Assembly: GCA_947626425.1 (NCBI GenBank)
Contig: CANQRX010000002.1
Location: 1 to 50,322, forward strand
Length of the DNA: 50,322 nt
Direction of reading: 5' to 3'
DNA from: an uncultured Bacilli bacterium
GTDB taxonomy: Bacteria; Bacillota_I; Bacilli_A; RF39; UBA660
Part shown: positions 1 through 50,322 of the stretch, piece after piece
Layout of the letters: the number at the start of each line of letters is the position of its first letter
How positions within the stretch are numbered: the stretch's first letter is position 1
Made by a program: the position numbers and the translations under genes
The notes under the pieces: generated by a model
What the model was told of the DNA's origin: nothing
Database searches by the model: none
What the model saw: only the letters and a program-made list of their open reading frames with translations

Positions 1-109
1 TGCCATCACCCTTCACATTTAACCTTATTTTACCACATATTTTTAACCTGTAGTAGTTTTTGGGGGCAAATCATAGTATAATTCAATAAGAAAGGGAGGA
101 GAAATTTTT

Positions 110-580
110 ATGCCAGAGGATGTAAATAAGAGTATTTTTTCTTATGCTTATGATTTAGACAAATCATCTCCACTTTTAACATTTTTAAATGTAGATCAAA
201 TATTGTTAAAAGATTTGGATTGCATTGTTTGTTTGGAAAGTGCTGCTGATTTACTTGGGTATACAAACGGTGGATTTCGTCATAAAATTTCAGTATATTC
301 TGAAAAAGATTTTCATAAACCTTACATTCAATGTATTCTTGTAAGTGATTTAAATAAAATACCATTTATTGTTCATAAGGGAATAAAAGTTTCTCCTATT
401 GAAGTAGCAATTAATGACATGTTAGAAAAAGATTCTACAGATGTTGAAGTATTATATGAAACATTTGCCCATTATTATTTTTTAAATAAAGAAAGTTATA
501 ATGGCTTAAATATTCCAAAAAAATTAGAAAAAAGGGCAAGTCATTTTAAAGAGGAGGGGGCTTTATTTTATGAGCAATGA
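110..580 (+). CDS. Putative AbiEi-like antitoxin (small protein preceding an AbiEii-like toxin)
   Basis: 156-aa ORF with a GGGAGGAG RBS just upstream. It overlaps the start of the AbiEii-like ORF by 11 nt. Its ESAADLLGYT segment resembles AbiEi-type antitoxin C-terminal regions. Family call is by recall only. Confidence 0.4.
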   Translation: MPEDVNKSIFSYAYDLDKSSPLLTFLNVDQILLKDLDCIVCLESAADLLGYTNGGFRHKISVYSEKDFHKPYIQCILVSDLNKIPFIVHKGIKVSPIEVAINDMLEKDSTDVEVLYETFAHYYFLNKESYNGLNIPKKLEKRASHFKEEGALFYEQ

Positions 581-1294
581 AAGTGAACGATTAGAAAAAT
601 TTTTAAAACAAGTAATTATTGAAATATCTAAGTTAGATGCACCTATTATTTTTAAAGGTGGTCTTGCTTTAAAGGATATATTGAAAAATATTAACCCAGC
701 CGAAACGATAGAAAGAAGAACGATTGATATTGACGGAAACTTGGTCGGGGAAGTCGATCCAAATAAAGTTACAAAAGTTTTATCACAAGCTATTAAAAAT
801 ATTGACCCATCTTATAATCTTGAATTATATCGAAATGCAGAAAAAAACAATCTATGGGTTTTAGAATACTAGATAATGAAAATGAAGTAATTACTGAAAT
901 AGATTTAGATATGAAGCAAAACCCATTTTACGTAATAGCTGAATTAAATAATATAAATGTAAAGTATTCTTCCATAGAAAAAATATTTGCTGATAAAATT
1001 TTTTCTTTATCAGGCCCTCGTGTATTTAGAAGAAGTAAAGATTTATTAGATATTTATTTAATACTTAAAAATCAACATATTCATATTAAAAAAGTAAAAG
1101 AAATATTAGATTTTGATAAAAGAGAGTTAGGAGATTTTAGTACAATGATACAAAATAAAGAAGATATGAAACACGCCTATGATTCCTTAAAGGAAATTAC
1201 CAATAAACCAACATTTGAAGAAGTATGGAAAGAAGTAAATGAGTTTTTAATTACAAATCACTTAATTGCAAATGAAGAAACATTTGAAAAATAA
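570..1294 (+). pseudogene. AbiEii/AbiGii-family (DUF1814) nucleotidyltransferase toxin, split by a frameshift at an A7 run
   Basis: ORFs 570-872 and 854-1294 fuse into one reading frame (..AEKKQSMGFRILDNE..) if one A is added to the A7 run at 841-847. The N-terminal part carries FKGGLALKDIL and RRTIDIDG, typical of AbiEii nucleotidyltransferases. Confidence 0.5.
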
Positions 1295-1570
1295 TGTTTT
1301 TTTAAATGTTGTTTCAATATTGCGGTTTATTACTTTTATATCTTATGAACCTTATATTGTAAGCACATTAATAATGGAATAGCCAAAGAATAATGATGCT
1401 AAGCAATCTTGTTTTTTTAAGAAAAATTTCTAAAAGATTATTGATACTTTACAATACAAAAATTTAATTAAACTTTACATTAATATAAAATCCTTCGCCC
1501 CAAAGTAAAAAATATTTTTAAATATGTCAAAATATGATAGAATATGATATATGGAATAGGAGGGACAAAA

Positions 1571-3289
1571 ATGAGTAAAGATATGTTAATCATTTTAGGT
1601 ATTGCAGCCTACATCGTAACTGTTACTGCAATTACAGTAGCCCTTAATTTTTTAAATAAACGGCAAAAAGATGTTTATTATAAACAAATTACTGAATTAG
1701 AAAGAGATAAAAATTTAATTATTTCGGCTTCAATTATGAGTGAATTAAATAAAATTCAACCTTTAATGAATAACGAATTGGTTAAACAAGCTTATGATAA
1801 TTTTGTTGAAAGATTTGAAAAAATTAAAAATGAAGATGTTGCTAAAATAACCGATATGCTTGTTGATGTCGAAGAATTGTATAACGATAAAAATTATAAA
1901 GAATTAAAAGAAAAATTAAATAAAACTGAATTAGAAATTTATTATGCGAAAACCAAAGCTAATACTTTATTAGAGGAAATTAAAGAAATTACTTTAAGTG
2001 AAGAAAGAAATCGGGAAACGATAACCAAATTAAAAGCTAGCTATCGGGAAATTTTGAGAAAATATCATGATCATAAAAATGAATATCAATTAATTAGTAG
2101 TCCTATTGAACTACAGTTTGAAAATGTTGATAAATTCTTTTCGGCTTTTGAAGTAGCTATGGAAAAAAACTCTTTTCAAGAAGTTGGGAAGATTGTAAAG
2201 GCTATTGATGACTTAGTAGGTAATTTAAAATTAGTAATTGAAGAATCACCAACCATTATTACATTAGGAAGGGCAATTATACCGAAAAAAATTGATGATA
2301 TTAAAGCCATTGCGACAAGAATGGAAAAAAATGGTTTTAATTTAGATTACTTAAATTTAGATTATAATATCAGTGAATCCAAAAAGAAAATTGCTGACAT
2401 TTTTCAGCGTCTAAATGTTTTGAATATTGAAGATTCCATTTTTGAATTAAAAACAATGGTTGATTATTTTGATTCCATTTATCAAGATTTTGATAAAGAA
2501 CGAATTAGTAAAAAGAATTTTGAAGATTTGTCACGAACGATTTTAATTAAAATTAGTAAATTAAGTAAAATAAATGATGCTTTGTTAAAAAAATTAAAAG
2601 ATATTAAATATAGTTATGATTTATCCGAAGAAGAAGTAAGTGTTGTATACGTTATTAAAGATGAATTAGTTAATGAACATAAAGAATATGATAGTCTTAT
2701 CAGCGAACATCGGTCTAAAACTTCTAGTTATTCGCATTTAGGAAAACAAATGGAATTATTAAATATCAAGGTTGGAAAAACCGAAGAAAAATTAGATTTT
2801 GCCTTACGAAGTTTAGGAAGTTTGAAAGAAGATGAAATAAGAGCTCGCGAACAACTTGATGAAATGAAAACGATTTTAAATCAAGCTAAAAAACAAATAC
2901 GGTCTTATAAATTGCCGGTTATTCCCGAGAATTATTTTGTCGAACTAGCTGAAGCAACCGAGGCGATCCAAAATTTAGTAGAAGAGTTAGAAAAAACACC
3001 AATTTCAATTAAAGCCTTAAACATTCGCGTTGATACTTCGAGAGATTTAGTTTTAAAAGTATACAATACAACTAAAGAAGTCGTCAAAACGGCCCGCATG
3101 GCAGAGATGACTATTGTTTATGGTAATCGCTATCGACCAATCAAAGAAGAAATAAATATTGGTTTAACCCGCGCTGAAAATTTTTTCTTTCAAGGTGACT
3201 TTAAAAAAGCTTTGGAAAATGCCATAAATGCAGTCAATATTATTGAACCAGGAATACATAAAAAATTATTAGATGAATACCAAGAGTAG
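1571..3289 (+). CDS. ezrA: Septation ring formation regulator EzrA
   Basis: GGAGGG RBS before ATG 1571 (MSKDMLIILGIAAYIV..). One N-terminal TM helix is followed by about 540 aa of K/E-rich coiled coil. Synteny with cysteine desulfurase and thiI matches Bacillus and Staphylococcus. Confidence 0.8.
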   Translation: MSKDMLIILGIAAYIVTVTAITVALNFLNKRQKDVYYKQITELERDKNLIISASIMSELNKIQPLMNNELVKQAYDNFVERFEKIKNEDVAKITDMLVDVEELYNDKNYKELKEKLNKTELEIYYAKTKANTLLEEIKEITLSEERNRETITKLKASYREILRKYHDHKNEYQLISSPIELQFENVDKFFSAFEVAMEKNSFQEVGKIVKAIDDLVGNLKLVIEESPTIITLGRAIIPKKIDDIKAIATRMEKNGFNLDYLNLDYNISESKKKIADIFQRLNVLNIEDSIFELKTMVDYFDSIYQDFDKERISKKNFEDLSRTILIKISKLSKINDALLKKLKDIKYSYDLSEEEVSVVYVIKDELVNEHKEYDSLISEHRSKTSSYSHLGKQMELLNIKVGKTEEKLDFALRSLGSLKEDEIRAREQLDEMKTILNQAKKQIRSYKLPVIPENYFVELAEATEAIQNLVEELEKTPISIKALNIRVDTSRDLVLKVYNTTKEVVKTARMAEMTIVYGNRYRPIKEEINIGLTRAENFFFQGDFKKALENAINAVNIIEPGIHKKLLDEYQE

Positions 3290-3305
3290 TAAGGAGTATG
3301 GTTAC

Positions 3306-3881
3306 ATGAAGAAAATAATGATTGATTTAGATGAAACAATCGTAATGGATGGTTATTTAAAAGCGGTTAATGATTATAAACATACCAATTATAAGGCTGA
3401 GGATATTGACACTTATTTTGTTGAGGATATTTTAGAACCGGAGGAAAAAGAAAAATTTTTAGATTATTTTTACGAAAAACTAAATATTTATGAAGATATT
3501 AAAGTCTTACCCAATGCAATTAAAGTAATTGAAGAACTTAGTAAACATTATGACGTTTATATTTGTACTGCTTTTGTGGATAAACGACGACCCTTAGATA
3601 GTAAAGTCATGGCCATGTATAAATATGAATGGATAATAAAAAATATGCCATTTATTGACCCTAAAAAAATCATCTTAACTGGTAGTAAAGATGTAATTAT
3701 GTGTGATATTAAAATTGATGATAAAGTAGGAAATTTGGAAAATGGTTATGGTGAAGTAAAACTCTTATTAGACCATCGGCATAACCAAAATTATGACTTT
3801 GAAAAGTTAAACTCTTTAGGAATTAGAAGAGTATATAACTGGGATGCTATTCGCGATATTTTGCTAGAAGGGTGTGAGTAA
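3306..3881 (+). CDS. HAD-superfamily phosphatase, 5'(3')-deoxyribonucleotidase-like
   Basis: AAGGAG RBS at 3291-3296. The N-terminus MKKIMIDLDETIV has the DxDxT HAD motif I. Size is about 190 aa. Confidence 0.55.
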   Translation: MKKIMIDLDETIVMDGYLKAVNDYKHTNYKAEDIDTYFVEDILEPEEKEKFLDYFYEKLNIYEDIKVLPNAIKVIEELSKHYDVYICTAFVDKRRPLDSKVMAMYKYEWIIKNMPFIDPKKIILTGSKDVIMCDIKIDDKVGNLENGYGEVKLLLDHRHNQNYDFEKLNSLGIRRVYNWDAIRDILLEGCE

Positions 3882-5007
3882 AATGATTTATTTGGATTAC
3901 AGTGCCACAACCCCAGTAAGTTATGATGTTTTAGAATCATATATTGGGGCAACAAAAAATTTTATGGGCAATCCTAATTCTTTACATAGTTTAGGTGTTA
4001 AAAGTAAAACCTTAATGGCTAGTGCTGTTAAACAAATTAGCGATATTTTTCATATTTTGGAAAGTGAAATCATTTTTACCGGAAGTGCCACGATGGCCAA
4101 TAATCTAGCAATCATTGGGGCTTGTTTAGCCAATATGAAAATGGGTAATCATGTTATTGTTTCCAAACTAGAGCATCCTTCAATTTATAAAATATGTGAG
4201 TATTTAGAAACTTTAGGTTTTGAAATTAGTTATGTTGATAATAATGAAGAAGGATTAATTGATTTTGAAGATTTAAAAAACTTAATTCGGGAAGATACTA
4301 TTTTGGTTAGTATCTGTGCCGTTAATAGCGAAACAGGGGCAAGACAACCCCTAAAAATGATTCGGCAAATAATTAAAAAAGAAAATGCAGAAACAATATT
4401 TCATAGTGATATGACCCAAGCATTAGGGAAAGTTTCGATTAGTTTTCATGATGTTGATCTAGCAAGTGCTTCAAGTCATAAAATTTATGGACCGAAAGGA
4501 ATAGGTTTGTTATATAAAAGTGAAAGAGTTAAAATAAAACCCCTTTTATATGGAAGTGGTCCAAATGAATACAACCCAGGAACCCCTCCCGTTCCTTTAA
4601 TTGTGGCCTTTTCTAAAGCAATTCGTCTAGCTACAAGTGATATTGATAAAAGAGAAAATTTTGTAAGACGATTAAATACCATAATTGTCAATGAATTAAA
4701 AAAAATTGATGGCGTATTAATAAACAGTAGTAAAATTTGTATTCCTCATATTTTAAATATAAGTTTAAAAAACATAAAACCAGAAACATTTATTCATGCG
4801 ATGGAAGAATATGAAATTTATTTAAGTACCAATACAGCTTGTGCCAGTGGGGAATTATCAACTTCGATTATGGCTATCTATAATGATCCAAAAAGAGCAA
4901 TGAGTACCATAAGAATTAGTTTATCTTATCTAACAACATCCGAAGAAGTTTATAAGTTTTTAGCTTGCTTTAAAAAAGTTTATAGTAAATTATCAAACTT
5001 CCATTAA
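3874..5007 (+). CDS. Cysteine desulfurase (class V aminotransferase, NifS/NifZ/IscS family)
   Basis: YLDYSATTP N-terminus, PLP-lysine motif SSHKIYGPKGIG, and active-site loop STNTACASGE. It lies directly upstream of thiI, like nifZ in Bacillus. Confidence 0.85.
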   Translation: MSKMIYLDYSATTPVSYDVLESYIGATKNFMGNPNSLHSLGVKSKTLMASAVKQISDIFHILESEIIFTGSATMANNLAIIGACLANMKMGNHVIVSKLEHPSIYKICEYLETLGFEISYVDNNEEGLIDFEDLKNLIREDTILVSICAVNSETGARQPLKMIRQIIKKENAETIFHSDMTQALGKVSISFHDVDLASASSHKIYGPKGIGLLYKSERVKIKPLLYGSGPNEYNPGTPPVPLIVAFSKAIRLATSDIDKRENFVRRLNTIIVNELKKIDGVLINSSKICIPHILNISLKNIKPETFIHAMEEYEIYLSTNTACASGELSTSIMAIYNDPKRAMSTIRISLSYLTTSEEVYKFLACFKKVYSKLSNFH

Positions 5008-5218
5008 AATTCAGCAACATCTTTCATAATAGGCAAAAACTTGTCATTCTTTACTCTTGTTAAAAAACTTCTAATTTATTAAAATTAAAGAAGAAAGGAG
5101 ATGGAATGAACAATTTTTAAAATTATAGTTTAATTTTCTAACATTTTAGCTATTTCGTGATTGATTTTTGAAAATTTTACTATATTAAAATTAACTTAAA
5201 TGTTTTAAATAAAAAATT

Positions 5219-5242
5219 AGAAGATGCAAATCTTCTTTTTTT
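5219..5242 (+). terminator. Rho-independent terminator hairpin
   Basis: AGAAGAT-GCAA-ATCTTCT perfect 7-bp stem followed by T6. Confidence 0.5.
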
Positions 5243-5404
5243 AATGACTTTTAACATTTTTTACTAGGTTTTAACAATATAAGATTAAACAGTTTTATAT
5301 AAATGTTAATTTTTCAAAAAATCTGTTTAATGATTTACCTAAAAGGAAATAGTTTCTTGTTTTTTAATGTTTTTTTTAGTATCCTAATGATGTTGGTGAT
5401 CAAT

Positions 5405-6592
5405 ATGAAAAAAATTATTATAATTAAATATGGAGAATTAAATACTAAAAAAGCTAATATTGGTTTATTTTTAAAAACTTTAAAAAATAATATTGCAAGA
5501 GTAATAGATGATGATTCAATTGTTATTAAATATGATAAAGGGCGAATGTATGTTGATTGCAAAGAAAACGATGAAGAAGAAATTTTAACAAAAATAAAAA
5601 ATGTTTTTGGTATTCATGAATTAACTATGGGTTATGAATTAGAAACTAATGATTTCGAATTAGTTAAAGAAGCTGTTAAAGCTTTGGTTTCTAATATAAA
5701 AGGGCAAACTTTTAAAGTTGAAACCAAAAGAAGTGATAAAAATTATTTTTTAACAAGTTTGGAAATAAGCCAAAAACTAGGGGCAATAATATTAAAAGAA
5801 AACTCTAATTTGCAAGTCGATGTTAAAAATCCTGAGAGCGTAGTTCACATTGAAATTCGACGAACTAATGCTTATATTTATTTAGAAACCCAGTTAGGAT
5901 TAGGTGGTTATCCTGTTGGGGTAATGGGAAAAGGTTTGTTAATGTTATCGGGAGGAATAGATAGTCCAGTTGCCGGTTTCTTGGCGATGAAAAGAGGAGT
6001 TAAAATTGCAGCCATTTATTTTGATAGTCCACCGCATACAAGTATTGAAGCGAAAAATAAAGTTTTAAAATTAGCTAGCATTTTAAGTTCATATCAAGGT
6101 AATATTAAAGTTTTTGTGGTGCCGTTTACGAAATTGCAAGAAACTATTTATAAAGAAGTGCCATCTGAATATATGATAACAATCATGCGCCGAATGATGT
6201 ATCGAATATCGCAAAAAGTTGCTCAAAAAAATAATTGTAAAATAATAATTAATGGCGAATCAATTGGTCAAGTAGCAAGCCAAACTTTAGATAGTATGAA
6301 TGTTATAAATGAAGTTGTAACAATGCCAGTTATAAGACCTGTCGCTTGTTTCGATAAATTAGAAATAATTGATTTGGCCAAAAAAATAAATACTTATGAA
6401 ACAAGTATTTTACCATATGAAGACTGTTGTACAATCTTTGTTCCCGAGCATCCAGTTATTTATCCTAAGCAAGAAAAGTGTCTAGAATATGAACAAAAAT
6501 TTGCTTATGAGGATTTAATAGAAGAAGCAGTAGCCAATGTGAAGGTCATTAATCCTAATGAAAAAAAAGATGAATTTAAAAAATATTTATAA
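5405..6592 (+). CDS. thiI: tRNA uracil 4-sulfurtransferase ThiI
   Basis: Begins MKKIIIIKYGELNTK (ThiI ferredoxin-like/THUMP N-terminus). PP-loop motif SGGIDSPVA. The 34 residues upstream in the ORF track are hydrophobic junk with no RBS. Confidence 0.9.
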   Translation: MKKIIIIKYGELNTKKANIGLFLKTLKNNIARVIDDDSIVIKYDKGRMYVDCKENDEEEILTKIKNVFGIHELTMGYELETNDFELVKEAVKALVSNIKGQTFKVETKRSDKNYFLTSLEISQKLGAIILKENSNLQVDVKNPESVVHIEIRRTNAYIYLETQLGLGGYPVGVMGKGLLMLSGGIDSPVAGFLAMKRGVKIAAIYFDSPPHTSIEAKNKVLKLASILSSYQGNIKVFVVPFTKLQETIYKEVPSEYMITIMRRMMYRISQKVAQKNNCKIIINGESIGQVASQTLDSMNVINEVVTMPVIRPVACFDKLEIIDLAKKINTYETSILPYEDCCTIFVPEHPVIYPKQEKCLEYEQKFAYEDLIEEAVANVKVINPNEKKDEFKKYL

Positions 6593-6733
6593 TTCATCTT
6601 TACATTTATATGATTTACAAATAGCATTGTTATTACCAACTTCAATCGCACCTAAGCCACATCTTTGATTGGCATAATAAGCACAGTTTTTAACTTCACA
6701 TGCAATTCGTTGATTAAAATATTCATTTTCCAT
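6587..6733 (-). CDS. Small Cys-rich protein (48 aa), DUF1540-like
   Basis: GAGGTG RBS, then MENEYFNQRIACEVKNCAYYANQRCGLGAIEVGNNNAICKSYKCKDEL. The C-x-V-x-N-C ... C ... I-x-V pattern matches DUF1540. Below the ORF-track size cut-off. Its stop overlaps the thiI stop region by 6 nt (convergent). Confidence 0.5.
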   Translation of the reverse strand: MENEYFNQRIACEVKNCAYYANQRCGLGAIEVGNNNAICKSYKCKDEL

Positions 6734-7111
6734 AATTTTCACCTCTATAAATAGAATGTATTACTTTTAAAAATTTATACATAATAATAATGGTGATTAA
6801 AATGGAAAATAAATTAAAAGGATTCTGTTTTAATGATGAATTAGTTAAAGAACCAATTAGTAAAGATGACTATGTGGAAAAAATTATTAAAATGGAAAAA
6901 TTAAATTGTTTTAAAATATAAGGATCTTAATTAAGGAATATCCTTATTTTTTTATTCTAATTATTCGACAATTTACTTATCAAGCATATATTATAATGAA
7001 TTTTGAGGTGATTTTCTTGACATCAATTAAAAAAATGTTTAGCATAATAAGCATCTTTTCAAAGCCGAAAAAACATGTTAAGATTTAACTAGAATGGAGG
7101 TTGTGCTTGGT

Positions 7112-7612
7112 ATGGAAAAAAATAAAAAAGGAATATTTAATGTATTAGATTTAGCAAAATATTTGAATTTTTTACATAATGATTTATACGATAGAAATAT
7201 ATCTCCTTTAAAATTGCAAAAAGTTTTGTTCTTTTTATTTGGCGAATGGGGAGCTTTTATAAAAAATTCATCAGCAGATAATGATGGTAAGGATTTAGTA
7301 AATTATTCCATGTATTTGTTTGATAGTGATTTTGAAGCATGGGTTTATGGTCCCGTAGTAATTGAAGTTTATAAAAAATTTAATAATGAAACATTATCTG
7401 AGGAAGAGATTTTTAATAGCTTCGAAAAAAAATATGTTGGACATTTTATTAAAGATTTGTGTAAAGAGCTTTTTGAGTTAAGTGATTTTCGATTAGTCGA
7501 ATTATCTCATCAAAAAAAATGTTGGAAAAATAATTACAAAGCAGAGGATACTTTTCATAACAAAATTATAAATAAGGATGATATTATTCATGAATTTGCA
7601 GGGGAAATATAA
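7112..7612 (+). CDS. Panacea (DUF4065) domain protein, SocA/PanA-like antitoxin
   Basis: GGAGG RBS before ATG 7112. ISPLKLQKVLFFLFGEWGAF is the hallmark Panacea/DUF4065 motif. Confidence 0.7.
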   Translation: MEKNKKGIFNVLDLAKYLNFLHNDLYDRNISPLKLQKVLFFLFGEWGAFIKNSSADNDGKDLVNYSMYLFDSDFEAWVYGPVVIEVYKKFNNETLSEEEIFNSFEKKYVGHFIKDLCKELFELSDFRLVELSHQKKCWKNNYKAEDTFHNKIINKDDIIHEFAGEI

Positions 7613-8150
7613 TAGTAAGAAATTTTTTCCTTCACAAATACATAAAAAGTATCAAAATAAATATCAAAATATTGCTACGAAAGAAATAATATTTTTAAAT
7701 CAATACTCGGTAAAAAGTGATAATTTAAAATTTACTAACTTTTTGCAAAGAGTTTGTTCTGATCGAAATGTCAAATTAAAAAAACATATAGATAACTGTA
7801 TGTTAAATCCTTCTTACTTTGATATGAACTTTACTGGAAGAGATGTCTCGCAACAAAGCGCATCAGATTTAAAAAAAATAAAAAGAGTAAATGGGATTTT
7901 AAACTTATATAAATATGTGCCTCAACAAACAGATATTTTATATAAAGCTACGTTGGTAAATTCTAATGAAAGAGGATTTCAACTATATTTTACTATGTGT
8001 GGAAATGTCAAATACGTTTATATAATCGATATTTATCATTTGCTAATTACAAGTAAATTAGATCGAAAAAAACAGCATTTTTCTTTAATCAATGAATATA
8101 ATATGAGAAAAAAATATAATAAAGATATAAAAGATGTATTATTTATATAA
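7590..8150 (+). CDS. Hypothetical protein, candidate toxin partner of the Panacea antitoxin
   Basis: 186-aa ORF overlapping the 3' end of the Panacea gene. AAGGATGA RBS lies 9 nt before ATG 7590. No recognisable motif. Confidence 0.45.
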   Translation: MNLQGKYNSKKFFPSQIHKKYQNKYQNIATKEIIFLNQYSVKSDNLKFTNFLQRVCSDRNVKLKKHIDNCMLNPSYFDMNFTGRDVSQQSASDLKKIKRVNGILNLYKYVPQQTDILYKATLVNSNERGFQLYFTMCGNVKYVYIIDIYHLLITSKLDRKKQHFSLINEYNMRKKYNKDIKDVLFI

Positions 8151-8155
8151 ATATA

Positions 8156-8184
8156 ATTAAAAAAAATCCTTCAATCAAGGATTT
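8156..8184 (-). terminator. Terminator hairpin downstream of the tRNA (may also act on the + strand)
   Basis: AAATCCTT-GATTG-AAGGATTT 8-bp stem followed on the minus strand by a T7-8 run. It sits between the convergent 7590-8150 CDS and the tRNA. Confidence 0.6.
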
Positions 8185-8195
8185 ACTTTTATTAT

Positions 8196-8272
8196 TGGTA
8201 GCCTGTACGGGGTTTGAACCCGTGAATACGAGCTTGAGAGGCGCGCGTGTTAAACCACTTCACCAACAGGCC
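8196..8272 (-). tRNA. tRNA-Glu (anticodon CUC), CCA encoded
   Basis: Reverse complement GGCCTGTTGGTGAAGTGGTTTAACACGCGCGCCTCTCAAGCTCGTATTCACGGGTTCAAACCCCGTACAGGCTACCA folds as a cloverleaf. It has a 7-bp acceptor stem (G1-U72), T arm ACGGG/TTCAAAC/CCCGT, and anticodon loop CTCTCAA. Acceptor, D and T arms closely resemble Bacillus tRNA-Glu. There is one C-U mismatch in the anticodon stem. Confidence 0.7.
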
Positions 8273-8370
8273 ATTGCTTTTTACGAAAAACATTGTAACA
8301 TTAAAATGATATTTTTACAATAGACAATTAGGGGTTTTCCCGATATAATAATTTTAAGTGAAGTGATATT

Positions 8371-9894
8371 ATGATTAATCGTCAAAACCTTAAAAAAAAG
8401 GCACGCGCAAACGTTAAAATCAATTATTTTCGAAATGTTATTTTAATTTTTATAGCCACTCTTTTAATAACAGGAACTTATCAGTATAAAACTAAAACTT
8501 ATTTTACAATTAATAATATGCAAATAAAGGAAATTGTTAATAATTATAAAAATGATTTAACTTTAAAGATTCCTTCTAGTAAAACGAATTATGAAACTAA
8601 ATACTATGCTGGAGTTTTGTCGGTTTTTGTTAATGAAATAAGCCAAAGTGGTTCTTTAGCTTACGGAACTTTAACGGCCTTAAATCGTCTTTTATTTCGA
8701 GGGAAAATTAGCGATTTAGTGACTGTTATTTTAGGTTTATTATTATCATTTTTCTTCTTTTTGTTTTTAAAAAACATTATTGTTATTGGTAAAAATCGGT
8801 ATTTTTTAGAACAAAGAATATATCCAGATACGAAGTTTGAAAAATTATTTTTTCCATATAAAGTTAAACAAACTTGTCATTTAGCCTACATTTTATTTTT
8901 AAAATATATTTATCAATTTCTGTGGTCCCTAACTATTGTGGGCGGTTTTATTAAATATTATGAATACATTATGATACCTTATATCTTGGCTGAAAATCCA
9001 ACGATAAATAAAAAGGATGCTTTTGCATTATCCAAACAATTAACTTTTAAAAATAAAAAAAATTTATTTAAATTAGATTTAAGTTTAATTGGTTGGTGGG
9101 TTTTAGGAATTTTATCTTTTAATTTAACAAATATCTTCTATTTTAATGTTTATAAAGAATGTTTGTATGCTCAAATCTATATGAATTTAAGAAAAAAGAA
9201 TAAAAATAAAGTTTTAGTAAAAAAATATTTAAAAGATGAGTATTTAGTTAATAATGAAGATAATGTTAAAACTTATCCTGATTCTAAATATTTTCTTCCT
9301 TTAACGAAAAACAGACGGTGGTTAACACTTAATTATAATAAAAAGTATAGTCTTTCTTCTTATATTTTGTTGTTTTTTACCTTTTCAATAATTGGTTATT
9401 TATCCGAATTATTAATTGCCTTTGTGGAGCAAGGAGTATTCGTTAATCGGGGAACTTTGTTTGGACCTTGGTTACCAATTTATGGGGCAGGGGGATTGTT
9501 AATTTTAATTGTTTTAAAAAAACTTCGTGATAAACCTTTTCTCTTATTTTTAAGCGCGATGGTTTTATGCGGCGTAGTTGAATTTTCAACTTCTGTATAC
9601 TTAGAGATTGTTCATCATATGAAATGGTGGGATTATACTGGCTTTTTTATGAACATTGATGGTCGTGTTTGTTTAGAAGGGTTGTTAATCTTTGGCTTAG
9701 GTGGGTGTGTTTTTACATATATTTTAGCACCTTTACTTGATAATTTATTTGCCAAAATGTCTAAAAAAGGGAAGTATTTCCTATGTGCGATTTTATTAAT
9801 ATTATTTGCCACCGATTTTATTTATTCAACCATTAAACCGAATGAAGGATATGGTATTACTTGTCAAGAAGCGGTTTTAAAGGTGATTTCATGA
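8371..9894 (+). CDS. Polytopic membrane protein, DUF975-like N-terminal half fused to a PF06541-like (putative ABC-transporter type IV) C-terminal half
   Basis: 507 aa with many TM segments. The C-terminal part (FSIIGYLSELL.., LFGPWLPIYGAGG, MKWWDYTG) resembles the PF06541/DUF1113 family. The N-terminus (NLKKKARANVKINYFRN) resembles DUF975. Confidence 0.55.
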   Translation: MINRQNLKKKARANVKINYFRNVILIFIATLLITGTYQYKTKTYFTINNMQIKEIVNNYKNDLTLKIPSSKTNYETKYYAGVLSVFVNEISQSGSLAYGTLTALNRLLFRGKISDLVTVILGLLLSFFFFLFLKNIIVIGKNRYFLEQRIYPDTKFEKLFFPYKVKQTCHLAYILFLKYIYQFLWSLTIVGGFIKYYEYIMIPYILAENPTINKKDAFALSKQLTFKNKKNLFKLDLSLIGWWVLGILSFNLTNIFYFNVYKECLYAQIYMNLRKKNKNKVLVKKYLKDEYLVNNEDNVKTYPDSKYFLPLTKNRRWLTLNYNKKYSLSSYILLFFTFSIIGYLSELLIAFVEQGVFVNRGTLFGPWLPIYGAGGLLILIVLKKLRDKPFLLFLSAMVLCGVVEFSTSVYLEIVHHMKWWDYTGFFMNIDGRVCLEGLLIFGLGGCVFTYILAPLLDNLFAKMSKKGKYFLCAILLILFATDFIYSTIKPNEGYGITCQEAVLKVIS

Positions 9895-10778
9895 TTTTGA
9901 ATATCAGTGGAAGAACCGACATTGTGGCTTTTTATACACCGTGGCTTATGAATCGCTTTGAAGAAGGCTTTATTGATGTTCGTAATCCCATTTGGCCTAA
10001 AAAGGTTTCAAGAATTTATATGAAAGATGTTGATGCCCTTGTTTTTTGTACAAAAAATCCTAAACCAATTATCCCTTATTTAGAAAAAATTAAAAAACCA
10101 ATTTTATTTCAAGTAACGATTACTCCTTATAAAGATGATATTGAAGTTAATGTTAATAAAAAAGAAGTAATTGAAAATGTCAAAAAAATCTCGGAAATTT
10201 TGGGAAGTGATCGAGTATATGTTCGATATGATCCTTTTTTTCTATCTGATAAATATTCGTTAGAATATCATGCCAAGGCTTTTCAAAAGTTAACCAAGGA
10301 ATTACAAGGTTATGTTAAACATTTTATTTTTTCTTTTTTAGATGATTATAAAAACGTTTGTAAAAATCAAAGTGAGATTAAAGCTCAAAAATTGACAAGT
10401 GAGGATATTAAAAATATTGGTCTAACTTTTGCTAAAATTGCTAAGGAAAGGGGAATGACAATTCAAACTTGTGGGGAAAAAGAAAACTTAGAAGAATATG
10501 GCTTTTTAAAAAGGGATTGTCTAGATCTTAATTTAGCTTTTGCGTTAACTGGTAAAACTAAATTTAAAAAATGGAATGCAAGGAAAAATAAATATTGTCA
10601 TTGTGTCGAAATGGTCGATATTGGGTCTTATAATTCTTGTCCCCATTTATGTAAGTATTGTTATGCCAATTTTTTAGAAGATGAAGTCCGAAAAAACTAT
10701 CAACAACATAATAAATCATCATCACTTTTAATTGGAAATTTACAAAAAGATGATGAAATTGTAGTCCGAAAAAAATAA
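9891..10778 (+). CDS. DUF1848 domain protein
   Basis: AAGGTGA RBS. N-terminus MILNISGRTDIVAFYTPWLMNRF.. and C-terminal CHCVEMVDIGSYNSCPHLCKYCYAN Cys cluster are typical of DUF1848. Confidence 0.7.
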   Translation: MILNISGRTDIVAFYTPWLMNRFEEGFIDVRNPIWPKKVSRIYMKDVDALVFCTKNPKPIIPYLEKIKKPILFQVTITPYKDDIEVNVNKKEVIENVKKISEILGSDRVYVRYDPFFLSDKYSLEYHAKAFQKLTKELQGYVKHFIFSFLDDYKNVCKNQSEIKAQKLTSEDIKNIGLTFAKIAKERGMTIQTCGEKENLEEYGFLKRDCLDLNLAFALTGKTKFKKWNARKNKYCHCVEMVDIGSYNSCPHLCKYCYANFLEDEVRKNYQQHNKSSSLLIGNLQKDDEIVVRKK

Positions 10779-10812
10779 ATATGGTATTATTATAATAGAG
10801 AGGATTGATGTA

Positions 10813-11451
10813 ATGAGAATAGCTTTAATAAATGAAAATAGCCAATTAAAGAAAAATGCATTTATTTATAAAACATTACAAAAAGTGGCTCAAAAATATG
10901 GGCATACAGTTTATAATTATGGGGTAAGTGTTAATAAAGACGCTAATATTAATTATGTGGGAGCTGGCTTTTTAACAGGCCTTTTACTAGCAACCCGAAC
11001 AGTTGATTTTGTGATAACGGGTTGTTCAAGTGGAATAGGGGTATGCATGGCTGCCAATAGTATGCCAAATGTTTCTTGTGGTTATGTTGCTGATGGAGTT
11101 GACGCGACTTTATTTGCCAAAGTAAATGCTGGAAATGCTGTAAGTATTCCGTTTGGAAAATATTTTGGAACGGGAGCAGAAATTAATTTAGAACAGATTT
11201 TTCATGCTTTATTTAAAACAGAGTTTGCAAGTGGATACCCAGAAGAGAGAAGAAATATTCAACAAGATCAACGAAAAGAATTAAAATTACTGCAAAAGGC
11301 CGCACGTAAAAGTCTATATGATGTTTTAGATGCCATTGATAAAGATTTTTTATACGAAATTATTGCCAATGACTATTTTGAAGAAAACTTTTTTGCTCAA
11401 TGTCGTGATGATGAAATAGCCGAATTTTTAAAAGAAGTTTTAGATGCTTAA
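10813..11451 (+). CDS. RpiB/LacA/LacB-family sugar-phosphate isomerase-like protein
   Basis: MRIALINENS.. and ITGCSSGIGVCMAANSMPNV match the RpiB CGTGIG-x-SIAANK core. There is an additional C-terminal extension. Confidence 0.6.
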   Translation: MRIALINENSQLKKNAFIYKTLQKVAQKYGHTVYNYGVSVNKDANINYVGAGFLTGLLLATRTVDFVITGCSSGIGVCMAANSMPNVSCGYVADGVDATLFAKVNAGNAVSIPFGKYFGTGAEINLEQIFHALFKTEFASGYPEERRNIQQDQRKELKLLQKAARKSLYDVLDAIDKDFLYEIIANDYFEENFFAQCRDDEIAEFLKEVLDA

Positions 11452-12284
11452 AAATCACTTGGTTTTAAAAAATCGGTATAAATTCCTTTAATTCCTTGCT
11501 TTAGATATTGTTTAGCTAAAGATAAATCATTTTCAGTATGAACATAAATATTGATATGATGCTCTTTAGCTATTTTTAAAATTTCTTCATTGGCAAGAGT
11601 TGTCCACATCGTAATATTGGTAATATTTTTTTCTTCGCACCAATCACATATTTTAGTAAATTCTTCATTGCCACCATTCCAACGCATATACATTGTAAAA
11701 ATATAAGTGGCATTAGGAATAATTTTGTTGATTGTTTCATACATTTCTTCATTATAAATCTGAATAATAAATCTCTTTAAAAGAGAAGGTTTATTTTTAA
11801 TTAAAAAGTACATATAAGAAAATTGTTTAGAAACGGATTCGTAATCAGAATATTTACTATCCGTAACAATATAAACATCTGGGTATTTTTCCATTAGGTT
11901 TAATAAATCGACAAAGGTTAAAGGAGTATATTTACCTAAAATTAAATTATTTAAAAAATCGTCTTTACTAGTAGAATTTTCACCTCCTAAATCATGGGCT
12001 AATACTAGTTCCTGATCACTAGTGAATTGAAAATCAACTTCAAAAGTTCTGATGCCTTCTTTATAACCATTTAAAAAAGCTTCTAAAGAATTAGTATAAC
12101 TAATATTATCAATTCCATAAAAAGCATGACCAATCAAAAAATCGTTTTGCCAAGAATATTGTTCTTCAAAAACTTTTTCGGTTTTATCATTAATACTAAA
12201 ACTTTCTTTATAAAAAAAGATTGCTCCAAATATTAGAAAAATCACTATAATAAGAAATATTTTTTTTATCATGTTATTCACCAT
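11448..12284 (-). CDS. Membrane-anchored glycerophosphodiester phosphodiesterase (GDPD) family protein
   Basis: N-terminal TM helix. GHAFYG..NSLEAF...EVDFQFTSDQELVLAHD matches the GDPD catalytic N-terminal pattern. Confidence 0.6.
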   Translation of the reverse strand: MVNNMIKKIFLIIVIFLIFGAIFFYKESFSINDKTEKVFEEQYSWQNDFLIGHAFYGIDNISYTNSLEAFLNGYKEGIRTFEVDFQFTSDQELVLAHDLGGENSTSKDDFLNNLILGKYTPLTFVDLLNLMEKYPDVYIVTDSKYSDYESVSKQFSYMYFLIKNKPSLLKRFIIQIYNEEMYETINKIIPNATYIFTMYMRWNGGNEEFTKICDWCEEKNITNITMWTTLANEEILKIAKEHHINIYVHTENDLSLAKQYLKQGIKGIYTDFLKPSDF

Positions 12285-12425
12285 AAATAACTATATCATC
12301 GTTTTTTGGGGAAGTCAAAATTTGTCAAGAAAAAAATCATTGCAAAAAATTAAATAATTTTAGATAAATGCTCTGTAATTTTAATAGAGTTTTTAACTTT
12401 AAATATTAACTTTTGTAAATGCTAA

Positions 12426-12454
12426 TTGAAAAGGTAAAAAAAATAGTATATACT
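12426..12454 (+). promoter_or_regulatory. Sigma-A-type promoter (TTGAAA-N17-TATACT) of paralog 1
   Basis: Hexamers and 17-nt spacing read directly. The same architecture is conserved upstream of all three paralogs. Confidence 0.6.
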
Positions 12455-12490
12455 GATAATAATAGAGGAAAAATAGTAAGGGATGAGTAA

Positions 12491-13105
12491 ATGAAAACAA
12501 AACATAAAATTTTATTGGTATTACTTTCATTATCATTGATAGCTAGTTTATATGTAGTTCAATCTTATGCTTTATGGTCTTACACCGCCCCTCAAACTAC
12601 AACAAACAGTGTTAGTTCTGGATGCTTTAATATACAATATAGTGAAACAAGTGGTTCAAATTTAAGTTTAACAAAGTCTTATCCTATAAGCGACGCAGAT
12701 GCTATAAAAAAAGAAACTAATCCGTATACTTTTACAATAACGAATAAGTGTACAATAAATACTGCTTATACAGTTACTTTGAATGTTATGAAAGGGAGTA
12801 ATTTAAGTACGTCATTTATTAAATATGCGTTAGTTTCAGGTACTACGACTCCAACTGGAAAATTTCTTAGTAAAGCTCCAACTAATACAGATACTACTAA
12901 TTATGAAAATAGTGCTAATATTCTAAATTCATATAAAGTTGCAACTGGTGTACTAGCCAATAACGGCGCCCATACATTTAAGTTGTATTTATGGATTGAT
13001 GAAAGTGCAACTACGGCAATTGCAGGACAAAAATTTGAAGCCGCTGTTTATGTCAACAATGTTCCAACTACAAGTGCTGCATCTGGTCCAATTATGAGCC
13101 AGTAA
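12491..13105 (+). CDS. Secreted/anchored protein, paralog 1 of 3, with TasA/SipW-like signal end (QSYALW)
   Basis: AAGGGA RBS. N-terminus MKTKHKILLVLLSLSLIASLYVVQSYALWSY, then SGCF, SYPISD, PYTFTITNKC, FKLYLWIDESA and AAVYVNNVPT. It is homologous to 13334-13951, 14091-14768 and residues 1-195 of the 39851-41695 product. Confidence 0.75.
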   Translation: MKTKHKILLVLLSLSLIASLYVVQSYALWSYTAPQTTTNSVSSGCFNIQYSETSGSNLSLTKSYPISDADAIKKETNPYTFTITNKCTINTAYTVTLNVMKGSNLSTSFIKYALVSGTTTPTGKFLSKAPTNTDTTNYENSANILNSYKVATGVLANNGAHTFKLYLWIDESATTAIAGQKFEAAVYVNNVPTTSAASGPIMSQ

Positions 13106-13267
13106 TATTCTCTTGATAATTTTAAATCTATTTAGGCAACTAAGATAATTGAAAATAGTTTTTTGAAAATAATTTCTTTAACTTTTTTAAATCTTTAACA
13201 TAAAAAAATTATTATCTTTTATTATGTCAAAGCTATAATTAGATTTTGTCAATTTATAAAATGTTTA

Positions 13268-13296
13268 TTGAAAAGATAAGAAAAATAGTTTATACT
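13268..13296 (+). promoter_or_regulatory. Sigma-A-type promoter (TTGAAA-N17-TATACT) of paralog 2
   Basis: Read directly. The conserved block continues to the RBS (..gataatagag..aaatagtaagggatg). Confidence 0.6.
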
Positions 13297-13333
13297 GATG
13301 ATAATAGAGAGAAAATAGTAAGGGATGGGTTTC

Positions 13334-13951
13334 ATGAAAACAAAATATAAAATTTTATTGGTATTACTTTCATTATCATTAATAGCCAGCTTATATATAG
13401 CCCAGTCTTATGCTTTATGGTCTTATACTGCCCCTCAAACTTCTACCAATAGTGTCAATTCGGGCTGCTTTAATATTACTTATACAGATACAGGGAGTTC
13501 CTCATTAAATTTATTACATAGTTTTCCAATAAGTGATACGGACGCATTAAGAATAGAGAGTCCATATACTTTTACAATTACAAATAGTTGCTCAATTAAT
13601 ACGGAATATACTGTTACTTTAAATGTAATAAATACTAGTACTTTAGATGCTGCAAATATTAAGTATGCTTTGGTTCCAAATAATGATAGTAATCCTACCG
13701 CTGGGAAATTTCTTAGTAGTGCTCCAATTAATAGTGATACTAATAATTATGACGCCAAAAGTACTATTAAAACTTCCTATAAATTAGCTAGTGGTGTGTT
13801 AGCACAAAATGGAACTGCAAAATTTAAGTTATATCTGTGGATAAAAGAGGAAGCAACAGATTCCATAAAAGGGCAAACATTTACATCGGCAGTTTATGTC
13901 AACAATGTTCCAACTAATAAAGGTGTAACTGGACCAACTATGAGTCAATAA
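13334..13951 (+). CDS. Secreted/anchored protein, paralog 2 of 3 (QSYALW signal end)
   Basis: Start chosen at MKTKYKILL by analogy with the other copies and by RBS position. Same conserved blocks as paralog 1. Confidence 0.75.
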   Translation: MKTKYKILLVLLSLSLIASLYIAQSYALWSYTAPQTSTNSVNSGCFNITYTDTGSSSLNLLHSFPISDTDALRIESPYTFTITNSCSINTEYTVTLNVINTSTLDAANIKYALVPNNDSNPTAGKFLSSAPINSDTNNYDAKSTIKTSYKLASGVLAQNGTAKFKLYLWIKEEATDSIKGQTFTSAVYVNNVPTNKGVTGPTMSQ

Positions 13952-14026
13952 ATTTTTAAATCTTATTTCTTTTAATAAAAAAGACATTAAAACATTTTTT
14001 GCTTTTGTTCGTTTTTAAAATGTTCA

Positions 14027-14055
14027 TTGAAAAGACAAGAAAAATAGTTTATACT
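14027..14055 (+). promoter_or_regulatory. Sigma-A-type promoter (TTGAAA-N17-TATACT) of paralog 3
   Basis: Read directly. Confidence 0.6.
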
Positions 14056-14090
14056 GATGATAATAGAGAAAAATAGTAAGGGATGAGGTC

Positions 14091-14768
14091 ATGAAAACAA
14101 AATATAAAATTTTATTAGGAATAATTTCTCTCGCGTTATTAGCTAGTTTATATATAGCTCAGTCTTATGCTTTATGGACTTTCACGGCCCCTCAAACTAC
14201 TACAAACAGTGTCAGTTCTGGTTGCTTTGATATAGAATACAGTGAAACAGCCAGTTCAACTTTGAATTTAACTCAGTCTTATCCTATAGATGACGCTCAA
14301 GCCTTAAGTAAAGAAACCCCATATACTTTTACAATTAAAAATAATTGTTCTATTAGTACTGAATATACTGTGACTTTAAATACATTAACTTCAAATACAT
14401 TAGATGATGCCAAAATTAAATATGCAATTGTGTCTGGAAGTAGCACTACTACAACTGGTAAAAAGTTATCTGAAGCCACGGCAAATGCTGATACTACAAA
14501 TTTTAATTTAGGTAGTACTTTAAAAAAATCTTATAAATTGGCTACAGGTGTATTAACGCAAAGTGGCTCTGTAACATTTAAGTTGTATTTATGGATCGAT
14601 GCTAGTGCCGGAAATGAAGTAATGAGTCAAAAATTTAATGCTGCTGTTTATGTTAACAATGTTCCAACTAATAAATCAGCAGCAAGTCCGACTATAAGTT
14701 CACCTAGTGTTGATGAAGGACCATCCTTTGAAGATGAAGTTCCTACTGATGAAAATGCTATTGAATAA
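14091..14768 (+). CDS. Secreted/anchored protein, paralog 3 of 3 (QSYALW signal end) with acidic C-terminal tail
   Basis: Same conserved blocks as paralogs 1 and 2, plus an extra SPSVDEGPSFEDEVPTDENAIE tail. Confidence 0.75.
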   Translation: MKTKYKILLGIISLALLASLYIAQSYALWTFTAPQTTTNSVSSGCFDIEYSETASSTLNLTQSYPIDDAQALSKETPYTFTIKNNCSISTEYTVTLNTLTSNTLDDAKIKYAIVSGSSTTTTGKKLSEATANADTTNFNLGSTLKKSYKLATGVLTQSGSVTFKLYLWIDASAGNEVMSQKFNAAVYVNNVPTNKSAASPTISSPSVDEGPSFEDEVPTDENAIE

Positions 14769-14778
14769 CGCTTAATGG

Positions 14779-14804
14779 ATAAAGATAACTAATCTTTATT
14801 TTTT
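14779..14804 (+). terminator. Rho-independent terminator after the three-paralog cluster
   Basis: ATAAAGAT-AACTA-ATCTTTAT 8-bp stem followed by T5. Confidence 0.6.
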
Positions 14805-14885
14805 AATTAAAAATTCAAAAGGCCTTTTTCTTGTTTTATAAGATGATATTTGTTAATATTAGAGTAAGAAAAGAGGGATAATATC

Positions 14886-16520
14886 ATGAAATCAGTGTCA
14901 ATAGGAAACGATGATTTTAGTGATTTAATAAAAAGTAATAGTTATTATGTCGATAAAACTAATGCTATTGAAGAATTATTAAAAAATAATAAAAAAGTAG
15001 TCTTATATACAAGACCGCGAAGATTTGGTAAAAGTTTGTTTATATCAATGTTAGAACATTTTTTTGACATTGATGAATCTTGTAGTAACAAAGATTTATT
15101 TAAAGGATTATATATATCCAAAAGTCCATATTTTAGTGAGTTTGGTAGTTTCCCAGTTATTAGTTTAACTTTTAAAAATTTAAAACAAAATACTTATGAA
15201 AGTGTTTATGCTCAGTTTGTTGCTATAATAAAACAAATATATGTTGATAAAAATTATGTTTTTGAGGTTTTAGATGATTCCGAAAAAGATTTATTCAACG
15301 GAATCAAAAATGGAACAGTTACGATTGAAGAATATAAATTATCAATATTTCTTTTATCAAGATGGTTAGAAAGGTATCATCAAAGGAAAGTTGTAATTTT
15401 AATTGATGAATACGATGTTCCAATTCAATGTGGTTATTTAAAAGGCTTTTACGATGAAGTAATAGATTTAATCAGCAGTGTTTTTTCGGCTTGTTTAAAA
15501 ACCAATAATTCTTTAAAAATGGGAATATTAACTGGTGTTTTACGAGTAAGTAAAGAATCAATTTTCAGTGATTTAAATAATTTAAAAGTATATGATATGA
15601 TGAGCTTTCATTATCTTGAATCATTTGGGTTTACGGAATCAGAAACAAAAGAATTATTAGAATATTATGGTTTAGAATTAACAAGTGATGTTAAAAATTT
15701 TTATGATGGATATAGTATGAATGGAGTAAGTATATATAATCCTTGGAGTATTCTAAATTATGCTGATGAAAAAATTTTAAATTCGTATTGGATAAATACT
15801 TCGGGAAATGATTTAATAATAAAATTATTAAGTGAAACAAGTAAAGAAGTTAAAATCGACATTGAAAAATTAGCAACTGGAGAAAGTATTTCATTTACCT
15901 ATAATGATAAATTAACCTATTTAGATTTGGATAAAAAACAAAGTAAAAATAATATTTTAAACTTAATGTATGCTTCAGGTTATTTAACAATCGATCAAGT
16001 TATTGATGAAGCATTTCGAAAGTACAGCGTAAAGATACCTAATGAAGAAGTAAAAATATTTATATTAAAAATTATTAGTTATGCTTATGCAAATGATGTA
16101 ATAGATGAATACGTTAGTAATTTTGGGGAGGCTTTAAAAAATGATAATAAAGAAGAAATGGAAAAAAGTTTAAATAAAATGTTAGAAAGTATGTCATATA
16201 TGGTAACTTGCGACAACTTTTATCATGGATATATGTTAGGAATTTTTCAAGGCTTTTTAAGAGGACAATATATTGTCAAATCAAACCGAGAAGGAGGATT
16301 AGGAAGATTTGATGTATTAATTGAGAAAAAAGATCGAAATTTTGGCTGTATTTTTGAATTTAAAATAGCTGAGAAAGAAAGTGAAATGGAAAATTTAGCA
16401 AGCCTTGCTAAAAAGCAAATGAAAGAAAAAGAATATTACAAAGAATTACAATTAGACAAAGTTGAAAATATAAAAGAATATGCTTTAGTATTTTATGAAA
16501 AGAAATGTGTTGTTAGGTAA
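14886..16520 (+). CDS. Predicted AAA-ATPase (PF09820-like) with C-terminal PD-(D/E)XK nuclease domain (PDDEXK_9-like), copy 1
   Basis: N-terminus IGNDDFSDLIKSNSYYVDKT..YTRPRRFGKSLFISMLEHFF is the signature of the predicted AAA-ATPase family. C-terminus GGLGRFDVLIE..IFEFK fits a PD-(D/E)XK core. Confidence 0.8.
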   Translation: MKSVSIGNDDFSDLIKSNSYYVDKTNAIEELLKNNKKVVLYTRPRRFGKSLFISMLEHFFDIDESCSNKDLFKGLYISKSPYFSEFGSFPVISLTFKNLKQNTYESVYAQFVAIIKQIYVDKNYVFEVLDDSEKDLFNGIKNGTVTIEEYKLSIFLLSRWLERYHQRKVVILIDEYDVPIQCGYLKGFYDEVIDLISSVFSACLKTNNSLKMGILTGVLRVSKESIFSDLNNLKVYDMMSFHYLESFGFTESETKELLEYYGLELTSDVKNFYDGYSMNGVSIYNPWSILNYADEKILNSYWINTSGNDLIIKLLSETSKEVKIDIEKLATGESISFTYNDKLTYLDLDKKQSKNNILNLMYASGYLTIDQVIDEAFRKYSVKIPNEEVKIFILKIISYAYANDVIDEYVSNFGEALKNDNKEEMEKSLNKMLESMSYMVTCDNFYHGYMLGIFQGFLRGQYIVKSNREGGLGRFDVLIEKKDRNFGCIFEFKIAEKESEMENLASLAKKQMKEKEYYKELQLDKVENIKEYALVFYEKKCVVR

Positions 16521-16535
16521 AGGAGGGATAATATC

Positions 16536-18170
16536 ATGAAATCAGTGTCAATAGGAAACGATGATTTTAGTGATTTAATAAAAAGTAATAGTTATTATGT
16601 CGATAAAACTAATGCTATTGAAGAATTATTAAAAAATAATAAAAAAGTAGTCTTATATACAAGACCGCGAAGATTTGGTAAAAGTTTGTTTATATCAATG
16701 TTAGAACATTTTTTTGACATTGATGAATCTTGTAGTAACAAAGATTTATTTAAAGGATTATATATATCCAAAAGTCCATATTTTAGTGAGTTTGGAAGTT
16801 TCCCAGTTATTAGTTTAACTTTTAAAAATTTAAAACAAAATACTTATGATGAAGTATATGAACAGTTTGTGATGCTTATAGAAAAACTATATACAGAAAA
16901 AAGTTATGTTTTAGAAGTATTAGATGAAGATGAAAAAAATAAATTCAAAAGAATAAAAAGTGGTCAAGCAAAATATAGTGAATATCAAGATTCGTTATTT
17001 CAATTATCAATATGGTTAGAAAGGTATCATCAAAAGAAAGTTGTAATTTTAATTGATGAATATGATGCTCCTATTCAAAGTGGTTATTTGAATGGCTTTT
17101 ATGATAAGGTAATAAATTTAATTAGAAGTGTTTTTTCAGCTTGTTTAAAAACCAATAAATCTTTAAAGATGGGAGTATTAACCGGAGTTTTACGAGTAAG
17201 TAAAGAATCAATTTTCAGTGATTTAAATAATTTAAAGGTATATGATATGATGAGCCTTCATTATCTTGAATCATTTGGTTTTACGGAAAAGGAAACTAAA
17301 GAATTATTAGAATATTATGGTTTAGAATTAACAAGTGATGTTAAAAATTTTTATGATGGATATAGTATGAATGGAGTAAGTATATATAATCCTTGGAGTA
17401 TTCTAAATTATGCTGATGAAAAAATTTTAAATTCGTATTGGATAAATACTTCGGGAAATGATTTAATAATAAAATTATTAAGTGAAACAAGTAAAGAAGT
17501 TAAAATCGACATTGAAAAATTAGCAACTGGAGAAAGTATTTCATTTACCTATAATGATAAATTAACCTATTTAGATTTGGATAAAAAACAAAGTAAAAAT
17601 AATATTTTAAACTTAATGTATGCTTCAGGTTATTTAACAATCGATCAAGTTATTGATGAAGCATTTCGAAAGTACAGCGTAAAGATACCTAATGAAGAAG
17701 TAAAAATATTTATATTAAAAATTATTAGTTATGCTTATGCAAATGATGTAATAGATGAATACGTTAGTAATTTTGGGGAGGCTTTAAAAAATGATAATAA
17801 AGAAGAAATGGAAAAAAGTTTAAATAAAATGTTAGAAAGTATGTCATATATGGTAACTTGCGACAACTTTTATCATGGATATATGTTAGGAATTTTTCAA
17901 GGCTTTTTAAGAGGACAATATATTGTCAAATCAAACCGAGAAGGAGGATTAGGAAGATTTGATGTATTAATTGAGAAAAAAGATCGAAATTTTGGCTGTA
18001 TTTTTGAATTTAAAATAGCTGAGAAAGAAAGTGAAATGGAAAATTTAGCAAGCCTTGCTAAAAAGCAAATGAAAGAAAAAGAATATTACAAAGAATTACA
18101 ATTAGACAAAGTTGAAAATATAAAAGAATATGCTTTAGTATTTTATGAAAAGAAATGTGTTGTTAGGTAA
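16536..18170 (+). CDS. Predicted AAA-ATPase with C-terminal PD-(D/E)XK domain, copy 2
   Basis: Same length (544 aa) and motifs as copy 1. Residues 1-104 and about 256-544 are identical to copy 1. Confidence 0.8.
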   Translation: MKSVSIGNDDFSDLIKSNSYYVDKTNAIEELLKNNKKVVLYTRPRRFGKSLFISMLEHFFDIDESCSNKDLFKGLYISKSPYFSEFGSFPVISLTFKNLKQNTYDEVYEQFVMLIEKLYTEKSYVLEVLDEDEKNKFKRIKSGQAKYSEYQDSLFQLSIWLERYHQKKVVILIDEYDAPIQSGYLNGFYDKVINLIRSVFSACLKTNKSLKMGVLTGVLRVSKESIFSDLNNLKVYDMMSLHYLESFGFTEKETKELLEYYGLELTSDVKNFYDGYSMNGVSIYNPWSILNYADEKILNSYWINTSGNDLIIKLLSETSKEVKIDIEKLATGESISFTYNDKLTYLDLDKKQSKNNILNLMYASGYLTIDQVIDEAFRKYSVKIPNEEVKIFILKIISYAYANDVIDEYVSNFGEALKNDNKEEMEKSLNKMLESMSYMVTCDNFYHGYMLGIFQGFLRGQYIVKSNREGGLGRFDVLIEKKDRNFGCIFEFKIAEKESEMENLASLAKKQMKEKEYYKELQLDKVENIKEYALVFYEKKCVVR

Positions 18171-18252
18171 ATAAAAAAACAGGGGGATTGATTTTAATAG
18201 ACTTTAAATCACCTTTTTGATAAAATTGTTAAAGTAATGAAGGGAGCTAGTT

Positions 18253-18768
18253 ATGACTGAAAAATTTGCAAAATTAATGGTAGGTTTATTTGGAACTTGG
18301 ACCTCTACTTTATACGGAAAATATATTATCGTTTTTATTTTATCAATGATTCCCATCTTAGAATTAAGAGGTGGCTTAATTGCTGCTTCCATACTTAATT
18401 TACCAATGTGGCAAAGTTTACTTATTTGTTTTATCGGAAATTTAATTCCTGTCCCTTTAATTTTGTGGTTTATTATGCCTTTATTCGAACGTTTAAAAAA
18501 AAGGAAATTTTTAAAATCGTTTGTAACTAAAATCGAAAAAAAAGCTAATAATAAAAAGGACCAGATTGAAAGATTAAAATATATTGGTTTATTTTTCTTT
18601 GTAGGAGTACCTTTGCCAGGAACAGGAGCTTGGACAGGTAGTTTAATCGCAGCTTTTTTAGGATTAGATAAAAAGAAATCCTTGATAGCTACAAGCTTAG
18701 GAGTGTTAATGGCAGGTATTATCATGCTTTTAGTATCATACGGTGTACTTGGAAATTTAATTAGATAA
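18253..18768 (+). CDS. Small membrane protein of the COG2426 / small multidrug export (PF06695-like) family
   Basis: IPILELRGGL and GVPLPGTGAWTGSLIAAFLG motifs, with 4-5 TM helices. Confidence 0.6.
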   Translation: MTEKFAKLMVGLFGTWTSTLYGKYIIVFILSMIPILELRGGLIAASILNLPMWQSLLICFIGNLIPVPLILWFIMPLFERLKKRKFLKSFVTKIEKKANNKKDQIERLKYIGLFFFVGVPLPGTGAWTGSLIAAFLGLDKKKSLIATSLGVLMAGIIMLLVSYGVLGNLIR

Positions 18769-18782
18769 GGAGAATTTAAATT

Positions 18783-19349
18783 ATGAAAACAATAAATGTA
18801 AGTGTTGGCATAAGTAATCGTCATGTTCATTTAACTAAAGAAGTTTATGAATCTTTATTTCATGATGAATGCTTAGCAGAAAGAAAATTAAATCAGCCAG
18901 GCGAATATGTTACAAGTCATTTTGTAACTTTAAAAGGACCAAAAGGAACAATTGAACATGTTCGAGTTATGGGACCCACTAGGGTCTATAATCAAGTAGA
19001 AGTTTCTTATTCAGATGCTTTTGAATTAGGCGTAAATCCGCCTGTTGTTAGAAGTGGCAATTTAGAAAATGCTGAAGATATAACAATAATTTATGAAAAT
19101 AAAGAAATTGTTTTAGAAAAATCCTGCATCATTGCGGAAAGTCATCTTCATATGAATCCTATAGACGCCAAAAAAATGGGTTTTGTTGATAAACAAATTG
19201 TACCAATAAAAATAAATTCAGTTCGGAAAGGAACAATTGAAGCTTTTGTTAAGATAACCCCAAATGGTTTTTTTGAACTTCATATTGACCGCGACCAAGC
19301 CAATTGTTTCTTATTAAAAAATAATGATCTTGTGGAAGCAAAATTATGA
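18783..19349 (+). CDS. pduL: Phosphate propanoyltransferase PduL
   Basis: Duplicated PduL motifs: GISNRHVHLTKEVYESLF, VRVMGPTR..QVEVSYSDAFELG, ESHLHMNPIDA, and ELHIDRDQAN. Confidence 0.8.
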   Translation: MKTINVSVGISNRHVHLTKEVYESLFHDECLAERKLNQPGEYVTSHFVTLKGPKGTIEHVRVMGPTRVYNQVEVSYSDAFELGVNPPVVRSGNLENAEDITIIYENKEIVLEKSCIIAESHLHMNPIDAKKMGFVDKQIVPIKINSVRKGTIEAFVKITPNGFFELHIDRDQANCFLLKNNDLVEAKL

Positions 19350-20323
19350 GTTTTTTTATCAAAAATGTCGAAATTAAAAATCCTGTTTGTCTAGCACCCA
19401 TGGCTGGTTATTCAAATACCAGTTTTCGGAAAATAATTAAGCAAATGGGGGCTGGTTTAATTTTTTGCGAAATGGTTAGCGATAAAGCTTTAGTTTATCA
19501 AAATGCCAAAACCCTAAAAATGTTAAAAATGAGTGAAGAAGAACGGCCAATTGCCCAACAAATATTTGGAAGTGATATCCCATCTTTCGTTGGAGCTGCC
19601 AAAATTGTGGAAGAAAAAATGAAGCCTGATATTATTGATATTAATATGGGTTGTCCTGTTCCTAAAGTTGCAATCGGGGCTCAAGCGGGAAGTGCTTTAT
19701 TAAAAGACCCTGACAAAATATATGAAATAGTGAAATCTGTTGTTGAAAATGTTGATGTTCCCGTAACTGTAAAAATAAGAAGTGGTTGGGACGAACAACA
19801 TATAAATGCAGTATTAGTTGCCAAAAAAATCGAACAAGCTGGAGCTAGTGCTATTACAATCCATGCTAGAACAAGAAGTCAAGGTTATTCCGGTAAAGCA
19901 GATTGGAATATTATAAAACAAGTAAAAGAAAGTGTAAAAATTCCCGTCATTGGCAATGGTGATGTAACAACACCTTTTTTAGCCAAAAAAATGCTTGATG
20001 AAACCGGTTGCGATGGGGTAATGATAGGCCGAGGTGCCCTAGGGAACCCTTGGTTAATCAAAGAATGCGTTGCCTATATAGAAAATAAAGAAATTTTACC
20101 ACCAGTTTCTAATCAAGAAAAAATAGCTATGATGAAATATCATTTTGAATTATTAAAACAAGATAAATCTTTAGAAGTGGCTTTATTAGAAATAAGATCA
20201 AATATATTATTTTATTTAAAAGGAATGCCTAATAATAAAGAAATAAAAAATAAAATTTGTAATTGTCACACTGAACAAGAAATTTTTGCAGTTTTAGATG
20301 AATACAAAAAATCTTTAGAATAA
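19346..20323 (+). CDS. dusB: tRNA-dihydrouridine synthase (DusB-type)
   Basis: LAPMAGYSNTSFR, DINMGCPV, VTVKIRSGW, ITIHARTR and GNGDV motifs of the Dus TIM barrel. Confidence 0.85.
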   Translation: MSFFIKNVEIKNPVCLAPMAGYSNTSFRKIIKQMGAGLIFCEMVSDKALVYQNAKTLKMLKMSEEERPIAQQIFGSDIPSFVGAAKIVEEKMKPDIIDINMGCPVPKVAIGAQAGSALLKDPDKIYEIVKSVVENVDVPVTVKIRSGWDEQHINAVLVAKKIEQAGASAITIHARTRSQGYSGKADWNIIKQVKESVKIPVIGNGDVTTPFLAKKMLDETGCDGVMIGRGALGNPWLIKECVAYIENKEILPPVSNQEKIAMMKYHFELLKQDKSLEVALLEIRSNILFYLKGMPNNKEIKNKICNCHTEQEIFAVLDEYKKSLE

Positions 20324-20348
20324 TGACTAATATAGATGGAGGCAAAAT

Positions 20349-21206
20349 ATGATTGATTTTACAAATGCTAAAGAAGAAATGAATAGTTATAAAGGTTCAG
20401 AAAAAAAGAAAACTTTAATTTATGACAATAAAAGATATTTAGTGAAATTTCCTGATCCAATAAGAAAAAAAAATAAAAATATTTCTTACATAAATAACGC
20501 TTTTTCTGAATATGTTGGAAGTAATATATTTAAGCTGGTGGGTTTTGAAACCCAAAATACAATATTGGGAGTTTATAAATATAATGATAAAGTTAAAATT
20601 GTATGTGCTTGTGAAGATTTTACTGATAAAAATCATGAATTATATGAGTTTGAAAATTTAGTTTTAAGTAGCAATCCTGATAAACAAATTAAAACAGAAT
20701 TAAAAGATATATTAGAAGTAATAGAAAATAGCAAATTATTAAATAAAAAAGATATAATTGAAAAATTTTGGGATATGTTTGTGATTGATAGTTTAATTGG
20801 CAATCCAGATCGCCATAATGGAAATTGGGGTTTTTTAGTAAACAAGCAAACAAATGATATTAAATTTTCACCAATTTTTGATTGTGGTTCGTGTTTAAAT
20901 CCGATGTTAGAAGATGAAGAATTACAAAAACTAACTGAAACAGAATTAAAAAATATAGCTATTAATTGTTATTCATGTTTTACTCAAAATAATAAAAAAA
21001 TAAATTATTTTTTATATATTAAAAGTTTAAAAAATGAAAATTGCAATAAAGCTATTACTCGTAATTTTAAAAAAATTGATATAAATGAAATTAACAATTT
21101 TTTAGATAATATGGATTTAATATCAAATGTTAGAAAAGAATTTTATAAAAAAATTATTAATTTAAGATATGAGATATTAAAAAAAGTTTTTAATGTTTTA
21201 AATTAA
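20349..21206 (+). CDS. HipA-C-like kinase domain protein
   Basis: DSLIGNPDRHNGNWGFL and SPIFDCGSCL resemble the HipA/CtkA catalytic loop (D-x-H-x-x-N) and the following D-x-G region. No adjacent HipB-like gene. Confidence 0.5.
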   Translation: MIDFTNAKEEMNSYKGSEKKKTLIYDNKRYLVKFPDPIRKKNKNISYINNAFSEYVGSNIFKLVGFETQNTILGVYKYNDKVKIVCACEDFTDKNHELYEFENLVLSSNPDKQIKTELKDILEVIENSKLLNKKDIIEKFWDMFVIDSLIGNPDRHNGNWGFLVNKQTNDIKFSPIFDCGSCLNPMLEDEELQKLTETELKNIAINCYSCFTQNNKKINYFLYIKSLKNENCNKAITRNFKKIDINEINNFLDNMDLISNVRKEFYKKIINLRYEILKKVFNVLN

Positions 21207-21221
21207 ACATAATAAAACATC

Positions 21222-21250
21222 TTGAAAAAAGAAAGTTATTAACTTATAAT
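21222..21250 (+). promoter_or_regulatory. Sigma-A-type promoter TTGAAA-N17-TATAAT
   Basis: Read directly. Nearly identical to 46466-46494. Confidence 0.6.
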
Positions 21251-21280
21251 TTTAATAGAAAATAGGAAGGAAAAAGATAA

Positions 21281-22661
21281 ATGAAAATAGAAAATTATAA
21301 GTTAAAAACAAGTAAAAAAGCAAAAATATTGATTGGAAGTATGGTAGGAATAATGGCTCTAGGGGGGGGGGTATCTACTAAATAAAAGTTTAGGAAAATA
21401 CCAAGTCGAACAAAGTTTTCCCATAATGAATGGGAAAATTCAAGCAAACAGTGGTGATGTTTCAATCATTGCTATTAAAGTTGATGGAGCTGTAGTAGAT
21501 GAAATTCCAGCTAAAGGTTCAGGAAAATATTTTGAAAGTGCGGAATGTTCAAATGGAGCTACGGGATCATGGGATCGAACGAATTGGCAATTTTTATTAA
21601 ATACAACCAAAAAAACCAAATGTACATTAAATTTTACAACAACAAAAAGTACAACTGGTGAACAAAGTGGTGCAAGTAAAATGGAAGATTTATTATCTCA
21701 AGAAGAAGATAAAGGATCAGGAATAACTATTGTCAGTGATGATAATAACATTAGATATATTGGTCAAAATCCTAGTAACTATATTTATTTTAATTGTAAA
21801 GATAGTACAACTCAAAACGCCGAAAATTGTGAAACATGGCGAATAATAGGATTAATGGATGGAATAAAAACCAAAGCCGGAAAAACGGAAAGATTGTTAA
21901 AAATCATAAGAGAAAAATTACCTGTTTCTTTAAGTTGGGACTCATCTGCTTCTAGTGTAAATCAAGGCTATGGAGTAAATGAATGGAGTCAAGCAGATTT
22001 AATGACTGTCTTAAATGGCGATTATTTTAAAGGCCAAAAAGGAACTGATAAATGTTATAGTAGTTCTGGCGTATCAACAACAGACTGTCCAGATTGGATC
22101 CAGTATGGTTTAAAAAAATCAGCCCAAGATATGATCGAAGAAGTGGTTTGGAATACGGGAACGGCCGCAGTAACAGAAAACACTTGGGAAAAAGGAAATA
22201 TGCCAGTAGTTCAATATATATGGGAACGAAGTGATTTTACAGGAAAGCAATGTAATGGTGGAAGTTATTGTAACGACGATGTTCAAAGACAAACCACATG
22301 GGAAGGCAAAGTAGGTTTGATGTATCCATCGGACTATGGTTATGCCACCGATGGTGGGAAAGACCAAGTGAAAAGAATGCAATGTTTATATACACCATTA
22401 TATGATTGGAATGATAACAGTAATTGTTATAGTAATGATTGGCTATATGATAGTCAAAATTATCAATGGACAATGACTCCTGCGCCGTATTCTTCGTATG
22501 CTAGCGCTGTGTTCATTGTCCACGCAATCGGGCGTGTCTACTACCGCAATGCCTACAATGCTAACGCGGCTCGCCCCGTCGTTTATTTAAAGTCTTCGGT
22601 AAAAATTACTGGGGGGACAGGCTCTGATTCTGATCCATTTCAATTAAAATTAGAAGAATAA
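21281..22661 (+). CDS. Phase-variable surface protein with C-terminal lectin-like domain; currently frameshifted (OFF) at a G10 tract
   Basis: ATG 21281 encodes MKIENYKLKTSKKAKILIGSMVGIMALGGG, then stops at 21383-21385. With G9, the frame continues YLLNKSLGKYQVEQSFPIMNGKIQ.. into ORF 21426-22661. The C-terminal domain (WRIIGL, YPSDYGYAT, RPVVYLKS) is shared with 39851-41695 and 46537-47938. Confidence 0.7.
21362..21371 (+). repeat. Homopolymeric G10 tract inside signal-anchor codons
   Basis: Counted directly as 10 consecutive G in a roughly 30% GC genome. It encodes the GGG at the end of the TM helix. Confidence 0.9.
22478..22583 (+). other. DGR variable-region-like segment (GC-rich, A-poor) at the 3' end of 21281-22661
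   Basis: About 56% G+C by hand count. AAY/TAY codons are interspersed with A-free codons (..cgc aat gcc tac aat gct aac gcg gct cgc ccc gtc gtt). Confidence 0.45.
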
Positions 22662-22734
22662 TAAAATTTTTAAACTTTGCTAATTCAAACTACTTCTTTT
22701 GTGATATAATCTTCTTAAGAATAGGGGTTAGATT

Positions 22735-23448
22735 ATGGAAGAATTAAAATTAAAAATGAAAGAATTAGAACTTTTAACATTAACACTCACTGATATTTAT
22801 TATAAATATGATATGATTTTAAGCAAAATCAAAGAAATTGAAGAATTATTAAAGAAAACTGAATATCAAGAGCATTATAAAATAATAATATGGCTTAAAA
22901 AAATTGGTGAAGATATAGCTAATTTTAAAAACGAAGAAATTTTAGTTGATAAAGAATTTAAATTAAAATTAGAAAATTTAGTTCATTTTTTAGTAAAATA
23001 TGACAAAATTTCGCAAAAACTTATTGATATAGATTTAGCTAAAAACGAAAAAATAAAAAAACAAATTAATAATTTATATCAAAGTTTGTTTCATAATCAA
23101 ACATTACTAATTAAAGAAGAGGCTGTTGATATTGATTTTGATAGTATAGTTCCTTATTTTAAAGAACAAGCAAATCATGATTTAAATTTTAAAATAAAAA
23201 TTAATTTAGATACAAAATTTTATTTGGATAGTGATTTTAAGGGTGTTTATACAACTTGCTTATATAATCCACGTTTAAAAAGAGATATAGTTGGTTATAG
23301 TCTAATAAAAGATAGCAAAATTACTGAAGTTTTTGATATTGAAAAAGTAAAGGAACTTTTAACATCTTCTTGGAAAATTTTAGGAGTTAAATTATCTTGT
23401 CAAAATATCTTTGAAGGTTGGTGTCTTTTAAAAGATATATCTATGTAA
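22735..23448 (+). CDS. Hypothetical cytoplasmic protein (K/E-rich helical N-terminal half)
   Basis: 237-aa ORF with no signal peptide or recognisable motif. Confidence 0.45.
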   Translation: MEELKLKMKELELLTLTLTDIYYKYDMILSKIKEIEELLKKTEYQEHYKIIIWLKKIGEDIANFKNEEILVDKEFKLKLENLVHFLVKYDKISQKLIDIDLAKNEKIKKQINNLYQSLFHNQTLLIKEEAVDIDFDSIVPYFKEQANHDLNFKIKINLDTKFYLDSDFKGVYTTCLYNPRLKRDIVGYSLIKDSKITEVFDIEKVKELLTSSWKILGVKLSCQNIFEGWCLLKDISM

Positions 23449-23465
23449 AGCCCTTTAATCACTTT

Positions 23466-24311
23466 TTAAATGATTCGATAACAATATATTGAAGGTATAT
23501 TAAATAATCTTACCGAAAAGTTTTGAGTACCTATACCATTATTGACAAAAACAACTGAATTATGATATTTGTACTCTCCTTTTTGAAATTCTTTGGTGTG
23601 AGTGTTATTAATTAACCCGCCAATCCCTGGCAATCTTACTAATCCTCCTAAAGAATGTCCACTGAAAAGATAATCGACCTTATCACTAATTTTTGTAATA
23701 ACTTCCGGTTCATGGCTTAAAAATAACTGTAAGCCTTCCTTTTTTTCTTGCATTAATTTTTCATAGTCCGGTGTAAATCGCGAAATAGAAGATATTCCAT
23801 TAATATAAATAGGCGTGTTTCCTTGATAAAAAATTGTTTTTCTTTCTCCATCTAAAATTGTGAAACCAGCTTCATTCATAATTTCCTTATAAAGATCAAC
23901 TTTGTCAGCATCATAATCACCAATCACCGCAAATTTATTTAATGATGCAGAAATGTTTTTTAAAGTCTTTTTTAAAAAGGCAATATTATTTTCCGATAAA
24001 GTAATATAGGTATCAAAAAGGTCACCTGAAAATAAAACTAAATCAGGTTTTGTTTCATTTATTTTAGTAACTACTTTTTCTAATTCTTTTTCATTTGTCG
24101 TTCGGCCAAAATGAATATCCGAAAAATGTGTAATTGTAAATCCTTTAAAAGAACTTGGAATAGCATTACTTGTTAAATTAAAATCTTTAACAATGACTAA
24201 TTTTGGTTCAATATAATGCATATAACTATATATTAAAATAATTATTAAAAATAATATAATTAAGTATTTTTTAAAAAAATGCTTTTTTTTACTTTCTTGT
24301 ATTTCTTCCAT
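23466..24311 (-). CDS. Membrane-anchored metallophosphoesterase (YkuE-like)
   Basis: AGGAG RBS before MEEIQ. One TM helix, then the HFSDIHFG, FSGDLFD and GHSLGG calcineurin-like phosphoesterase motifs. Confidence 0.8.
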   Translation of the reverse strand: MEEIQESKKKHFFKKYLIILFLIIILIYSYMHYIEPKLVIVKDFNLTSNAIPSSFKGFTITHFSDIHFGRTTNEKELEKVVTKINETKPDLVLFSGDLFDTYITLSENNIAFLKKTLKNISASLNKFAVIGDYDADKVDLYKEIMNEAGFTILDGERKTIFYQGNTPIYINGISSISRFTPDYEKLMQEKKEGLQLFLSHEPEVITKISDKVDYLFSGHSLGGLVRLPGIGGLINNTHTKEFQKGEYKYHNSVVFVNNGIGTQNFSVRLFNIPSIYCYRII

Positions 24312-24320
24312 GGGCAACTC

Positions 24321-25016
24321 CTAAAACAAATTTAAAATTAAAATTAAGCCAATTGTTAAGGCATTATGAAAAATATGGCTTATTATACTTGTATAAATAC
24401 AATCTGTTTCATAATAAGCATTTGCAAAAAAATAACCTAAACTTCCATAAGGTAAAATATAGACAATTTCCTTAAAAAATTGAAGCATATTTGTTAAATC
24501 AAGATTATTAATAACGTGTCCTAATCCAAAAAGAAAAGCTGTAAAAATTAAAAATGCTTGTTTATTTTTAAAAGCTTTTTTAAAACTTTTTCGAAAAACA
24601 ATTTCTTCTAAAATAGGTCCTAAAATAACCATAGCTATAACAGACAAAAATAAATAATTTTCTAAAAATTCACGATTTTGTTGTTCATTAACGGGCATAT
24701 TATTATTGAAAAAAGCAAGTATCAAAATATTAAAAAGAACCATAAATAAAAAACCTTTTAACCAATTTTTTAAAGCAATTTTGCCAAATTTTTGCCAATT
24801 TTTAGTAAAATTATGCCATTCGTTAATTAAACTTTTACGATACATAAAAAAGATAATAAAAAATTCAATAAGATAAATAATTACATTTAAAAGCGCTAAA
24901 TTAATCGCTGATGTATCTTTAAAAAAAATGACAACACCAAGCCCAACAAACATCGGAATTATTATTAAGTAAAGAATTATTGTTCCAAAACCTTTGCCTA
25001 ATTCTTTAAAATTCAT
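24321..25016 (-). CDS. CPBP-family intramembrane glutamic endopeptidase (CAAX protease/Abi)
   Basis: Polytopic membrane protein with EEIVFR, FGLGH and HIFHN motifs. Confidence 0.8.
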   Translation of the reverse strand: MNFKELGKGFGTIILYLIIIPMFVGLGVVIFFKDTSAINLALLNVIIYLIEFFIIFFMYRKSLINEWHNFTKNWQKFGKIALKNWLKGFLFMVLFNILILAFFNNNMPVNEQQNREFLENYLFLSVIAMVILGPILEEIVFRKSFKKAFKNKQAFLIFTAFLFGLGHVINNLDLTNMLQFFKEIVYILPYGSLGYFFANAYYETDCIYTSIISHIFHNALTIGLILILNLF

Positions 25017-25144
25017 TTTCTCACCTTCTATTAACTAAATTAATATTACCATACATATAATGAAATTTAAAGTTTTAAAAAGTAAAGTAGTTGAAAAATA
25101 ATGATAATTTTGATAAAGTTATATTAAGAATTGAGGCGAAGATA

Positions 25145-25897
25145 ATGAAAGGAAAAGCCGTGTTAATTTTATTATTTATAATTATTTTGTCATGTCATCA
25201 AGTAAATGCTGAATGCAACAATAATTTACGAAGTGAAGCTGCCAATGTAACTGCTAATTATGTATTGGGGGAAGTAGTTGTAGATAATAAAGGGGTTGAA
25301 CACCCTGAACTAGATGTGGAAAAAATTAAAGAAGAAATTCAAAACAGTGCCGTCGCAGAAAATTTATCAACAAGTGATTATACAATTGTCGATATCGTTT
25401 TATTAAAAGTTTATAATATTACAAAAAATTTATATGTGACTGTTGAAGAAAGTACGGAAAACACCTTAGATACTTACTATTACGAAAATACAAACGATGG
25501 TGAATTGACCATCCGAGTACCAGACACCGATAAAATTCGTGATTATAAAGTTCGCATTTTTTCTAACGACAATTCTTGTCTAAATGAAGAAATTACCTCT
25601 TTGCCTTCGGTCAAAACGCCAATGTATAACCCTTATTCTGAATATGAAATTTGTTTAAACCAAACTAAATATTATTGTCAACCATATGTAACTACCGAGA
25701 TCACAATCACCGAAGAACAACTGTTTGCTGAATTATACAAAGAAGATGAAAACAATAATAACAATTCAGAAATTAACCAAAAAGAAAATATTGTGGTAAA
25801 AATTTTGAAAATTGGGTTACCAATCGGAATTGGCATACTGGCTTTAATTGTAGCAATTATATCAATTAGTAAAAAAGATAGGAGGAGTGACAAATGA
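25145..25897 (+). CDS. Type-I membrane protein, paralog 1 of 3 (signal peptide, 4 conserved Cys, C-terminal TM anchor)
   Basis: MKGKAVLILLFIIILSCHQVNA/ECNNNLRSEAANV.., conserved ..KTPMYNPYSEYEICLNQTKYYCQPYVTTEIT.., and a C-terminal TM helix plus basic tail. The TTG-extended start in the ORF track is unlikely. Confidence 0.7.
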   Translation: MKGKAVLILLFIIILSCHQVNAECNNNLRSEAANVTANYVLGEVVVDNKGVEHPELDVEKIKEEIQNSAVAENLSTSDYTIVDIVLLKVYNITKNLYVTVEESTENTLDTYYYENTNDGELTIRVPDTDKIRDYKVRIFSNDNSCLNEEITSLPSVKTPMYNPYSEYEICLNQTKYYCQPYVTTEITITEEQLFAELYKEDENNNNNSEINQKENIVVKILKIGLPIGIGILALIVAIISISKKDRRSDK

Positions 25898-26628
25898 AAA
25901 AAATCGGTTATTTAATTTTAGCAATATTTTGTTTATCGGCCAAAAATGTGGTAGCAGAGTGTAATCTCGATTTAAGAACTCAAGCAGCCAATGTCAAAAC
26001 AAACTATGTTATGAGTGAAATAGTTCTTGATGAATTTGGTAATGAAGTAACAAATATAAGTGTTGAAGAGGCCAAAAAAGACATTGAAGCCCATCAAGTT
26101 GCTGAAAATGTTAATACAAGTAAGTATTCTATATCAGAAATAGTTCTTTTAAAAATTTATAATTTAACAGATAAATTGTATGTGACTGTAAACGAAAGTA
26201 AAAGTAATACTTTAACTACCTATCATTACCAAGATTCTAATAATGGCGAAATAACTATAAAAGTTCCTGATGTTGATACAATTCGGGAATACAAAGTTCG
26301 CGTCTTTTCTAATGATACATCTTGTTTAGGAGAGGAAATATCATCTCCACCTTCCGTAAAAACCCCAATGTATAATCCTTATTCCGAATATGAAGTATGT
26401 TTAAATCAATCAAAATATTACTGTCAGCCTTATGTAACAACTGAAATAACTACTAATGAAGAAGATATTTTTAATGAATTATATAAAGATGAGGCTGTAA
26501 CAGACGAGGAAGAACAAGTTAAAACTAATTATTGGAAATCTTTAAAAGTGATAATTCCTTTTCTAACTGTTTTGATCTTATTAGGAGCAATTGGTTATAT
26601 ATATTTTAAGAAAAAAGGAAAAAAATAA
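25894..26628 (+). CDS. Type-I membrane protein, paralog 2 of 3
   Basis: Start overlaps the previous stop (translational coupling). Same architecture and conserved blocks as paralog 1. Confidence 0.7.
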   Translation: MKKIGYLILAIFCLSAKNVVAECNLDLRTQAANVKTNYVMSEIVLDEFGNEVTNISVEEAKKDIEAHQVAENVNTSKYSISEIVLLKIYNLTDKLYVTVNESKSNTLTTYHYQDSNNGEITIKVPDVDTIREYKVRVFSNDTSCLGEEISSPPSVKTPMYNPYSEYEVCLNQSKYYCQPYVTTEITTNEEDIFNELYKDEAVTDEEEQVKTNYWKSLKVIIPFLTVLILLGAIGYIYFKKKGKK

Positions 26629-26642
26629 AAGAGGAGAAGCTT

Positions 26643-27401
26643 ATGAAAAAAATACTTTTTTTATTAATTTTGATGATTTATCTTACGATAGATGTCAAAG
26701 CTACCTGTAATAATCAACTCCGTTCGCAGGCTGCCAATGTAAGTGTTAATTATGTTTTAGGGGAAGTTGCAATTACCGAAGATGGTGTTGAACACCCTGA
26801 AGTTGATCTTGAAGAATTAAGAAAAACTATTGCGGAAGGAGCGAAAATAGATCCCAACTTACGGGTAAGCGATTACTTAATTGCGGACATTGTCAATTTA
26901 AAAATTTATAATTTAACAGATAAATTATATGTAACTGTCGAAGAACAAGACGAAGGAATGATTGGCACTTTTACCTATGATGATGTAGTCGATGGCGAAA
27001 TTACAATTCGTGTTCCCGATACTGAAAAAATTCGAGAATATAAAGTTCGCGTCTTTTCTAATGATGAGAGCTGTAAGGATGAAGAAATAACATCACCTCC
27101 AGCCATTAAAACCCCAATGTATAACCCATACTCGGCTTATGAAATATGTGCTGATCAAAATGCCAATAAATATTATTGTCAAGATTATGTTGTAACTGAT
27201 GTAAATATTGATGAAGATGAATTATTTAAAAATTGGAATAATGGAAATGGTCAGAATGAAAATAATTTAAGCGACCAAACAAAAAGAACTTTTAAATTTC
27301 TCCTTTTATATGTTTTGCCTGTAACATTAATAATTTTGGTAATTTTTGTAGGTATTAAAATAAAAAGAAAGAAAAATAAAAATAAGGTTAATAATTTATA
27401 G
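26643..27401 (+). CDS. Type-I membrane protein, paralog 3 of 3
   Basis: GAGGAG RBS. Same architecture (TCNNQLRSQAANV.., KTPMYNPYSAYEICADQNANKYYCQDYV, C-terminal TM plus KRKKNKNK). Confidence 0.7.
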   Translation: MKKILFLLILMIYLTIDVKATCNNQLRSQAANVSVNYVLGEVAITEDGVEHPEVDLEELRKTIAEGAKIDPNLRVSDYLIADIVNLKIYNLTDKLYVTVEEQDEGMIGTFTYDDVVDGEITIRVPDTEKIREYKVRVFSNDESCKDEEITSPPAIKTPMYNPYSAYEICADQNANKYYCQDYVVTDVNIDEDELFKNWNNGNGQNENNLSDQTKRTFKFLLLYVLPVTLIILVIFVGIKIKRKKNKNKVNNL

Positions 27402-30400
27402 GTGATGAATGTGAAAAAAATTGGTTTGTTGATAATAATTAGTTTATTAAGCATTAATGTTGTTAATGCAGCAAAAGTAAGCGATTTAGATTACTATGAC
27501 AGAGAAGAAGAAAAATACAAATTAACAGCTGATGGCTTCAGCGCTGAATCTTCAACTTTAGAAAATGATTATTTAAAACCCGGTAGTCGAATATTAACAA
27601 AATATGACGCTTATTTAAAAGATAAAAATATAGGAGCATTTTTTTGTATATCTCCTTCTAAACCACATGGCGCAACGTATACAATAAAAAGCCAAATTGA
27701 TATCGATTCAACGAGTAAATCCCAAAAAAAAGCTTTCTATGCGGCTTTACTTAAGGCCTATCAAGAATTTATCTCGAGAGGTTTTATAAAAACTAGTACC
27801 AAAAATTATGGTGATCGAACTCGACAACTTATTACTTTGGTGTACCGTTGGATTGCTAGCTACTATGGATATTTGGATACCGATTATGCCCGTGGGGGTG
27901 TTTCTGAAGATAACTATGTTATATACACATACAGTAAACGCAAAAGTTGGGGAAGTAAAAATTGGAAAGATGATAATGGTGATGGCCTAGCGACAGTTGC
28001 TAGAGATATACTTGCTAATGCAATTCGTGTTGGTAATAAAGTAAAAAACGGTAAAACAATCAGAGAATTAGCTAATAAAGGGGAACTTTGGGATATTAAT
28101 TTTAATGTAACTGCTACCGTTTTAGATAATACAGACAAAAGCAAAGTTAAAATTCAACTAGACATTGTTCCTAAAGGAGCTACGAAAGGAACAGATATAA
28201 ATTACGACGATTTTAAAGTTGAGTGTGATTATGATTTTGAGTGTAGTAAATTTAAAATGACAGGTGATATTAAAGTTAATGGAAAAAAAGGTAAAAGATT
28301 TACTTTAACCGTAAATACTAAAAATGGTCGAACAAGTGCTGCCGAAAAAGCTGGTAAACCGTATGGAATAACTATTAAAACAAATTATAATGATATTCGC
28401 GATGGGGCATTTCTTTATGAAATGACACCAGCTAGTAAATATGTTCAAGAAATGCTTTTAATTTTATATTTTCGTCCTGATTTTGAAATTATTTCCACAG
28501 AAACTCCTAGTTGGGAAGACAAATGCTACTGTCAACGTAATAGTAAAGGAAAATTGACAGGACGTTATGAATATAAAAAATATACCGAAAGTAAGGTTAT
28601 TACAGGAACAATAGATTTATTAGATACCGAGAAAGCCGAAAAATATGAATGCCCTCCACCAGAAGATTGTGGTGTAAAAACAGTTTGCCAGTGTGATTAC
28701 GATGAAAATAACGTGTTCACTAATCAATATGCCGTTACTTATAAAAGTGAAAAAGACACTAAGGTTGAAAAATTCTCAGCAACGGATACTGAAAAAAGTG
28801 AAAAATATGCCTGCCCTCCAGCAGATTCATGTGTTAAAACTACTTGCAGTTGTCAATTTGACGATAATGTCTATACTGGAAATTATGTAGTAGAGCAAAC
28901 TGAAAACGGCGAAACAACGGAAATTATTGTTTCCGCTAATGATGTAAAAGCAAGTGAATATGGCTGTCCGCCAGTTACTTATTGTAGCGAATGTTCTTGT
29001 GAAACTGACACTAAAGGTAATTTTACAGGAAATTATTTATATTATAAAAATGGTAATTTATTTGAAAAATTTAAATTAGATGATGCGACTAAAGCTACTA
29101 AATATAGTTGTCCACCAGCCACTGATTGTGCAAATGATTGTTTTTGTCAAGTAGATGAAAATAATGAATATACCGAAAAATATCAATACAATGGTTTTGA
29201 AGATGGACGTTTAGTAACCGAAGTATTTGATTTTGATGATCCACGAGCTGAAAACTATAATTGCCCAAGTAGTAAAACATGTCATCCCCAAAGAAAAGAA
29301 TGTACTTATGAAGATGATGGAACATATTATGGTAAAAATGGTGTTGAAGTAACCAAAGATGAATATATTGCTCAATGTGTAACTAGTTGTAAAACTGAAC
29401 CTACTGGTGATGGAAATACCAAGTATTATTGCAACAGTGACAGCGAACTTATAAGTGGACCAGAATGTAGTAAAGAAGAATACGAAGAAGATTGTATATG
29501 TACACCTATGAAAGAAAAATGTGATAACGGAGATACGGCTTCTTGTGAAGAATACCAAGATAAATGTCTTCCAATTCCTTCGGATTGCAGTGCCAAAGTA
29601 ACTATTCCCGATGAGTGTGCTAATTTTGATGCAGACACCATGTTAGAAGCTGAAATTGATGATGTAAATCTTGATCCTGGTTGTGGTAAAGATAACTCAA
29701 TCAAAAAATGTGTAGTTAATGGAACCGATCAAGCTGGCAACTCTTATTTACATTTTAAAAATAATTATTGTACTGTTTGGTGTAAAGAAAAATATAATTT
29801 TACGTTACCAACAGCAAGACATACTAGAAGTGGAGGTTACTTTACATTAAGTGCTAAAATAACTGGAGAAAGAACATGCTATGCTACAGGAAGTGATGAC
29901 ACAACAACTCCAATTGATGAGCCAAGATTTCATAGAGATTTAGAGGATGCCGAAGCGGCATTACAACTGGCTTACGAAAATTATATAAGTGCCAAAAATA
30001 ATAAAGAAAACTCGGAAAGAACGTTAGAAAATTTAAATAATCAAACAACAAGTATCGAAAATGCAGTATCATATGCTCAATCAGAACTTACAATTGCCCA
30101 ATCATTATATTCAAGTGCTCGATCAGCATTGTCAAGTGCCGAATCAGAATTATCAAGTGCCGAATCAGAATTATCAAGTGCTCAAAGTGCTTTAAATTCA
30201 ATACCTGAAGGTGATGAAGCTGCAAGGACAAGTGCGTTAGCTAATGTTTCTAGAGCCAGTATTAGAGTTTCAAACGCACAAACTGCTGTTCACATAGCAC
30301 AAGCTGATATTTCTAGTGCCGCATCAAGAGCACAAAGTGCCCAAAATTCTCTAAGCGATGCCATCACTGCCAGAGATAATCATTATATAAGCATAACGAA

Positions 30401-31745
30401 TACGGAAAGAAATATTGAACTCGCAAAACAAGAGATGGCAAAAAATGAAGCCTCAATGAACGACTTAAATTCCAAAATTCAAACCTTTTTCAATGAATAT
30501 AATAGTTGTGCAAGTTGGGAAGTAGAATTTAAGTTTGATCCAAAAATTGATTATTGGTATAACGAAAAATATATGGATATTCTAACCACAGGTAATAGCG
30601 GAACATTTGAAGCAGATGGAACAACATCGCTAGATAGCACTGAAGAATATTGTTCCGGAATTGCTGATGAAAATTTTGAATGTGAAAATGGCCAAACAAG
30701 CCAAGTAAAATATAAAGATCAAAATTATGTATATTGTACAATCGAAGGGTGTGTAACTAAAAGTTCTAGATTAAATGATGTAAAGTGGATTCGTAAAAAT
30801 GAAAAATCTTCTAATTCTTATCGACCTCATGCCAACTTTTCAACATCTACTGGTTTTGGAACAATAAAAAGAAATGCCCCAGAGTGTAATGGAAACGACT
30901 GTTTATTTACGAAGTTGCCTATTAATGCTTTACCAGTTGAATTATCAACCGGCCGTGGAGTATTCCCATTTGTTTTGAAATTTAGAGATATCGGTCAATA
31001 TGCTAGTGGTTCTTTAGGAAGATTACTTGGAGCAAGTCAAAGTGTTGTAACAAGCCTATCAAGAGCTGATTCAATGTGTTCAACTCCTGGTTATAAAGCA
31101 ACAACAAGTACCTCATATGTATGTGAATATATTAATGACTGCTCTGAGTGTGAAGCTGATTGTATCAATTGTGGTAGCACCCCATATGACCCTGGTGACC
31201 CATATGACCCACCTAACATACCCGAGACTGAATGTAAAGGTCAAACATGTCCTTTAACTTGCTCATCGTGTATATATGATGGTGGTAAAACACAATTTTC
31301 ATTCCGGACAGTTTCCGTAAATAATGTTTTCCCAAATTCATGCAATAAGGCCCTAAGCAACTGTCGAAAAGAAGGATATAACTGGGATACTAATAATCCA
31401 AAAGCTAAAAAAACCTTAGAAGAAATTGAGGAAAAAGGCGAGTCAGCATATCAAGAACCAGAATATTCCTATACCCTTAATCCAGGTCAATTGCAAAATA
31501 TAAGAAAATATAATGATAAAGCCGGTACATATTTAAATACAACAATTCCTGATTCCGGCGATACAGCCTTAAAATGTGAAAGATTAGATATCAATGGAAA
31601 ATTATATAATGTAAAATGTACAAGTTCCTTTTTAGACCAAAATTCTCAAACTTATTTTAGCGAACAAAAAAGAAACACAACCTTTACATTATGGGATACT
31701 AATAATGTTAATGACTTAATTGGCATCGGACCATCTTGGAAATAA
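27402..31745 (+). CDS. Giant secreted Cys-rich protein 1 (1447 aa), putative surface adhesin/fibre component
   Basis: Signal peptide KKIGLLIIISLLSINVVNA/AK. The N-terminal domain of about 370 aa is shared with 32071-35589. Five modules of about 50 aa (C-x-C ... C-P-P-x-x-x-C) lie at about 28524-29300. There is a Ser/Ala-rich helical insert, and a Cys-rich conserved C-terminal region ending GIGPSWK. No LPXTG and no C-terminal TM. The real start may be ATG 27405 or GTG 27411 (AGGTGA at 27400-27405). Confidence 0.8.
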   Translation: MMNVKKIGLLIIISLLSINVVNAAKVSDLDYYDREEEKYKLTADGFSAESSTLENDYLKPGSRILTKYDAYLKDKNIGAFFCISPSKPHGATYTIKSQIDIDSTSKSQKKAFYAALLKAYQEFISRGFIKTSTKNYGDRTRQLITLVYRWIASYYGYLDTDYARGGVSEDNYVIYTYSKRKSWGSKNWKDDNGDGLATVARDILANAIRVGNKVKNGKTIRELANKGELWDINFNVTATVLDNTDKSKVKIQLDIVPKGATKGTDINYDDFKVECDYDFECSKFKMTGDIKVNGKKGKRFTLTVNTKNGRTSAAEKAGKPYGITIKTNYNDIRDGAFLYEMTPASKYVQEMLLILYFRPDFEIISTETPSWEDKCYCQRNSKGKLTGRYEYKKYTESKVITGTIDLLDTEKAEKYECPPPEDCGVKTVCQCDYDENNVFTNQYAVTYKSEKDTKVEKFSATDTEKSEKYACPPADSCVKTTCSCQFDDNVYTGNYVVEQTENGETTEIIVSANDVKASEYGCPPVTYCSECSCETDTKGNFTGNYLYYKNGNLFEKFKLDDATKATKYSCPPATDCANDCFCQVDENNEYTEKYQYNGFEDGRLVTEVFDFDDPRAENYNCPSSKTCHPQRKECTYEDDGTYYGKNGVEVTKDEYIAQCVTSCKTEPTGDGNTKYYCNSDSELISGPECSKEEYEEDCICTPMKEKCDNGDTASCEEYQDKCLPIPSDCSAKVTIPDECANFDADTMLEAEIDDVNLDPGCGKDNSIKKCVVNGTDQAGNSYLHFKNNYCTVWCKEKYNFTLPTARHTRSGGYFTLSAKITGERTCYATGSDDTTTPIDEPRFHRDLEDAEAALQLAYENYISAKNNKENSERTLENLNNQTTSIENAVSYAQSELTIAQSLYSSARSALSSAESELSSAESELSSAQSALNSIPEGDEAARTSALANVSRASIRVSNAQTAVHIAQADISSAASRAQSAQNSLSDAITARDNHYISITNTERNIELAKQEMAKNEASMNDLNSKIQTFFNEYNSCASWEVEFKFDPKIDYWYNEKYMDILTTGNSGTFEADGTTSLDSTEEYCSGIADENFECENGQTSQVKYKDQNYVYCTIEGCVTKSSRLNDVKWIRKNEKSSNSYRPHANFSTSTGFGTIKRNAPECNGNDCLFTKLPINALPVELSTGRGVFPFVLKFRDIGQYASGSLGRLLGASQSVVTSLSRADSMCSTPGYKATTSTSYVCEYINDCSECEADCINCGSTPYDPGDPYDPPNIPETECKGQTCPLTCSSCIYDGGKTQFSFRTVSVNNVFPNSCNKALSNCRKEGYNWDTNNPKAKKTLEEIEEKGESAYQEPEYSYTLNPGQLQNIRKYNDKAGTYLNTTIPDSGDTALKCERLDINGKLYNVKCTSSFLDQNSQTYFSEQKRNTTFTLWDTNNVNDLIGIGPSWK

Positions 31746-31935
31746 ACTAAGATGGTTTTTTTGTAGTTATTAAGGTTCAAAAAATTTCTAGTTGAAAAAA
31801 GGGAAAATGTTTGGTATTATTAACCTCATATATCTGGTTGTTGAATTTTAAATAAATCAAGAAAAAGATATAAAAAATTTTAACAACTTTGCTAAATCAG
31901 AATTTATAAAAAATAAAATGGAGTATATTAAGACA

Positions 31936-31964
31936 TTGAAAAAATTAAGAGTATTTGTTATAAT
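31936..31964 (+). promoter_or_regulatory. Sigma-A-type promoter TTGAAA-N17-TATAAT upstream of giant gene 2
   Basis: Read directly, about 107 nt upstream of ATG 32071. Confidence 0.55.
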
Positions 31965-32070
31965 AAATTTATATTAACTGGGTTGGTGAAAATATGAAAA
32001 CAAATATTATTAATTTAGAGGTGTGTAATACTTTGAAAAAAAACTTAAATATGCATAGGGGGAATGTATA

Positions 32071-35000
32071 ATGAAAAAGAAGTTAACAATATTTTTGTTA
32101 AGTTTAAGTTTATTTTTGGGTGTTTGTTTAAAAAATACCCAAGCTGCCGAGGTCTATGATCGGGTTAAAAGTGGATACAAAATATCTGGAACATTTACCA
32201 ATACAGGTATTAGTTATTTTCTCGAAGTAGGTTATAAATATGGTGCTCCTAGTACCGGTAGTTATAATGCTTATAAAAATGGCATTGATGGAATATTTAT
32301 ATGTATTTCACCAGATAAAGATGCTGGAACCTATTATAAAGCGGTTACCGAAGTTAACCCAGATTCACCATCTGTTAAAAATAAAAATACGCGTGCTTTT
32401 TATGTTGCTGTAATTAAGGCATATCAAATTATGGTTGACAGTGGGGAAATTACAACTAAAAAAAGTAATGGTCGCTATTCATATACTGACCGTCAAAAAT
32501 TCTTATTAATTGTTCGTTGGTTAGCAAGTAAATATGGATTATTAGATACTAGCCACCCAAGTAGTTCAACAACTCCGGCTGGTAACTATAAAAAATATGT
32601 TTATTCTGATAGAAGCAAATATTGGAATACGTCCAATTCAACTATTAAAAGAGCTGAAGCTGTAACTAAAGCTGCGATAAAAGTTGGAGATAAAATACTA
32701 AAAGGTTCAACTTACCAAAAACTTATTGATAATGGTGATGTTTGGGGCGCTAGATGGGAAAGTACTGCTCCAACTGTCGAAACCAATGCAAAGAAACCAA
32801 ATTTAGTAACTATAAAGTTTGATGTCAAAGCTAAAAACAGTATTCAAAAAATAAATTACAAAGATTTTAAAGTAGAATGTAATTATGGTTATAAGTGTAA
32901 AGATGTAACAATTAAGACTAAAAAGGAAACTACGAAAAAAGGTAAAGAAAAACAATACATAAGTGTAAGTATTGTTGTCGATACAACTAATGGTAAAAAA
33001 CATAAAGCTCAAAATGCTGGGCAACCATATGGAGTTGTTGTTAAAACTAATTTTTATGATTACCATGATTCATCTCATTTATTCTTATTTAATCCAACAG
33101 TTAGTACAAAACAAAAGATGTTACTAATTAGAGATTATAACCAATCAATGCAAATTGTTACTAAGTTTGTTCCAGAATGGGAAGATATTTGTTCTTGCCA
33201 AAAAGATAGCAACGGCAATTACACTGGAAAATATGAGTTGAAAACAATTGTTAATGGTGTTGTAAAAACCGAAGAATTTGGTTTTAACGATAAAAAAGCT
33301 AAAAAATATGATTGTCCTGATTCTTCAAAATGTGTTAGTGAACCTAATCCATCATGTCAAACACCAGATGAAAGTGATGATGGAAATTATCATTGTAAAG
33401 ATGGTGAAGTTTGTGACGAAGAAAAATACAAAGAAGACTGTGATACAGGTAAGAAACCATCATGTCAAACACCAGATGAAAGCGATGACGGAAAATATCA
33501 CTGCAAAGATGGCGAAGTTTGTGACGAAGAAAAATACAAAGAAGACTGTGATACAGGTAAGAAACCATCATGTCAAACACCAGATGAAAGCGATGACGGA
33601 AAATATCACTGCAAAGATGGCGAAGTTTGTGACGAAGAAAAATACAAAGAAGACTGTGATACAGGTAAGAAACCATCATGTCAAATACCAAGTGAAAGTG
33701 ATGATGGAAATTATCATTGTAAAGATGGTGAAGTTTGTGACAAAGATGAATATGAAGATGACTGTTTATGCCCTGAATTAAAGGATAAATGTGAAGAAAA
33801 TCCTGATGATCCTGCTTGCGGTGAATACAAGGAAAAATGTCCAAATTGTTCAGCAACGGTTACAGTTCCAAACAATTGTAATGATTTTGATGCTGAATCA
33901 ACAGTAGACGGTGTTATTAGCGATATTAATGAAACAGCAAGTAGTTGTAATCCAACAGCTAACTTAGTTAAAACCTGTGTAATTGATAAAAAGGATCAAG
34001 CTGGTTCAAGTTTTGAAGCAACCAATGAAATAAAAAATAACCCTTATTGTAAAGTATGGTGTAAAGAAAAATATGAATTCTCATTACCAACAGCAAAATA
34101 TACTCAAAGTGGTGGTTATTTCCAATTAACAATGAAAATAGCTGCTAAAAGAGATTGTTATGTAAGTGCAGCAGATGACCCAGATAATCCAATTGATAAG
34201 ACAAAATTCTTAAGTGATTTAAGTACTGCTGAAACTGCGGTTAAAAATGCTTATAACGAATATAGTAAATTAAACAATGATGCTAATTTATCTGCTTTAA
34301 ATTCTGCTAAAGAAAAAGTGGAAAGTATTATTAGTGATTTTAATAGTTGTTCAAATGGTTGGAGTAATAATTTCGTTTATAACCCAGAAATTGAATATGA
34401 TTATTACAATGACTATTTAACTAATAGTAAAGGAACATTTGAAAAAATTGAAGGAACCGATACAATGACTAGTGAAGATACTTATTGCTCTGGAGATACT
34501 GATGAAAGTTACAATTGTAAATCAGGTGCATCAAACACTATGCAAACTGAAACTCAAAGCTATGAAAATTGTGATGCTCAAGGATGTAGTGTTAAAACTG
34601 CTCAAATAAGTACAGCTAAATGGATTCAAAAAACTAAAATAGTTGCCAATGCTCAATATCAACCAAAAGAAAAATTCTCAACTTATACAAGTTATGGTAT
34701 AATAAAAATAGATGAACCTAGATGTAATGGTAAAGATTGCTTATATACAAGACTTCCAGATAGTTCATTACCTGTTCAATTAACAACTGGTAAAGGAGTA
34801 TTCCCATTCACATTTACATTTAAAAATATTGGTCAATCAAATACTGATAATAATTTAGGTCGTCTAATTGGTTCTGATAACAGTATTGTAAAAGCCTTTA
34901 ATGAATTACCTGATGAATACCGTTGTTCAAAAGACAATGCAACTGATGCATATGGTGGATATGTTTGTCATTACATTAACAACTGTGATGGATGTGACTT

Positions 35001-35589
35001 TGAATGTGTTGGTGACGATTGTAAGTTTGAAGATGAAGAAGAAAATTGCGAAGGTCCAACTTGTCCATTAACATGTGTAAACTGTGTATTTGATGGTCAA
35101 GAAGCAACTTATACCTTTAGAGCTGTGTCCCTTGCTAATTTATTCCCAAATGAATGTGATGAAAATTCTGATAGTAGTGAATGTCGTACAACCGGCTATA
35201 ACTGGGACGTTGGTGAAAAAGCTAGTTTAACTAAGAAAGCAATCCAAGAAGAAGGTAATAATATCTATATTGAACCAGAATATTCATATACAATGAATTC
35301 CTCACAACTAAGTGCTATTAGAGAATATAATCAAAAAGTTGGTTCATATTCTAATACCACAACTGGAGCATTCTTTAACAACGAACCAGCATTGAAATGC
35401 AATGTTGTTGAAATAAATGGAATTCAATATGAGGTTGAATGTTTATCTACATTCTTATCAAACGGAAATGGTAAATACTTTACCGAAAATAAACGAAATA
35501 CTGAATTTGAACTATGGTCAAATACAGAATATTGCTTAAGCGGTAGCTGTTTAGATCGTAAAAAAGGCGTAGGACCGTCTTGGAAGTAG
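32071..35589 (+). CDS. Giant secreted Cys-rich protein 2 (1172 aa), paralog of 27402-31745
   Basis: GGGGGA RBS and signal peptide (..CLKNTQA/AEV). Shares the N-terminal domain, one C-x-C...C-P module and the entire Cys-rich C-terminal region (..YCKVWCKEKYEFSLPTAKYTQSGGYF.., ends GVGPSWK) with protein 1. Contains four 36-aa tandem repeats. Confidence 0.8.
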   Translation: MKKKLTIFLLSLSLFLGVCLKNTQAAEVYDRVKSGYKISGTFTNTGISYFLEVGYKYGAPSTGSYNAYKNGIDGIFICISPDKDAGTYYKAVTEVNPDSPSVKNKNTRAFYVAVIKAYQIMVDSGEITTKKSNGRYSYTDRQKFLLIVRWLASKYGLLDTSHPSSSTTPAGNYKKYVYSDRSKYWNTSNSTIKRAEAVTKAAIKVGDKILKGSTYQKLIDNGDVWGARWESTAPTVETNAKKPNLVTIKFDVKAKNSIQKINYKDFKVECNYGYKCKDVTIKTKKETTKKGKEKQYISVSIVVDTTNGKKHKAQNAGQPYGVVVKTNFYDYHDSSHLFLFNPTVSTKQKMLLIRDYNQSMQIVTKFVPEWEDICSCQKDSNGNYTGKYELKTIVNGVVKTEEFGFNDKKAKKYDCPDSSKCVSEPNPSCQTPDESDDGNYHCKDGEVCDEEKYKEDCDTGKKPSCQTPDESDDGKYHCKDGEVCDEEKYKEDCDTGKKPSCQTPDESDDGKYHCKDGEVCDEEKYKEDCDTGKKPSCQIPSESDDGNYHCKDGEVCDKDEYEDDCLCPELKDKCEENPDDPACGEYKEKCPNCSATVTVPNNCNDFDAESTVDGVISDINETASSCNPTANLVKTCVIDKKDQAGSSFEATNEIKNNPYCKVWCKEKYEFSLPTAKYTQSGGYFQLTMKIAAKRDCYVSAADDPDNPIDKTKFLSDLSTAETAVKNAYNEYSKLNNDANLSALNSAKEKVESIISDFNSCSNGWSNNFVYNPEIEYDYYNDYLTNSKGTFEKIEGTDTMTSEDTYCSGDTDESYNCKSGASNTMQTETQSYENCDAQGCSVKTAQISTAKWIQKTKIVANAQYQPKEKFSTYTSYGIIKIDEPRCNGKDCLYTRLPDSSLPVQLTTGKGVFPFTFTFKNIGQSNTDNNLGRLIGSDNSIVKAFNELPDEYRCSKDNATDAYGGYVCHYINNCDGCDFECVGDDCKFEDEEENCEGPTCPLTCVNCVFDGQEATYTFRAVSLANLFPNECDENSDSSECRTTGYNWDVGEKASLTKKAIQEEGNNIYIEPEYSYTMNSSQLSAIREYNQKVGSYSNTTTGAFFNNEPALKCNVVEINGIQYEVECLSTFLSNGNGKYFTENKRNTEFELWSNTEYCLSGSCLDRKKGVGPSWK
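33349..33780 (+). repeat. In-frame tandem repeat, 4 x 108 bp (36 aa: PSCQTPDESDDG-N/K-YHCKDGEVCDEEKYKEDCDTGKK)
   Basis: Units start at 33349, 33457, 33565 and 33673. Units 2 and 3 are identical. Units 1 and 4 share a different set of synonymous variants, and unit 4 diverges at its 3' end. Confidence 0.9.
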
Positions 35590-35598
35590 GAGGATATT

Positions 35599-36042
35599 AT
35601 GAAAGAATCTTATTGGGGTTATTGGATAATTGTACTAGGTGTATTTATCATCGTCATAATGATGTTAATATCTAATGTGACAACGACTAATACTCAAGAC
35701 TATTATTTAATAAAAGAAGTATCAGAAGCTTCGATGGTAGATGCAATAGATTATGCGTATTATCGTCAAAGTGGTGAATTAAGAATTAATCGTGAAAAAT
35801 TTGTAGAAAGCTTTTTAAGACGCTTTGCTGAAAATGTTTCACTTAGTACATATACTGTAAATTTTTACGATATATATGAAGCACCACCTAAAGCAAGTGT
35901 TGAAGTTATAACCAAAAGCAATACTTATAATATAAATTCTGATGCCCAAAGTTTTGATATTGTTAATAGAATAGATGCAATATTAGAACTAGATGGTACT
36001 GCAGAATCAGGAACGTTTGATAACTTACAATCAAATCCTTAA
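35599..36042 (+). CDS. Small N-terminally membrane-anchored protein (possible pseudopilin-like or assembly factor)
   Basis: AGGAGG RBS 10 nt after the giant gene stop. MKESYWGYWIIVLGVFIIVIMMLIS hydrophobic N-terminus, then a soluble domain of about 115 aa. It sits directly upstream of the Tad-like core. Confidence 0.55.
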   Translation: MKESYWGYWIIVLGVFIIVIMMLISNVTTTNTQDYYLIKEVSEASMVDAIDYAYYRQSGELRINREKFVESFLRRFAENVSLSTYTVNFYDIYEAPPKASVEVITKSNTYNINSDAQSFDIVNRIDAILELDGTAESGTFDNLQSNP

Positions 36043-36080
36043 AAAATTGCTTTAAAAAATATTAGTTAGGAGGAATAAAA

Positions 36081-36914
36081 ATGGGAAATTTATTATCAAA
36101 ACTTAAAAGGTTTTTAGAAAATAAAAATACAGTAACAATTTTATGTGTAATCGCGGGAATTGCAGTTTTGTATATTGGTTATAATTGGCGGGTTAATTCA
36201 GCTATTAGTCCGACATCTATTCCTTATGCAAAAACTGCTTTACCTTCACGTCATGTTATAACATCAGATGATATTGGTTATATGGAAGTTTCTAGTGCGG
36301 TCGTTAATCGTAGTTCTAATATTATTAGAAATTCCAATTTAATTATTGGTAAAGAGGTAATGTATGGTACTACCATTCCTCAAAATAGTTTTTTCTATGA
36401 TAGTGCAATTACCGATTCTAATTTACAACCAGATGATGTTATGGCTGATATTCCAAACGGCTATACATTGTTTACTTTATCAGTAGACTTACATACTACT
36501 TATGGTAACTCTATTTATCCTGGAAATTATATTGATTTATGGTTTAAGGGTGTAGATGATTACAACAAAATAATGTATACCAACTTAATAAGAAGTATTA
36601 AAGTTTCCGATGTTCGGGATAGTAATGGTCAATCTGTTTTTGAAACATCTATGGAAAAAAGAACACCATCTGAATTATTATTTGCAGTTCCTGATGATAT
36701 GTATTCTTTGCTTAAAAAAGCTCAATACATTGGTGGGGTAGAAATAATACCAGTTCCAAGAAACCGTAATTATACTGCCAATCCTGGAGAAACAGAAGTT
36801 GCTAGTGATTATGTAAAAGAATTTATTTTATCAAAAACCGCAATTATTCCAGATGAAAATATAAGTACAAACACAAATGATAATAACGATGAAAACAATA
36901 ATGTAGAAGAATAA
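36081..36914 (+). CDS. CpaB/RcpC-like Flp pilus assembly protein (SAF-domain protein)
   Basis: AGGAGG RBS and an N-terminal TM helix. This is followed by a SAF-like segment (IPYAKTALPSRHVITSDDIGYMEV...IIGKEVMYGTTIPQNSFF). It lies immediately upstream of a CpaF/TadA-type ATPase. Confidence 0.5.
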   Translation: MGNLLSKLKRFLENKNTVTILCVIAGIAVLYIGYNWRVNSAISPTSIPYAKTALPSRHVITSDDIGYMEVSSAVVNRSSNIIRNSNLIIGKEVMYGTTIPQNSFFYDSAITDSNLQPDDVMADIPNGYTLFTLSVDLHTTYGNSIYPGNYIDLWFKGVDDYNKIMYTNLIRSIKVSDVRDSNGQSVFETSMEKRTPSELLFAVPDDMYSLLKKAQYIGGVEIIPVPRNRNYTANPGETEVASDYVKEFILSKTAIIPDENISTNTNDNNDENNNVEE

Positions 36915-36933
36915 CAAGAAAGGGGTGCCGGCC

Positions 36934-38061
36934 ATGAATGATGCTATATTTTCGCAATTAGACTTTGGGCCAATCGAAGAATTTTTAAGAAATGAAGATG
37001 TAACAGATATTTCTTATAGTAATAATGGCTGTGTTTGGTTAAAATCACTTTCTCAAGGTTGCTATAAAGTTGAACGACCTGAAATAAATAATGCACTTAT
37101 GGAAAAATTAGCATTTCAGTGTGCAAATGTTATGGGTAAAACATTTAACATGGCCCATCCTTTCTTAGATGCAGAAAGTGCCGAATTACGTTTAAATTTT
37201 GTTCATGATTCCATTGCTACAAATGGAATTGCTTGCGTTATCCGTAAAACACCAGCCAAAATCCGATTAAATAAAACTAAATTATTAGATGAAAAATACG
37301 TTTCCGAAAGTGTTCATGATTTTTTGATTAAATGTGTAGAAGGTCATGCCAATATAATTGTCAGTGGAGAAACTGGTTCCGGAAAAACCGAATTAGTTAA
37401 ATACTTAGCTTCACATACCAAAGAAAACGAAAAAGTTATTACCATTGAAGATACATTGGAGTTACATTTAGACCGAATTTTTCCTCATCGGGATATTGTG
37501 GCAATGAAAACTAATAATATTGCGAGTTATTCAGATGTTTTAGTAACATGTATGCGTCAAAATCCCATTTGGATATTACTTTCCGAAGTTCGTAGTGCTG
37601 AAGCGGTTATGGCCGTCCGTAACTCGATTTCTTCAGGGCACCACATTTTATCAACAATTCACTCCGATAAAGCAAGTTTAATTCCGATGCGTATGTATTC
37701 TTTAGTTGAATCAAACATTGATGTCGAACAGTTTGTCGCGACAATTCACCGATACGTCCAAATAGGAGTCTATGTAAAAGGTTATTTAAGTAAAGAACTG
37801 GGTAGATTTCAAAGAGAAATATTGGAAGTTTGTGAATTTTATGTTGATGATAATAATAAGCCAAAAACAAATATTATATTTAAAAAAACTTTAACAGGTG
37901 AGATTACTATGAATAATCCTACCGAACATTTAAGAGATTATTTAGGTATTTCAGGGGTTCTTTTACCAGATGACATTTTTGCATCAGAAAAAGATAATTC
38001 TGATTCTAGTCAAATGGCTAATAATACTTCATCTGATATTGAGCAGATAGAAACTTTATAA
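36934..38061 (+). CDS. CpaF/TadA-type secretion ATPase (VirB11/GspE superfamily)
   Basis: Walker A VSGETGSGKTE, ITIEDTLEL, Walker B-like IWILLSEVRSAEA, and His-box-like HHILSTIHS. Size of about 375 aa is typical of TadA/CpaF. Confidence 0.8.
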   Translation: MNDAIFSQLDFGPIEEFLRNEDVTDISYSNNGCVWLKSLSQGCYKVERPEINNALMEKLAFQCANVMGKTFNMAHPFLDAESAELRLNFVHDSIATNGIACVIRKTPAKIRLNKTKLLDEKYVSESVHDFLIKCVEGHANIIVSGETGSGKTELVKYLASHTKENEKVITIEDTLELHLDRIFPHRDIVAMKTNNIASYSDVLVTCMRQNPIWILLSEVRSAEAVMAVRNSISSGHHILSTIHSDKASLIPMRMYSLVESNIDVEQFVATIHRYVQIGVYVKGYLSKELGRFQREILEVCEFYVDDNNKPKTNIIFKKTLTGEITMNNPTEHLRDYLGISGVLLPDDIFASEKDNSDSSQMANNTSSDIEQIETL

Positions 38062-38077
38062 GAAGGAGAGAGGACCA

Positions 38078-38974
38078 ATGATTGAGCTTATAATTTTAAT
38101 AGCCTTAGCAGTTTTTGCTTTATCATACCGATTTAATAATGGAGAAAATATTTACAAATTTTTTGTTACCAAAATTTCAATGGCTTATGATCGATATGCT
38201 CCATATAGTTTTAAAACGGTTCGGGAAAAAACCAAAGAATTAGGAAAAGAGTACACTGCTAAAGATTATTTAACCCAAGTAGCGCTCTTTGTTGCCGTTG
38301 CTGGAGGAATATCTTATCTATATTTTTACAATATTATTATTTCTGCTATTTATGCAGGTGTAGCGGTTTTGTTTATCCCGTTTTTAGCTTATTTAAGGTG
38401 TCAAAAAGCTTATTCAGAATTTTTATTCGAGCAAACCCAGGTTTATACAACCAATGTTATAATGGAATTTAATACCACTCAAAGTTTTGTAAAATCTTTA
38501 GAAGGCGTTCGGGATTCTGGAATCTTAGAAAATCCTCTTTTGGATGATGTTAAAACAATGATTGATATGTCTTACCAAAATGGAACAATTGATGAATCAA
38601 TAGAATTCTTTAATAAAAAGTATCCTTACTATATGGTAAAAAATATGCACCAATTATTTTTACAAATAACAAAAGAAGGTGCAAAAGACTCTGGTGAAGC
38701 CTTAGAAAATATGTCCATGGATATCGATGCCTTAGTTGAAGGTGTTTATCGAGACCAAATCGACAGAGCAAACTTTCACAAACGATTTATAACTTTTGGA
38801 TTAGCCTTATTTCTATTAGTAATGGCCATGCAATTTCTACTCGGAACAGAATCTTATTTAAAATTATTAGATATGTGGTATGTACAAGTAGTCCTTCACT
38901 TAATAATCTGGATTAACTGTTTCTTTCTATACCGCGGCGAACGTTTCTATTATGAAGATGTGGGGGTAGAATAA
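38078..38974 (+). CDS. TadB-like platform protein (T2SS-F-type membrane protein)
   Basis: 298 aa. An N-terminal TM helix, a helical cytoplasmic domain, then C-terminal TM helices. Position is directly after the ATPase. The call rests on topology and context. Confidence 0.5.
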   Translation: MIELIILIALAVFALSYRFNNGENIYKFFVTKISMAYDRYAPYSFKTVREKTKELGKEYTAKDYLTQVALFVAVAGGISYLYFYNIIISAIYAGVAVLFIPFLAYLRCQKAYSEFLFEQTQVYTTNVIMEFNTTQSFVKSLEGVRDSGILENPLLDDVKTMIDMSYQNGTIDESIEFFNKKYPYYMVKNMHQLFLQITKEGAKDSGEALENMSMDIDALVEGVYRDQIDRANFHKRFITFGLALFLLVMAMQFLLGTESYLKLLDMWYVQVVLHLIIWINCFFLYRGERFYYEDVGVE

Positions 38975-39762
38975 TGTACTGGGAAATAATTACCTTAGCA
39001 ATTATAATATTGTTTGTTTTAAATTATACCGGAAGGATTTCTGCTTCTCGTTTCGTTAGCGATAATGAAGTAATCTTTCAAAAATTAAAAGAAAAAGATT
39101 GGGATTTTTATGTAAAGATTAGATATGGAGATACGGTAAACCCAGACTTCTTATTTACCAAAAGAGTTCAAAACGGGTTAATAATAATTGTCATCATGCT
39201 TTGCTTCTTTATTTCTAATTTATCTTATGTAACCATTTTGTTTAGTTTAATTGCCGGCTATTTAGTATTTAAAATGCAATATAATAATTTAAAGAATTAT
39301 TATAAAAGACATTTACATGAAATAGACGCCATGTTACCACATTATTTAAAAAGTTTGGAAATTTTAATTCAACATTACACCGTTCCAGTAGCTTTAGGAA
39401 AATCAATTGAAGATGCCCCAGCTATATTTAAAGACGGTTTACAAGAATTAATTAGTCAAATCAACAGTGGGGATAGTTCAATTAATCCTTATATGCAATT
39501 CGCCAAAGTTTATCCAGTTCGTGATTCAATGCGAATGATGCGTTTATTATATCGTTTATCATTAGGACGACAAGAACATAAACAAGAACAATTAATTACT
39601 TTCTCAAGAACCATTTCTAATTTACAACAAAAAGCAAGAGAAATAAAATACAAAGAACGTCTTGACAAAATGGAAAAGAAAACCATGCAAATGCTAGTTG
39701 TAACCGGTGTTGGGGTAATGATATTACTAGTTTTAGCGGTTTTAATGATGATGAATATGTAA
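38974..39762 (+). CDS. TadC-like platform protein (T2SS-F-type membrane protein)
   Basis: 262 aa. Start overlaps the previous stop (TAATG). Same TM - cytoplasmic domain - TM topology as the preceding gene. Confidence 0.5.
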   Translation: MYWEIITLAIIILFVLNYTGRISASRFVSDNEVIFQKLKEKDWDFYVKIRYGDTVNPDFLFTKRVQNGLIIIVIMLCFFISNLSYVTILFSLIAGYLVFKMQYNNLKNYYKRHLHEIDAMLPHYLKSLEILIQHYTVPVALGKSIEDAPAIFKDGLQELISQINSGDSSINPYMQFAKVYPVRDSMRMMRLLYRLSLGRQEHKQEQLITFSRTISNLQQKAREIKYKERLDKMEKKTMQMLVVTGVGVMILLVLAVLMMMNM

Positions 39763-39794
39763 GACAGCTTTTTATAAGTTGTTTTTATTTTAAA

Positions 39795-39826
39795 TTGACA
39801 AACGGGGGGGGGGTATATGATAAAAT
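39795..39826 (+). promoter_or_regulatory. Putative promoter whose -35/-10 spacer contains a G10 tract
   Basis: TTGACA (39795-39800), then AAC plus G10. Candidate -10 elements are TATGAT (39816-39821, spacer 15) or extended TG-A-TAAAAT (39818-39826, spacer 20). Confidence 0.5.
39804..39813 (+). repeat. Homopolymeric G10 tract (intergenic)
   Basis: Counted directly. The in-frame stop at 39827-39829 shows it is not part of the 39851 ORF. Confidence 0.9.
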
Positions 39827-39850
39827 TAATTAAGAGTAAGGTGTTGGAAT

Positions 39851-41695
39851 ATGGAAAAGAAAACAAATACTTTTAATTATTTTATTGTTGTATTAATTAT
39901 TTTAGTTATTGCTTTTTTAGGAATAACGTATGCTTATTGGAATGTAACAATTAATCAAGAAAATAAAAATGTAGTAAAATCAGTTTGTTTAAAAGTAAGT
40001 ATGGCTAAAGATGAAAATGAAATAAGTCTACCTAAAGCTATGCCCATCAGTGACGAAGAAGGTGTAGCTTTAGCACCATATACCTTTAGCATTAAAAATA
40101 CTTGTAATGATAATGCAAGTTACCAAATAAATTTAGAGTCTTTATCCAAAATAAATGGAACAGAAGAAATACCTTTTAATGATAGATTAGCACCCAAATA
40201 TGTTCGCTTTAAATTAAATAAAACCGAAAAACCAGATGAAGGAACAATGTTATTATTAAGTAATACGGATGAAGTAACCCCAATTTTAGATAATACCTAT
40301 AGTTCCCATAAATTAATGACCGGATATTTAAGTCCAAGTGAAACCAAAGATTTTGAATTAAGATTATGGATAGATGAAGATGCTGATGAAGGAGCGATGA
40401 ATAAAACATTTGCCAGTAAAGTAACCATAACCAATGCTTATTTAGAGGAAGATAAAATACCACCAACAGCCACTTTAGATTTAGCGGTTTGTGATAATCT
40501 AATTACAGCTACCGGAAGTGGTCAAGCAAATAAAGACAAAACAATTTCTAAATATGAATATAAATTAGATGATGATGATTGGTATGAAACAACAAGTACT
40601 GAACCAAAAACATTTACAGTTGAAGATTATGGCTTACATAAAATAAGTTTAAGAGTAACGGATAATACCAATAATGTAAGTGGTGAAGTAATAAAAGAAG
40701 TTGAAATAAAAAAACCAGAAACTGTAAATATTAAAGGTAAAGATATTCCAGTAGCAACCTGTGGAGATGGATTATATCGAGTGGAACATAAAGATGGCCC
40801 TGATAACTGGAAAGAAACAGAATATCGTTTTGCCGGAGTAAACTATACTAATGATAGCACTTCATATGTCCATAATTATGTAAGCTTTAATGAAGAAATT
40901 TGGCGAATTATAGGATTAGTAAATGTTAAAACAGAAGATGGAAAATATGACCAACGATTAAAAATTGTCCGAACTGATGGAGTAGGTAACCAAAAGAATT
41001 TTGGCAGTTATCAATGGAATAATACAGCTAATAGTGACTGGACGAAATCATCATTAAAAAATATGTTAAACGGAATTTACTATACTAGTGAAAATGGAGA
41101 TTGTTATACAACAAGTAGTACAGCAACCCAATGTGATTTTAGTCAAGAAAGTACTACTTTACCAAATGGTTTAAATGAAACAGCCCGAGGAATGGTCGAT
41201 GATGGAGTAATCTGGAATTTAGGAGGAACAGCAGCATATCAAACTACAACAGTAACCCAATTTTATAATTATGAACGAGGAACGACAGTGTATAATGATA
41301 GACCAAAGGAATGGACAAAAACCAATGATGCAAGTGAACATAAAGGAGTAGGCTTAATTTATCCAAGTGATTATGGGTATGCCACGAATGGTGGAACCTC
41401 GGGAAGAGATTATTGTTTTAAAAAAGCACTATACAGTTGGGCCGGAAGTGGTTATAAAGAAGAATGTGCCAATAAAGATTGGTTAAAGCCAAGTAGTAGC
41501 TATTTATGGACGATTACGCCGAATTCGGGCAGTTCCCACGCTGCGTTCAGTGTCCACTCGTCGGGGTTTGTCATCGGCAACTACAGCGTCGCGAACTCCT
41601 ACGTCGTCTGGCCCGTCGTGTATCTGAAATCGAATATTCAGATTTCCGGCGGTGATGGGACTTTTGAAAATCCCTTTACTCTTGAATTAGATTAA
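39851..41695 (+). CDS. Fusion surface protein: TasA-like-signal N-terminal domain + Ig-like linker + lectin-like C-terminal domain with DGR-VR-like end
   Basis: N-terminus ..IILVIAFLGITYAYWNV. Residues 1-195 align with the 12.5-14.8 kb paralogs (PISD, PYTFSIKNTC, FELRLWIDEDA). Residues about 200-614 align with 46537-47938, with long identical DNA stretches. Confidence 0.8.
   Translation: MEKKTNTFNYFIVVLIILVIAFLGITYAYWNVTINQENKNVVKSVCLKVSMAKDENEISLPKAMPISDEEGVALAPYTFSIKNTCNDNASYQINLESLSKINGTEEIPFNDRLAPKYVRFKLNKTEKPDEGTMLLLSNTDEVTPILDNTYSSHKLMTGYLSPSETKDFELRLWIDEDADEGAMNKTFASKVTITNAYLEEDKIPPTATLDLAVCDNLITATGSGQANKDKTISKYEYKLDDDDWYETTSTEPKTFTVEDYGLHKISLRVTDNTNNVSGEVIKEVEIKKPETVNIKGKDIPVATCGDGLYRVEHKDGPDNWKETEYRFAGVNYTNDSTSYVHNYVSFNEEIWRIIGLVNVKTEDGKYDQRLKIVRTDGVGNQKNFGSYQWNNTANSDWTKSSLKNMLNGIYYTSENGDCYTTSSTATQCDFSQESTTLPNGLNETARGMVDDGVIWNLGGTAAYQTTTVTQFYNYERGTTVYNDRPKEWTKTNDASEHKGVGLIYPSDYGYATNGGTSGRDYCFKKALYSWAGSGYKEECANKDWLKPSSSYLWTITPNSGSSHAAFSVHSSGFVIGNYSVANSYVVWPVVYLKSNIQISGGDGTFENPFTLELD
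41519..41620 (+). other. DGR variable-region-like segment
   Basis: About 62% G+C and 14% A by hand count. See the codon comparison with 47759-47860 in the findings. Confidence 0.55.
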
Positions 41696-41766
41696 ATTGT
41701 CTTTTCGACAAAATTGTGTATATTTTTTGATCTTTAATCCACACTATAAGTGGAAAGGAGATCTCT

Positions 41767-42519
41767 ATGTTAAAAGAAGTAAAAGCATTTTTTCTTACTT
41801 TAATTGTCGGAATAGTCGCTTTAACTCTAAATGTTAATGCTGCATCAACTGCTACAGTAAATTCTCAAGCTGATTTAAAAGAAGCCTTAGATGATGAAAG
41901 TATTACCACAATTATTTTAGGTAGCGATATTGATACTACGGAAAAAATTAATATTGTTCGACCTGTTACAATTGATGGTCAAAATCATACTATTCGTTAT
42001 GTAGGAACTTTTGGTGATGAAGGAAGTAGAGACAATACTGTTTGGTCTGGAATTTATGTTTTACAATTTTATAAAACAACTGGAACCTTAAAAGACATTA
42101 AATTAACAGGCGGGAATGCTGGCCTTTTACTTAATGGTTCAGAAGTAACTTTTGAAGGAACAATTGATGTTTCTGGTAATGGTTTTGGCGGTATTGAATT
42201 AGGCCAAGGTGCTAATGTAACCGAAACTCCTCATTTAAAATTAGAAGGCGATGCCGAAATTGTTAACACAACCGAAGCCGAAGATGCTCCAACATTATGG
42301 GTTCCTGATGATACTAAAACCGCAATTTTAGAAAGTAATGGAATGCAAGAAACAATATCAGCTGGCGAAGAATTAACTATTATAGAAGCCCTAAGTTATT
42401 TTAATGTCCCAACTGAAAATCCTCAAACAGCCGATTTTAACAAATTATCAATTGTTTTAGGATTTATGAGCTTATTTATCTTTGCTTTAACTATGTCAAA
42501 GATTATGTTAAGAAAATAA
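41767..42519 (+). CDS. Secreted protein with class-B-sortase-type sorting signal (NPQTA + TM + basic tail)
   Basis: GGAGA RBS and signal peptide ..LTLNVNA/AST. The C-terminus NPQTADFNKLSIVLGFMSLFIFALTMSKIMLRK has the motif at 42418-42432. Confidence 0.7.
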   Translation: MLKEVKAFFLTLIVGIVALTLNVNAASTATVNSQADLKEALDDESITTIILGSDIDTTEKINIVRPVTIDGQNHTIRYVGTFGDEGSRDNTVWSGIYVLQFYKTTGTLKDIKLTGGNAGLLLNGSEVTFEGTIDVSGNGFGGIELGQGANVTETPHLKLEGDAEIVNTTEAEDAPTLWVPDDTKTAILESNGMQETISAGEELTIIEALSYFNVPTENPQTADFNKLSIVLGFMSLFIFALTMSKIMLRK

Positions 42520-42576
42520 GGTATTGAAATTAACTTTCGGTTCTTCCAAAAGTTTCCGAAAAGGCTGAATATTCGA

Positions 42577-42602
42577 AGTAGATAGAAATATCTGCTTTTT
42601 TA
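42577..42602 (+). terminator. Rho-independent terminator closing the long + strand gene array
   Basis: AGTAGATA-GAAA-TATCTGCT 8-bp stem (one G-U pair) followed by T6. Confidence 0.6.
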
Positions 42603-42839
42603 CGTTGATACAATAAATAGAAAATTTTAATTCATTCTTATGGAACCAAATATTTTAAAGTTCAGGGGTACGTAAAAGAAGAATTCAAGATACTCTATTT
42701 TTATAAAAGTGTTTATATTGAATTAAGGGAATGTAGCTTCCAAACTTAAAAATTTTTACATAAAAAATTCCGTTTGCAAGAAAAAAATTAAAAAAAGTTC
42801 TTCCAGAAACTTTCGAGAGAACCTAAATATAAGTTATAT

Positions 42840-42868
42840 TTGTACAGAGAACATTTGTTCAATATAAT
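42840..42868 (+). promoter_or_regulatory. Orphan sigma-A-type promoter TTGTAC-N17-TATAAT
   Basis: Read directly. No ORF of 60 aa or more follows on the + strand. Confidence 0.4.
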
Positions 42869-42874
42869 GTTAAT

Positions 42875-43090
42875 GGATACATTTGGAATATATCAGGTGT
42901 TTTCCCTTTCAATTATCAAAAGATAAAAGAGAACTTTCTCAATTTATTATAATTTTGCTATTATTCTTTGTAGTAATCACCTTACTATACAGATAATAAA
43001 AACATCTGATTTCAACAATTGTTGATTTCAGATGAAACCCATAAGGGATAACATCTGATTCTCGCAATCAAATGTATCCTTTTTTATTTT
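42875..43090 (+). ncRNA. Candidate small structured RNA or leader (promoter to terminator unit)
   Basis: Bounded by the promoter at 42840-42868 and the terminator at 43046-43090. Contains the 32-nt near-palindrome 43003-43034. Purely structural inference. Confidence 0.25.
43046..43090 (+). terminator. Rho-independent terminator
   Basis: GGATAACATCTGAT / ATCAAATGTATCC stem (12 bp with one bulge and one mismatch), 7-nt loop, followed by TTTTTTATTTT. Confidence 0.55.
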
Positions 43091-43190
43091 ATGCAAGTTT
43101 CCTTGACGTATTCATAATAACATAAAAAAGACCTTTTTACAAGGTGCTTTCGGCTCTTCTGGGAAACTTTGGGGAAGTTGCGAAGAACCC

Positions 43191-44009
43191 TTAGCTTTTG
43201 ATTTCTTTTTTTATTAGTTTCGCATGTAAAACAACGCGTTCATTACCAATTCCATCCTTGCAAGTTGATAAGGTTAAAACTTTATCATTGGTATTTAAAC
43301 TCGTTTGAAAATCATAAATGCTTCGATTTTTAATAGTTGTTAAAAATTGTTGATAATCATTCTCAGTTAAAAAATGAGTTGTTAAATAATACGTTTCACT
43401 AGGAATTACATAAACCGAAAAAACTTGAAAAATCATATTCGTTTGGGGAGTAGATATTTTAACTATATGGTTTTGTAAGTCGCTTAACCAATTTTCCTCT
43501 AAGGTATATTTTAAACTACCAAACATGCTTTCATCATTGCGGCGGTGCCCATAAATAATCGAGTTATTATTTAGATAATCCAAATTATTTCGATAATCAG
43601 AAAAAATCCAACCGGCTTTATTTTCCGTTTTATCAAATGAATGGGTTAAATAAAAATCATTATTTTTGGTTTTAACAATAGGGTAATTAATAAGAGTATT
43701 AGGTATATTTATCCAACCTACCGTGTCGTTATTCTGACTTTTTAACTCTTCAAAATTAATATTAAGATAGGGAATATCAACATAATTATAATAACTATCC
43801 GAAATATCATTCGGTGGATTAACTAAATCAGCAGTATAATCTTCTTTTAAAAATTCATCTAAATAATTTATTTGAATTTCCTTAATCAATTCTTTATTTT
43901 TTCTATTATCTAATTCCCACATGGCATACTGATAAAAAAAATAAATTGTTAAACTAAAAGTTAAAATCATGACAATATATAACTTATTTTTCTTTTTTCT
44001 TGGTTCCAT
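43191..44009 (-). CDS. srtB: Class B sortase
   Basis: N-terminal TM anchor, GWINIPNT..INYPIV, YGHRR, catalytic TLSTC motif, and a conserved downstream Arg (ERVVLHAKL). Confidence 0.85.
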   Translation of the reverse strand: MEPRKKKNKLYIVMILTFSLTIYFFYQYAMWELDNRKNKELIKEIQINYLDEFLKEDYTADLVNPPNDISDSYYNYVDIPYLNINFEELKSQNNDTVGWINIPNTLINYPIVKTKNNDFYLTHSFDKTENKAGWIFSDYRNNLDYLNNNSIIYGHRRNDESMFGSLKYTLEENWLSDLQNHIVKISTPQTNMIFQVFSVYVIPSETYYLTTHFLTENDYQQFLTTIKNRSIYDFQTSLNTNDKVLTLSTCKDGIGNERVVLHAKLIKKEIKS

Positions 44010-44063
44010 TTAATTCCTCTTTCTTTTTATAATAATGTTAAAAAAAAGCTAATTTTATACAAA

Positions 44064-44384
44064 TTAGTTTAAAAAAGAAATTTTAGTTATTTGTTCAAAA
44101 TAAAGGGAAGTATGATCATCAAAATATATTTGTTTGTTTTGAAAATTAAAGTGATCAATAATTCCTAATTTTCGATAAAACTGATTTTTCCAAAAATAAA
44201 TTATTTGGATTTTTTCTTTCGTGTGATAAGCTTTTTGAATATTTTGTTCAAGATTTTCTTTGTCATCTTCACTTAAAATCGATAATTTTTGTTGATTTCT
44301 TTTTTCTTTTAATTCCTGTAATACTTCGCTTGCAGGTACTACGGCATTAAAGGGTTGCCACTTAACTTCGCCACGATTACTCAT
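44064..44384 (-). CDS. YolD-like protein
   Basis: AAAGGTGG RBS. MSNRGEVKWQPFNAV.. and its size and position downstream of a UmuC-like polymerase match the Bacillus yolD/yqzH arrangement. Confidence 0.7.
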   Translation of the reverse strand: MSNRGEVKWQPFNAVVPASEVLQELKEKRNQQKLSILSEDDKENLEQNIQKAYHTKEKIQIIYFWKNQFYRKLGIIDHFNFQNKQIYFDDHTSLYFEQITKISFLN

Positions 44385-45639
44385 AATGACCACCTTTCTT
44401 TTTATTACGTTCTTTAATCGTTGAATTGCTTAAAAGACTTGTTGCTTTTAAAACACTATTTTTGCCAAACTGTTGATGAATTTGATCTAAAACCAAATCT
44501 AAATCATTTTGTTTTTCTTGCTTTTCTAAAGGATTAAATAAATCTAATTGAATACCTTGATACTTCGATAATTTTCCTAAAGCAATACTAACTTTTCTTA
44601 TTGGTGTATTTTCTTCATAATAACGATCAAAAATAATTTTGCAAACTTGAAATAAACTTTCCGTCGAGCGAGTAGGTAAATCTAATTTTGTGGAATGATA
44701 AAAACCTCCTCCGATATTTAAGGAATAACTAATTCCTAAATAAATTAAATTAGTTTCTAAATTTTTACTTCGAAGCCTTTTCGTTAACACCTCTAACATT
44801 TCTTCAATTATTAAAAATATTTCTTCATTGTAATAATCCTTAAAAAGGACTTGACTATGACTAATTGATTTTTCTTTTGGAGCATGGTTAAAATCGCTAA
44901 TTAAAGAGTTATCTATCCCATTCGCATGTTCCCATAATTCCTGACCAATAACACCAAACTTATTTTTTAAAAGCTCAGGGTTATAGTTTGCTAAATCCCC
45001 AACCGTTATTATTCCTAAATTATTAAGCCGTTTTTCCATTCGTGATCCAATTCCCCACATTTTGGAAAGGGGAGTGATTGGCCAAAGTTTAGAAGGCACA
45101 TCATTATAAGTCCATTTAGCTATGCCATTTTTATATTTTTTCGCTTCGACATCCATAGCTATTTTAGCTAAAAGTAAATTAGGTCCAATTCCACAAGTCG
45201 CAGTTAAACCTGTTTTTGCTTCAATCGTTTGTAAAATTTTTAATGCTAGCTGTTCATCCGTTAATTGGTAATAATCTAAATAAGTTGTAACATCTAAAAA
45301 ACATTCATCAATCGAATAAATATGTAAGTCATTTTCGCTAACAAAGTCTAAATAAATGTTAATAACTTCTTTACTTTTTTGGGTATATAAACCCATTCGT
45401 GGCGGAACAATTTGATATTTTATTTCTTTGGGAATATTATAAAGCCTAGTCCGAGAAGGAATATTTTGAGCTTTTAAAAAAGGCGTTATCGCTAAAGTAA
45501 TGGCACCCTTACCTTGTTTATCATTCGCAACGACTAAGGCAGTTGTAAAAGGATTTATTCCTCGTTCGACACATTCACAAGAAGCAAAAAAACTTTTTAA
45601 ATCAATACATAAAATATGGCGATTACTTTTTTGGTCCAT
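44377..45639 (-). CDS. Y-family DNA polymerase (UmuC/DinB-like, UvrX/YqjW type)
   Basis: GGAGGTG RBS before MDQKSNRHILCIDLKSFFASCE (catalytic D-x-K-x-F-F-A), SIDECFLDVT, and an HhH region. Confidence 0.85.
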   Translation of the reverse strand: MDQKSNRHILCIDLKSFFASCECVERGINPFTTALVVANDKQGKGAITLAITPFLKAQNIPSRTRLYNIPKEIKYQIVPPRMGLYTQKSKEVINIYLDFVSENDLHIYSIDECFLDVTTYLDYYQLTDEQLALKILQTIEAKTGLTATCGIGPNLLLAKIAMDVEAKKYKNGIAKWTYNDVPSKLWPITPLSKMWGIGSRMEKRLNNLGIITVGDLANYNPELLKNKFGVIGQELWEHANGIDNSLISDFNHAPKEKSISHSQVLFKDYYNEEIFLIIEEMLEVLTKRLRSKNLETNLIYLGISYSLNIGGGFYHSTKLDLPTRSTESLFQVCKIIFDRYYEENTPIRKVSIALGKLSKYQGIQLDLFNPLEKQEKQNDLDLVLDQIHQQFGKNSVLKATSLLSNSTIKERNKKKGGHYE

Positions 45640-45744
45640 TAAAAACACCTCCCAAACTTTTGTTCAATAACATTATAACAAAATTAGAAGGAAATACAAT
45701 TGACAAAAATTAACAATTTTGGGAAGATAAAACAGGTGAAGAAA

Positions 45745-46452
45745 ATGAACTTAAAAAAATCCGAATGGAACCAAACTGATTATAAAGAATATCTTAATTA
45801 CTTGTTATCTTTACAAGATAAAGAATACCTTACATTTCAACAAAAAATAGTTTTTACCAAATACGAAATGATTGGAATAAGAGTTCCTCTTCAAAGACAA
45901 ATAGCCAAGGAAATAATTAAAGGTAATGTTCAATCCTTTATCAAAGTTTGCCAAAATAAATATTACGAAGAAGTAAATATCAAAGGTTTAGTTATTGCTT
46001 ATTTAAAAGACCAAGGGGAAATTTATCTTGATGAATTTATAAAAGAAATTGATAACTGGGCCATTTGTGATGGATTTTGTAGTAGCTTAAAAATTGTTTT
46101 AAAGAGTCAAGACCAATATTTTCTAAAAATAAAAGAATATTTACAAAGTGATGAACCATATCCAATTCGGGTTGGACTCGTTTTATTATTAAATTATTAC
46201 GTGGAAGAAAAATATCTTTACCAAATCTTTGCCTTTGTAAAAGAAGTAAAACACCAAAATTATTATGTTAAAATGGCCATCGCTTGGTTAATAAGTATTT
46301 GCTTTATTAAATTTCCCAGCCAAACCGAAGAGCTTCTAAAAGCCAAAGAATTAGATGCTTTTATTCAAAATAAAGCGATTAGTAAAATTAGAGATTCGCA
46401 ACGTATTTCCAAAAGTGTTAAAGATAGTTTACTTATTTATCGAAAATTTTGA
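45745..46452 (+). CDS. DNA alkylation repair protein (AlkD/AlkC-like HEAT-repeat family)
   Basis: AGGTGA RBS before MNLKK. FQQKIVFTKYEMIGIRVPLQRQIAKE and NWAICDGFCSS are typical of the PF08713-like family. Confidence 0.7.
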   Translation: MNLKKSEWNQTDYKEYLNYLLSLQDKEYLTFQQKIVFTKYEMIGIRVPLQRQIAKEIIKGNVQSFIKVCQNKYYEEVNIKGLVIAYLKDQGEIYLDEFIKEIDNWAICDGFCSSLKIVLKSQDQYFLKIKEYLQSDEPYPIRVGLVLLLNYYVEEKYLYQIFAFVKEVKHQNYYVKMAIAWLISICFIKFPSQTEELLKAKELDAFIQNKAISKIRDSQRISKSVKDSLLIYRKF

Positions 46453-46465
46453 TGGTTTTTTAATC

Positions 46466-46494
46466 TTGAAAAAAAGAAGTTATTAACTTATAAT
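46466..46494 (+). promoter_or_regulatory. Sigma-A-type promoter TTGAAA-N17-TATAAT
   Basis: Read directly. Part of the 5' cassette shared with 21220-21430. Confidence 0.6.
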
Positions 46495-46536
46495 TTTAAG
46501 TAGAAAAACTAGGTAAAAAATGAAAGGAAAAAGAAA

Positions 46537-47938
46537 ATGAAAATTGATAATTATAAGTTAAAAAACAGAAAAAAAGCAAAAATTTTAATAGGAAGTATGG
46601 CCGGAATAATAGCCCTAGGGGGGGGGGTATATATTAAGTAGAAGTTATGGAAAATACCAAGTAGAACAAAGCTTTCCCATAATGGAAGGCCAAATAAAAA
46701 TTAGAAAAATAACAGTAGATTTAAGTTTAGAACCTTGTGATGATACAATTTTAGCTACAACAGAAGTAACCCCAGCAGATAATATTAAAAAGTATGAATA
46801 TCAAATTGACAGTGAAAGTTGGAAAGAAGGTTCTGCTACACAGAATTTTATTGTACCGTCGAGAGGGCATCATACAGTAAAAGTTAAAGTAACTGCGGGA
46901 TCAAAAACAGCTGAAACAAGTAAAGAGATAGATATGCCAGCCTCAGTAACCGTAGATATCTCTGGAAAAGCAATTCCACTTGTATCATGTGATCCAAATG
47001 GATTATATAAAGTCGAACATAACGAAGCGGATGTTGATGAAGGATTTAGCCATGAAGAATATCGTTATGCGGGAGTAAATTATACTGATGCAGATACACC
47101 ATATGTTCATAATTATGTAAAATTTAATGAAGAAAAATGGCGAATCATCGGATTAGTGAATGTAAAAACTGGAGAAGGCGCCTATGACCAACGATTAAAA
47201 ATCGTGCGAACTAGTGGAGTAGGTAACCAAAATAATTTTGGAAGTTATTATTGGAATAATAAAAGTAAAAATGATTGGACAAGTTCATCATTAAAAAATA
47301 TGTTAAACGGAATTTACTATAATAGTGGAAGTGGAAGTTGTTATACAACAAGTATTACAGCAACCCAATGTGATTTTAATTCTGAAAGTGGAACTTTACC
47401 AAAAGGATTAAGTCAAGAAGCTCGAGAAATGGTAGATGGAGAAGTAACATGGAATTTAGGAGGAACAAATGCTAATACTACTTCTACTTCTACAGTAACC
47501 CAATTTTATAATTATGAGCGAGGAACGACAGTGTATAGTAATCGACCAACGGAATGGACAAAAACCAATGATGCAAGTGAACATAAAGGAGTAGGCTTAA
47601 TTTATCCGAGTGATTATGGGTATGCCACGAATGGTGGAACCTCGGGAAGAGATTATTGCTTTTCAGAAGCATTATTTAAATGGGATACAGGAGATTATAA
47701 AACAAACTGTTCAAGTAATGATTGGTTAAAATCAAGTGGTTTAGTGTGGACGATTACGCCGGATTCGGGCAAATCCGGCAATGCGTTCTATGTCAACTCG
47801 TCGGGGTCTGTCGACGGCCGCTTCAGCGTCATTTACTCCCGAGTCGTCTGGCCCGTCGTATATCTGAAATCGAATGTTAAAATTATTGATGGAGATGGCA
47901 CTTTTCAAAATCCGTACATCTTATCTGTTCAAAATTAA
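46537..47938 (+). CDS. Phase-variable surface protein with Ig-like and lectin-like domains; currently frameshifted (OFF) at a G10 tract
   Basis: ATG 46537 encodes MKIDNYKLKNRKKAKILIGSMAGIIALGGG, then stops at 46639-46641. With G9, the frame continues YILSRSYGKYQVEQSFPIMEGQIK.. into ORF 46682-47938. Confidence 0.7.
46618..46627 (+). repeat. Homopolymeric G10 tract inside signal-anchor codons
   Basis: Counted directly. Confidence 0.9.
47759..47860 (+). other. DGR variable-region-like segment
   Basis: Same frame and length as 41519-41620. All 20 invariant codons are shared, and differences are confined to 14 codons. Confidence 0.55.
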
Positions 47939-47945
47939 AAGTTAG

Positions 47946-48002
47946 TCGAAGAGGTGTACTATCTAGTGTGTAAATATTATACACTAGATAGTACACCTTC
48001 GA
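47946..48002. other. Long perfect-stem hairpin/palindrome 8 nt after the stop codon
   Basis: GGTGTACTATCTAGTGT (47953-47969) pairs perfectly with ACACTAGATAGTACACC (47981-47997). Extra pairs on both sides extend the stem. No T-run follows. Confidence 0.7.
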
Positions 48003-48205
48003 TAATTTATAAAATGTGACCTTGTAAAGGTCGGCCAAAACAATAAATTTTGGACAAGTTATTGCAACACTTATTAGACATGTAAGTGCAACTACTTTAT
48101 TAATAATTGCATTTACTTGTCTAATTAAGAATTTATCGAAAATAATCTAGGAAATTTGTTAATTTCTTAATTTTTTAGTATAATAGGCCCCGAAGGACTG
48201 GTGCT

Positions 48206-50191
48206 ATGGATTTACAAGAAATTAAAGGTCTTGGCGAAAAAAATATTGAAACATTTTCGAAAGCTGGAATTGTTAGTTTACAAGATTTAATTCATTATTA
48301 TCCTTATCGTTATCAAATATTATCACCTACAAATATTTTATTTTGTCATGAAAATGAAACCGTTACTTTAAATGCTGAAATTATTGAAATAGGTAAAGTT
48401 GCCTATATCAGACCTAATTTTAATTCTTTACGGTTAAAAGTTCAAACTGATGGTATGATTATTAACGTTATAATTTTTAATCGAGGTTTTATGCGAAGTA
48501 AATTAAAAATTGGGCAAAACATAATTATAACGGGTAAGTATAAAATATCGACCAAAACTTTCACGGCTAATACTTTAAAAATCGGTAAATTAAAAGATGA
48601 TGAAATTATTCCAATGTATCATTCTATTAAAGGTTTAAAAAGTGTGCAAATTGAAAAAATAATGGCCAAAGTGTTAAAAAAAAATATAACAGATGCTGAT
48701 TATATACCTTATGTTTATTTAAAAAAATATCATTTTATGGATAAAAAAACGGCTTTGTTAAACATTCACAAACCTCAAGATGTTAACAGCCTTAATCAAG
48801 CTAAGCAACGGTTAATTTATGAAGAATTATTTGTTTTTCTTTTTAAAATGCAATATTTACAAAATCAAAAAATAAAAGAAGCAACATTATCGAAAAAAAT
48901 TGATCTTAACCAAGTTAAATCTTTTATAAACAATTTACCTTTTACTTTAACTAATGATCAAATCTCGGCAATTAAAGATGGCTTAAAAGACTTTATCTCT
49001 CAAAAACGTATGAATAGATTACTTTTAGGTGATGTCGGTAGTGGAAAAACGATTGTTGCTATAACTTTAATGTACGCTAATTATTTAGCTGGTTTTCAAA
49101 GTGCTTTTATGGCTCCTACCGAAATTTTAGCTACCCAACATTTTTATTCCGTTTATAATTTATTAAAACCTTATAATATTGAAGTCGAATTATTAATTGG
49201 AAGTATGACCAAAAGAGAAAAGAATCGTGTGATTGAAAAAGTTAAAAACAATGAAGTTAGTATTTTAATCGGAACGCATGCTATTTTAAATGACGAGTTA
49301 ATTTTTGCTAATTTAGGTTTTGTCATTACTGATGAACAGCATCGTTTTGGTGTTAATCAAAGAACAACCTTGCAAAATAAAGGAATTAAACCTGATGTTT
49401 TATTTATGAGCGCTACACCAATCCCTAGAACTTATGCTTTAACTATTTATGGAGATATGGATACTTCTTTTATTAAACAAAAACCAAATGGTCGGATGCC
49501 AGTTATCACTAAAGTTAAAAAAGAAAATGAATTAAAAGAGGTTTTATATCAAGTTTTAGAAGAAATTAAAAAAAATTATCAAGTATATGTTGTCGCCCCA
49601 ATGATTGTTGAAAATGAAGATACTAATTTAAAAAATGTCACCTTATTAAAAGAAAAATTTGCTTTGGCCTTTCATAATAAAGTTCCGACCGATATTTTGC
49701 ATGGTAAACTAAAAAACAAAGAAAAAGATGAAATAATGAATCGTTTTAAAAATGGCGAGACAAAAATTTTAATTTCCACAACTGTAATTGAAGTTGGTGT
49801 TGATGTTCCTAAAGCAACCACTATAATTATATTTAATGCGGAACGTTTTGGCTTAGCTACTTTGCATCAGTTACGCGGACGAGTAGGGCGTAATAATTTA
49901 CAAGGCTATTGCTATTTAATTTGTAATCAAGATATTGAAAGATTAAAAGTTTTAGAAGAAAGTAATGATGGTTTTTATATAAGTGAGAAAGACTTTCAAT
50001 TCCGAGGTGAAGGTGATTTATTTGGCGAAAAACAAAGTGGAGATATGTCTTTTTCTTTAGCTAACATTAAAAGAGACTATAATATTTTGTTGCAAGCCAA
50101 AGAAGATGTTGTCAAGTGGATGATGTCAAACGAATATCAAACAAATGTCAACTATAAAGAAATTGTCAAACAAATGAAATTTAATAATTGA
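48206..50191 (+). CDS. recG: ATP-dependent DNA helicase RecG
   Basis: Wedge-domain N-terminus, Walker A GDVGSGKT, DEQHRFG box, SATPIPRT, and QLRGRVGR motifs. Confidence 0.9.
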   Translation: MDLQEIKGLGEKNIETFSKAGIVSLQDLIHYYPYRYQILSPTNILFCHENETVTLNAEIIEIGKVAYIRPNFNSLRLKVQTDGMIINVIIFNRGFMRSKLKIGQNIIITGKYKISTKTFTANTLKIGKLKDDEIIPMYHSIKGLKSVQIEKIMAKVLKKNITDADYIPYVYLKKYHFMDKKTALLNIHKPQDVNSLNQAKQRLIYEELFVFLFKMQYLQNQKIKEATLSKKIDLNQVKSFINNLPFTLTNDQISAIKDGLKDFISQKRMNRLLLGDVGSGKTIVAITLMYANYLAGFQSAFMAPTEILATQHFYSVYNLLKPYNIEVELLIGSMTKREKNRVIEKVKNNEVSILIGTHAILNDELIFANLGFVITDEQHRFGVNQRTTLQNKGIKPDVLFMSATPIPRTYALTIYGDMDTSFIKQKPNGRMPVITKVKKENELKEVLYQVLEEIKKNYQVYVVAPMIVENEDTNLKNVTLLKEKFALAFHNKVPTDILHGKLKNKEKDEIMNRFKNGETKILISTTVIEVGVDVPKATTIIIFNAERFGLATLHQLRGRVGRNNLQGYCYLICNQDIERLKVLEESNDGFYISEKDFQFRGEGDLFGEKQSGDMSFSLANIKRDYNILLQAKEDVVKWMMSNEYQTNVNYKEIVKQMKFNN

Positions 50192-50295
50192 CAAAATTCT
50201 TATAATATATTAAATTGTATGTAGCGTAGCTATAAACGCTACGCCGATTCATGATCACGACCTTTAAATGAGAGTGAATCAACAAACCCCCTGAA

Positions 50296-50317
50296 GGAGC
50301 CGAAAGGCTCCATTTTT
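50296..50317 (+). terminator. Rho-independent terminator
   Basis: GGAGCC-GAAA-GGCTCC stem, then A and T5. Confidence 0.6.
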
Positions 50318-50322
50318 GTTGG

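Follow-up and report, generated by a model that had tools for sequence, protein, structure and literature searches.

TasA and CalY of Bacillus biofilms (PF12389; PDB 5OF1 and 8AUR) are now understood as fibre proteins, and the signal peptide of TasA is cleaved at a motif homologous to that of the proteins described here (PMC9674648). Both groups have a Sec signal peptide with a small-aromatic-small end followed by an aromatic residue, which reads TWA↓AF in TasA and SYA↓LW in our proteins (the arrow marks the cleavage site, a predicted one in our proteins). They also share a conserved N..(F/V)..G.(L/F).(L/I) just past this site, a β-rich body of about 200 residues with a jelly-roll-type predicted fold, and the features of a high-copy structural gene. 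Unlike TasA and CalY, the family reported here has a conserved Cys pair, is frequently fused to large adhesin domains, lacks sipW or tapA neighbours and is restricted to uncultured lineages of gut Bacilli. A sipW neighbourhood is not universal in the TasA-like class, as AbpA of Pyrobaculum calidifontis (PDB 7UEG) also does without it: this protein relies on the general signal peptidase, with no dedicated peptidase nearby. Like our family, it is related to TasA only at the profile level. AbpA and the cannulae protein CanA are archaeal, and their operons differ from our loci (abpB and others). The N-terminal donor strand of AbpA begins directly after the cleavage site (PMC9245690).

The window analyzed here, 50,322 nucleotides of DNA from an uncultured Bacilli bacterium, contains three tandem paralogs on the forward strand, with pairwise protein identities of 63–67%. 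Paralog 1 (12491..13105) is 204 residues in length; its TTGAAA-17-TATACT promoter (12426..12454) is followed by one conserved leader of ∼35 nt with an AAGGGA ribosome-binding site. The promoters of paralogs 2 and 3, identical in both boxes and in spacing, are located at 13268..13296 and 14027..14055, respectively. Paralog 2 (13334..13951) is of 205 residues when read from the ATG that aligns with those of paralogs 1 and 3, which is also the length of the database protein P0002. Reading from the first ATG (13325) would give 208 residues; that codon is located inside the ribosome-binding site, and translation probably does not begin there. Paralog 3 (14091..14768) is of 225 residues and ends in an acidic tail of ∼20 residues. 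The N-terminal ends read QSYALWS in paralogs 1 and 2 and QSYALWT in paralog 3, and the motifs SGCF.I.Y, SYPI(S/D)D, PYTFTI.N.C, FKLYLWI and AAVYVNN were all found in the triplet. The original prediction of three tandem genes, each with its own promoter and conserved leader and encoding proteins of about 205–225 residues with a SYALW(S/T) end, was thus confirmed as a whole.

The triplet promoters are the top three sigma-70-type matches of the region, with 10 of 12 positions each. Promoter-like sites in general are not enriched (15 observed versus 17.8 in shuffled sequence), so that the case for the triplet promoters is their conservation. Among the three genes, identity is 82–89% over the 80 nt upstream of each ATG and 82–90% over the first 99 coding nucleotides; it is 68–70% over the remaining coding sequence, and 48–49%, the random level, over a further 120 nt upstream. 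A search for intrinsic terminators between the triplet genes found none. The conserved C-terminal NNVPT(T/N) was considered as a sortase signal and rejected, as the hydrophobic segment plus charged tail of such a signal is missing behind it. Rfam and tRNA scans returned a single tRNA-Glu at 8196–8272, which is unrelated to the triplet.

In paralog 1, the predicted signal peptide covers residues 1–27, with cleavage of SYA↓LW between nucleotides 12571 and 12572. We compared this motif across 367 family members. Position −3 is Ser in 247 and Thr in 115, position −2 is Tyr in 340 and Phe in 22, and position −1 is Ala in 297 and Ser in 66. As −3 is Ser or Thr and −1 is Ala or Ser in 99% of the members, cleavage by a signal peptidase at the motif is likely, judged from the sequence pattern. 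The motif had been proposed to resemble a SipW-type signal end. Its position is indeed the one expected for a type I or SipW-type site, but the SipW-type assignment itself found no support from TIGR04088: none of the window proteins matched this model at an E-value of 0.1 or better, and NCBIfam scanning of 51 family members gave no match to TIGR04088 or TasA models, with none to TIGR04088 even at E 1. No S26/SipW-type peptidase was found in the window, either by Pfam among ORFs of at least 100 residues or by a catalytic-motif regular expression among all ORFs of at least 50 residues, in agreement with what had been stated for this DNA. Neither sipW nor tapA neighbours were seen in 79 and 80 related loci (∼2.2 Mb; the peptidase was sought by its catalytic motif).

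The mature body of the triplet proteins is predicted to be a jelly-roll-type β-sandwich. The AF2 models, both β-sandwiches, have a pLDDT of 77 for the full-length protein and a pLDDT of 83 with a pTM of 0.80 for the mature domain; Cys45 and Cys87 probably form one disulfide. The monomer models show the conserved segment behind the putative cleavage site as disordered, with pLDDT below 50 for the residues that follow it directly. Gln35 (324/367), Asn39 (359/367) and Cys45 (359/367) are nearly invariant among family members. The N-terminal helix blurred the full-length fold search, which was therefore repeated with the mature domain. The best PDB match was then the AbpA bundling pilin (7ueg_A; E 3.4e-3, probability 0.97, TM-score 0.38), with scores below significance, and CanA ranked 10th. 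The viral structure library returned generic jelly-rolls only. Of the proposed TasA-like sandwich, the β-sandwich was recovered in the models and its best match, AbpA, is a TasA-like pilin; on the other side, the fold scores are low and TasA itself (5of1, 8aur) is absent from the top 50 matches.

The sequence link to the N-terminal region of TasA is real but weak. Aligned by hhalign with 40 TasA/CalY sequences, the family profile matched over 63 columns (P 4.4e-4, probability 34%), which run from the signal peptide into the first β-strands, the N-terminal third only, and could partly reflect signal-peptide composition; against TasA alone, it matched over 60 columns (P 0.0033). The aligned stretches of family and TasA are SYAyW/TWAAF, N..i.TGCF.i/n.fAAGTLDL and SINL..YP/fdLSNLKP, and the TasA invariants Gly42 and Leu44 align with Gly44 and Phe46 of the family. 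The TasA/camelysin model of Pfam, PF12389 (gathering score 22.5 bits), gave no match to the four window proteins at a cutoff of E 0.1, and any match at all in only three of 51 short and one of 78 long relatives. P0249 scored 24.9 bits over residues 3–125, above the gathering score. A 505-residue protein of locus L063 combines 29 bits to PF12389 with an E-value of 6e-8 to the family HMM (positions 1–157) and thereby links the two transitively. Cys-less intermediates (L061, L043 and L067) have TG.L and N.GS in place of the TGCF and N.C of the family. PDB sequence searches with the family profile, P0249 and the L063 protein gave no meaningful match.

The module is widespread. It forms 6095 clusters at 50% identity, for which neither Pfam nor NCBIfam has a model, and all clusters are from metagenome-assembled genomes of uncultured gut Bacilli or 'Tenericutes', as is every one of 327 genome relatives. 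The module is always N-terminal (residues 1 to ∼195); it stands either alone or ahead of adhesin-type domains such as DUF285, LRR, DUF6273 and InlB repeats. Large C-terminal domains of this type occur in about half of the family, and the long members carry DUF285 (23/78), LRR families, DUF6273 and Flg_new.

A fourth copy of the module in the window (39851..40447, with the motif GITYA↓YWNV near its N-terminus) heads one 614-residue ORF on the forward strand (39851–41695). As had been claimed for this ORF, its N-terminal domain is homologous to the triplet; the first ∼197 residues are 29–31% identical to the three proteins and match the family HMM with an E-value of 3e-57. The rest (40448..41695) consists of an Ig-like stretch and a C-terminal domain of ∼300 residues. 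Residues 206–613 are 60% identical to the 418-residue ORF at 46682–47938, 5 kb downstream, which is another probably phase-variable surface protein; two paralogs carry this same C-terminal body behind a plain N-terminal membrane-anchor leader. The promoter of the 614-residue gene (39795..39821, forward strand) consists of TTGACA, AAC, a G10 tract (39804–39813), TA and TATGAT; owing to the homopolymer in its spacer, the promoter is likely to be phase-variable. The window has further G tracts at 21362 and 46618.

The reading that we prefer, with a probability of about 45%, is that the module proteins are secreted subunits of donor-strand fibres or of a surface scaffold. The near-consensus promoters and conserved leaders of the triplet were counted for the fibre-subunit reading. 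The triplet would then give rise to abundant Sec-exported proteins of ∼20 kDa, cut by type I signal peptidase at (S/T)-Y-(A/S)↓; since no dedicated sipW is nearby, the general signal peptidase may act here. If TasA, AbpA and CanA are a guide, the conserved N-terminal ∼13–17 residues (LWSYTAPQTTTNSV), which precede the sandwich and are unstructured in the monomer model, would serve as a donor strand for the β-sandwich of the following subunit. Extracellular polymerization into fibres or a surface scaffold would need neither an ATPase nor a chaperone or sortase. The three paralogs may be alternative or co-assembling major subunits, and the long relatives with DUF285, LRR, DUF6273 or InlB-type domains, including the 614-residue protein, would join the polymer via the shared module and display their binding domains, some of them in a phase-variable manner. 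The proposed logic resembles that of chaperone-usher pili (FimA and the two-domain adhesin FimH), in which small subunits are combined with larger, adhesin-bearing ones; different from these pili, neither a chaperone nor an usher is present, the bacteria are of Gram-positive type, the module precedes the adhesin domain, and there is no sequence relationship.

A broader form of this reading is possible but doubtful: the module would be one self-polymerizing TasA-like donor-strand unit serving as a general platform of uncultured gut Bacilli, in which small stand-alone subunits form a fibre or coat and hundreds of interchangeable adhesins (DUF285, LRR, BspA, InlB-repeat and DUF6273) are plugged into it by the shared N-terminal module, partly phase-variable through homopolymer tracts. 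If true, adhesin-tipped pili would have a counterpart here that works without chaperone, sortase or ATPase. The module, for which no family model exists, heads more than 6000 clusters (50% identity) in poorly known, uncultured gut Bacilli (RF39-like/'Tenericutes') of human and animal hosts. If it polymerizes like TasA, the donor-strand fibre class of TasA, AbpA and CanA would reach much of the gut microbiota, and LRR, DUF285 and BspA-type adhesins could be displayed without LPXTG anchoring in reduced-genome bacteria. At minimum, thousands of 'hypothetical proteins' could be recognized and annotated, with the help of a family model, as surface proteins that are secreted.

The module may instead be a cleaved but non-polymerizing surface unit, a monomeric stalk or a wall- or ligand-binding base that presents variable adhesin domains, in which case the stand-alone copies of ∼200 residues would act as secreted binding proteins or represent blank versions. 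We regard this as a tenable, if doubtful, account. The module swaps with a plain N-terminal anchor leader before the same 400-residue body, an arrangement in two paralogs that is compatible both with a simple tether and with a fibre role. The frequency of adhesin-type C-terminal domains, in about half of the family, the weakness of the TasA link beyond the N-terminal 63 columns, and the many carbohydrate-binding jelly-rolls among the fold matches point in the same direction. However, such a unit leaves unexplained why Trp29, Gln35 and Asn39 are near-invariant within a segment that is predicted to be disordered in the monomer, and why stand-alone copies are so frequent and have strong promoters; moreover, known wall-binding domains and sortase signals are absent.

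It is unlikely that the signal sequence stays uncleaved, in which case the N-terminal helix would hold the proteins in the membrane (type II topology), the β-sandwich would face outward, and (S/T)YA(L/Y)W would form an aromatic belt at the membrane interface. AF2 places residues 3–29 in a single helix, the aromatic residues come after the hydrophobic stretch, and the paralogs of the 614-residue body have a plain N-terminal anchor, all as expected for a signal-anchor. Yet small residues at −3 and −1 are kept in 99% of members, which is the mark of a signal-peptidase site and not of an anchor; the hydrophobic core, 17–19 residues, is of signal-peptide length, and the homologous motif of TasA is cut exactly there (PMC9674648).

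The window also encodes a Tad-like machine (35599–39762), with an ATPase (36925–38061) and two platform-like genes, and the 614-residue gene lies next to it. According to the original prediction, the triplet could supply the missing pilin of this machine; the 614-residue protein would then be a minor pilin or tip adhesin. The 614-residue gene sits straight after the platform-like genes, where relatives have their pilin genes, no Flp-like gene is present in the window, and in one of 79 family loci (L075) a member lies just upstream of tadZ-tadA-tadB-tadC. With the Flp/TadE-type (type IVc) pilins, the module shares a short basic N-terminus that leads into a hydrophobic helix; one of its copies adjoins Tad-like genes, a linkage that is not conserved. 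Nevertheless, the claim failed in comparison with related loci. All 28 such loci with enough downstream sequence have Flp-like and TadE-like genes of their own directly behind the platform genes: small pilin-like ORFs ('MKEATGE...') are present in all 28, and pseudopilin-like ORFs ('MREAIGG...') in 20 of them. A search of 80 DUF5411/Tad-like loci detected no family member, even at E 1. Conversely, only two of the 79 family loci have a secretion ATPase homologue; that of L073 is of the PilB type and lies on the other strand at a distance of ∼7.5 kb. The true pilin-like genes start with M(K/R)EA(T/I)G↓; the family N-termini (MKTK(H/Y)KILL..., MEKKTNTFNYF...) have no Gly before the helix and no class III leader (...G↓), and a Flp/TadE pilin is a helical protein of 40–60 residues, different from the 170-residue β-sandwich of the module. 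Furthermore, the 614-residue gene is served by a separate G10 promoter and is chimeric, with a surface-protein body that recurs elsewhere in the window, and the module would belong to a class that assembles without an ATPase. The module proteins are thus probably not the pilin of the adjacent machine, a role that we now rate as very improbable; the Tad-like machine here appears to have lost its Flp-like pilins, which are present in every relative, and the pilin reading of the module was a tempting misreading that is now corrected.

A secreted metalloprotease is hardly credible: it is suggested only by the historical name of PF12389 ('camelysin, peptidase M73'), matched by a few relatives, while HExxH and other metal-binding motifs are absent, the paralogs have at most one His, and TasA and CalY are now regarded as fibre proteins (PMC9674648).

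Family members in 79 other loci have housekeeping genes as neighbours. An apparent conserved Tad-like operon around family pairs in 13–19 loci (genes of 132, 286, 365, 213 and 209 residues) was rejected, because Pfam assigned the five genes to MscL, MiaA, the CCA-adding enzyme, DnaD and Nth, so that the arrangement reflects lineage synteny and not a system. Among sequencing runs, the window sequence was found only in DNA runs, from one rabbit-gut sample; the identical three-gene arrangement is present in an independent assembly (L160).

The window sequence comes from a rabbit-gut metagenome and belongs to a Bacillota chromosome of low GC that encodes EzrA, ThiI and RecG. As originally predicted, it contains three tandem genes with their own promoters and a conserved leader. 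They are all on the same strand (12491–13105, 13334–13951 and 14091–14768) and encode 204, 205 and 225 residues, respectively; an in-frame ATG at 13325 is an unlikely start for the second gene, because it falls inside the ribosome-binding site. TTGAAA-17-TATACT is present upstream of every gene (12426, 13268 and 14027), and the three sites are the top three promoter-like matches in the region. The proteins share 63–67% identity, and all the motifs quoted in the original prediction are found in them. At the DNA level, identity is 82–89% over the 80 nt upstream of the ATGs, 82–90% over the 99 nt at the start of the coding sequence, which encode signal peptide and motif, 68–70% over the remaining coding sequence and 48–49% beyond the 80-nt upstream stretch, which indicates that promoter, leader and signal end are more strongly constrained than the protein body. 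One independent assembly (L160) has the same three genes at the same place. In this near-identical strain, a frameshift (L160 6001–6674) splits the third paralog into 175-aa and 57-aa pieces; with coverage as low as 3x, the frameshift may reflect either misassembly or a genuinely inactivated gene. The triplet is immediately followed by a tandem pair of 544-aa paralogs (14886–16520 and 16536–18170) that have AAA-ATPase_like and PD-(D/E)XK (PDDEXK_9) domains.

None of the three proteins matches Pfam or NCBIfam, and a word-indexed search returned only 8 relatives. With the family profile, 1.84 billion cluster representatives yielded 6095 matches at E ≤1e-3 and 3453 at E ≤1e-10. The module always corresponds to target residues 1 to ~195; the targets are either ~190–230 aa in size or carry 100–650 extra residues. 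Relatives in contigs, at one genome per species, number 327; their MAG labels are uncultured Bacilli, Firmicutes, Tenericutes and ‘Mycoplasma sp. CAG’, with a few Muribaculaceae bins, and their gut hosts are rabbit, mouse, chicken, ruminant and human. Several genomes have many copies. The C-terminal parts of 78 long members contain DUF285 (23), LRR families, DUF6273, Listeria-Bacteroides/InlB repeats and BspA LRR_5, all of which are typical for surface binding. One lineage has a conserved pair between miaB and mscL, a ~200-aa member (…TSYSYYS…) always followed by a ~365-aa member (…TYAYLSF…), each around 10 kb in L020, L023, L026, L027, L032, L045, L051, L054, L060 and L077.

The signal end and fold had been predicted to be TasA/SipW-like, which is plausible, although the statistics are weak. 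The TasA sequence used agrees with 8aur_A, in which the fibre chain begins at A28, directly after TWA. The family profile matched TasA alone with P 0.0033 over 60 columns, and a 40-sequence TasA/CalY profile with P 4.4e-4 (probability 34%, 63 columns). The aligned stretch starts with the signal peptide, includes SYAyW/TWAAF and N..i.TGCF.i/n.fAAGTLDL, and stops at SINL..YP/fdLSNLKP. The family as such belongs strictly to neither PF12389 (TasA/CalY/camelysin) nor TIGR04088 (SipW-cognate signal), the latter matching none of 51 members; however, individual relatives do pass PF12389. P0249, one database relative, scores 24.9 bits (gathering score 22.5) over residues 3–125. Since a 505-aa protein of L063 (19017–20534) both passes PF12389 (29 bits) and matches the family HMM (E 6e-8, positions 1–157), it bridges the two families. 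Cys-less intermediates have TG.L and N.GS in place of the family TGCF and N.C. L063 is the closest genome relative (MAG SIG198); its 505-aa gene, with a classical …ASYAYF… end, lies just after ezrA-iscS, and no counterpart was seen at the corresponding window position.

AF2 modelling with 9 sequences (pLDDT 77) gave a helix at residues 3–29, a disordered segment at 24–42 and then strands. With the mature domain only and 59 sequences (pLDDT 83, pTM 0.80), disorder was once more predicted for the 13 N-terminal residues, with a β-sandwich after them. Foldseek against the PDB gave no match at E ≤1e-3; the mature domain most closely matched AbpA, a TasA-like bundling pilin (7ueg_A; E 3.4e-3, prob 0.97, TM 0.38); the cannulae protein CanA ranked 10th, and the other matches were generic jelly-rolls. 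In these models, the conserved yet ‘disordered’ N-terminal segment would suit a donor-strand role. Our leading proposal, with a probability of roughly 45%, is that the protein is a secreted subunit: it would be processed by signal peptidase, processed subunits would self-assemble by N-terminal strand donation, and the same assembly would carry the adhesin domains of the long relatives.

The 614-aa ORF (39851–41695) is one of the long family members and bears the homologous domain predicted for it, its first ~197 residues matching the family HMM (E 3e-57). Its residues 206–613 are 60% identical to a 418-aa ORF (E 1e-167), its C-terminal ~270 residues (347–614) are 35% identical to a 411-aa ORF, and a ~300-aa C-terminal domain is common to the three genes. 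There are three G10 tracts in the window. Those at 21362–21371 and 46618–46627 fall where the 411-aa and 418-aa ORFs (ATG 21281 and 46537, respectively) encode their signal peptides; as assembled, the leader MKIENYKLK…ALGGG ends at a stop and both genes are out of frame, which a G9 or G12 tract would correct. The third (39804–39813) occupies the promoter spacer of the 614-aa gene, flanked by TTGACA and TATGAT. Given the tracts and the shared domain, the three genes look like a phase-variable surface-protein set, in which the 614-aa gene looks like a phase-variable chimera of family module and adhesin-like body. The same body can thus follow the module or a plain anchor leader, which shows that the module is a portable N-terminal unit for export or attachment. 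This is also the main argument for a non-polymerising surface tether, which is the main rival to self-assembly but less likely than it.

At the signal end of 367 non-redundant members, residue −3 is serine in 247 and threonine in 115, residue −2 tyrosine in 340 and phenylalanine in 22, and residue −1 alanine in 297 and serine in 66; an aliphatic or aromatic residue comes next, and then W, L, Y or F. The (−3,−1) rule, the site pattern of type I signal peptidase, is kept in 99% of them, which argues for cleavage and makes an uncleaved N-terminal anchor improbable. As predicted, the window lacks a SipW-type peptidase: no S26 peptidase was found there, and none turned up either when every ORF of the 79 family loci and of the 80 Tad-like loci was scanned for the catalytic motif. 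Q35 is present in 324, N39 in 359 and C45 in 359 of the 367 members; since C87 is also invariant in a 51-sequence alignment, a disulfide is plausible.

The Tad-like locus of the window encodes a DUF5411 protein (35599–36042), a CpaB-like protein (36081–36914), a TadA/VirB11-like ATPase (36925–38061) and two membrane proteins with no T2SSF match (38078–39762). A DUF5411/CpaF/PilC system was previously predicted to be a secretion-related operon in Clostridia (PMC9523054). The 80 metagenome loci (L080–L159), gathered via the DUF5411 protein, have a conserved order: a ~250-aa protein with signal peptide and C-terminal TM segment, a giant Cys-rich protein, DUF5411, one or two CpaB-like genes, the ATPase, two membrane proteins, two small Flp-like ORFs (MKEATGELN…, 78–100 aa), two TadE-like ORFs (MREAIGGTW…, 156–178 aa) and a ~340-aa ParA-like protein. 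Flp-like ORFs occur in 28/28 loci with at least 1.5 kb past the second membrane gene, and TadE-like ORFs in 20 of these. The pilins of this machine are known from relatives and lost from the window locus, which has none of the two Flp-like, two TadE-like and ParA-like genes downstream of its platform genes, and such pilin-type genes are absent from the whole window. The 614-aa gene occupies their place, and the intergenic DNA there can be loosely aligned to the pilin promoter of relatives. The machine may be in decay; alternatively, its pilin genes may be encoded elsewhere in the genome. That the triplet is the missing pilin is close to refuted: one member, in L075, adjoins tadZ-tadA-tadB-tadC, but it is the only such case in 79 family loci, where the neighbours are housekeeping genes, no member was found in the 80 Tad-like loci even at E 1, and no family N-terminus has a leader ending in Gly.

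A second triplicated family (25091–27401; three ~250-aa proteins with signal peptide and C-terminal TM segment) is followed by giant Cys-rich paralogs of 1447 aa (27402–31745) and 1172 aa (32071–35589); neither kind has a Pfam match. Both probably belong to the DUF5411/Tad-like system, as most related loci have homologues of the two kinds 5′ of DUF5411. A 250-aa protein (41767–42519) contains a pectate-lyase-like adhesive domain, and its C-terminus (NPQTA, hydrophobic stretch, RK tail) is a sortase-B-type sorting signal; a sortase gene adjoins it on the opposite strand (43191–44009, −). Toxin-antitoxin/defence-type genes are dispersed in the window: AbiEii-like (854–1294), SocA/Panacea-domain (7094–7612) and HipA_C-like (20349–21206) genes.

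Follow-up and report, generated by a model that had tools for sequence, protein, structure and literature searches.

We propose, with a probability of about three in four, that the run of ten G residues at positions 21362-21371 of the window (the whole stretch of DNA analysed, 50,322 nt or ~50 kb) is a slipped-strand phase-variation switch, and that together with at least two further contingency loci it controls a paralogous family of surface proteins in an uncultured gut bacterium of low GC content, a member of the class Bacilli. At two of these loci, transcription of the gene cassette would probably be constitutive, and the gain or loss of one G by slippage during replication would shift the ribosome between two outcomes. 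With the assembled G10 a 34-aa dead-end peptide would be made, and with G9 or G12 a full-length membrane-anchored or exported protein. At the third locus a comparable tract falls within the spacer between candidate -35 and -10 boxes and would set promoter strength, not frame. Switching would take place within the population, with host immunity or phage as the putative selective agent. The mechanism itself is a familiar, textbook one and the proposal extends known biology.

Frame structure of the coding tracts

All features described here lie on the forward strand. The tract of locus 1 is exactly G10 and forms part of the Gly codons with which the anchor helix ends. The leader ORF (21281-21385; MKIENYKLKTSKKAKILIGSMVGIMALGGGYLLNKSLGKYQ) encodes a K-rich N-region followed by a hydrophobic signal-anchor helix of 18 residues; it contains no Cys, and thus neither a lipobox Cys nor a lipoprotein signal is present in the leader. 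Translation from ATG 21281 yields MKIENYKLKTSKKAKILIGSMVGIMALGGGVSTK and ends after 34 aa at the stop codon at 21383-21385, which confirms the dead end that the original prediction had assigned to G10. The mature part (21372-22661) consists of an 18-codon linker (YLLNKSLGKYQVEQSFPI) and a 411-aa ORF called from ATG 21426, and sits in the +1 frame relative to the leader. That the linker is coding is shown by the in-frame homologues P0014 and P0007. The claim that G9 or G12 opens the frame into this ORF was also borne out in silico, as both lengths gave a single open frame, of 459 or 460 aa, and with G8, G10, G11 and G13 termination occurred within a few codons. The predicted ON-phase product of 46 kDa has the junction peptide ..GIMALGGGYLLNK / SLGKYQVEQSFPIMNGK, containing ..ALGGGYLLNK.., whereas the OFF-phase peptide ends with ..GGGVSTK. 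A version of the tract locked in frame would read GGAGGTGGA.

The frame of the 411-aa ORF is open upstream to 21363, where it is preceded by TAG at 21360-21362, and between 21363 and ATG 21426 it contains no ATG, GTG or TTG. No Shine-Dalgarno sequence precedes ATG 21426. Its product would begin with MNGKIQANSGD and has no hydrophobic segment, in agreement with the earlier statement that a protein started here has no export signal. ATG 21281, in contrast, has a Shine-Dalgarno-like element 9 nt upstream (AGGAAGGA, 21264-21271), which is conserved in the related contigs L008-L014 and L017, and a promoter (TTGAAA-17 nt-TATAAT, 21222-21250) with 11 of 12 consensus matches. We count this absence of an alternative start for the downstream ORF in favour of the switch.

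The same promoter element is found at 46466-46494, where it aligns to that of locus 1 and precedes a second leader ORF (46537-46641) encoding MKIDNYKLKNRKKAKILIGSMAGIIALGGGVYIK, again 34 aa at G10. At its assembled length, the second coding tract (46618-46627) fails to join this leader in frame to the mature part of paralogue 2 (46628-47938), which comprises a linker and a 418-aa ORF called from ATG 46682. When G8 to G13 were tested in silico, locus 2 was ON only at G9 or G12, as locus 1. Both loci share a cassette of near-consensus promoter, ribosome-binding site, signal-anchor leader, G tract and 18-codon linker. At the DNA level they are 83% identical from promoter to linker (87% in the leader), and the remaining parts of the two genes are 53% identical.

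The window has a GC content of 28.9% and contains G10 runs at 21362, 39804 and 46618. All its remaining G or C runs measure 6 or less, so that the original prediction was right that G runs are otherwise rare. No G10 run occurred in 100 dinucleotide-preserving shuffles. Homopolymers this far above what composition predicts, and of a length (about 7 or more) that is hypermutable, are characteristic of contingency loci. Each of the three tracts has its G residues on the coding strand and is found at the 5' end of a different paralogue. At both coding loci the tract is placed such that a change of one unit switches expression; for the third tract this placement would follow from spacer arithmetic, the spacer being 15 or 20 nt at G10. 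Because the three tracts all belong to one paralogous surface-protein family, we regard them as the signature of contingency loci, and the best explanation of the assembled consensus is that it is OFF or low at all three. The original prediction had described a single locus. This holds for locus 1, but the system is multi-locus and includes a tract in a promoter region, and the other two G10 runs had gone unmentioned. Its call of slipped-strand ON/OFF switching is supported by the frame logic and by the set of three tracts, whereas switching in the population is something we infer. A G-quadruplex role was rejected for these isolated G10 runs, which have no neighbouring G runs.

The tract upstream of the third paralogue

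The third G10 (39804-39813) is non-coding and lies between a candidate -35 box (TTGACA, 39795-39800, from sequence reading) and two overlapping -10-like boxes. These are a candidate TATGAT (39816-39821), with a spacer of 15 nt at G10, and a candidate extended -10 (TGaTAAAAT, 39818-39826), with a spacer of 20 nt at G10. A spacer of 16-18 nt would require G11-13 for TATGAT or G6-8 for the extended -10, and a scan of the locus in its G10 state found no promoter with such a spacer. Judging by these hexamer matches, tract length may set promoter strength. The gene downstream, paralogue 3 (39851-41695, 614 aa), has its own signal-anchor, and its C-terminal 400 aa are 60% identical to paralogue 2. 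It is located directly downstream of Tad/T2SS-like genes.

Homopolymer switches in promoter spacers occur in Neisseria meningitidis porA and opc (poly-G/C) and in Mycoplasma hyorhinis vlp (poly-A). The tract at 39804-39813 is alike in its position between -35 and -10-like boxes, and a change of one or two bases would bring the spacer to the optimal 16-18 nt or take it away from this range. It differs in that the promoter here is a candidate and its extended -10 could give -35-independent expression. Homologous upstream regions yielded no variant of this tract with another length; contig L015 starts 24 nt upstream of the gene, and L016, from a more distant species, has no tract.

ATG 39817, immediately after the third tract, corresponds to the start of P0135, P0137 and P0140. 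We rejected it as the start of paralogue 3 in the window, where its frame differs from that of the ORF and where it would fall within the predicted -10 region. About seven homologues are full-length and three of them are in frame with a start of this type, which is close to chance expectation.

Tract length in homologues and alternative explanations

At the position homologous to locus 1, nine distinct related contigs have G10 at the DNA level. Uniform G10 across strains, which the original prediction had named as evidence against switching, was not what we found. L017 has G11 at the DNA level (peptide P0123, ..GGGGIY), and two full-length proteins with the same leader, P0014 (..ALGGGYLLNR..) and P0133 (..TLGGGYILSR..), are exact G9-type products, their G9 being deduced from the protein sequence. 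P0133 is 78% identical to paralogue 2 and in frame, which shows that the ON form exists. As far as can be read from these sequences, tract length differs between strains or paralogues with conserved flanks, although it is heavily skewed to G10. A further homologue, P0007, has a homologous leader without a G run (..LGVGGVFILGNSFGKYQVEKSF..) that is continuous with the ORF, which points to contiguous ancestry of leader and ORF.

The homologue search returned more than 7000 hits for the family. Among the close homologues, 17 were called from an internal Met and two in frame. Ten distinct G10-phase leader peptides are present in the database and the identical 34-aa leader is called on four further ENA contigs; these leader counts are minima, as the leader-peptide search returned only four clusters and missed P0014. 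Downstream of the tract, 17 homologues (~45-69% identity) still have an undisrupted ORF of roughly 375-420 aa. When variable sites are sorted by codon position, the leader shows 2/2/13, a third-position bias such as translated sequence should have, and the ON frame after the tract 2/3/6, which has the same direction but is weak. Codon differences after the tract are 24 synonymous and 18 non-synonymous in the ON frame versus 14 and 28 in the OFF frame. Judged from this pattern, the downstream ORF is kept intact under selection. For annotation this means that gene callers, by starting at an internal Met, produce cytoplasmic-looking proteins of ~411 aa together with orphan 34-aa peptides. Such split annotations concern at least 17 database homologues and at least 11 leader peptides, so that a large uncharacterised lectin-like surface family of uncultured gut Bacilli is probably mis-annotated and its regulation hidden.

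Could the tract be just a frameshift in a mutation-prone run, in a gene on its way to loss? This is very improbable. It is true that the assembled gene, like most of its close homologues, is out of frame, and that the family is large, with much redundancy. Yet no lesion is seen other than the tract itself, the ORFs are open in all 17 diverged homologues, variation in leader and linker mostly affects third codon positions, promoter and Shine-Dalgarno-like element are conserved, and the same single-base defect recurs at an engineered-looking site in independent paralogues.

The related contigs derive from four assemblies with neighbouring accessions (ERZ27249118, ERZ27249329, ERZ27249337 and ERZ27249603) and have ~2.5-7x coverage (~3x for most); they may share pipeline and population and are not independent. 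Nine related contigs and the three tracts of the window have G10, compared with one G11 and two deduced G9. Drift among lengths would spread them more, and therefore the near-uniform G10 counts against simple neutral drift. A mutational set-point, selection for OFF or shared sampling could each produce it, and recoding less likely so.

Recoding would imply that G10 is fixed and that either RNA polymerase slips on C10, giving some G9 or G12 mRNAs, or ribosomes shift +1 on GGG GGG GGG G. The expected outcome is expression that is constitutive at a low level or heterogeneous in a non-heritable way. G10 would then be an actively maintained set-point, and the family (two coding tracts, the promoter tract and the homologues) would be held at a frameshift-requiring length with its product made through such non-heritable slippage. 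If true, a Gram-positive commensal would use programmed recoding at poly-G across a whole protein family. We consider this improbable, both as an account of the locus and in its family-wide form. It would fit the uniformity of G10 across paralogues and assemblies and the fact that both coding loci have a length at which a frameshift is needed. A homopolymer of 10 nt is also about as long as the RNA:DNA hybrid of transcription, and tRNA-Gly could probably re-pair one base downstream anywhere in the run. However, the in-frame P0014 and P0133 and the G11 of L017 indicate that the DNA length does change, and as the third G10 is non-coding, the use of the same tract there would be unexplained. The region 21330-21430 offers no stimulatory structure, since its minimum free energy of -14.4 kcal/mol compares with a shuffle mean of -17.5 (z = +1.0); hairpin-assisted slippage was rejected, as no fold was better than those of the shuffles. 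Frameshifting of the prfB type uses a shift-prone P-site codon that precedes a slow or stop codon, with an SD-like element about 3 nt upstream. Here the incoming frame reads GGG GUA UCU ACU AAA UAA. Its AAA is unable to re-pair at +1, and 8 nt separate the end of the G run from this AAA, compared with 3 nt in prfB. A prfB-type +1 frameshift was rejected on these grounds, although a slip inside the G run itself is physically feasible. As to the variant with RNA polymerase, the productive transcriptional slippage documented in bacteria occurs mostly at A/T runs (PMC1088944).

An assembly artefact would mean that the true tract is G9, or mixed, and that the genes are intact, the extra G coming from Illumina sequencing or from repeat collapse. 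We judge this to be unlikely as well. G tracts are indeed hard for Illumina sequencing (the ‘G's end’ effect; PMC9187656), the coverage given above is low, and L005, L006, L007, L013, L014 and L015 break at or near the cassette. The cassette is moreover multi-copy, so that graph simplification could propagate one length. As the cassette is repeated, de Bruijn assembly could also give several paralogues whichever tract length is in the majority. Nevertheless, random errors at low coverage should scatter the lengths, not give G10 on nine distinct contigs, and tracts with differing flanks cannot collapse. The flanks are ..atagccctaG10tatata.. at locus 2 and ..acaaacG10tatatg.. at the promoter, cta/tta variants occur, and all of these have G10. 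The same type of data also gave the G11 of L017 and the in-frame P0014 and P0133. Finally, A8, A9 and T8 runs are error-free, as seen from intact ORFs. Of the A/T runs of at least 8 nt, 18 of 22 fall within long ORFs that are intact, and no gene is interrupted by any of them, so the assembly is not generally indel-prone.

Phase variation by slippage at the G tract remains our preferred reading. Among GTDB representative genomes only distant relatives were found (27-48% identity; uncultured Bacilli and Erysipelotrichaceae MAGs), and these have no G tracts. Two scans of JGI metagenomes and one of IMG/VR viral sequences with cassette patterns gave 0 hits, and the lineage appears to be absent from those collections. 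Exact-protein look-ups of the 411-aa ORF, P0014, P0003 and P0123 returned no record on file.

Protein family and comparison with known switches

At the default threshold, Pfam assigned no family to the three paralogues. Residues 327-390 of the 411-aa ORF matched DUF6273 (PF19789) with 10.9 bits (E 0.41), against a gathering threshold of 23.5; the distant relative P0047 passes with 28.2 bits. The relationship of the ORF to DUF6273 is thus at best remote. An AF2 model of the mature protein had a pLDDT of 92.4, and its only significant structural match in Foldseek was 9qa6 (E 2.7e-9, 329 columns, 16% identity). A profile search of PDB sequences gave nothing significant. [quoted passage not shown] Like the IgA protease, the window proteins would be surface proteins of a gut bacterium with such an enlarged domain, but they have neither a metalloprotease domain nor an HExxH motif. 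The N-terminal domain of the protease has an unknown function and is dispensable for catalysis (PMC12237041).

The switches proposed here, both translational and probably transcriptional, would add a low-GC Gram-positive commensal to a mechanism for which most known examples come from Gram-negative pathogens and Bifidobacterium. The cassette of promoter, signal-anchor and G tract could serve as a simple marker for contingency loci in uncultured gut bacteria and points to candidate host-, IgA- or phage-facing proteins. The closest analogue is found in Bifidobacterium breve UCC2003, where in the sortase-dependent pilus loci bbr_0113 and bbr_1889 the gene that comes first has its Sec signal and its mature part split into two ORFs by an intragenic G tract of ~11-12. 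The reference sequence has the out-of-frame length, and expression of these pili is presumed to depend on a minority with an in-frame tract (PMC9187656). Both organisms are Gram-positive gut commensals with the signal split from the mature part. B. breve, however, is high-GC and the product is an LPXTG pilin, whereas here a signal-anchored C-type-lectin-like protein is encoded at 29% GC, which makes the tract far more anomalous. Several paralogues here also share one promoter-leader cassette, a promoter-region tract is added, and the system is known from sequence alone.

In Campylobacter jejuni, poly-G lengths cluster at G9 and G10, because mutation in short tracts is biased towards insertion and in long ones towards deletion (PMC3401435). 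This organism is alike in its ~30% GC and in having multiple G8-G11 tracts on the coding strand of surface-structure genes with ON/OFF frameshifts. It belongs to the Campylobacterota, not the Bacilli, the genes are unrelated, and a shared 5' cassette is not a Campylobacter feature.

In the vlp, vsp and vsa systems of Mycoplasma, multigene families combine a conserved 5' expression and signal cassette with divergent mature regions, and each copy is switched individually. The family in the window has the same organisation of conserved 5' cassette and divergent mature regions. It differs in that the lipobox and lipoprotein signal are absent and the organism has cell-wall genes: EzrA was found in the organism itself, and FtsW and Amidase_3 in related contigs. 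A further difference is that the switch here is a coding poly-G tract, not a promoter poly-A tract or a DNA inversion.

Ten-G tracts at three paralogous genes

The GC content of the window is 28.9% and its only runs of more than six G or C are three tracts of ten G, at 21362-21371 (locus 1), 46618-46627 (locus 2) and 39804-39813 (locus 3). No G10 run appeared in 100 dinucleotide-preserving shuffles. The original prediction placed a slipped-strand switch at locus 1, in the gene at 21281-22661, and described its tract and frames accurately in every detail; the other two tracts were absent from it. Sequence and translation confirmed that the ten G in a row at locus 1 split the frames: translation from ATG 21281 gives MKIENYKLKTSKKAKILIGSMVGIMALGGGVSTK and stops at 21383-21385, and the 411-aa ORF (ATG 21426 to 22661) lies in the +1 frame relative to this start. 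Changing the tract in silico from G8 to G13 produced a single open frame only with G9 (459 aa) and G12 (460 aa). Upstream of ATG 21281 we found AGGAAGGA and a promoter (TTGAAA-17-TATAAT, 21222-21250). ATG 21426 is not preceded by a Shine-Dalgarno sequence, and its frame, which is open as far back as 21363, contains no ATG, GTG or TTG start between that position and 21426.

The locus 2 tract lies within a paralogous copy (46537-47938) of the locus 1 cassette of promoter, leader, G tract and linker, and has the same type of promoter (TTGAAA-17-TATAAT, 46466-46494). Its leader, MKIDNYKLKNRKKAKILIGSMAGIIALGGG, stops after 34 codons, and the 418-aa ORF (46682-47938) is one base out of frame and is reached with G9 or G12 only. 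DNA identity between the two loci is 83% for the promoter-to-linker cassette and 87% for the leader alone, versus 53% for the gene bodies.

The locus 3 tract is non-coding and intergenic. It lies upstream of a 614-aa paralogue (39851-41695) that has its own signal-anchor and, over its C-terminal 400 residues, shares 60% identity with the locus 2 protein. Candidate promoter elements read from the sequence are a -35 TTGACA (39795-39800), a -10 TATGAT (39816-39821) and, overlapping the latter, an extended -10 TGaTAAAAT (39818-39826). At G10 the spacers from TTGACA are 15 nt (TATGAT) and 20 nt (TAAAAT), and a promoter scan of this state gave no arrangement with a 16-18 nt spacer. We infer that register would need G11-13 for TATGAT or G6-8 for TAAAAT, and the tract probably serves as a switch in the promoter spacer. 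The related sequences recovered contained no length variants of it. Three homologues of the downstream protein (P0135, P0137, P0140) were called from an ATG equivalent to 39817, 3 nt after the tract, which adds M[IV]KL[IV]KxKVLx; this extension is probably spurious, since in the window ATG 39817 and the ORF are in different frames.

Fused product and tract length in related sequences

Homologous sequences indicate that the fusion of leader, linker and mature part is a real product. P0007, a homologue without a G run, has the same order in one frame (..LGVGGVFILGNSFGKYQVEKSF..), and two homologues with a G-run leader, P0014 (..ALGGGYLLNRSLGKYQ..) and P0133 (..TLGGGYILSRSYGKYQ..), are in frame and match exactly, at the protein level, the predicted G9 product. 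Among distinct recovered cassettes, the counts of variable sites at codon positions 1/2/3 were 2/2/13 for the leader and 2/3/6 for the linker in its ON frame, and the pairwise synonymous to non-synonymous codon changes in the linker were 24:18 in the ON frame versus 14:28 in the OFF frame. When read in the ON frame, the changes behind the peptide variants VSTK, VFTK and VYTK of the OFF-frame tail are synonymous or conservative. These codon-variation counts are small but consistent with a fused product.

The homologous position carries G10 on all nine distinct related contigs (fetched as ten loci, L011 repeating the contig of L008), which come from four ENA assemblies (ERZ27249118, ERZ27249329, ERZ27249337 and ERZ27249603) with neighbouring accession numbers that may share a pipeline and population, at a coverage of ~2.5-7x (about 3x for most). 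One further contig (L017) has G11 at the DNA level. Leader peptides in the database comprise ten distinct 34-aa forms of the G10 phase, which occur on 19 or more contigs, and one 33-aa form (..GGGGIY) in the G11 phase; 17 close homologues were called from an internal Met and two are in-frame and full-length. The distribution is thus heavily concentrated on G10 and near-uniform. Still, G11 in L017 and the two in-frame homologues show that the length varies, so that a G10 uniform across strains, which would speak against a switch, was not found. Since the cassette is a repeat, graph simplification by the assembler could spread the majority tract length. Six SPAdes contigs (L005, L006, L007, L013, L014 and L015) have an end no more than a few tens of bases away from the cassette or G tract. 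This pattern is consistent with a repeat present in several copies, with poor read-through at G runs, or with both, and calls for caution on tract lengths in such low-coverage assemblies.

Proposed phase variation and alternative readings

We propose, with a probability of about 0.75, that the G10 tracts are phase-variation switches, i.e. contingency loci operating by slipped-strand mispairing; the ON/OFF reading originally made for locus 1 is supported. At loci 1 and 2, transcription would probably be constitutive and translation gated by tract length, with G9 or G12 as ON (leader fused in frame to the mature part) and G10 or G11 as OFF (leader ending early as a short peptide). At locus 3 the spacer of the promoter would probably be the gate. 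In the assembled consensus, all three loci are in an OFF or low state. A G10 consensus would be expected if G9 is ON and G10 is OFF and, in addition, expression is selected against in the gut or each cell expresses only one paralogue. Campylobacter jejuni offers a precedent for tracts concentrated on G10: there, insertion bias at G8-G9 and deletion bias at G10-G11 make tracts gather at G9 and G10 (PMC3401435).

If G10 were fixed and decoded through slippage during transcription or through a ribosomal shift of +1, the uniformity would be accounted for, but we consider this improbable given G11 at the DNA level, the in-frame homologues and the non-coding third tract; moreover, no stable RNA structure adjoins the site (z = +1.0) and the incoming frame has no prfB-like arrangement. 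Low-level leakiness via a slip inside the G run would be physically plausible. Equally improbable is a sequencing or assembly error at G runs, such as a systematic +1, for which no mechanism is apparent. Random error at low coverage is expected to scatter lengths, and differently flanked tracts cannot have collapsed together, yet all are G10. A general homopolymer problem in the assembly is excluded: of 22 A/T runs of at least 8, 18 sit inside intact long ORFs and none breaks a gene. That the genes are pseudogenes is the least probable reading, and very unlikely.

As closest analogue we regard Bifidobacterium breve UCC2003, whose reference genome shows the out-of-frame state and in which a tract length apparently permitting pilus expression is reported to be enriched in vivo (PMC9187656). 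The mechanism is textbook, and the window would be a clean, multi-locus and mis-annotated example of it. Its new aspects are the lineage (uncultured gut Bacilli of low GC), the unannotated, predicted lectin-like family and the presence of both proposed switch types in one family. The multi-copy conserved 5' cassette of loci 1 and 2 recalls the variable lipoprotein families of Mycoplasma, but the leader in the window is without a lipobox. The putative promoter tract of locus 3 recalls Neisseria porA/opc and Mycoplasma hyorhinis vlp.

Predicted fold and neighbouring genes

The three paralogues had no Pfam match at normal thresholds; DUF6273 matched the family in the window only below threshold, and some distant relatives above it. 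The family has more than 7000 database matches, almost all of which come from metagenomes and MAGs of the gut. Among representative genomes, the nearest are MAGs of uncultured Bacilli or Erysipelotrichaceae recovered from gut samples of rabbits and ruminants. For the 411-aa part, AlphaFold2 gave a confident model from a 63-sequence alignment (pLDDT 92.4, pTM 0.90). The only PDB entry that this model matched significantly was 9qa6, the IgA protease of Thomasclavelia ramosa (329 columns, Foldseek E 2.7e-9), and weak matches were C-type lectin-like domains, including the C-terminal domain of Legionella Lcl. The N-terminal domain of the IgA protease is an enlarged C-type-lectin-like domain that is not needed for catalysis and has the Legionella Lcl domain as nearest structural neighbour (PMC12237041). 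Based on this fold match, we read the mature part, carried on a signal-anchor, as two predicted domains, the N-terminal one rich in beta structure and the one after it lectin-like and enlarged. A role as putative surface ligand-binding protein is plausible.

Directly upstream of the 614-aa paralogue are Tad/type II secretion-like genes (36081-39762), including a T2SSE ATPase (36925-38061), a weak RcpC/CpaB-like match and two ORFs without Pfam match. Some distant family members (P0045) have a prepilin N-methylation motif, and together with these neighbours this suggests that the family may be pilus- or secretion-associated. Three tandem ORFs of 204-225 aa (12491-13105, 13325-13951 and 14091-14768) resemble residues ~12-206 of the same paralogue, with 27-28% identity (tblastn). 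Two very large ORFs, of 1447 aa (27402-31745) and 1172 aa (32071-35589), had no Pfam match at E <= 0.001. A SocA/Panacea antitoxin-domain gene (7094-7612) is overlapped and followed by a 190-aa ORF without Pfam match. Tandem duplicates of 544 aa each (14886-16520 and 16536-18170) contain AAA-ATPase_like and PDDEXK_9 domains, and a HipA_C-like kinase gene (20349-21206) is immediately upstream of locus 1. Lastly, a Y-family (impB/mucB/samB) DNA polymerase gene is encoded on the reverse strand (44377-45648), in the stretch that separates locus 3 from locus 2.

Follow-up and report, generated by a model that had tools for sequence, protein, structure and literature searches.

Known relatives of the cassette

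An operon of gut Clostridia (Roseburia, Ruminococcus and Eubacterium) that combines DUF5411, CpaF and PilC-like proteins has been predicted to be secretion-related (Miller, Stern & Burstein 2022, PMC9523054). On the B. subtilis plasmid pLS20, the system of which is described as pilus-less, genes 36 and 38-41 carry the label "unknown" (PMC8557374), and Tie was shown experimentally to be a cell-wall-located conjugation adhesin (PMC8092201, PMC11730352). Here we describe a locus in a 50,322-nt stretch of DNA from an uncultured gut Bacilli bacterium (hereafter the window; contig CANQRX010000002.1, positions 1 to 50,322, GCA_947626425.1). The conserved cassette spans positions 25145-39762 and consists of three par genes, two giant genes and the genes for a DUF5411 protein, a CpaB-like protein, a CpaF/VirB11-type ATPase and two membrane proteins, B and C. 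It is a chromosomal representative of a Firmicute-wide group of Tad-like type IV filament cassettes, for which DUF5411 serves as the marker.

The cassette resembles the Tad/Flp systems (type IVc; Caulobacter Cpa and Aggregatibacter Tad) in its ATPase of the CpaF/VirB11/FlaI clade, its CpaB/RcpC-like protein and its pair of separate platform proteins, both polytopic and about 260-300 residues long. In related loci, the likeness extends further: the major subunits are very short, the two minor subunits are paralogs, and a 330-residue protein takes the place expected for TadZ. However, the cassette has neither the G/XXXXEY Flp motif nor TadE, TadZ or T2SSF matches at Pfam/NCBIfam thresholds; its locus lacks TadV, and secretin and TadD are also absent, as expected for a monoderm. 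In addition, the ATPase is short (375 residues) and equidistant from VirB11, CpaF and FlaI, and DUF5411, par and a Sec-secreted giant are extra components.

The closest annotated relative that we found is carried by a plasmid of Priestia koreensis FS-1 (NZ_CP061869.1, 160.6-169.5 kb), where genes for a large surface protein, DUF5411, a CpaB-like protein, ATPase, B and C are collinear with those of the window. In phmmer comparisons, the DUF5411, CpaB-like, ATPase, B and C proteins of the window matched their Priestia counterparts with 14, 61, 172, 34 and 50 bits, respectively. The Priestia genes encode, in order, an Ig-like 993-residue protein, DUF5411, SAF/RcpC, ParA-like, CpaF/VirB11, T2SS-F, hypothetical and DUF4320 proteins; the C homolog has 279 residues. 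Compared to the window, the large protein is not a Cys-rich giant but Ig-like/coiled-coil, and an SLH protein precedes it; par is missing, the gene before that of the ATPase is ParA-like, and a DUF4320 protein replaces the two minor-pilin-like proteins mp1 and mp2 of related loci. Moreover, this version is plasmid-borne, on a plasmid typed as mobilizable and devoid of mating-pair-formation genes.

Genes 34-41 of pLS20 and of pZB18 from E. faecium follow the same order as the window cassette, encoding an adhesin (Tie, or a SpaA-like protein in pZB18), the DUF5411-like p36 (E 1.4e-5), the "VirB11" p37, homologs of B (p38, 58 bits with the B profile) and C (p39, 18 bits), the mp-like/DUF4320 p40 and p41, a 47-residue single-TM protein. 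The window ATPase matched the "CpaF/VirB11 family" proteins of the two plasmids with 144-158 bits. Unlike the window genes, genes 34-41 of these plasmids form part of a T4SS operon that also has VirD4, VirB4 and VirB6, and the CpaB-like gene is missing; the adhesins of both plasmids possess a thioester or isopeptide domain and are unrelated to the giant proteins. The window core is collinear and homologous with the Priestia cassette and pLS20 genes 36-40, and each version (window, Priestia, pLS20 and pZB18) has a different large surface protein just upstream of DUF5411.

By description, the Clostridia operon is also alike in having a CpaF-type ATPase, a PilC/GspF-like membrane protein, DUF5411 and a protein whose domain is of adhesion/invasion type, but it belongs to the class Clostridia and its adhesin is internalin-like rather than a Cys-rich giant (PMC9523054). 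The TANB77 pilus cluster is likewise a divergent Tad-like cluster conserved over a whole uncultured gut lineage, recognised mostly via structure and context and containing pilin-like proteins of unknown family; it differs in its 640-residue TadA, fused 693-residue TadC-TadB, TadZ and CpaE, and lacks DUF5411, par and a giant Cys-rich protein (PMC11680825). PilY1/PilC of type IVa pili offers a functional analogy only: it is a tip adhesin of ~1000-1200 residues with a Sec signal, encoded beside minor pilins, yet we found no sequence or fold relation to the giant proteins, which are Cys-rich with 36-residue repeats and a GP[SA]WK end. An earlier note on this DNA had suggested an organelle of undescribed composition. 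The core is in fact partly known from the Clostridia operon, the Priestia plasmid and pLS20 genes 36-40, whereas the giant and par families, for which no relatives of known fold were detected, are indeed unplaceable.

Extent and conservation of the cassette

From 25145 to 42519, twelve to thirteen ORFs lie on the + strand, which the earlier note had read as a 17-kb unit of thirteen co-directional genes with tiny or overlapping gaps throughout. The shared strand was borne out, but not the single unit. The consecutive intergenic distances are -4, 14, 0, 325, 9, 38, 19, 16, -1, 88 and 71 nt, of which 325 nt separate the giant genes and 88 nt precede a gene for a 614-residue protein. This gene and that of a sortase-B substrate lie outside the cassette. 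Among 82 related loci, the former was found in 6 and the latter in none. The ten cassette ORFs are all intact.

In the 325-nt gap, a terminator-like hairpin of 12 bp followed by a T-run (31728-31758, + strand) overlaps the giant1 stop codon, and a sigma-70-like promoter match upstream of giant2 (TTGAAA-17-TATAAT with TG, 31936-31964, + strand; 11/12, a consensus match only) is the highest-scoring promoter-like site of the region. The three par genes and giant1 would form an extra unit in this genome, with the hairpin as its own terminator. The 88-nt gap contains the promoter-like element TTGACA-G10-TATGAT. At 42577-42602, where a terminator had been placed, there is a weak AT-rich 9-bp hairpin with a T-run that was not called by the scan.

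The gene order of the cassette is repeated in uncultured gut Bacilli, in 80 genomes at species level; the linkage of Tad-like, giant and par genes, on which the earlier note had staked its reading, is kept in these 80 genomes. The giant stop codon is followed within 21 nt by the DUF5411 start in 66/66 loci, and the par stop codon within 19 nt by the giant start in 62/63. Over 51 complete loci, the mean pairwise identity is 75-79% for the ATPase, B and C, 66% for DUF5411 and the 330-residue protein (Z), 56% for the CpaB-like protein and about 52% for the pilin-like proteins, compared to 31% for par and 29% for giant. Such slow evolution of the ATPase, B and C against fast evolution of par and giant is the pattern expected of a conserved engine with an exposed, diversifying cargo. 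Between the window and its relatives, the ATPase, B and C share 79-83% identity, as much as they do among the relatives. A metallophosphoesterase and a CPBP protease are encoded upstream in 35 loci of different species, indicating vertical chromosomal inheritance. Within uncultured gut Bacilli, the cassette has been conserved by vertical descent.

The par and giant proteins

The genes parA (25145..25897), parB (25894..26628) and parC (26643..27401), all on the + strand, encode three paralogous type-I membrane proteins of 244-252 residues with 47-55% identity (52-55% for parA against parB and parC), as had been recognised. Each has a signal peptide, a C-terminal TM helix and a basic tail; parA has a Cys-containing ectodomain of ~190 residues. 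The parC stop codon abuts the giant1 start. Profile searches matched the par family to no Pfam or NCBIfam family; it is present in 57-64 of the 82 related loci, immediately 5' of the giant gene.

The two giant proteins, giant1 (27402..31745, +; 1447 residues, 61 Cys) and giant2 (32071..35589, +; 1172 residues, 58 Cys), are secreted Cys-rich paralogs, as proposed earlier, with 34-40% identity. They have an ordinary Sec signal peptide without a pilin N-terminus, and both end in GPSWK, conserved in the family as GP[SA]WK. An insert in giant1 is a coiled coil rich in Ala and Ser, with repeats of 21 nt at 30074-30185; the coiled-coil region gave the sole family match, a weak one to a PgrA surface-exclusion domain that stayed below cut-off (E 2.4e-7). 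Giant2, syntenic in position in all relatives, has four 36-residue Cys-rich repeats with a period of 108 nt (33349-33765). Family searches recognised no adhesin domain in the giant proteins, and a poor AlphaFold2 model (pLDDT 46) gave no fold match. No co-evolution of par and giant beyond the species signal was found (partial r 0.06).

The motor proteins and the DUF5411 protein

The small membrane protein noted after the second giant is a DUF5411 protein (35599..36042, +; Pfam PF17424, E 4.4e-58), which starts 10 nt past the giant2 stop, leaving a 9-nt gap. Its N-terminus is short and polar (MKESYWG) and leads into a long hydrophobic N-terminal helix; the head is small and of alpha/beta type. 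The AlphaFold2 model (pLDDT 71) consists of a 44-residue N-terminal helix (residues 5-48) and a three-stranded sheet, and had no significant structural match in the PDB, pilins included. The N-terminus matches the minor-pilin-like family weakly and in register, and the protein is a candidate pilin-like adaptor. Its orthologs have variable C-terminal extensions, one of which is SH3 plus Peptidase_M15.

The CpaB/RcpC-like protein (36081..36914, +) has an N-terminal TM helix followed by SAF-like and RcpC-like parts. The CpaB-like label is weak but real: neither Pfam RcpC (E 5e-4) nor TIGR03177 (E 1.5e-4) reached the cut-off, and orthologs match almost the full CpaB model at E 1e-9 to 1e-11. The TadA/CpaF-type assignment of the ATPase (36934..38061, +) agrees with its T2SSE domain (E 1e-25) and Walker A motif GETGSGKT. 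Its top PDB matches are VirB11, CpaF, FlaI and afGspE, each with E about 1e-16 to 1e-15, and the start at 36934 agrees with gene calls on other contigs.

B (38078..38974, +; 298 residues) and C (38974..39762, +; 262 residues) are polytopic membrane proteins and platform candidates. Labels of TadB-like and TadC-like could not be demonstrated directly, as Pfam, NCBIfam and PDB sequence searches gave no match for either protein. B nevertheless matches the Priestia protein with 34 bits as a single sequence and 47-110 bits as a profile, and this homolog is named "type II secretion system F family protein" by PGAP and matches Pfam T2SSF at E 3.4e-5; transitive homology places B in the T2SS-F family. 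C appears to be a distant paralog of B (hhalign E 1.2e-4, probability 55%, same region).

Pilin-like genes in related loci

No window protein matched Pfam Flp, TadE or T2SSF, and an A24 peptidase was undetectable, consistent with the earlier failure to recognise Flp, TadE or TadV; indeed, no prepilin peptidase was found in any locus examined. The implied pilin-less system does not hold for the family, however. In 66-68 of 82 relatives, C is directly followed by two or three short pilin-like genes (pil), mp1 and mp2, and Z. The pilin-like proteins are paralogs of 76-95 residues with 4 or 6 Cys each, and mp1 and mp2 are paralogs of each other (E 1.5e-49). The set shares the N-terminus M[KR][EQ][AS]xxG (MKEATG/ELN... 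in the short pilin-like proteins) followed by a hydrophobic helix, with the pilin-like and mp N-termini aligning in register (E about 4e-4); it has neither the Flp G/XXXXEY nor an N-methyl motif.

No pil, mp or Z homolog lies within the 50-kb window, and unrelated genes with poly-G tracts occupy its post-C junction; these genes have been lost from or relocated out of the window. Four loci (L017, L019, L067 and L079) have 3-4-kb insertions at this junction with the pilin genes retained beyond, and L042 likewise has no pilin genes within 9 kb of it. L017 also encodes canonical N-methyl-motif pilins of the Com/T4P type (18294-20255).

Neighbouring genes

The putative lectin-like protein of 614 residues belongs to a family with poly-G (G10) tracts that look phase-variable, and with the sortase-B substrate it forms a separate surface-protein system. 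The latter assignment stands: the C-terminus of this 250-residue protein consists of NPQTA, a TM helix and a basic tail, and the gene opposite codes for a class B sortase. The satellites, at 12.5-14.8, ~21.4 and ~46.7 kb, all belong to this family, as paralogs of the 614-residue protein over its N- or C-terminal half; none is a paralog of the giant, par or motor proteins. A CPBP/Rce1-like intramembrane protease (24321..25016, - strand; Pfam Rce1-like E 6.6e-15) is divergently transcribed, and a homolog lies on the opposite strand upstream of par in 32/49 related loci extending far enough; it is a candidate accessory of the cassette. In pZB18, a CPBP gene lies two genes upstream of the adhesin and has no direct sequence similarity to that of the window. 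A YolD/UmuC pair is also found near the cassette; such pairs are common on mobile elements.

Alternative functions and proposed mechanism

We propose that this Tad-like filament system probably deploys a variable adhesin, and put the overall probability of a filament-deployed giant adhesin at about 0.55. Several observations count against it: the terminator-like site between giant1 and the motor genes, the absence of pil, mp and Z from the window and of a prepilin peptidase from the loci examined, pilin-like N-termini devoid of Flp and N-methyl motifs, the missing Pfam matches to Flp, TadE and T2SSF, a DUF5411 model that resembles no PDB structure, giant proteins with neither adhesin domain nor fold match, and the lack of par-giant co-evolution beyond the species signal. 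A rather unlikely alternative is a type II-secretion-like piston, in which a short pseudopilus expels, and perhaps releases, the Sec-exported giant through the thick wall, with no exposed pilus and no attachment of the giant to a filament. The signal peptide and the missing pilin N-terminus of the giants, the shortness of the pilin-like proteins, the "secretion-related" class of the DUF5411/CpaF operon (PMC9523054) and the reports that pLS20-family plasmids, which have homologous genes, make no pili (PMC8557374, PMC11730352) would suit such a piston. By contrast, the two or three major-pilin-like paralogs, with their cysteines and identity, look like exposed subunits. Moreover, Tad relatives make true pili, and we know of no precedent for T2SS-type secretion in monoderms. 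An inactive or decaying locus, which lost its pilin, minor-pilin and Z genes via an insertion after C and retains the rest as relics, would account for the missing genes and the poly-G-bearing ones that fill the junction, but the intact ORFs, the undiminished identity of the ATPase, B and C, and the loci in which pilin genes persist past insertions, alongside L042, make it improbable. Pilin genes of type IV systems are also often unlinked from the machinery.

More improbable still is a mating-pair-formation module, domesticated or residual, that stems from a conjugative element, is related to pLS20 genes 34-41 and serves cell contact for DNA transfer rather than adhesion to host or substrate. 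Conjugative plasmids of Firmicutes carry the closest annotated ATPases, the collinear genes 36-40 of pLS20 and pZB18 lie beside a mating adhesin, and the YolD/UmuC pair is nearby; however, VirB4, VirD4, VirB6, relaxase and integrase are absent from the window and from the flanks of the 82 loci, the shared upstream neighbours in 35 loci speak for vertical inheritance, and the Priestia plasmid has no mating-pair-formation genes. We give the least credence to a pilus for natural transformation, DNA import or nutrient scavenging in an auxotrophic reduced-genome gut bacterium, with the giant incidental, even though Tad pili are tied to DNA uptake in Liberibacter (PMC8513845) and the extreme conservation of the motor over the lineage suggests a core physiological role. 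An uptake pilus would not explain why translation is invariably coupled to that of a hypervariable secreted giant, and the related loci show no ComEA or ComEC linkage. Com/T4P is the usual monoderm uptake system, and relatives such as L017 have pilins of that type as well.

For filament-deployed adhesion, the ATPase hexamer would dock on B/C and polymerise short pilin-like subunits, which are encoded right after C in relatives and here necessarily beyond the window, into a filament that passes through the wall via a CpaB ring. The giant, exported by Sec, would then be mounted on the filament or driven outwards by it. Because the giant and DUF5411 genes are always translationally coupled, DUF5411 may be the adaptor or tip subunit between the two. 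At the surface the giant would act as a fast-evolving adhesin, comparable to PilY1 and its minor pilins, or to Tie and pLS20 genes 36-41, and the par proteins may be its membrane-anchored partners, possibly in holding, maturation or self-exclusion. The locus would represent, in a gut bacterium, a little-studied Tad-like pilus motor that is always joined to a fast-evolving giant surface protein, and that also adjoins the mating adhesin in pLS20-type plasmids.

Gene organization of the locus

The window has ~28% G+C and a chromosomal look, encoding Dus, RecG, a UmuC/YolD pair and phosphate propanoyltransferase. Twelve successive genes on the + strand occupy positions 25145 to 42519. The first three, parA, parB and parC, encode paralogous type-I membrane proteins of 244-252 residues sharing 47-55% identity, each composed of a signal peptide, a ~190-residue ectodomain with four to five cysteines, a C-terminal transmembrane helix and a basic tail. 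They are followed by giant1 and giant2, which encode secreted paralogs of 1447 and 1172 residues with 34-40% identity and 61 and 58 cysteines, respectively. The next five genes encode a 147-residue DUF5411 protein (PF17424, E = 4.4e-58), a 277-residue CpaB/RcpC-like protein, a 375-residue T2SSE ATPase whose start at 36934 is backed by gene calls on other contigs, and two polytopic membrane proteins, B (298 residues) and C (262 residues). The row closes with the genes of a 614-residue protein that has an N-terminal transmembrane helix and a 250-residue protein (41767-42519) with a pectate-lyase-like adhesive domain, an NPQTA motif, a transmembrane helix and a basic tail.

The intergenic gaps mostly measure -4 to 38 nt; those of 325 and 88 nt stand out. 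The 325-nt gap between giant1 and giant2 is marked by a 12-bp terminator-like hairpin lying over the giant1 stop codon (31728-31758) and by the region's best promoter-like match, a near-consensus extended -10 element ahead of giant2 (31936-31964). The block of three par genes and giant1 probably forms a duplicated transcription unit of its own; having three par genes and two giants is unusual, as most relatives have one of each. The 88-nt gap, located 5' of the 614-residue protein gene, contains TTGACA, a G10 tract and TATGAT. At 42577-42602, where a terminator had been proposed, the hairpin is AT-rich and weak.

Conservation of the par-giant-motor cassette

A one-genome-per-species scan using B retrieved at least 434 genomes. 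In the best 80 loci, which were inspected, the whole cassette is kept; nearly all of them come from metagenome-assembled genomes labelled uncultured Bacilli, Tenericutes or Erysipelotrichaceae, from the guts of rabbits, humans (Hadza), chickens, mice and ruminants. An indexed search with giant returned six relatives only, two of which sit on long contigs amid the same neighbouring genes, and a repeat with an eight-sequence profile found nothing beyond these six word-indexed matches. Megablast of the 18-kb locus against plasmid and phage collections matched none.

A single gene order was found in 82 related loci: a CPBP protease gene on the opposite strand, par, giant, DUF5411, one or two CpaB-like genes, ATPase, B and C, followed 3' of C by two to three pilin-like genes (pil, 76-95 residues), the paralogous minor-pilin-like genes mp1 and mp2 (150-180 residues) and Z (326-344 residues). 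Among these 82 loci, matches were found to B in all, to the ATPase and C in 81 each, to CpaB-like in 76, DUF5411 in 72, giant in 64-68, pil in 68, mp in 67, Z in 66 and par in 57-64, the shortfalls being mostly due to contig ends. The 614-residue protein was matched in six of the 82 loci, the class B sortase (SrtB) in two and its substrate in none. The giant stop and the DUF5411 start are at most 21 nt apart in 66/66 loci, and the par stop and the giant start at most 19 nt in 62/63.

The linkage of par and giant to the motor, on which the earlier note had staked its proposal beforehand, thus holds, and with 66/66 and 62/63 junctions being tight, unlinked genes are clearly not what is seen. That note had described a 17-kb, 13-gene Tad-like surface apparatus lacking pilins; its finding is real and goes beyond a routine Tad locus, whereas its boundaries were wrong, as the unit in the window stops at 39762, and so was its premise that pilins are missing, given the two to three pilin-like genes and mp1 and mp2 behind C in relatives.

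Sequence conservation differs strongly between components. Across 51 complete loci, the mean pairwise identity is 79% for both the ATPase and B, 75% for C, 66% for DUF5411 and Z, 56% for the CpaB-like protein and about 52% for pil and mp, compared to 31% for par and 29% for giant. Altogether, the cassette is conserved and vertically inherited, and it is invariably coupled to a giant secreted protein that evolves fast.

Upstream of the cassette, a metallophosphoesterase and CPBP protease gene pair (23466-25016, - strand in the window) is conserved in 35 related loci from different species, a pattern that may reflect either a functional link or synteny alone. The CPBP protease was considered as a processing enzyme and set aside: the case for it is one of synteny (32/49 loci), and it is dissimilar to the CPBP protein of the Enterococcus faecium plasmid pZB18.

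Giant and par proteins

Members of the giant family carry a Sec signal peptide and, within a variable N-terminal region of ~400 residues, one nearly invariant cysteine that belongs to a [FY]C.[DN]P motif. They also have Cys-rich 36-residue repeats and a better conserved C-terminal region of ~550 residues with many invariant cysteines and a terminal GP[SA]WK. An in-frame tandem repeat in giant2 (33349-33765) consists of 3.9 copies of a 108-nt unit, encoding four 36-residue Cys-rich modules with 93% matches, and another in giant1 (30074-30185) of 5.3 copies of a 21-nt unit of the SAESELS type; both are possible sites of copy-number variation. Searches against Pfam, NCBIfam and PHROGs assigned giant to no family and revealed no phage relation in PHROGs, and separate profiles of its N-terminal and C-terminal halves, each built from 32 sequences, found nothing among PDB sequences. 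The AlphaFold2 model of giant2 from eight sequences is poor (pLDDT 46), and Foldseek against the PDB gave nothing at E ≤ 1e-3. A thioester domain at the giant N-terminus was rejected, as the partner glutamine is not conserved and a TED match is absent. The par family is likewise unplaced, and a crude mirror-tree test detected nothing that links par and giant beyond the species signal (partial r = 0.06).

Identity of the motor proteins

The ATPase has a clear T2SSE domain (E = 1e-25) and scores 97 bits against TadA (TIGR03819, cut-off 373) and 113 bits against VirB11 (TIGR02788, cut-off 250). In the PDB it matches VirB11, CpaF, FlaI and archaeal GspE (afGspE) equally, with E-values of about 1e-16 to 1e-15, and is clearly further from PilB, PilT and GspE than from VirB11, CpaF and FlaI. 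B and C have no relatives in Pfam, NCBIfam or PDB sequences; an exhaustive phmmer search with B gave only 242 matches among 1.84 billion representatives, and ten remote full-length matches of B showed no match to T2SSF. Once these remote sequences were included, an alignment of B with C emerged that covers the same region in both (E = 1.2e-4, probability 55%), hinting at a TadB/TadC-like paralog pair.

The CpaB-like protein matches RcpC (E = 5e-4) and TIGR03177 (E = 1.5e-4), and its orthologs reach E-values of 1e-9 to 1e-11, aligning to positions 5-230 of the 262-position model. Since all scores fall below the curated cut-offs, it is regarded as a distant member of the CpaB/RcpC family. No TadV/CpaA A24 prepilin peptidase gene occurs in the window or among the genes called in the inspected loci; one could be encoded elsewhere in the genome. 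A TadZ/CpaE ParA-like protein is absent from the window. The Z protein of relatives has no match in Pfam, NCBIfam or the PDB, where a TadZ structure is available.

Pilin-like proteins of related loci

The proteins pil, mp1, mp2 and DUF5411 all start with a short polar segment closing in glycine (MKEATG, MREAIG, MRQAIG and MKESYWG, respectively), followed by ~20 hydrophobic residues. The 76-95-residue pilin-like proteins begin with MKEATGELNxTVV and contain four or six cysteines each. Besides the paralogy of mp1 and mp2 (E = 1.5e-49), the N-termini of pil and mp align in register over 25-29 residues (E of about 4e-4 to 8e-4), and DUF5411 aligns weakly to mp2 (E = 1.5e-3). A Flp pilin with the G/XXXXEY motif is absent from the window, and the pilin-like proteins of relatives have neither the EY nor a Flp match. 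None of pil, mp1/mp2 and DUF5411 matches Flp, TadE or N_methyl, and what DUF5411 and mp1/mp2 have in common with TadE/TadF are analogous features: N-terminus, size and the pairing of paralogs. One pilin-like protein of a relative gave a faint match to archaeal Pilin_N (E = 0.066).

The AlphaFold2 model of DUF5411, built from 51 sequences (pLDDT 71), comprises an N-terminal helix of 44 residues together with two short helices and a sheet of three strands. This predicted structure is compatible with a pilin-like lollipop and has no fold match in the PDB. We infer the pilin-like character of these proteins from their N-termini, size and position.

DUF5411 orthologs have variable C-terminal extensions of 100-400 residues. 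One of 546 residues (locus L007, 4557-6197) bears a C-terminal SH3 domain and a Peptidase_M15 cell-wall peptidase domain. DUF5411 as a carrier of peptidoglycan hydrolases was nevertheless discarded, since these domains occur in L007 only and nine other long variants (243-485 residues) are unmatched. In addition, locus L017 encodes a 653-residue protein (18294-20255) that joins the canonical N-methylation motif of type IV pilins (MKKGFTLVELL) to a sizeable C-terminal part; because of this protein, the genomes of relatives are taken to have classical type IV or Com-type pilins as well, and presumably a PilD-type peptidase.

Neighbouring, putatively phase-variable family and sortase pair

The 614-residue protein gene belongs to a family separate from the cassette. 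Its N-terminal ~200 residues are paralogous to three tandem genes at 12491-14768 (12491-13105, 13325-13951 and 14091-14768; 204-225 residues, 62-66% identity), and its C-terminal ~400 residues to genes at 21426-22661 and 46682-47938. The supposed satellites of the cassette are thus indeed paralogs, but of the halves of this protein rather than of cassette families. The 614-residue protein, put down as lectin-like in the earlier note, has no match in the PDB that would bear out this label, and the tandem paralogs have no family match; their signal peptides close in QSYALW(S/T), which we take to resemble SipW-type (TasA-like) signals.

The only G/C homopolymers of at least 7 nt in the window are three G10 tracts, at 21362-21371, 39804-39813 and 46618-46627, each marking the 5' end of one of the long paralogs (411, 614 and 418 residues, respectively). 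The tracts at 21362 and 46618 lie within a short leader ORF for a signal or transmembrane peptide, and the tract at 39804 lies within the spacer of the TTGACA...TATGAT promoter. In the 46.6-kb copy, leader and body are in different frames, and a tract of G9 or G12 would restore an ORF of 466-467 residues. Only two poly-G tracts (at least 8 nt) were found in 1.35 Mb of related loci, L040 17769 and L041 19723; as both are just 5' of genes of the same family, its association with poly-G is conserved across species. From these tracts, the family looks like phase-variable surface proteins switched by slipped-strand mispairing and unrelated to the cassette.

A class B sortase gene (43191-44009, - strand; TIGR03064, 171 bits) faces that of the 250-residue NPQTA protein. 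The two are a self-contained sortase-substrate pair, which is absent from related loci. Elsewhere in the window, two tandem genes (14886-16520 and 16536-18170) each encode a 544-residue protein with AAA-ATPase_like and PD-(D/E)XK_9 domains; the identical architecture and nuclease-domain scores suggest a very recent duplication.

Homologous cassettes in other Firmicutes

The best tblastn matches of the ATPase in plasmids are proteins annotated as CpaF/VirB11 family on Firmicute plasmids. On the Priestia koreensis plasmid NZ_CP061869, the gene order is an SLH protein, an Ig-like 993-residue protein, DUF5411, a SAF protein, a ParA-like protein, CpaF/VirB11, a type II secretion system F family protein, a hypothetical 279-residue protein and DUF4320. 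Pfam matches DUF5411 at 31 bits, above the cut-off, the SAF protein by both SAF and RcpC, and the T2SS-F protein at 24.2 bits (E = 3.4e-5; cut-off 25.2). Against their positional counterparts, the window proteins score 172 bits for the ATPase, 61 for CpaB-like, 50 for C, 34 for B (47-110 as a profile) and 14 for DUF5411. The Priestia match is the best evidence for assigning B as a putative T2SS-F-family platform protein. The Priestia cassette opens with a gene (L089, 1461-1979) for a 172-residue polytopic protein whose PGDTK motif is like the prepilin-peptidase GxGD(V/T)K; lacking a Pfam A24 match, this protein was not accepted as a prepilin peptidase. DUF5411 beside a CpaF/VirB11-type ATPase and two membrane partners stands in the same order as in other Firmicutes cassettes, to which the window cassette is homologous.

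A similar arrangement occurs in the pLS20 family, represented by a Bacillus subtilis natto plasmid and pZB18. There, an adhesin, either the thioester-domain protein Tie (pLS20) or a 1209-residue SpaA-like protein (pZB18), is followed by one to three small genes and then by p36 (Pfam DUF5411, E = 1.4e-5), p37, the VirB11 protein (144-158 bits to the window ATPase), p38 (58 bits to the B profile, with a faint T2SSF match, E = 0.19), p39 (C, 18 bits), p40 (DUF4320; its pZB18 counterpart 14-16 bits to mp1/mp2) and p41, a 47-residue single-TM protein. Some of these scores are individually weak and the E-values refer to tiny local databases; despite this, the complete collinearity makes it likely that the two modules are homologous. 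The single-helix p41 proteins (47 residues and duplicated in pLS20, L088 12167-12480; 50 residues in pZB18, L087 8011-8163) have Pro 31 coinciding with the conserved WP 30-31 of the pilin-like family and no statistical similarity to it. Genes 36 and 38-41 were given as unknown in the pLS20 family, and Gram-positive conjugative elements are said to form no pili (PMC8557374). For Tie, a role as a conjugation adhesin located in the cell wall has been demonstrated (PMC8092201, PMC11730352). By contrast, the divergent Tad cluster conserved in the uncultured clade TANB77 (PMC11680825) is analogous to the window cassette and non-homologous.

Discussion

The window cassette is best read as a Tad-like type IV filament system with two conserved accessory families that are unplaced. 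We propose that its engine would polymerise the pilin-like subunits and deploy the giant as an adhesin, with DUF5411 as the adaptor. The strongest argument for an engine that presents large surface proteins is the slot 5' of DUF5411, which each version fills differently: the window and 66/66 relatives with a giant, Priestia with the Ig-like protein, and pLS20 and pZB18 with Tie and the SpaA-like protein, one to three small genes upstream of DUF5411. These slot proteins are unrelated among themselves.

Homologs of pil, mp and Z are absent from the window by tblastn and motif search, and decay of the cassette in this genome would be one way to read this; we consider it improbable. The motor genes are intact and share 79-83% identity with those of L005, as among relatives, from which we infer that the subunit genes sit elsewhere in the genome. 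The junction 3' of C is a recurrent insertion point: in L017, L019, L067 and L079, a 3-4 kb insert follows C and the pilin genes lie past it, and in L042 they are missing within 9 kb.

A piston serving secretion only is unlikely. On its side is a gut Clostridia operon that was singled out as a predicted secretion system (PMC9523054) and that combines CpaF and DUF5411 with a PilC/GspF-like and an internalin-like protein; on the other are the conserved pilin-like genes. The kinship with pLS20 could also bespeak a residual conjugation module, for which the chances are slimmer than for decay; VirB4, VirD4, a VirB6-like channel and a relaxase are found neither in the window nor in the flanks of related loci. 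A DNA-uptake pilus is the least probable of these readings. No cassette protein matches Com/T4P N_methyl pilins (PF07963). Sortase-built pili find little room here, as class C sortase and LPXTG pilins were not found and the only sortase is of class B with one NPQTA substrate.

A filament presenting surface proteins remains the preferred reading. In its widest form, to which we tentatively give a probability of about one in four, these cassettes are a separate type IV filament branch that deploys interchangeable giant adhesins through the Gram-positive wall. Such a branch would be marked by an M-K-E-A-T-G / E-L-N subunit class, the DUF5411 adaptor and divergent platform and TadZ-like proteins. 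The supposedly pilus-less pLS20-family systems, with genes 36-41 as the engine, would build a pilus-like filament presenting Tie, and the engine together with a hypervariable giant and par would be the core attachment organelle of uncultured, genome-reduced gut Bacilli.

The link to pLS20 genes 36-40 bears on how mating adhesins are presented by Gram-positive systems thought to be pilus-free. For Pfam DUF5411, and possibly for DUF4320, the analysis provides a working annotation, namely as parts of a Tad-like system. As the motor is 75-79% identical while the giant coupled to it has diverged to about 29%, gene comparison marks the cassette as a putative core surface machine of bacteria so far uncultured, one that probably faces the host or a partner.

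What the first reader, a model, noticed from the sequence alone, without database searches (positions are those of the whole stretch)
27402..31745. 1447-aa secreted protein built from repeated C-x-C ... C-P-P-x-x-x-C modules
After a shared N-terminal domain come five divergent modules of about 50 aa (about 28524-29300). Each starts with C-x-C-(Q/E), carries a (T)G-x-Y motif, and ends with K-Y-x-C-P-P-x-x-x-C. They are followed by further Cys-dense segments and a long Cys-rich C-terminal region conserved in the paralog (YC.VWCKEKY.F.LPTA..T.SGGYF; C-x-x-C clusters near the end; terminal GPSWK).

Dozens of extracellular cysteines are unusual for a low-GC, probably anaerobic, Gram-positive. They imply disulfide- or metal-stabilised domains. 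There is no LPXTG, choline-binding, SLH or TM anchor, so retention must rely on partner proteins.
Basis: seen in the sequence. Interest (0 to 1): 0.7.

Follow-up and report, generated by a model that had tools for sequence, protein, structure and literature searches.

The report
Disulfide-stapled adhesin beside Tad-like pilus genes
This huge, cysteine-packed secreted protein of an uncultured gut Bacilli bacterium belongs to an unnamed family that sits, with a small membrane partner, at the head of a very divergent type IV (Tad-like) pilus operon, and it looks like a stalked adhesin whose tip domain carries the Cys/Gln signature of covalent "thioester" adhesins.

Summary
The gene encodes a 1444-1446-aa Sec-exported protein with 61 Cys, five divergent about 50-aa CxC...CP(P/S)xxxC modules, a conserved Cys-rich C-terminal half, a terminal GPSWK, and a 1172-aa paralog.

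It is one member of an unannotated family: 353 clusters at 50% identity, no Pfam, NCBIfam or PDB match, and no Foldseek match beyond coiled coils.

Cysteines are gained and lost in pairs. 83% of members have an odd mature Cys count, and the odd Cys lies in the N-terminal domain. So the protein is disulfide-stapled apart from one lone Cys.

That Cys (C81, motif YC[IL][DS]P) and Gln348 (QRML) are the only invariant N-domain residues. They resemble the bond-forming motifs of class II thioester domains, and the predicted secondary-structure order agrees. Profile and fold searches do not confirm membership.

In 9 of 10 independent loci the gene follows a co-conserved type-I membrane protein. It precedes DUF5411, CpaB-like, VirB11/CpaF-like ATPase, two polytopic membrane genes and pilin-like genes.

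Best reading: a stalked surface adhesin, possibly covalent, that works with this Tad-like filament system. I rate it a new variant of a known kind, moderately to highly interesting.

The parts
25145..25897 (+). Type-I membrane partner, paralog 1. It has a signal peptide, an ectodomain of about 170 aa with 4 Cys, a C-terminal TM helix and a basic tail. The ORF as listed starts at TTG 25091.
   Evidence: 29-35% identity to the single partner gene of locus L004. A partner gene lies directly upstream of the large gene in all loci. No Pfam or NCBIfam family.
25894..26628 (+). Type-I membrane partner, paralog 2.
26643..27401 (+). Type-I membrane partner, paralog 3.
27402..31745 (+). The large Cys-rich secreted protein, which is the finding itself. 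The ORF runs from GTG 27402. The probable start is GTG 27411, after the SD GGTGA at 27401-27405.
27405..27470 (+). Sec (SPase I) signal peptide, aa 1-22, cleaved at VNA|AK.
   Evidence: Read from the sequence. It is the only hydrophobic segment in the protein.
27537..28514 (+). N-terminal head domain, aa 45-370. It is thioester-domain-like, with invariant Cys81 (codon 27645-27647, motif FFCISP) and invariant Gln348 (codon 28446-28448, motif VQEMLLI).
   Evidence: Invariance. Odd Cys count in this domain in 76 of 78 relatives. AF2 gives pLDDT of about 81-97 for most of the domain, with the order 4 strands, helices, 7-strand sandwich, hairpin. hhalign versus class II TEDs. Motif definitions: PMC6194298, PMC8092201.
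28524..29282 (+). Five tandem, divergent modules of about 50 aa, CxC...CP(P/S)xxxC, spanning aa 374-626. These form the stalk (type-1 modules, 4 Cys each).
   Evidence: AF2 predicts three strands plus short helices per module, pLDDT about 57-91. The module is single-copy in most relatives (consensus; counts).
29301..29609 (+). Second Cys-dense stalk segment, aa 633-735. It includes one type-2 module (YYC...G.EC..EEY...C) and a helical CxxxxxxC region.
   Evidence: Cys pairs 699/714 and 706/721 co-occur.
29610..29918 (+). First part of the conserved C-terminal core, aa 736-838. It contains YCTVWCKEKYNFTLPTA..SGGYF.
   Evidence: pLDDT 85-98.
29919..30515 (+). Antiparallel helical hairpin, aa 839-931 and 938-1037. 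It is inserted at the hypervariable site of the core and contains a degenerate 21/42-nt repeat at 30074-30185.
   Evidence: AF2, (helices 150-242 and 249-348 of the model, pLDDT 84-98). TRF. The length of this region varies from 67 to 386 aa in relatives. Only coiled-coil matches were found.
30516..31742 (+). Second part of the conserved C-terminal core, aa 1038-1446. It is beta-rich with many invariant Cys.
31158..31304 (+). Cys/Pro-rich CxxC cluster loop, aa 1252-1300, predicted with low confidence.
   Evidence: pLDDT below 50. The flanking Cys 1240, 1246, 1249, 1253, 1277, 1282, 1286 and 1289 are conserved in 84-90 of 90 relatives.
31728..31742 (+). C-terminal G-P-S-W-K, the near-universal end of the family.
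   Evidence: AF2 confidence is low for the last residues.
31728..31758 (+). Terminator-like hairpin (12 bp stem, followed by TTTTTGTAGTT) that overlaps the stop codon.
31936..31964 (+). Best sigma-70-like promoter match of the region (TTGAAA-17-TATAAT, extended -10), upstream of the paralog.
   Evidence: This is a consensus match only.
32071..35589 (+). Paralog, 1172 aa. It has the same head, one type-1 module, four type-2 modules, the same core with a short hairpin, and ends in GPSWK. It occupies the canonical operon position.
35599..36042 (+). DUF5411 protein. It starts MKESYWGYW followed by a hydrophobic helix, which is pilin-like.
   Evidence: (E 4.4e-58).
36081..36914 (+). CpaB/RcpC-like protein.
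   Evidence: (20.4 bits, below the cut-off). The L004 orthologs score 31.0 and 30.3 bits, above the cut-off. It is 58% identical to the L004 copy.
36925..38061 (+). Secretion ATPase of the VirB11/CpaF/FlaI type.
   Evidence: (T2SSE, E 1e-25), and (VirB11-like 1.4e-16, CpaF 1.8e-16, FlaI 2.4e-15).
38078..39762 (+). Two polytopic membrane proteins (298 and 262 aa) in the position of TadB and TadC.
   Evidence: Their position and size are conserved in all operon copies. There is no profile support.

Best explanation
The protein is a stalked cell-surface adhesin that belongs functionally to a divergent Tad-like type IV filament system.

Proposed mechanism:
1. It is exported by Sec and its signal peptide is removed.
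2. All but one of its about 60 cysteines form intradomain disulfides. These staple the five CxC...CPPxxxC modules, the second Cys-rich module type and the C-terminal core into a rigid, protease- and force-resistant stalk and base. This is the role that isopeptide and ester cross-links play in sortase-anchored TIE adhesins.
3. The conserved C-terminal core (about 600-700 aa, ending in GPSWK) is the attachment module. It holds the protein on the cell or filament through the co-conserved type-I membrane partner and/or the pilin-like DUF5411 protein encoded immediately downstream.
4. The N-terminal head is the binding end. Its single unpaired, invariant Cys81 and invariant Gln348 probably form an internal thioester that reacts covalently with a ligand, as in class II thioester domains.
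5. The long helical hairpin sits at the hypervariable site of the family and is a second exposed, diversifying surface.

Shown: export signal, family, paired-Cys pattern, one lone Cys in the head, operon association.
Inferred: adhesin function, thioester, the way it is attached.
For: Family and architecture:
- 353 clusters at E <= 1e-3, all with a signal peptide and 2.4-6.8% Cys, and nearly all ending in GP[SA]WK.
- 108 members are unnamed and carry no Pfam domain.

Disulfides:
- Eight Cys column pairs appear and disappear together (r 0.72-1.0).
- 123 of 149 full-length members have an odd mature Cys count (p = 2.7e-16).
- The head domain is odd in 76 of 78 members and the rest of the protein is even in 64 of 78.
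- In this protein the head has C81 plus the C274/C280 pair.

Head domain:
- The only invariant residues among 16-87 heads are C81 and Q348.
- PMC6194298 states the same for thioester domains, with motifs [YFL]C-phi-zeta and phi-Q-zeta-phi-phi.
- The family consensus TYC(I/L)DPG..YG and YQRMLxV resembles pLS20 TIE, which has YCIDPDKPAPYGG and SSYQRLMS.
- hhalign of the head profile against 11 plasmid class II TEDs scores 31.6 (P 0.0014). Cys, a YG motif and Gln align colinearly. The score is above 150 column-shuffled controls (mean 12.3, max 18.9).
- The AF2 secondary-structure order fits the published class II topology: Cys on the third strand, three long helices, a seven-strand sandwich, then the hairpin region holding Gln348.

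Operon:
- The order partner, large protein, DUF5411, CpaB-like, ATPase, two membrane proteins, 2-3 small MKEATGELN pilin-like proteins, two mid-size pilin-like proteins and a 340-aa protein is conserved in 9 of 10 independent loci.

Variability typical of exposed adhesins:
- Module copy number varies: five type-1 modules here, one in the paralog and in the family consensus.
- The paralog has a 108-bp x3.9 repeat at 93%.
- The hairpin region ranges from 67 to 386 aa.
- Two paralogs lie side by side.

Literature: DUF5411/CpaF operons of Clostridia were independently flagged as a secretion- or pilus-like system that includes an internalin-like protein (PMC9523054).
Against: - There is no direct evidence of adhesion or of any physical link to a filament.
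- TED membership is not confirmed. There is no Pfam TED or NCBIfam hit even at E <= 10. The profile search of the PDB found nothing. No TED structure appears in the top 50 Foldseek hits. HMM-versus-sequence scores are no better than a reversed control. The hhalign signal comes mostly from 22-28 columns around the Cys, and the Gln half alone is not significant.
- In this window the operon lacks the pilin-like genes and the 340-aa gene, so a filament may not be made from this locus alone.
- Pilin identity of the small proteins rests on sequence features only.
- One relative (L001) has the partner and large gene without the machine genes next to it.
- No thiol oxidase is encoded in the window.
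Confidence: 0.5

Rival explanations
1. It is a structural part of the Tad-like machine rather than an adhesin. It would be a wall-spanning conduit or scaffold, a monoderm substitute for secretin/RcpA-type components, held in the membrane by the type-I partner.
For: The partner/large-protein pair is found at the head of 9 of the 10 independent loci, ahead of the machine genes. The C-terminal core is strongly conserved, with dozens of invariant positions. The long helical hairpin is reminiscent of periplasmic adaptor proteins; HlyD is among the weak Foldseek hits.
Against: The head, the stalk copy number and the hairpin insert are hypervariable, and the gene is duplicated into 34-40% identical paralogs. 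That is unusual for a core channel part. There is no fold match to secretins, adaptors or ring-building motifs beyond the coiled coil (TM <= 0.21). L001 keeps the pair without adjacent machine genes.
Confidence: 0.15
2. It is a mating or cell-to-cell adhesin for DNA transfer. It would act like the TED adhesin TIE of pLS20, with the VirB11-like ATPase system acting in conjugation or DNA exchange rather than in host adhesion.
For: In L005, L006 and L009 a VirD4/TraG-type coupling protein and a large cell-wall hydrolase lie just upstream of the partner gene. The best NCBIfam matches of the ATPase are VirB11, conjugal TadA and TrbB. A class II TED adhesin is needed for efficient pLS20 conjugation (PMC8092201).
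Against: The coupling protein is present in only one lineage of the loci examined and is absent from the window. No relaxase or VirB4 is seen. The locus sits in a conserved chromosomal neighbourhood (Metallophos and Rce1-like genes) rather than in a mobile element. All ATPase matches are below the family cut-offs.
Confidence: 0.12
3. It is a secreted toxin or effector that the ATPase system helps to release. The helical hairpin would act as a membrane-inserting element.
For: There is no anchor. Foldseek lists Tc toxins, colicins and an alpha-pore-forming toxin among the best matches of the C-terminal model.
Against: All those matches are coiled-coil alignments with TM 0.08-0.21 and rmsd above 20 A. 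The long hairpin is specific to this protein, and the paralog has a short one. No toxin domain is found by Pfam, NCBIfam or PADLOC-independent profile searches. A Sec-exported protein of a monoderm does not need a second secretion step.
Confidence: 0.06
4. The lone head-domain Cys is not a thioester. It would be a catalytic nucleophile, a free thiol or a site for an intermolecular bond. Alternatively, part of the C-terminal CxxC clusters binds metal instead of forming disulfides.
For: TED membership failed the profile and fold searches. The CxxC/CxxxC cluster at aa 1240-1289 is invariant as a block, so pairing cannot be inferred there, and the loop it flanks (aa 1252-1300) is modelled with low confidence.
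Against: No invariant His or Asp accompanies the Cys, and the only other invariant residue is a Gln. The partner protein has an even number of mature Cys (4), so it offers no free thiol. The even count outside the head in 64 of 78 members fits full pairing.
Confidence: 0.25

Closest known systems
TIE proteins: thioester-domain adhesins of Gram-positive bacteria (for example BaTIE, SaTIE, TIE of pLS20, and Cpa of S. pyogenes pili)
   Same: Both are Sec-exported, with an N-terminal head whose only universally conserved residues are one Cys and one Gln, in [YFL]C-phi-zeta and phi-Q-zeta-phi-phi motifs. Both have a long stalk of repeated, internally cross-linked small domains and a C-terminal attachment device. 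The secondary-structure order of the head matches the class II description (PMC6194298).
   Different: There is no Pfam or NCBIfam TED match and no Foldseek match. The Cys-Gln spacing is 267 aa, against 171-204 aa in the solved class II TEDs. The TQXX-phi-W motif is not recognisable. The stalk is stapled by disulfides rather than isopeptide or ester bonds. There is no LPXTG or sortase signal. Instead there is a conserved 600-700-aa Cys-rich core ending in GPSWK, and the gene sits in a type IV filament operon.
PilY1/PilC-type non-pilin tip adhesins of type IVa pili (comparison from my own knowledge)
   Same: Both are large (about 1000-1200 aa) Sec-exported non-pilin proteins, encoded next to minor-pilin-like genes of a type IV filament system, with a variable N-terminal part and a conserved C-terminal part.
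   Different: No beta-propeller and no sequence or fold similarity was detected. The system here is monoderm and Tad-like. The dedicated type-I membrane partner has no PilY1 counterpart.
Tad pili with minor-pilin tip complexes that expose variable domains (Myxococcus Kil system, PMC12075869)
   Same: The concept is the same: a Tad-type filament is functionalised by interchangeable, variable accessory proteins encoded with the machine.
   Different: Those tips are pilins with class III signal peptides. The protein here has a classical Sec signal peptide and is not a pilin.
DUF5411/CpaF/PilC operon of gut Clostridia, predicted as an uncharacterised secretion-related system (PMC9523054)
   Same: It shares DUF5411, a CpaF-like ATPase, membrane platform genes and an adhesin-like (internalin-like) gene in one operon.
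   Different: It was described in Roseburia, Ruminococcus and Eubacterium. The Cys-rich family and its membrane partner were not described there. It was predicted from gene context and never tested experimentally.

Membership tests
Thioester domain (TED, class II) / TIE adhesins | Bond-forming Cys in a [YFL]-C-hydrophobic-hydrophilic motif, universally conserved | tested here: met
   C81 is invariant in 87 of 87 aligned heads. The motif is F-C-I-S-P here and consensus (T)Y-C-(I/L)-(D/S)-P. pLS20 TIE has YCIDP.
Thioester domain (TED, class II) / TIE adhesins | Bond-forming Gln in a weak hydrophobic-Q-hydrophilic-hydrophobic-hydrophobic motif, universally conserved | tested here: met
   Q348 is conserved in 86 of 87 heads. 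The motif is V-Q-E-M-L here and consensus Y-Q-R-M-L. pLS20 TIE has Y-Q-R-L-M.
Thioester domain (TED, class II) / TIE adhesins | The Cys is not disulfide-bonded, so it is free to form the thioester | tested here: met
   The head-domain Cys count is odd in 76 of 78 relatives and the rest of the protein is even in 64 of 78. In this protein the head has C81 plus the co-varying pair C274/C280. This is indirect, statistical evidence.
Thioester domain (TED, class II) / TIE adhesins | TQXX-hydrophobic-W motif on helix alpha2 | tested here: not met
   No such motif was found. The helices carry A-Y-Q-x-L and F-R-W-I-x-x-x-Y-G instead.
Thioester domain (TED, class II) / TIE adhesins | Sequence-profile match to TED models (Pfam PF08341/PF20610, NCBIfam) or to solved TEDs | tested here: not met
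   No hit even at E <= 10. Local HMM scores are no better than the reversed control. Profile-profile hhalign is above shuffled controls but weak (score 31.6, P 0.0014, probability 17%) and mostly local to the Cys motif.
Thioester domain (TED, class II) / TIE adhesins | TED fold: beta-barrel plus three-helix bundle, with a beta-sandwich insert and a slipknot hairpin carrying the Gln | tested here: inconclusive
   The order of DSSP elements in the AF2 model fits: four strands with Cys on the third, long helices, a seven-strand sandwich, and Gln348 just before strand 350-354. Foldseek against the PDB returned no TED in the top 50 and nothing with E <= 1e-3.
Thioester domain (TED, class II) / TIE adhesins | An actual Cys-Gln thioester bond (-17 Da, amine reactivity) | not testable with these tools
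   This needs mass spectrometry of the recombinant head domain.
Sortase-anchored (LPXTG) surface proteins | C-terminal LPXTG-type motif, hydrophobic helix and basic tail | tested here: not met
   The protein ends in ...IGIGPSWK, with no hydrophobic segment after the signal peptide.
Tad / type IV filament system (for the operon) | Secretion ATPase of the TadA/CpaF/VirB11 superfamily | tested here: met
   T2SSE E 1e-25, above the cut-off. PDB matches: CpaF 1.8e-16, VirB11-like 1.4e-16. No specific NCBIfam equivalog cut-off is reached.
Tad / type IV filament system (for the operon) | CpaB/RcpC-like protein | tested here: met
   The L004 orthologs score 31.0 and 30.3 bits against a cut-off of 28.8. 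The window copy scores 20.4 bits and is 58% identical to an L004 copy.
Tad / type IV filament system (for the operon) | TadB/TadC (GspF-like) platform proteins | tested here: inconclusive
   Two polytopic proteins of 298 and 262 aa are conserved in the right position, but they have no profile or PDB match.
Tad / type IV filament system (for the operon) | Flp-type or type IV prepilins with a class III signal peptide, and a prepilin peptidase | tested here: inconclusive
   Related loci encode 2-3 proteins of 76-89 aa that all start with MKEATGELN plus a hydrophobic helix, and larger ones that start with MREAIGGTW or MRQAIGTTW. The only profile hint is Pilin_N at E 0.25. No such genes are in this window, and no peptidase was seen in any locus.
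PilY1/PilC tip adhesins | C-terminal beta-propeller domain homologous to PilY1 | tested here: not met
   No Pfam hit and no propeller among the Foldseek matches.

The most novel reading that the evidence does not exclude
This family would be a previously unrecognised class of covalent (thioester) adhesins. They would be displayed not by sortase but by a divergent Tad-like type IV filament system through a new Cys-rich docking domain and a dedicated membrane partner. Their stalks would be built from disulfide-stapled mini-domains instead of isopeptide domains. That would be a second, independent way for Gram-positive gut bacteria to build a 'chemical harpoon'.
Probability: 0.3. Interest if true: 0.8.

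Novelty: new variant of a known kind. Interest (0 to 1): 0.62.

Why it matters
The family is large: 353 clusters at 50% identity across rabbit, human (Hadza) and other samples. It is completely unannotated and restricted so far to uncultured low-GC Bacilli.

If the reading is right, it links three things that are normally separate in Gram-positive biology:
- type IV/Tad-like filaments;
- thioester-type covalent adhesion;
- extensive extracellular disulfide bonding in a phylum known for excluding Cys from exported proteins (PMC2823432).

It would give a function to DUF5411 operons, which have been flagged but never explained (PMC9523054). It would supply a new disulfide-stapled repeat module and a new attachment domain for structural study. 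It would also point to a colonisation factor of gut commensals that cannot yet be grown.

The Cys-parity signature is a simple, testable prediction for biochemistry.

Tried and rejected
1. Full-length word-indexed homolog search returned only one 97% relative. The coiled-coil words swamped the candidate list. This was solved with the exhaustive HMMER search using the paralog and a trimmed core alignment.
2. Pfam, NCBIfam and PHROGs gave only coiled-coil noise for both large proteins: SEC10/PgrA at 30 bits against a cut-off of 70, SMC, and tail proteins.
3. No plasmid homolog was found by tblastn. The locus is chromosomal, flanked by EzrA, ThiI, Dus and RecG.
4. PDB sequence-profile searches with the core and with the head found nothing meaningful.
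5. Foldseek on both AF2 models:
 - The C-part matched only coiled coils in the PDB and BFVD (Tc toxins, JetABC, SMC, tape-measure proteins; TM <= 0.23). I rejected these as evidence of toxin or phage origin.
 - The N-part matched only weak Ig-like hits.
6. I searched the window for the pilin-like, pseudopilin-like and 340-aa genes of related operons. They are absent.
7. The last homolog search, meant to enlarge the TED profile, returned only three Listeria proteins. The TED profile therefore stayed at 11 plasmid sequences.
8. HMM-versus-sequence tests of TED against the head were no better than the reversed control.
9. An intermolecular disulfide between the lone Cys and the partner is unlikely, because the partner has 4 mature Cys.
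10. A papain-like or other Cys-His enzyme reading is unsupported, because there is no invariant His.
11. The lineage could not be pinned down. NCBI labels are 'uncultured Bacilli bacterium' and 'Candidatus Ventrenecus sp.', and the paper text that names the latter was beyond the held portion.

Full report
**1. The observation**

The ORF 27402-31745 (+) is intact. A GGTGA Shine-Dalgarno at 27401-27405 and the start of the 97%-identical database protein P0001 (MKKIG...) point to GTG 27411 as the real start. I number from ATG 27405 (1446 aa).

The N-terminus is a classical Sec signal peptide, cleaved at VNA|AK after residue 22. The protein has no other hydrophobic segment and no LPXTG-like signal.

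It holds 61 Cys (4.22%). The neighbouring paralog 32071-35589 holds 58 (4.95%). The other 41 ORFs of the window average 1.19%.

They align with 28-41% identity, and the four Cys, a Thr, two Tyr, an Asp and a Pro are invariant. The conserved YC.VWCKEKY...SGGYF stretch, the C-terminal CxxC clusters and the terminal GPSWK are all there and are shared with the paralog (34-40% identity in three blocks).

**2. A large, unannotated family**

Neither large protein matches any Pfam, NCBIfam or PHROG family, apart from coiled-coil noise. The core profile finds nothing in the PDB.

An exhaustive HMMER search with the paralog found:
- 353 cluster representatives at E <= 1e-3;
- 132 at E <= 1e-30.

Of the 150 listed, most are 900-1500 aa, nearly all full-length ones have a signal peptide, Cys content is 2.4-6.8%, and nearly all end in G-P-[SA]-W-K, a few with 5-6 extra residues.

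A word-indexed search with a trimmed core alignment returned 108 proteins. None is named by any source and none has a precomputed Pfam domain. All come from MAGs or metagenomes. The few labels available are 'uncultured Bacilli bacterium' (rabbit gut) and 'Candidatus Ventrenecus sp.'.

The window itself is chromosomal Bacilli DNA, carrying EzrA, ThiI, Dus, RecG and a sortase.

**3. Anatomy**

AlphaFold2 with family alignments gave usable models:
- residues 1-759, mean pLDDT 78.3;
- residues 690-1446, mean pLDDT 80.3.

From the N-terminus the protein consists of:
- an alpha/beta head (about aa 45-370);
- five small three-stranded modules;
- a second Cys-dense segment with one 'YYC...G.C..EY...C' module;
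- a beta-rich conserved core split by an antiparallel helical hairpin of about 93 + 100 residues (aa 839-1037);
- a low-confidence Cys/Pro-rich loop (aa 1252-1300);
- a poorly packed C-terminal tail ending in GPSWK.

Foldseek found no significant structural relative. For the C-part, every PDB and viral match is a coiled-coil alignment with TM <= 0.23 (Tc toxins, colicins, SMC/JetABC, tape-measure proteins). For the N-part, nothing reaches E <= 1e-3.

In the family consensus the type-1 module is present once. Five copies occur only here and in P0001. The paralog instead carries four type-2 modules, encoded by a 108-bp x3.9 tandem repeat that is 93% matched. The region between the two halves of the core varies from 67 to 386 aa among relatives. 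So stalk length and hairpin tip are the variable parts, and the core is the constant part.

**4. Disulfides, and one Cys left over**

Where Cys columns vary in the family they vary in pairs:

| Cys pair | r |
|---|---|
| 274/280 | 0.84 |
| 620/658 | 0.86 |
| 676/688 | 0.72 |
| 699/714 | 0.88-0.92 |
| 706/721 | 0.81-0.89 |
| 760/1225 | 0.95 |
| 1161/1166 | 0.95 |
| 1313/1320 | 1.0 |

This is the expected footprint of disulfides rather than of 3-4-ligand metal sites.

The parity of the counts adds to this:
- 123 of 149 full-length members have an odd number of Cys after the signal peptide is removed (p = 2.7e-16), although the counts range widely.
- Splitting the proteins shows that the head domain is odd in 76 of 78 and the remainder even in 64 of 78.
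- In this protein the head has C81 plus the C274/C280 pair, leaving 58 Cys elsewhere.

The cleavage sites were predicted crudely and the sequences are related to each other, so the p-values are indicative only. The effect is nevertheless large. The family is fully disulfide-paired apart from one Cys in the head. This is unusual for Firmicutes, whose exported proteins tend to exclude Cys (PMC2823432). No thiol oxidase gene is present in the window.

**5. The head looks like a thioester domain**

Across 16 diverse heads the only invariant residues are C81 and Q348. Across 87 sequences they are conserved in 87/87 and 86/87.

The published definition of thioester domains (TEDs) states three things (PMC6194298):
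- the bond-forming Cys lies in [YFL]C-hydrophobic-hydrophilic;
- the Gln lies in a weak hydrophobic-Q-hydrophilic-hydrophobic-hydrophobic motif;
- these two residues are the only universally conserved ones.

The family motifs are (T)YC(I/L)(D/S)P...YG and YQRML.V. The conjugation adhesin TIE of pLS20, a class II TED, has YCIDPDKPAPYGG and SSYQRLMS (PMC8092201).

Profile-profile tests:
- I built a profile of 11 class II TEDs from plasmids.
- hhalign against a 77-sequence head profile scores 31.6 (P 0.0014). It aligns Cys to Cys, a YG motif to YG, and Gln to Gln, in order.
- 150 column-shuffled controls average 12.3 (maximum 18.9), and the reversed profile scores 11.9.
- The DSSP order of the model fits the class II description: four strands with the Cys on the third, long helices, a seven-strand sandwich, and Gln348 just before strand 350-354.

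Against this:
- Pfam TED models, NCBIfam and PDB profiles give nothing even at E <= 10.
- HMM-versus-sequence scores equal the reversed control.
- The hhalign signal is mostly 22-28 columns around the Cys, and the Gln half alone is not significant.
- The TQXX-phi-W motif is absent.
- Foldseek did not list any TED.
- I could not read coordinates to measure the Cys-Gln distance.

I therefore do not file the head as a TED member. I consider 'works like a TED' the best single explanation of an invariant, unpaired Cys with an invariant Gln (about 45-50%).

**6. Genomic context**

Downstream of the paralog lie:
- DUF5411 (E 4.4e-58);
- a CpaB/RcpC-like protein;
- a secretion ATPase equally close to VirB11, CpaF and FlaI;
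- two polytopic membrane proteins.

In nine of ten independent loci from rabbit, human and other metagenomes the order is as follows:
1. A type-I membrane protein of about 245 aa.
2. The large Cys-rich protein.
3. DUF5411.
4. One or two CpaB-like genes.
5. The ATPase.
6. The 298-aa membrane protein.
7. The 262-aa membrane protein.
8. Two or three proteins of 76-89 aa.
9. Two proteins of about 150-175 aa.
10. A protein of about 340 aa.

The small proteins all begin with MKEATGELN followed by a hydrophobic helix, and each has four or more Cys. The mid-size ones begin with MREAIGGTW or MRQAIGTTW, and DUF5411 begins with MKESYWGYW. These are pilin-like N-termini, but profile support is nearly nil (Pilin_N at E 0.25).

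A DUF5411/CpaF/PilC operon with an internalin-like gene was flagged in gut Clostridia as an uncharacterised secretion-related system (PMC9523054).

The window's copy is atypical:
- It has three partner genes and two large genes.
- A terminator-like hairpin lies on the stop codon of the finding's gene, and the best promoter-like site of the region lies before the paralog.
- It lacks the pilin-like genes and the 340-aa gene. In their place are a 614-aa N-anchored protein, a sortase-B-type substrate and a sortase.

One relative (L001) keeps only the partner/large-gene pair, next to an EssC-like ATPase and a wall hydrolase. One lineage has a VirD4-like coupling protein and a hydrolase just upstream.

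**7. Interpretation**

The most economical reading is a stalked adhesin. It would have:
- a reactive or binding head;
- a stalk whose length is set by the copy number of disulfide-stapled mini-domains;
- a conserved C-terminal docking domain that replaces the sortase signal of classical TIE adhesins and ties the protein to the membrane partner and/or to the pilin-like DUF5411 protein of a Tad-like filament.

This resembles PilY1-type non-pilin tip proteins of type IV pili (my own knowledge) and the variable tip complexes of Tad pili (PMC12075869).

The rivals are:
- a wall-spanning structural part of the machine;
- a mating adhesin for DNA transfer;
- a toxin;
- a non-thioester role for the lone Cys.

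Each is weighed in its own section above. None is excluded, and none fits the variability pattern, the parity data and the context as well.

**8. Verdict**

The feature is real and belongs to an unannotated family. By function it is most probably a new variant of known kinds (TIE-like adhesin, filament-associated adhesin). By sequence and fold it is unlike any curated family.

Interest is 0.62. Confidence in the overall mechanism is about 0.5.

Noticed in passing
window 33349-33765: The paralog contains a 108-bp tandem repeat (3.9 copies, 93% matches). It encodes near-identical 36-aa four-Cys units (PSCQTPDESDDGKYHCKDGEVCDEEKYKEDCDTGKK). This is a recent expansion and a likely site of length variation.
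   Followed up: partly
window 39851-44009: Where related operons carry pilin-like genes and a 340-aa gene, this window has three other genes. One is a 614-aa N-anchored protein. One is a 250-aa Pectate_lyase_5 'adhesive domain' protein with a C-terminal NPQTA motif, hydrophobic helix and basic tail, which is a sortase-B-type sorting signal. The third is a sortase on the minus strand (43191-44009, TLSTC motif).
   Followed up: partly
window 12491-14768 and 39851-41695: Three tandem paralogs of about 205-225 aa start MKTK(H/Y)KILL...SLYVVQSYALWSYTAPQ. The 614-aa protein has a similar ...GITYAYWNVT after its N-terminal helix. This may be a shared unusual signal peptide or processing site (TasA/SipW-like?). 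There were no Pfam hits.
   Followed up: no
window 31728-31758 and 31936-31964: A 12-bp-stem terminator-like hairpin overlaps the stop codon of the finding's gene. The best promoter-like site of the 18-kb region precedes the paralog. The three partner genes plus the finding's gene therefore look like a separate transcription unit placed in front of the canonical operon.
   Followed up: partly
window 14886-18170: Two adjacent 544-aa paralogs carry AAA-ATPase_like plus PDDEXK_9 nuclease domains.
   Followed up: no
window 854-1294, 7094-7612, 20349-21206: Toxin-antitoxin-type genes are scattered in the window: an AbiEii fragment, a SocA/Panacea antitoxin-like gene and a HipA_C kinase-like gene. 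ToxN genes lie next to the operon in L001, L005 and L009.
   Followed up: no
L005 3772-8899 and L009 3633-8900: In one human-gut lineage three genes lie directly upstream of the partner gene: a large wall hydrolase (lysozyme + M23, or CHAP), a protein of about 225-248 aa, and a VirD4/TraG-type coupling protein. SpoIVA lies just downstream of the operon.
   Followed up: partly
L010 17720-21198: A family-2 glycosyltransferase and a YfhO-like membrane protein are inserted between the platform genes and three pilin-like genes. This suggests glycosylation of the pilin-like proteins in that lineage.
   Followed up: no
L001 3540-8087: The relative without adjacent machine genes sits next to a 1515-aa FtsK/SpoIIIE multi-ATPase (EssC-like, type VII secretion type) and is followed by an NlpC/P60 hydrolase.
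   Followed up: no
P0001 versus window residues about 1157-1195: The 97%-identical database protein lacks about 39 residues (APECNGNDCLFTKLPINALPVELSTGRGVFPFVLKFR), including the invariant GVFPF motif. This is either a natural deletion or an assembly artefact.
   Followed up: no
window 23466-25016 (minus strand); also L002, L004, L005, L008, L009: A Metallophos phosphoesterase and an Rce1-like (CPBP) intramembrane protease are conserved, divergently oriented, near the operon in distant relatives. Whether the protease acts on the conserved GPSWK tail or on the pilin-like leaders is unknown.
   Followed up: no

Follow-up and report, generated by a model that had tools for sequence, protein, structure and literature searches.

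What does a run of ten guanines do immediately upstream of a gene in a genome as poor in G and C as this one, and could the length of the run set the expression of that gene? The window, by which we mean the whole stretch of 50,322 nt that was analysed, comes from an uncultured Bacilli bacterium, and direct reading of its sequence places the run (G10, tract B hereafter) at 39804-39813, 3 nt after a TTGACA hexamer and upstream of an ORF that we call gene B. An earlier note on this DNA had read the surrounding elements as a promoter whose spacing depends on the length of the tract. On re-reading, all of the elements that it named (TTGACA, AAC, G10, TATGAT at a spacing of 15 nt and TG-A-TAAAAT at a spacing of 20 nt) proved to be exactly placed. 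The layout of the region is as follows.

39795-39800, plus strand: TTGACA, a perfect consensus -35 hexamer by sequence, with TTGAC kept across the aligned cassettes of related loci
39801-39803, plus strand: AAC, read from the sequence between TTGACA and the tract
39804-39813, plus strand: G10 homopolymer inside the promoter spacer, the proposed hypermutable element (sequence, shuffles and contig L006)
39816-39821, plus strand: TATGAT, an alternative -10 hexamer (spacer 15 nt at G10, 17 nt at G12)
39818-39826, plus strand: TG-A-TAAAAT, an extended -10 and the most likely -10 (spacer 20 nt at G10, 17 nt at G7); by sequence its parts are TG at 39818-39819, A at 39820 and TAAAAT at 39821-39826
39838-39843, plus strand: AAGGTG, the ribosome-binding site of gene B, 7 nt before the ATG
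39851, plus strand: ATG of gene B, a 614-aa ORF by sequence

The window has a GC content of 28.9%, and it holds three G10 runs against an expectation of 0.00 in 100 dinucleotide-preserving shuffles; beyond these three, no G or C run longer than 6 nt occurs in it. Each of the three runs sits at the 5' end of a gene whose product has the C-terminal domain of one protein family, and the window contains no further gene of this kind beyond these three (A, B and C). Contingency loci carry repeats longer than composition predicts, and such repeats are present here. The repeats of contingency loci are also placed where a change in length alters expression, typically at surface-protein genes, and by position the tracts of A, B, C and their relatives would lie at such places. 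The intergenic sequence of an independent ENA contig (L006, sample ERZ27249329) is identical to that of the window, G10 included, and since the tract recurs there with identical flanks it is not an assembly artefact. Several contigs do end 15-65 nt from a tract, as might be expected if such runs arose in sequencing or assembly, for example from poly-G read tails. Against this, tract B is internal with unique sequence on either side, it is identical in independent samples, and equivalent tracts occupy equivalent functional positions in many assemblies produced by different pipelines, so that the artefact reading is effectively excluded. Tract B is a real, non-random feature.

The plus strand of the 50 kb has only 14 copies of TTGACA, which makes a copy exactly 3 nt from tract B unlikely to have arisen by chance. 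The spacer of the gene B promoter equals 10 plus the number of G's, as tabulated from G5 to G14, and the earlier claim that neither spacing is optimal at G10 agrees with a standard promoter scan allowing spacers of 16-18 nt, which does not call the gene B promoter. The same scan lists TTTACA-17-TAAAAT at 39621-39649, within the gene upstream of tract B; between the hairpin described below and the ATG of gene B it found no other promoter match scoring at least 10/12. We would like to note that -10-like hexamers mean little by themselves in DNA of 29% GC and gain weight only where the layout is conserved in relatives; the flanking of tract B by a -35 and a -10 is accordingly read from its sequence and conservation. 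Every aligned cassette keeps TTGAC and, at the -10, the pattern TA.A.T; this makes TGA-TAAAAT, rather than TATGAT, the likely -10 of gene B. TATGAT was considered for this role and judged fortuitous, as no -10-like hexamer stands at the equivalent offset in homologous cassettes and its TG serves the extended -10. The earlier note had either gain or loss of 2-3 G bringing one of the two hexamers to 17 nt. The loss, toward G7-G8, is what we would predict as well, but the gain would rely on TATGAT at G12, which is without counterpart in the homologous cassettes.

An in-frame stop at 39827-39829 makes tract B non-coding for gene B, and with that stop and no upstream start bearing a ribosome-binding site, the tract does not have the form of a translational (frameshift) switch. 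Nor does it have the form of a leader switch of the Pil1 type, as it lacks both a leader ORF bearing a ribosome-binding site and a hairpin; the 37 nt from the tract to the ATG are hairpin-free. Inspection of the sequence revealed no dyad symmetry at tract B, and an Rfam scan of the whole window retrieved one tRNA only and no known RNA element at the tract. When the exact 21-mer of the upstream flank was looked up across genome contigs, only two chance matches were returned, both in unrelated Clostridia promoters.

The window, which encodes EzrA, ThiI, DusB, a Y-family polymerase, RecG and a class B sortase, is a piece of chromosome from a low-GC Firmicute, and its proteins have their relatives in gut metagenome-assembled genomes deposited as 'Bacilli bacterium'. 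Upstream of tract B lies an operon for a T2SSE-type ATPase, a DUF5411 protein, a protein that weakly matches CpaB/RcpC, and two membrane proteins that match no family. Its description as 'Tad-like', which the earlier note had used for the core of the operon, is plausible but only partly supported, and is based on the T2SSE ATPase, the weak match to CpaB/RcpC and DUF5411. The features on either side of gene B are the following.

39760-39762, plus strand: TAA stop of the upstream 262-aa gene (TadC-like), from the sequence
39761-39785, plus strand: terminator-like hairpin with a 10-bp stem and a U-rich tail, directly after the stop of the TadC-like gene
39851-41695, plus strand: gene B, 614 aa, with an N-terminal membrane helix, beta-sandwich modules and the C-terminal family domain
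41767-42519, plus strand: gene of a 250-aa secreted protein with a signal peptide, a Pectate_lyase_5 adhesive domain and an NPQTA sorting signal
42575-42604, plus strand: terminator-like hairpin followed by U6 (-10.4 kcal/mol, z = -1.77)
43191-44009, minus strand: class B sortase gene, near the gene of the 250-aa protein

The hairpin at 39761-39785 has a predicted energy of -8.4 kcal/mol (z = -2.68; 2 of 200 shuffles fold equally well) and is probably the end of the upstream operon; clearer terminators stand at the equivalent place in the related contigs L007 and L008. The gene that follows the TadC-like gene differs among relatives, being a glycosyltransferase gene in L007 and a set of small pilin-like genes in L016. 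With a variable gene in this position and a terminator-like hairpin in between, gene B is a variable add-on that needs a promoter of its own. The earlier note had the tract uncouple gene B from the operon upstream, and the terminator-like hairpin before the -35 supports this; the hairpin is weak, however, and gene B may be transcribed by read-through from the Tad-like operon.

Downstream, the NPQTA signal of the 250-aa protein is followed by a hydrophobic stretch and a basic tail, and with a class B sortase gene nearby the earlier identification of this protein as a sortase substrate is supported. No convincing terminator was found between gene B and the 250-aa gene, which are possibly co-transcribed, and the hairpin at 42575-42604 is the likely end of the unit formed by the two. 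A further hairpin (41729-41763), which belongs to a fold of -17.7 kcal/mol (z = -2.3), takes up in its pairing the AAAGGAG that serves the 250-aa gene as ribosome-binding site, so translation of the 250-aa protein may be regulated or coupled. Elsewhere in the window, the minus strand at 44064-45648, between B and C, encodes a Y-family polymerase (DNA polymerase IV or UmuC-like) and a YolD-like protein. Y-family polymerases cause frameshifts in homopolymer runs; the placement of this one may be a coincidence. Just upstream of the Tad-like genes, a 1172-aa ORF (32071-35589) contains a cysteine-rich 36-aa repeat, encoded at 33349-33765 by a 108-nt unit present 3.9 times with 93% matches. Two tandem 544-aa paralogues lie at 14886-18170, and the first of them, when scanned, was found to have AAA-ATPase_like and PDDEXK_9 nuclease domains.

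The C-terminal domain of the gene B protein is distantly like DUF6273, and for this protein Pfam gave only sub-threshold hints of PKD and DUF6273. By tblastn it consists of two modules, as the earlier note had it in calling gene B a fusion: three small tandem ORFs at 12491-14768 are the counterpart of residues 12-206, and gene C is that of residues 206-614. The tandem ORFs (204, 208 and 225 aa) share 27-28% identity with residues 12-206 of gene B and themselves retrieved no known family matches. An AlphaFold model of the gene B protein (pLDDT 85.7) shows an N-terminal helix, beta-sandwich modules and the C-terminal domain, and a fold search of this model against the PDB yielded only generic Ig/FnIII-like beta-sandwich matches. 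'Surface protein' is a fair description of the product. The term 'adhesin', given to it in the earlier note, is unproven, there being no family match and only these generic Ig-like ones. We also considered a SipW/TasA-type signal peptide at the N-terminus (GITYAYW) and dropped it for want of HMM support.

Searched by homology, gene B has more than 1,000 homologues; one of them, a paralogue, is the window ORF at 46682-47938, and by tblastn exactly three genes in the window (A, B and C) carry the C-terminal domain of the family. Gene B itself is strongly allelic: compared over 39830-41665 of the window, the version in contig L003 (sample ERZ27249337) has 84.7% DNA and 79% protein identity to it, while flanking contigs from that sample match the window at 99.7-100% identity. 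A divergent gene amid near-identical flanks suggests diversifying selection or recombination among paralogues. No contig on record was found to encode gene B or its closest orthologues P0003 and P0004, and the contig encoding P0002 begins 24 nt before the ATG, so that the position of the tract is absent from it. A metagenome search for relatives with the single gene B protein gave none; an alignment-based search found the 80 loci discussed below.

The other two G10 runs of the window are placed differently with respect to their genes.

21222-22661, plus strand: paralogue A, with promoter TTGAAA-17-TATAAT at 21222-21250, ATG at 21281 and G10 at 21362-21371
46466-47938, plus strand: paralogue C, with promoter TTGAAA-17-TATAAT at 46466-46494, ATG at 46537 and G10 at 46618-46627

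In both, G10 falls in the codons of the membrane anchor (...ALGGG...), whereas gene B keeps its own anchor helix after the ATG and has the tract upstream of it. With G10, the reading frames of A and C each stop after 34 codons; with G9 or G12 they would run to 459 or 460 aa in gene A and to 466 or 467 aa in gene C. Judged from their reading frames, A and C are classic translational contingency switches, both currently off. When the versions of A and C restored by G9 or G12 were looked up by exact match, none was retrieved, and no 'on' allele is documented; tract C is also G10 in an independent contig (L029). That G10 breaks the frames of A and C makes a contingency-locus reading of tract B much more likely.

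For comparison we assembled, by an alignment-based contig search, 80 metagenome loci encoding family members (about 360 kb, 30% GC); such loci are found in many human gut metagenomes. These loci contain twelve tracts of G9-G11 (five G9, five G10 and two G11), and all 12 lie on the coding strand, either no more than about 190 nt ahead of a family gene or within its opening codons, with no G9-G11 tract anywhere else in the 80 loci. TAT directly follows 11 of 15 tracts, all three window tracts included. Counting that of window B, eight promoter cassettes have the layout TTGACA-N3-G insert-N7-TAnAAT or, in L081, a near-identical one.

Window B: TTGACA-AAC-G10-TATATGA-TAAAAT, spacer 20 nt
L036: TTGACA-GTC-G9-TATCTGT-TATAAT, spacer 19 nt
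L067: layout as in L036 but with G10, spacer 20 nt
L038: TTGACA-GTC-G10-TATTTTG-TATAAT, spacer 20 nt
L039, interrupted tract: TTGACA-GAT-GGGAGGGGGG-TATGTGA-TATAAT, spacer 20 nt
L102, interrupted tract: TTGACA-CTC-GGGGGAGAG-TATCTGC-TATAAT, spacer 19 nt
L047: TTGACA-GTC-GGAGGGG-TATATGC-TATAGT, spacer 17 nt
L081, a close variant: TTGACG-G8-N10-TATAAT, spacer 18 nt

Aligned with one another, the eight keep TTGAC and the TA.A.T pattern of the -10 without a change, while their flanking sequences differ from lineage to lineage. A perfect TTGACA stands at the fixed 3-nt offset in all but one of the 8; N7 followed by TGnTAtAAT, as in window B, is found in L036, L067, L102, L047 and L039; and the G inserts measure 7, 9, 9, 10, 10, 10 and 10 nt, plus the G8 after TTGACG, giving spacers of 17-20 nt. 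The L036 group (L036:1380-1400; L067, L102, L047) has in addition a second extended -10 promoter, TGTTATAAT, which is independent of the tract and lies about 95 nt downstream of it. In the loci encoding P0109 (L113-L119), the place of the distal promoter, the one with the tract, is taken by an IS110 element, and the proximal promoter alone is left.

The conserved layout bears on the idea that tract B is a non-functional relic, that is, a G(n)TAT block recombined from the 5' coding region of a paralogue into the neighbourhood of chance hexamers. The TAT after 11 of the 15 tracts would be expected of such a block, and gene B is a two-module mosaic whose alleles differ strongly between strains. 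Yet TTGACA-N3-tract-N7-TGnTAtAAT, or a near-identical arrangement, recurs in several divergent lineages, and no rival promoter match of at least 10/12 lies between the hairpin and the ATG; we hold a relic to be quite improbable.

Further tracts of the family sit outside promoter spacers. In four leader-type cases (L062:206-371, L069:963-1134 and 2623-2794, L073:156-322) a short ORF that has a strong ribosome-binding site (MNRCLTKLTVCKL-GGG...) contains the tract. In the frame that G9 or G12 would give, this ORF runs into a conserved 19-bp hairpin with U7 just before the ribosome-binding site of the family gene; with G10 or G11, the lengths observed, it ends 50-67 nt sooner. L109:568-726 lacks the tract and has the long leader frame fixed. 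A covariation test on the leader-type hairpin was uninformative, as the stem is nearly invariant. By its sequence the arrangement looks like a poly-G version of the Streptococcus gallolyticus Pil1 attenuation switch. A coding-type tract as in A and C is found in L068, with interrupted versions in a second L068 copy and in L066. Lastly, the G9 tracts L057:66-74, L110:41-49 and L107:3397-3405, upstream of family genes, adjoin GTTAAC...GTTAAC inverted repeats and may form a switch in the spacing between an activator site and a promoter; in these three loci a candidate promoter lies at or just downstream of the G9 tract.

No length variation was seen at tract B, which is G10 in the window and in L006, the two assemblies covering it; contigs L006 and L029, about 99.95-99.96% identical to the window and at about 3x coverage, make a weak test of length variation. 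Homologous cassettes elsewhere do vary in length with conserved flanks. L036 has G9 and L067 has G10 in one sample, within flanks that are 94% identical, and interrupted variants of 7-10 nt occur as well. Among the leader-type tracts, the tandem copies in L069 have G11 and G10, L062 has G10 and L073 has G11. Of the phase- or level-variation promoter proposed in the earlier note, the kind of element is supported by the conserved layout and its insert of 7-10 nt, but variation at tract B itself was not seen. Contigs L003, L006, L028, L057, L081 and L110 end 15-65 nt from a G tract or from its expected position, which is suggestive only, of length heterogeneity or of poor reads through G runs.

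These comparisons also speak to whether the G-rich block might be a fixed promoter element or binding site that does no meaningful switching. Tract B is G10 in both assemblies that cover it, and the interrupted inserts of L039 and L102 keep both the G-richness and the length of the pure ones, as a fixed element would. On the other hand, pure G9-G11 runs in genomes of low GC content, here 29-30%, are intrinsically slippage-prone, the length differs between near-identical cassettes, and the same G(n)TAT block breaks reading frames within the family, where it makes sense only as a switch or as decay. A fixed element appears improbable to us, if less so than a relic.

Where the effect of a tract depends on the reading frame, it is off in nine of nine cases, five of them coding (A, C, two in L068 and L066) and four of the leader type; under equal use of the three frames this would have a probability of (2/3)^9, about 0.026. 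Spacers of 19-20 nt are found in six of the eight cassette lineages, including the interrupted L102 (19 nt) and L039 (20 nt). Going by these sequences, the family acts as a group of contingency genes, most of them off in the consensus population.

With moderate confidence, we therefore favour for tract B a slippage switch in a promoter spacer like those of porA and tp0126, as its position and conservation suggest. The tract would be a hypermutable repeat in the spacer of gene B's own sigma-70-type promoter (TTGACA with TGA-TAAAAT). Slipped-strand mispairing during replication would add or remove G's, and each change would shift the distance between -35 and -10. The altered spacing would then set the level of transcription of gene B, and probably of the NPQTA-protein gene too, independently of the Tad-like operon, from a start that we place near 39833, about 7 nt after TAAAAT. 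The usual rule for promoter spacers is 17 +/- 1 nt. We infer that expression depends on tract length, with the promoter predicted to be strongest at G7-G8 (17-18 nt); at G10 (20 nt), as observed, it would be low or off and depend only on the extended -10. Tract B would be one of three G10 switches acting on one family, with A and C acting by coding frameshift.

Some observations count against this spacer-switch reading or would soften it. Promoter hexamers are easy to find in AT-rich DNA. The interrupted, presumably stable tracts of 19-20 nt spacers (L102, L039) indicate that a rule by which only 17 nt works may be incomplete, although these copies may be locked in a low or off state. An extended -10 might drive transcription wherever the -35 lies, in which case the effect of length could be modest or none. 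The same observations lend some weight to a real switch that does not operate through -35/-10 spacing at all, and acts instead through the binding or phasing of a regulator, through melting or DNA shape, or through the transcribed 5' leader. For such a switch, spacers of 19-20 nt dominate even among interrupted tracts, the extended -10 could work without a -35, other loci of the family use the tract differently (in a leader ORF before a terminator, or beside GTTAAC repeats), and poly-G promoters in which a spacing mechanism was ruled out have been described (PMC7864442). What argues the other way is the invariant TTGAC, with TTGACA at a fixed 3-nt offset in all but one divergent cassette; its persistence at a fixed offset in divergent sequences points to selection on the -35. 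Tract B moreover has no leader ORF, no terminator before the gene and no dyad symmetry through which such a switch might act. A non-spacing switch seems to us rather unlikely, and we retain the spacer switch as the preferred reading.

Looking across the family, its members may carry the module in three positions: the promoter spacer (B, L036, L067, L038), a leader ORF before a terminator (L062, L069, L073) and anchor codons (A, C, L068). We offer only tentatively, as something short of an even bet, the wider proposal that one portable G(n)TAT slippage module in these three regulatory positions, with members switching independently and mostly off, provides combinatorial surface variation.

If the tracts do switch, widespread uncultured gut Bacilli would vary a large surface-protein family stochastically, and their encounters with host IgA and phages would be affected. 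They would then have a combinatorial system comparable to those of Campylobacter, Neisseria and Mycoplasma in abundant commensals of human and animal guts, for which none has been described, and apparent pseudogenes of the family in metagenome-assembled genomes may be switched off rather than dead. Assemblies may also break at the G tracts. The cassettes, with spacers of 17-20 nt around pure and interrupted inserts, offer a natural series on the spacer rules of a Gram-positive extended -10 promoter. Phase variation by homopolymer slippage is textbook material for Neisseria, Haemophilus, Campylobacter, Helicobacter, Treponema and Mycoplasma; for gut commensals of the Firmicutes/Bacilli that have a cell wall there is, to our knowledge, hardly any record of it. 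In the literature we found no description of poly-G switching in these uncultured gut Bacilli or in the gene B family.

Several known systems resemble this locus in part. In Mycoplasma hyorhinis, a poly-A run in the promoter spacer reportedly switches each of the variable surface-protein (vlp) genes independently. Window B is like vlp in having a homopolymer in a promoter spacer and a surface-protein family, and the vlp host is low-GC and related to the Bacilli. Unlike vlp, with its poly-A, lipoproteins and wall-less host, window B has poly-G, and only one of the three local members is of the promoter type, the other two being of the coding-frameshift type. For Neisseria meningitidis opc, an effect of tract length other than through spacing is said to have been proposed.

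Two experimentally tested genes, N. meningitidis porA and Treponema pallidum tp0126, have poly-G in the spacer from -35 to -10 and are best expressed at 17 nt (PMC7864442), and in window B a G tract is likewise found between the -35 and -10 of a surface-protein gene. In contrast to those hosts, that of the window is an uncultured low-GC gut Bacilli member with a Gram-positive-type wall (sortases, EzrA). Most cassettes, window B included, stand at 19-20 nt instead of the 17-nt optimum, and an extended -10 is present. The T. pallidum genes tprE/G/J and tprL have promoter poly-G of 7-12 nt, of which 8 or fewer are permissive and 9-10 are off, with most of the population off; tprL is on with 8 G and off with 10 G (PMC7864442). 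The tpr genes are like window B in forming a paralogous surface-protein family, and the states predicted for window B (G7-G8 on, G10 off) resemble theirs. The tprL tract overlaps the -10 region; spacing was ruled out as its mechanism, and a regulator, DNA shape or promoter melting has been argued to be involved (PMC7864442). This is unlike window B, where the tract lies cleanly between the hexamers.

Among walled bacteria, S. gallolyticus Pil1 is switched by GCAGA repeats in a leader peptide together with a terminator (PMC3894217). The leader-type loci L062, L069 and L073 would be like Pil1 in that the length of the leader ORF decides whether ribosomes reach the hairpin, and differ in having a poly-G repeat; tract B differs more, having neither leader ORF nor terminator. 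In Bifidobacterium breve UCC2003, an intragenic G tract lies in sortase-dependent pilus genes, the reference is off, and productive lengths are enriched in vivo (PMC9187656). That walled gut commensal, with a G tract at a surface locus and an off reference, parallels A and C; unlike tract B, its tract is intragenic and acts on translation, in a high-GC actinobacterium. The mostly-off consensus seen across the family appears to match what is reported for the T. pallidum tpr genes and the B. breve pilus genes. The promoter-spacer mechanism is thus already known, from porA, opc, tp0126, tpr and vlp, and it is the host group and the gene family that are new for it.
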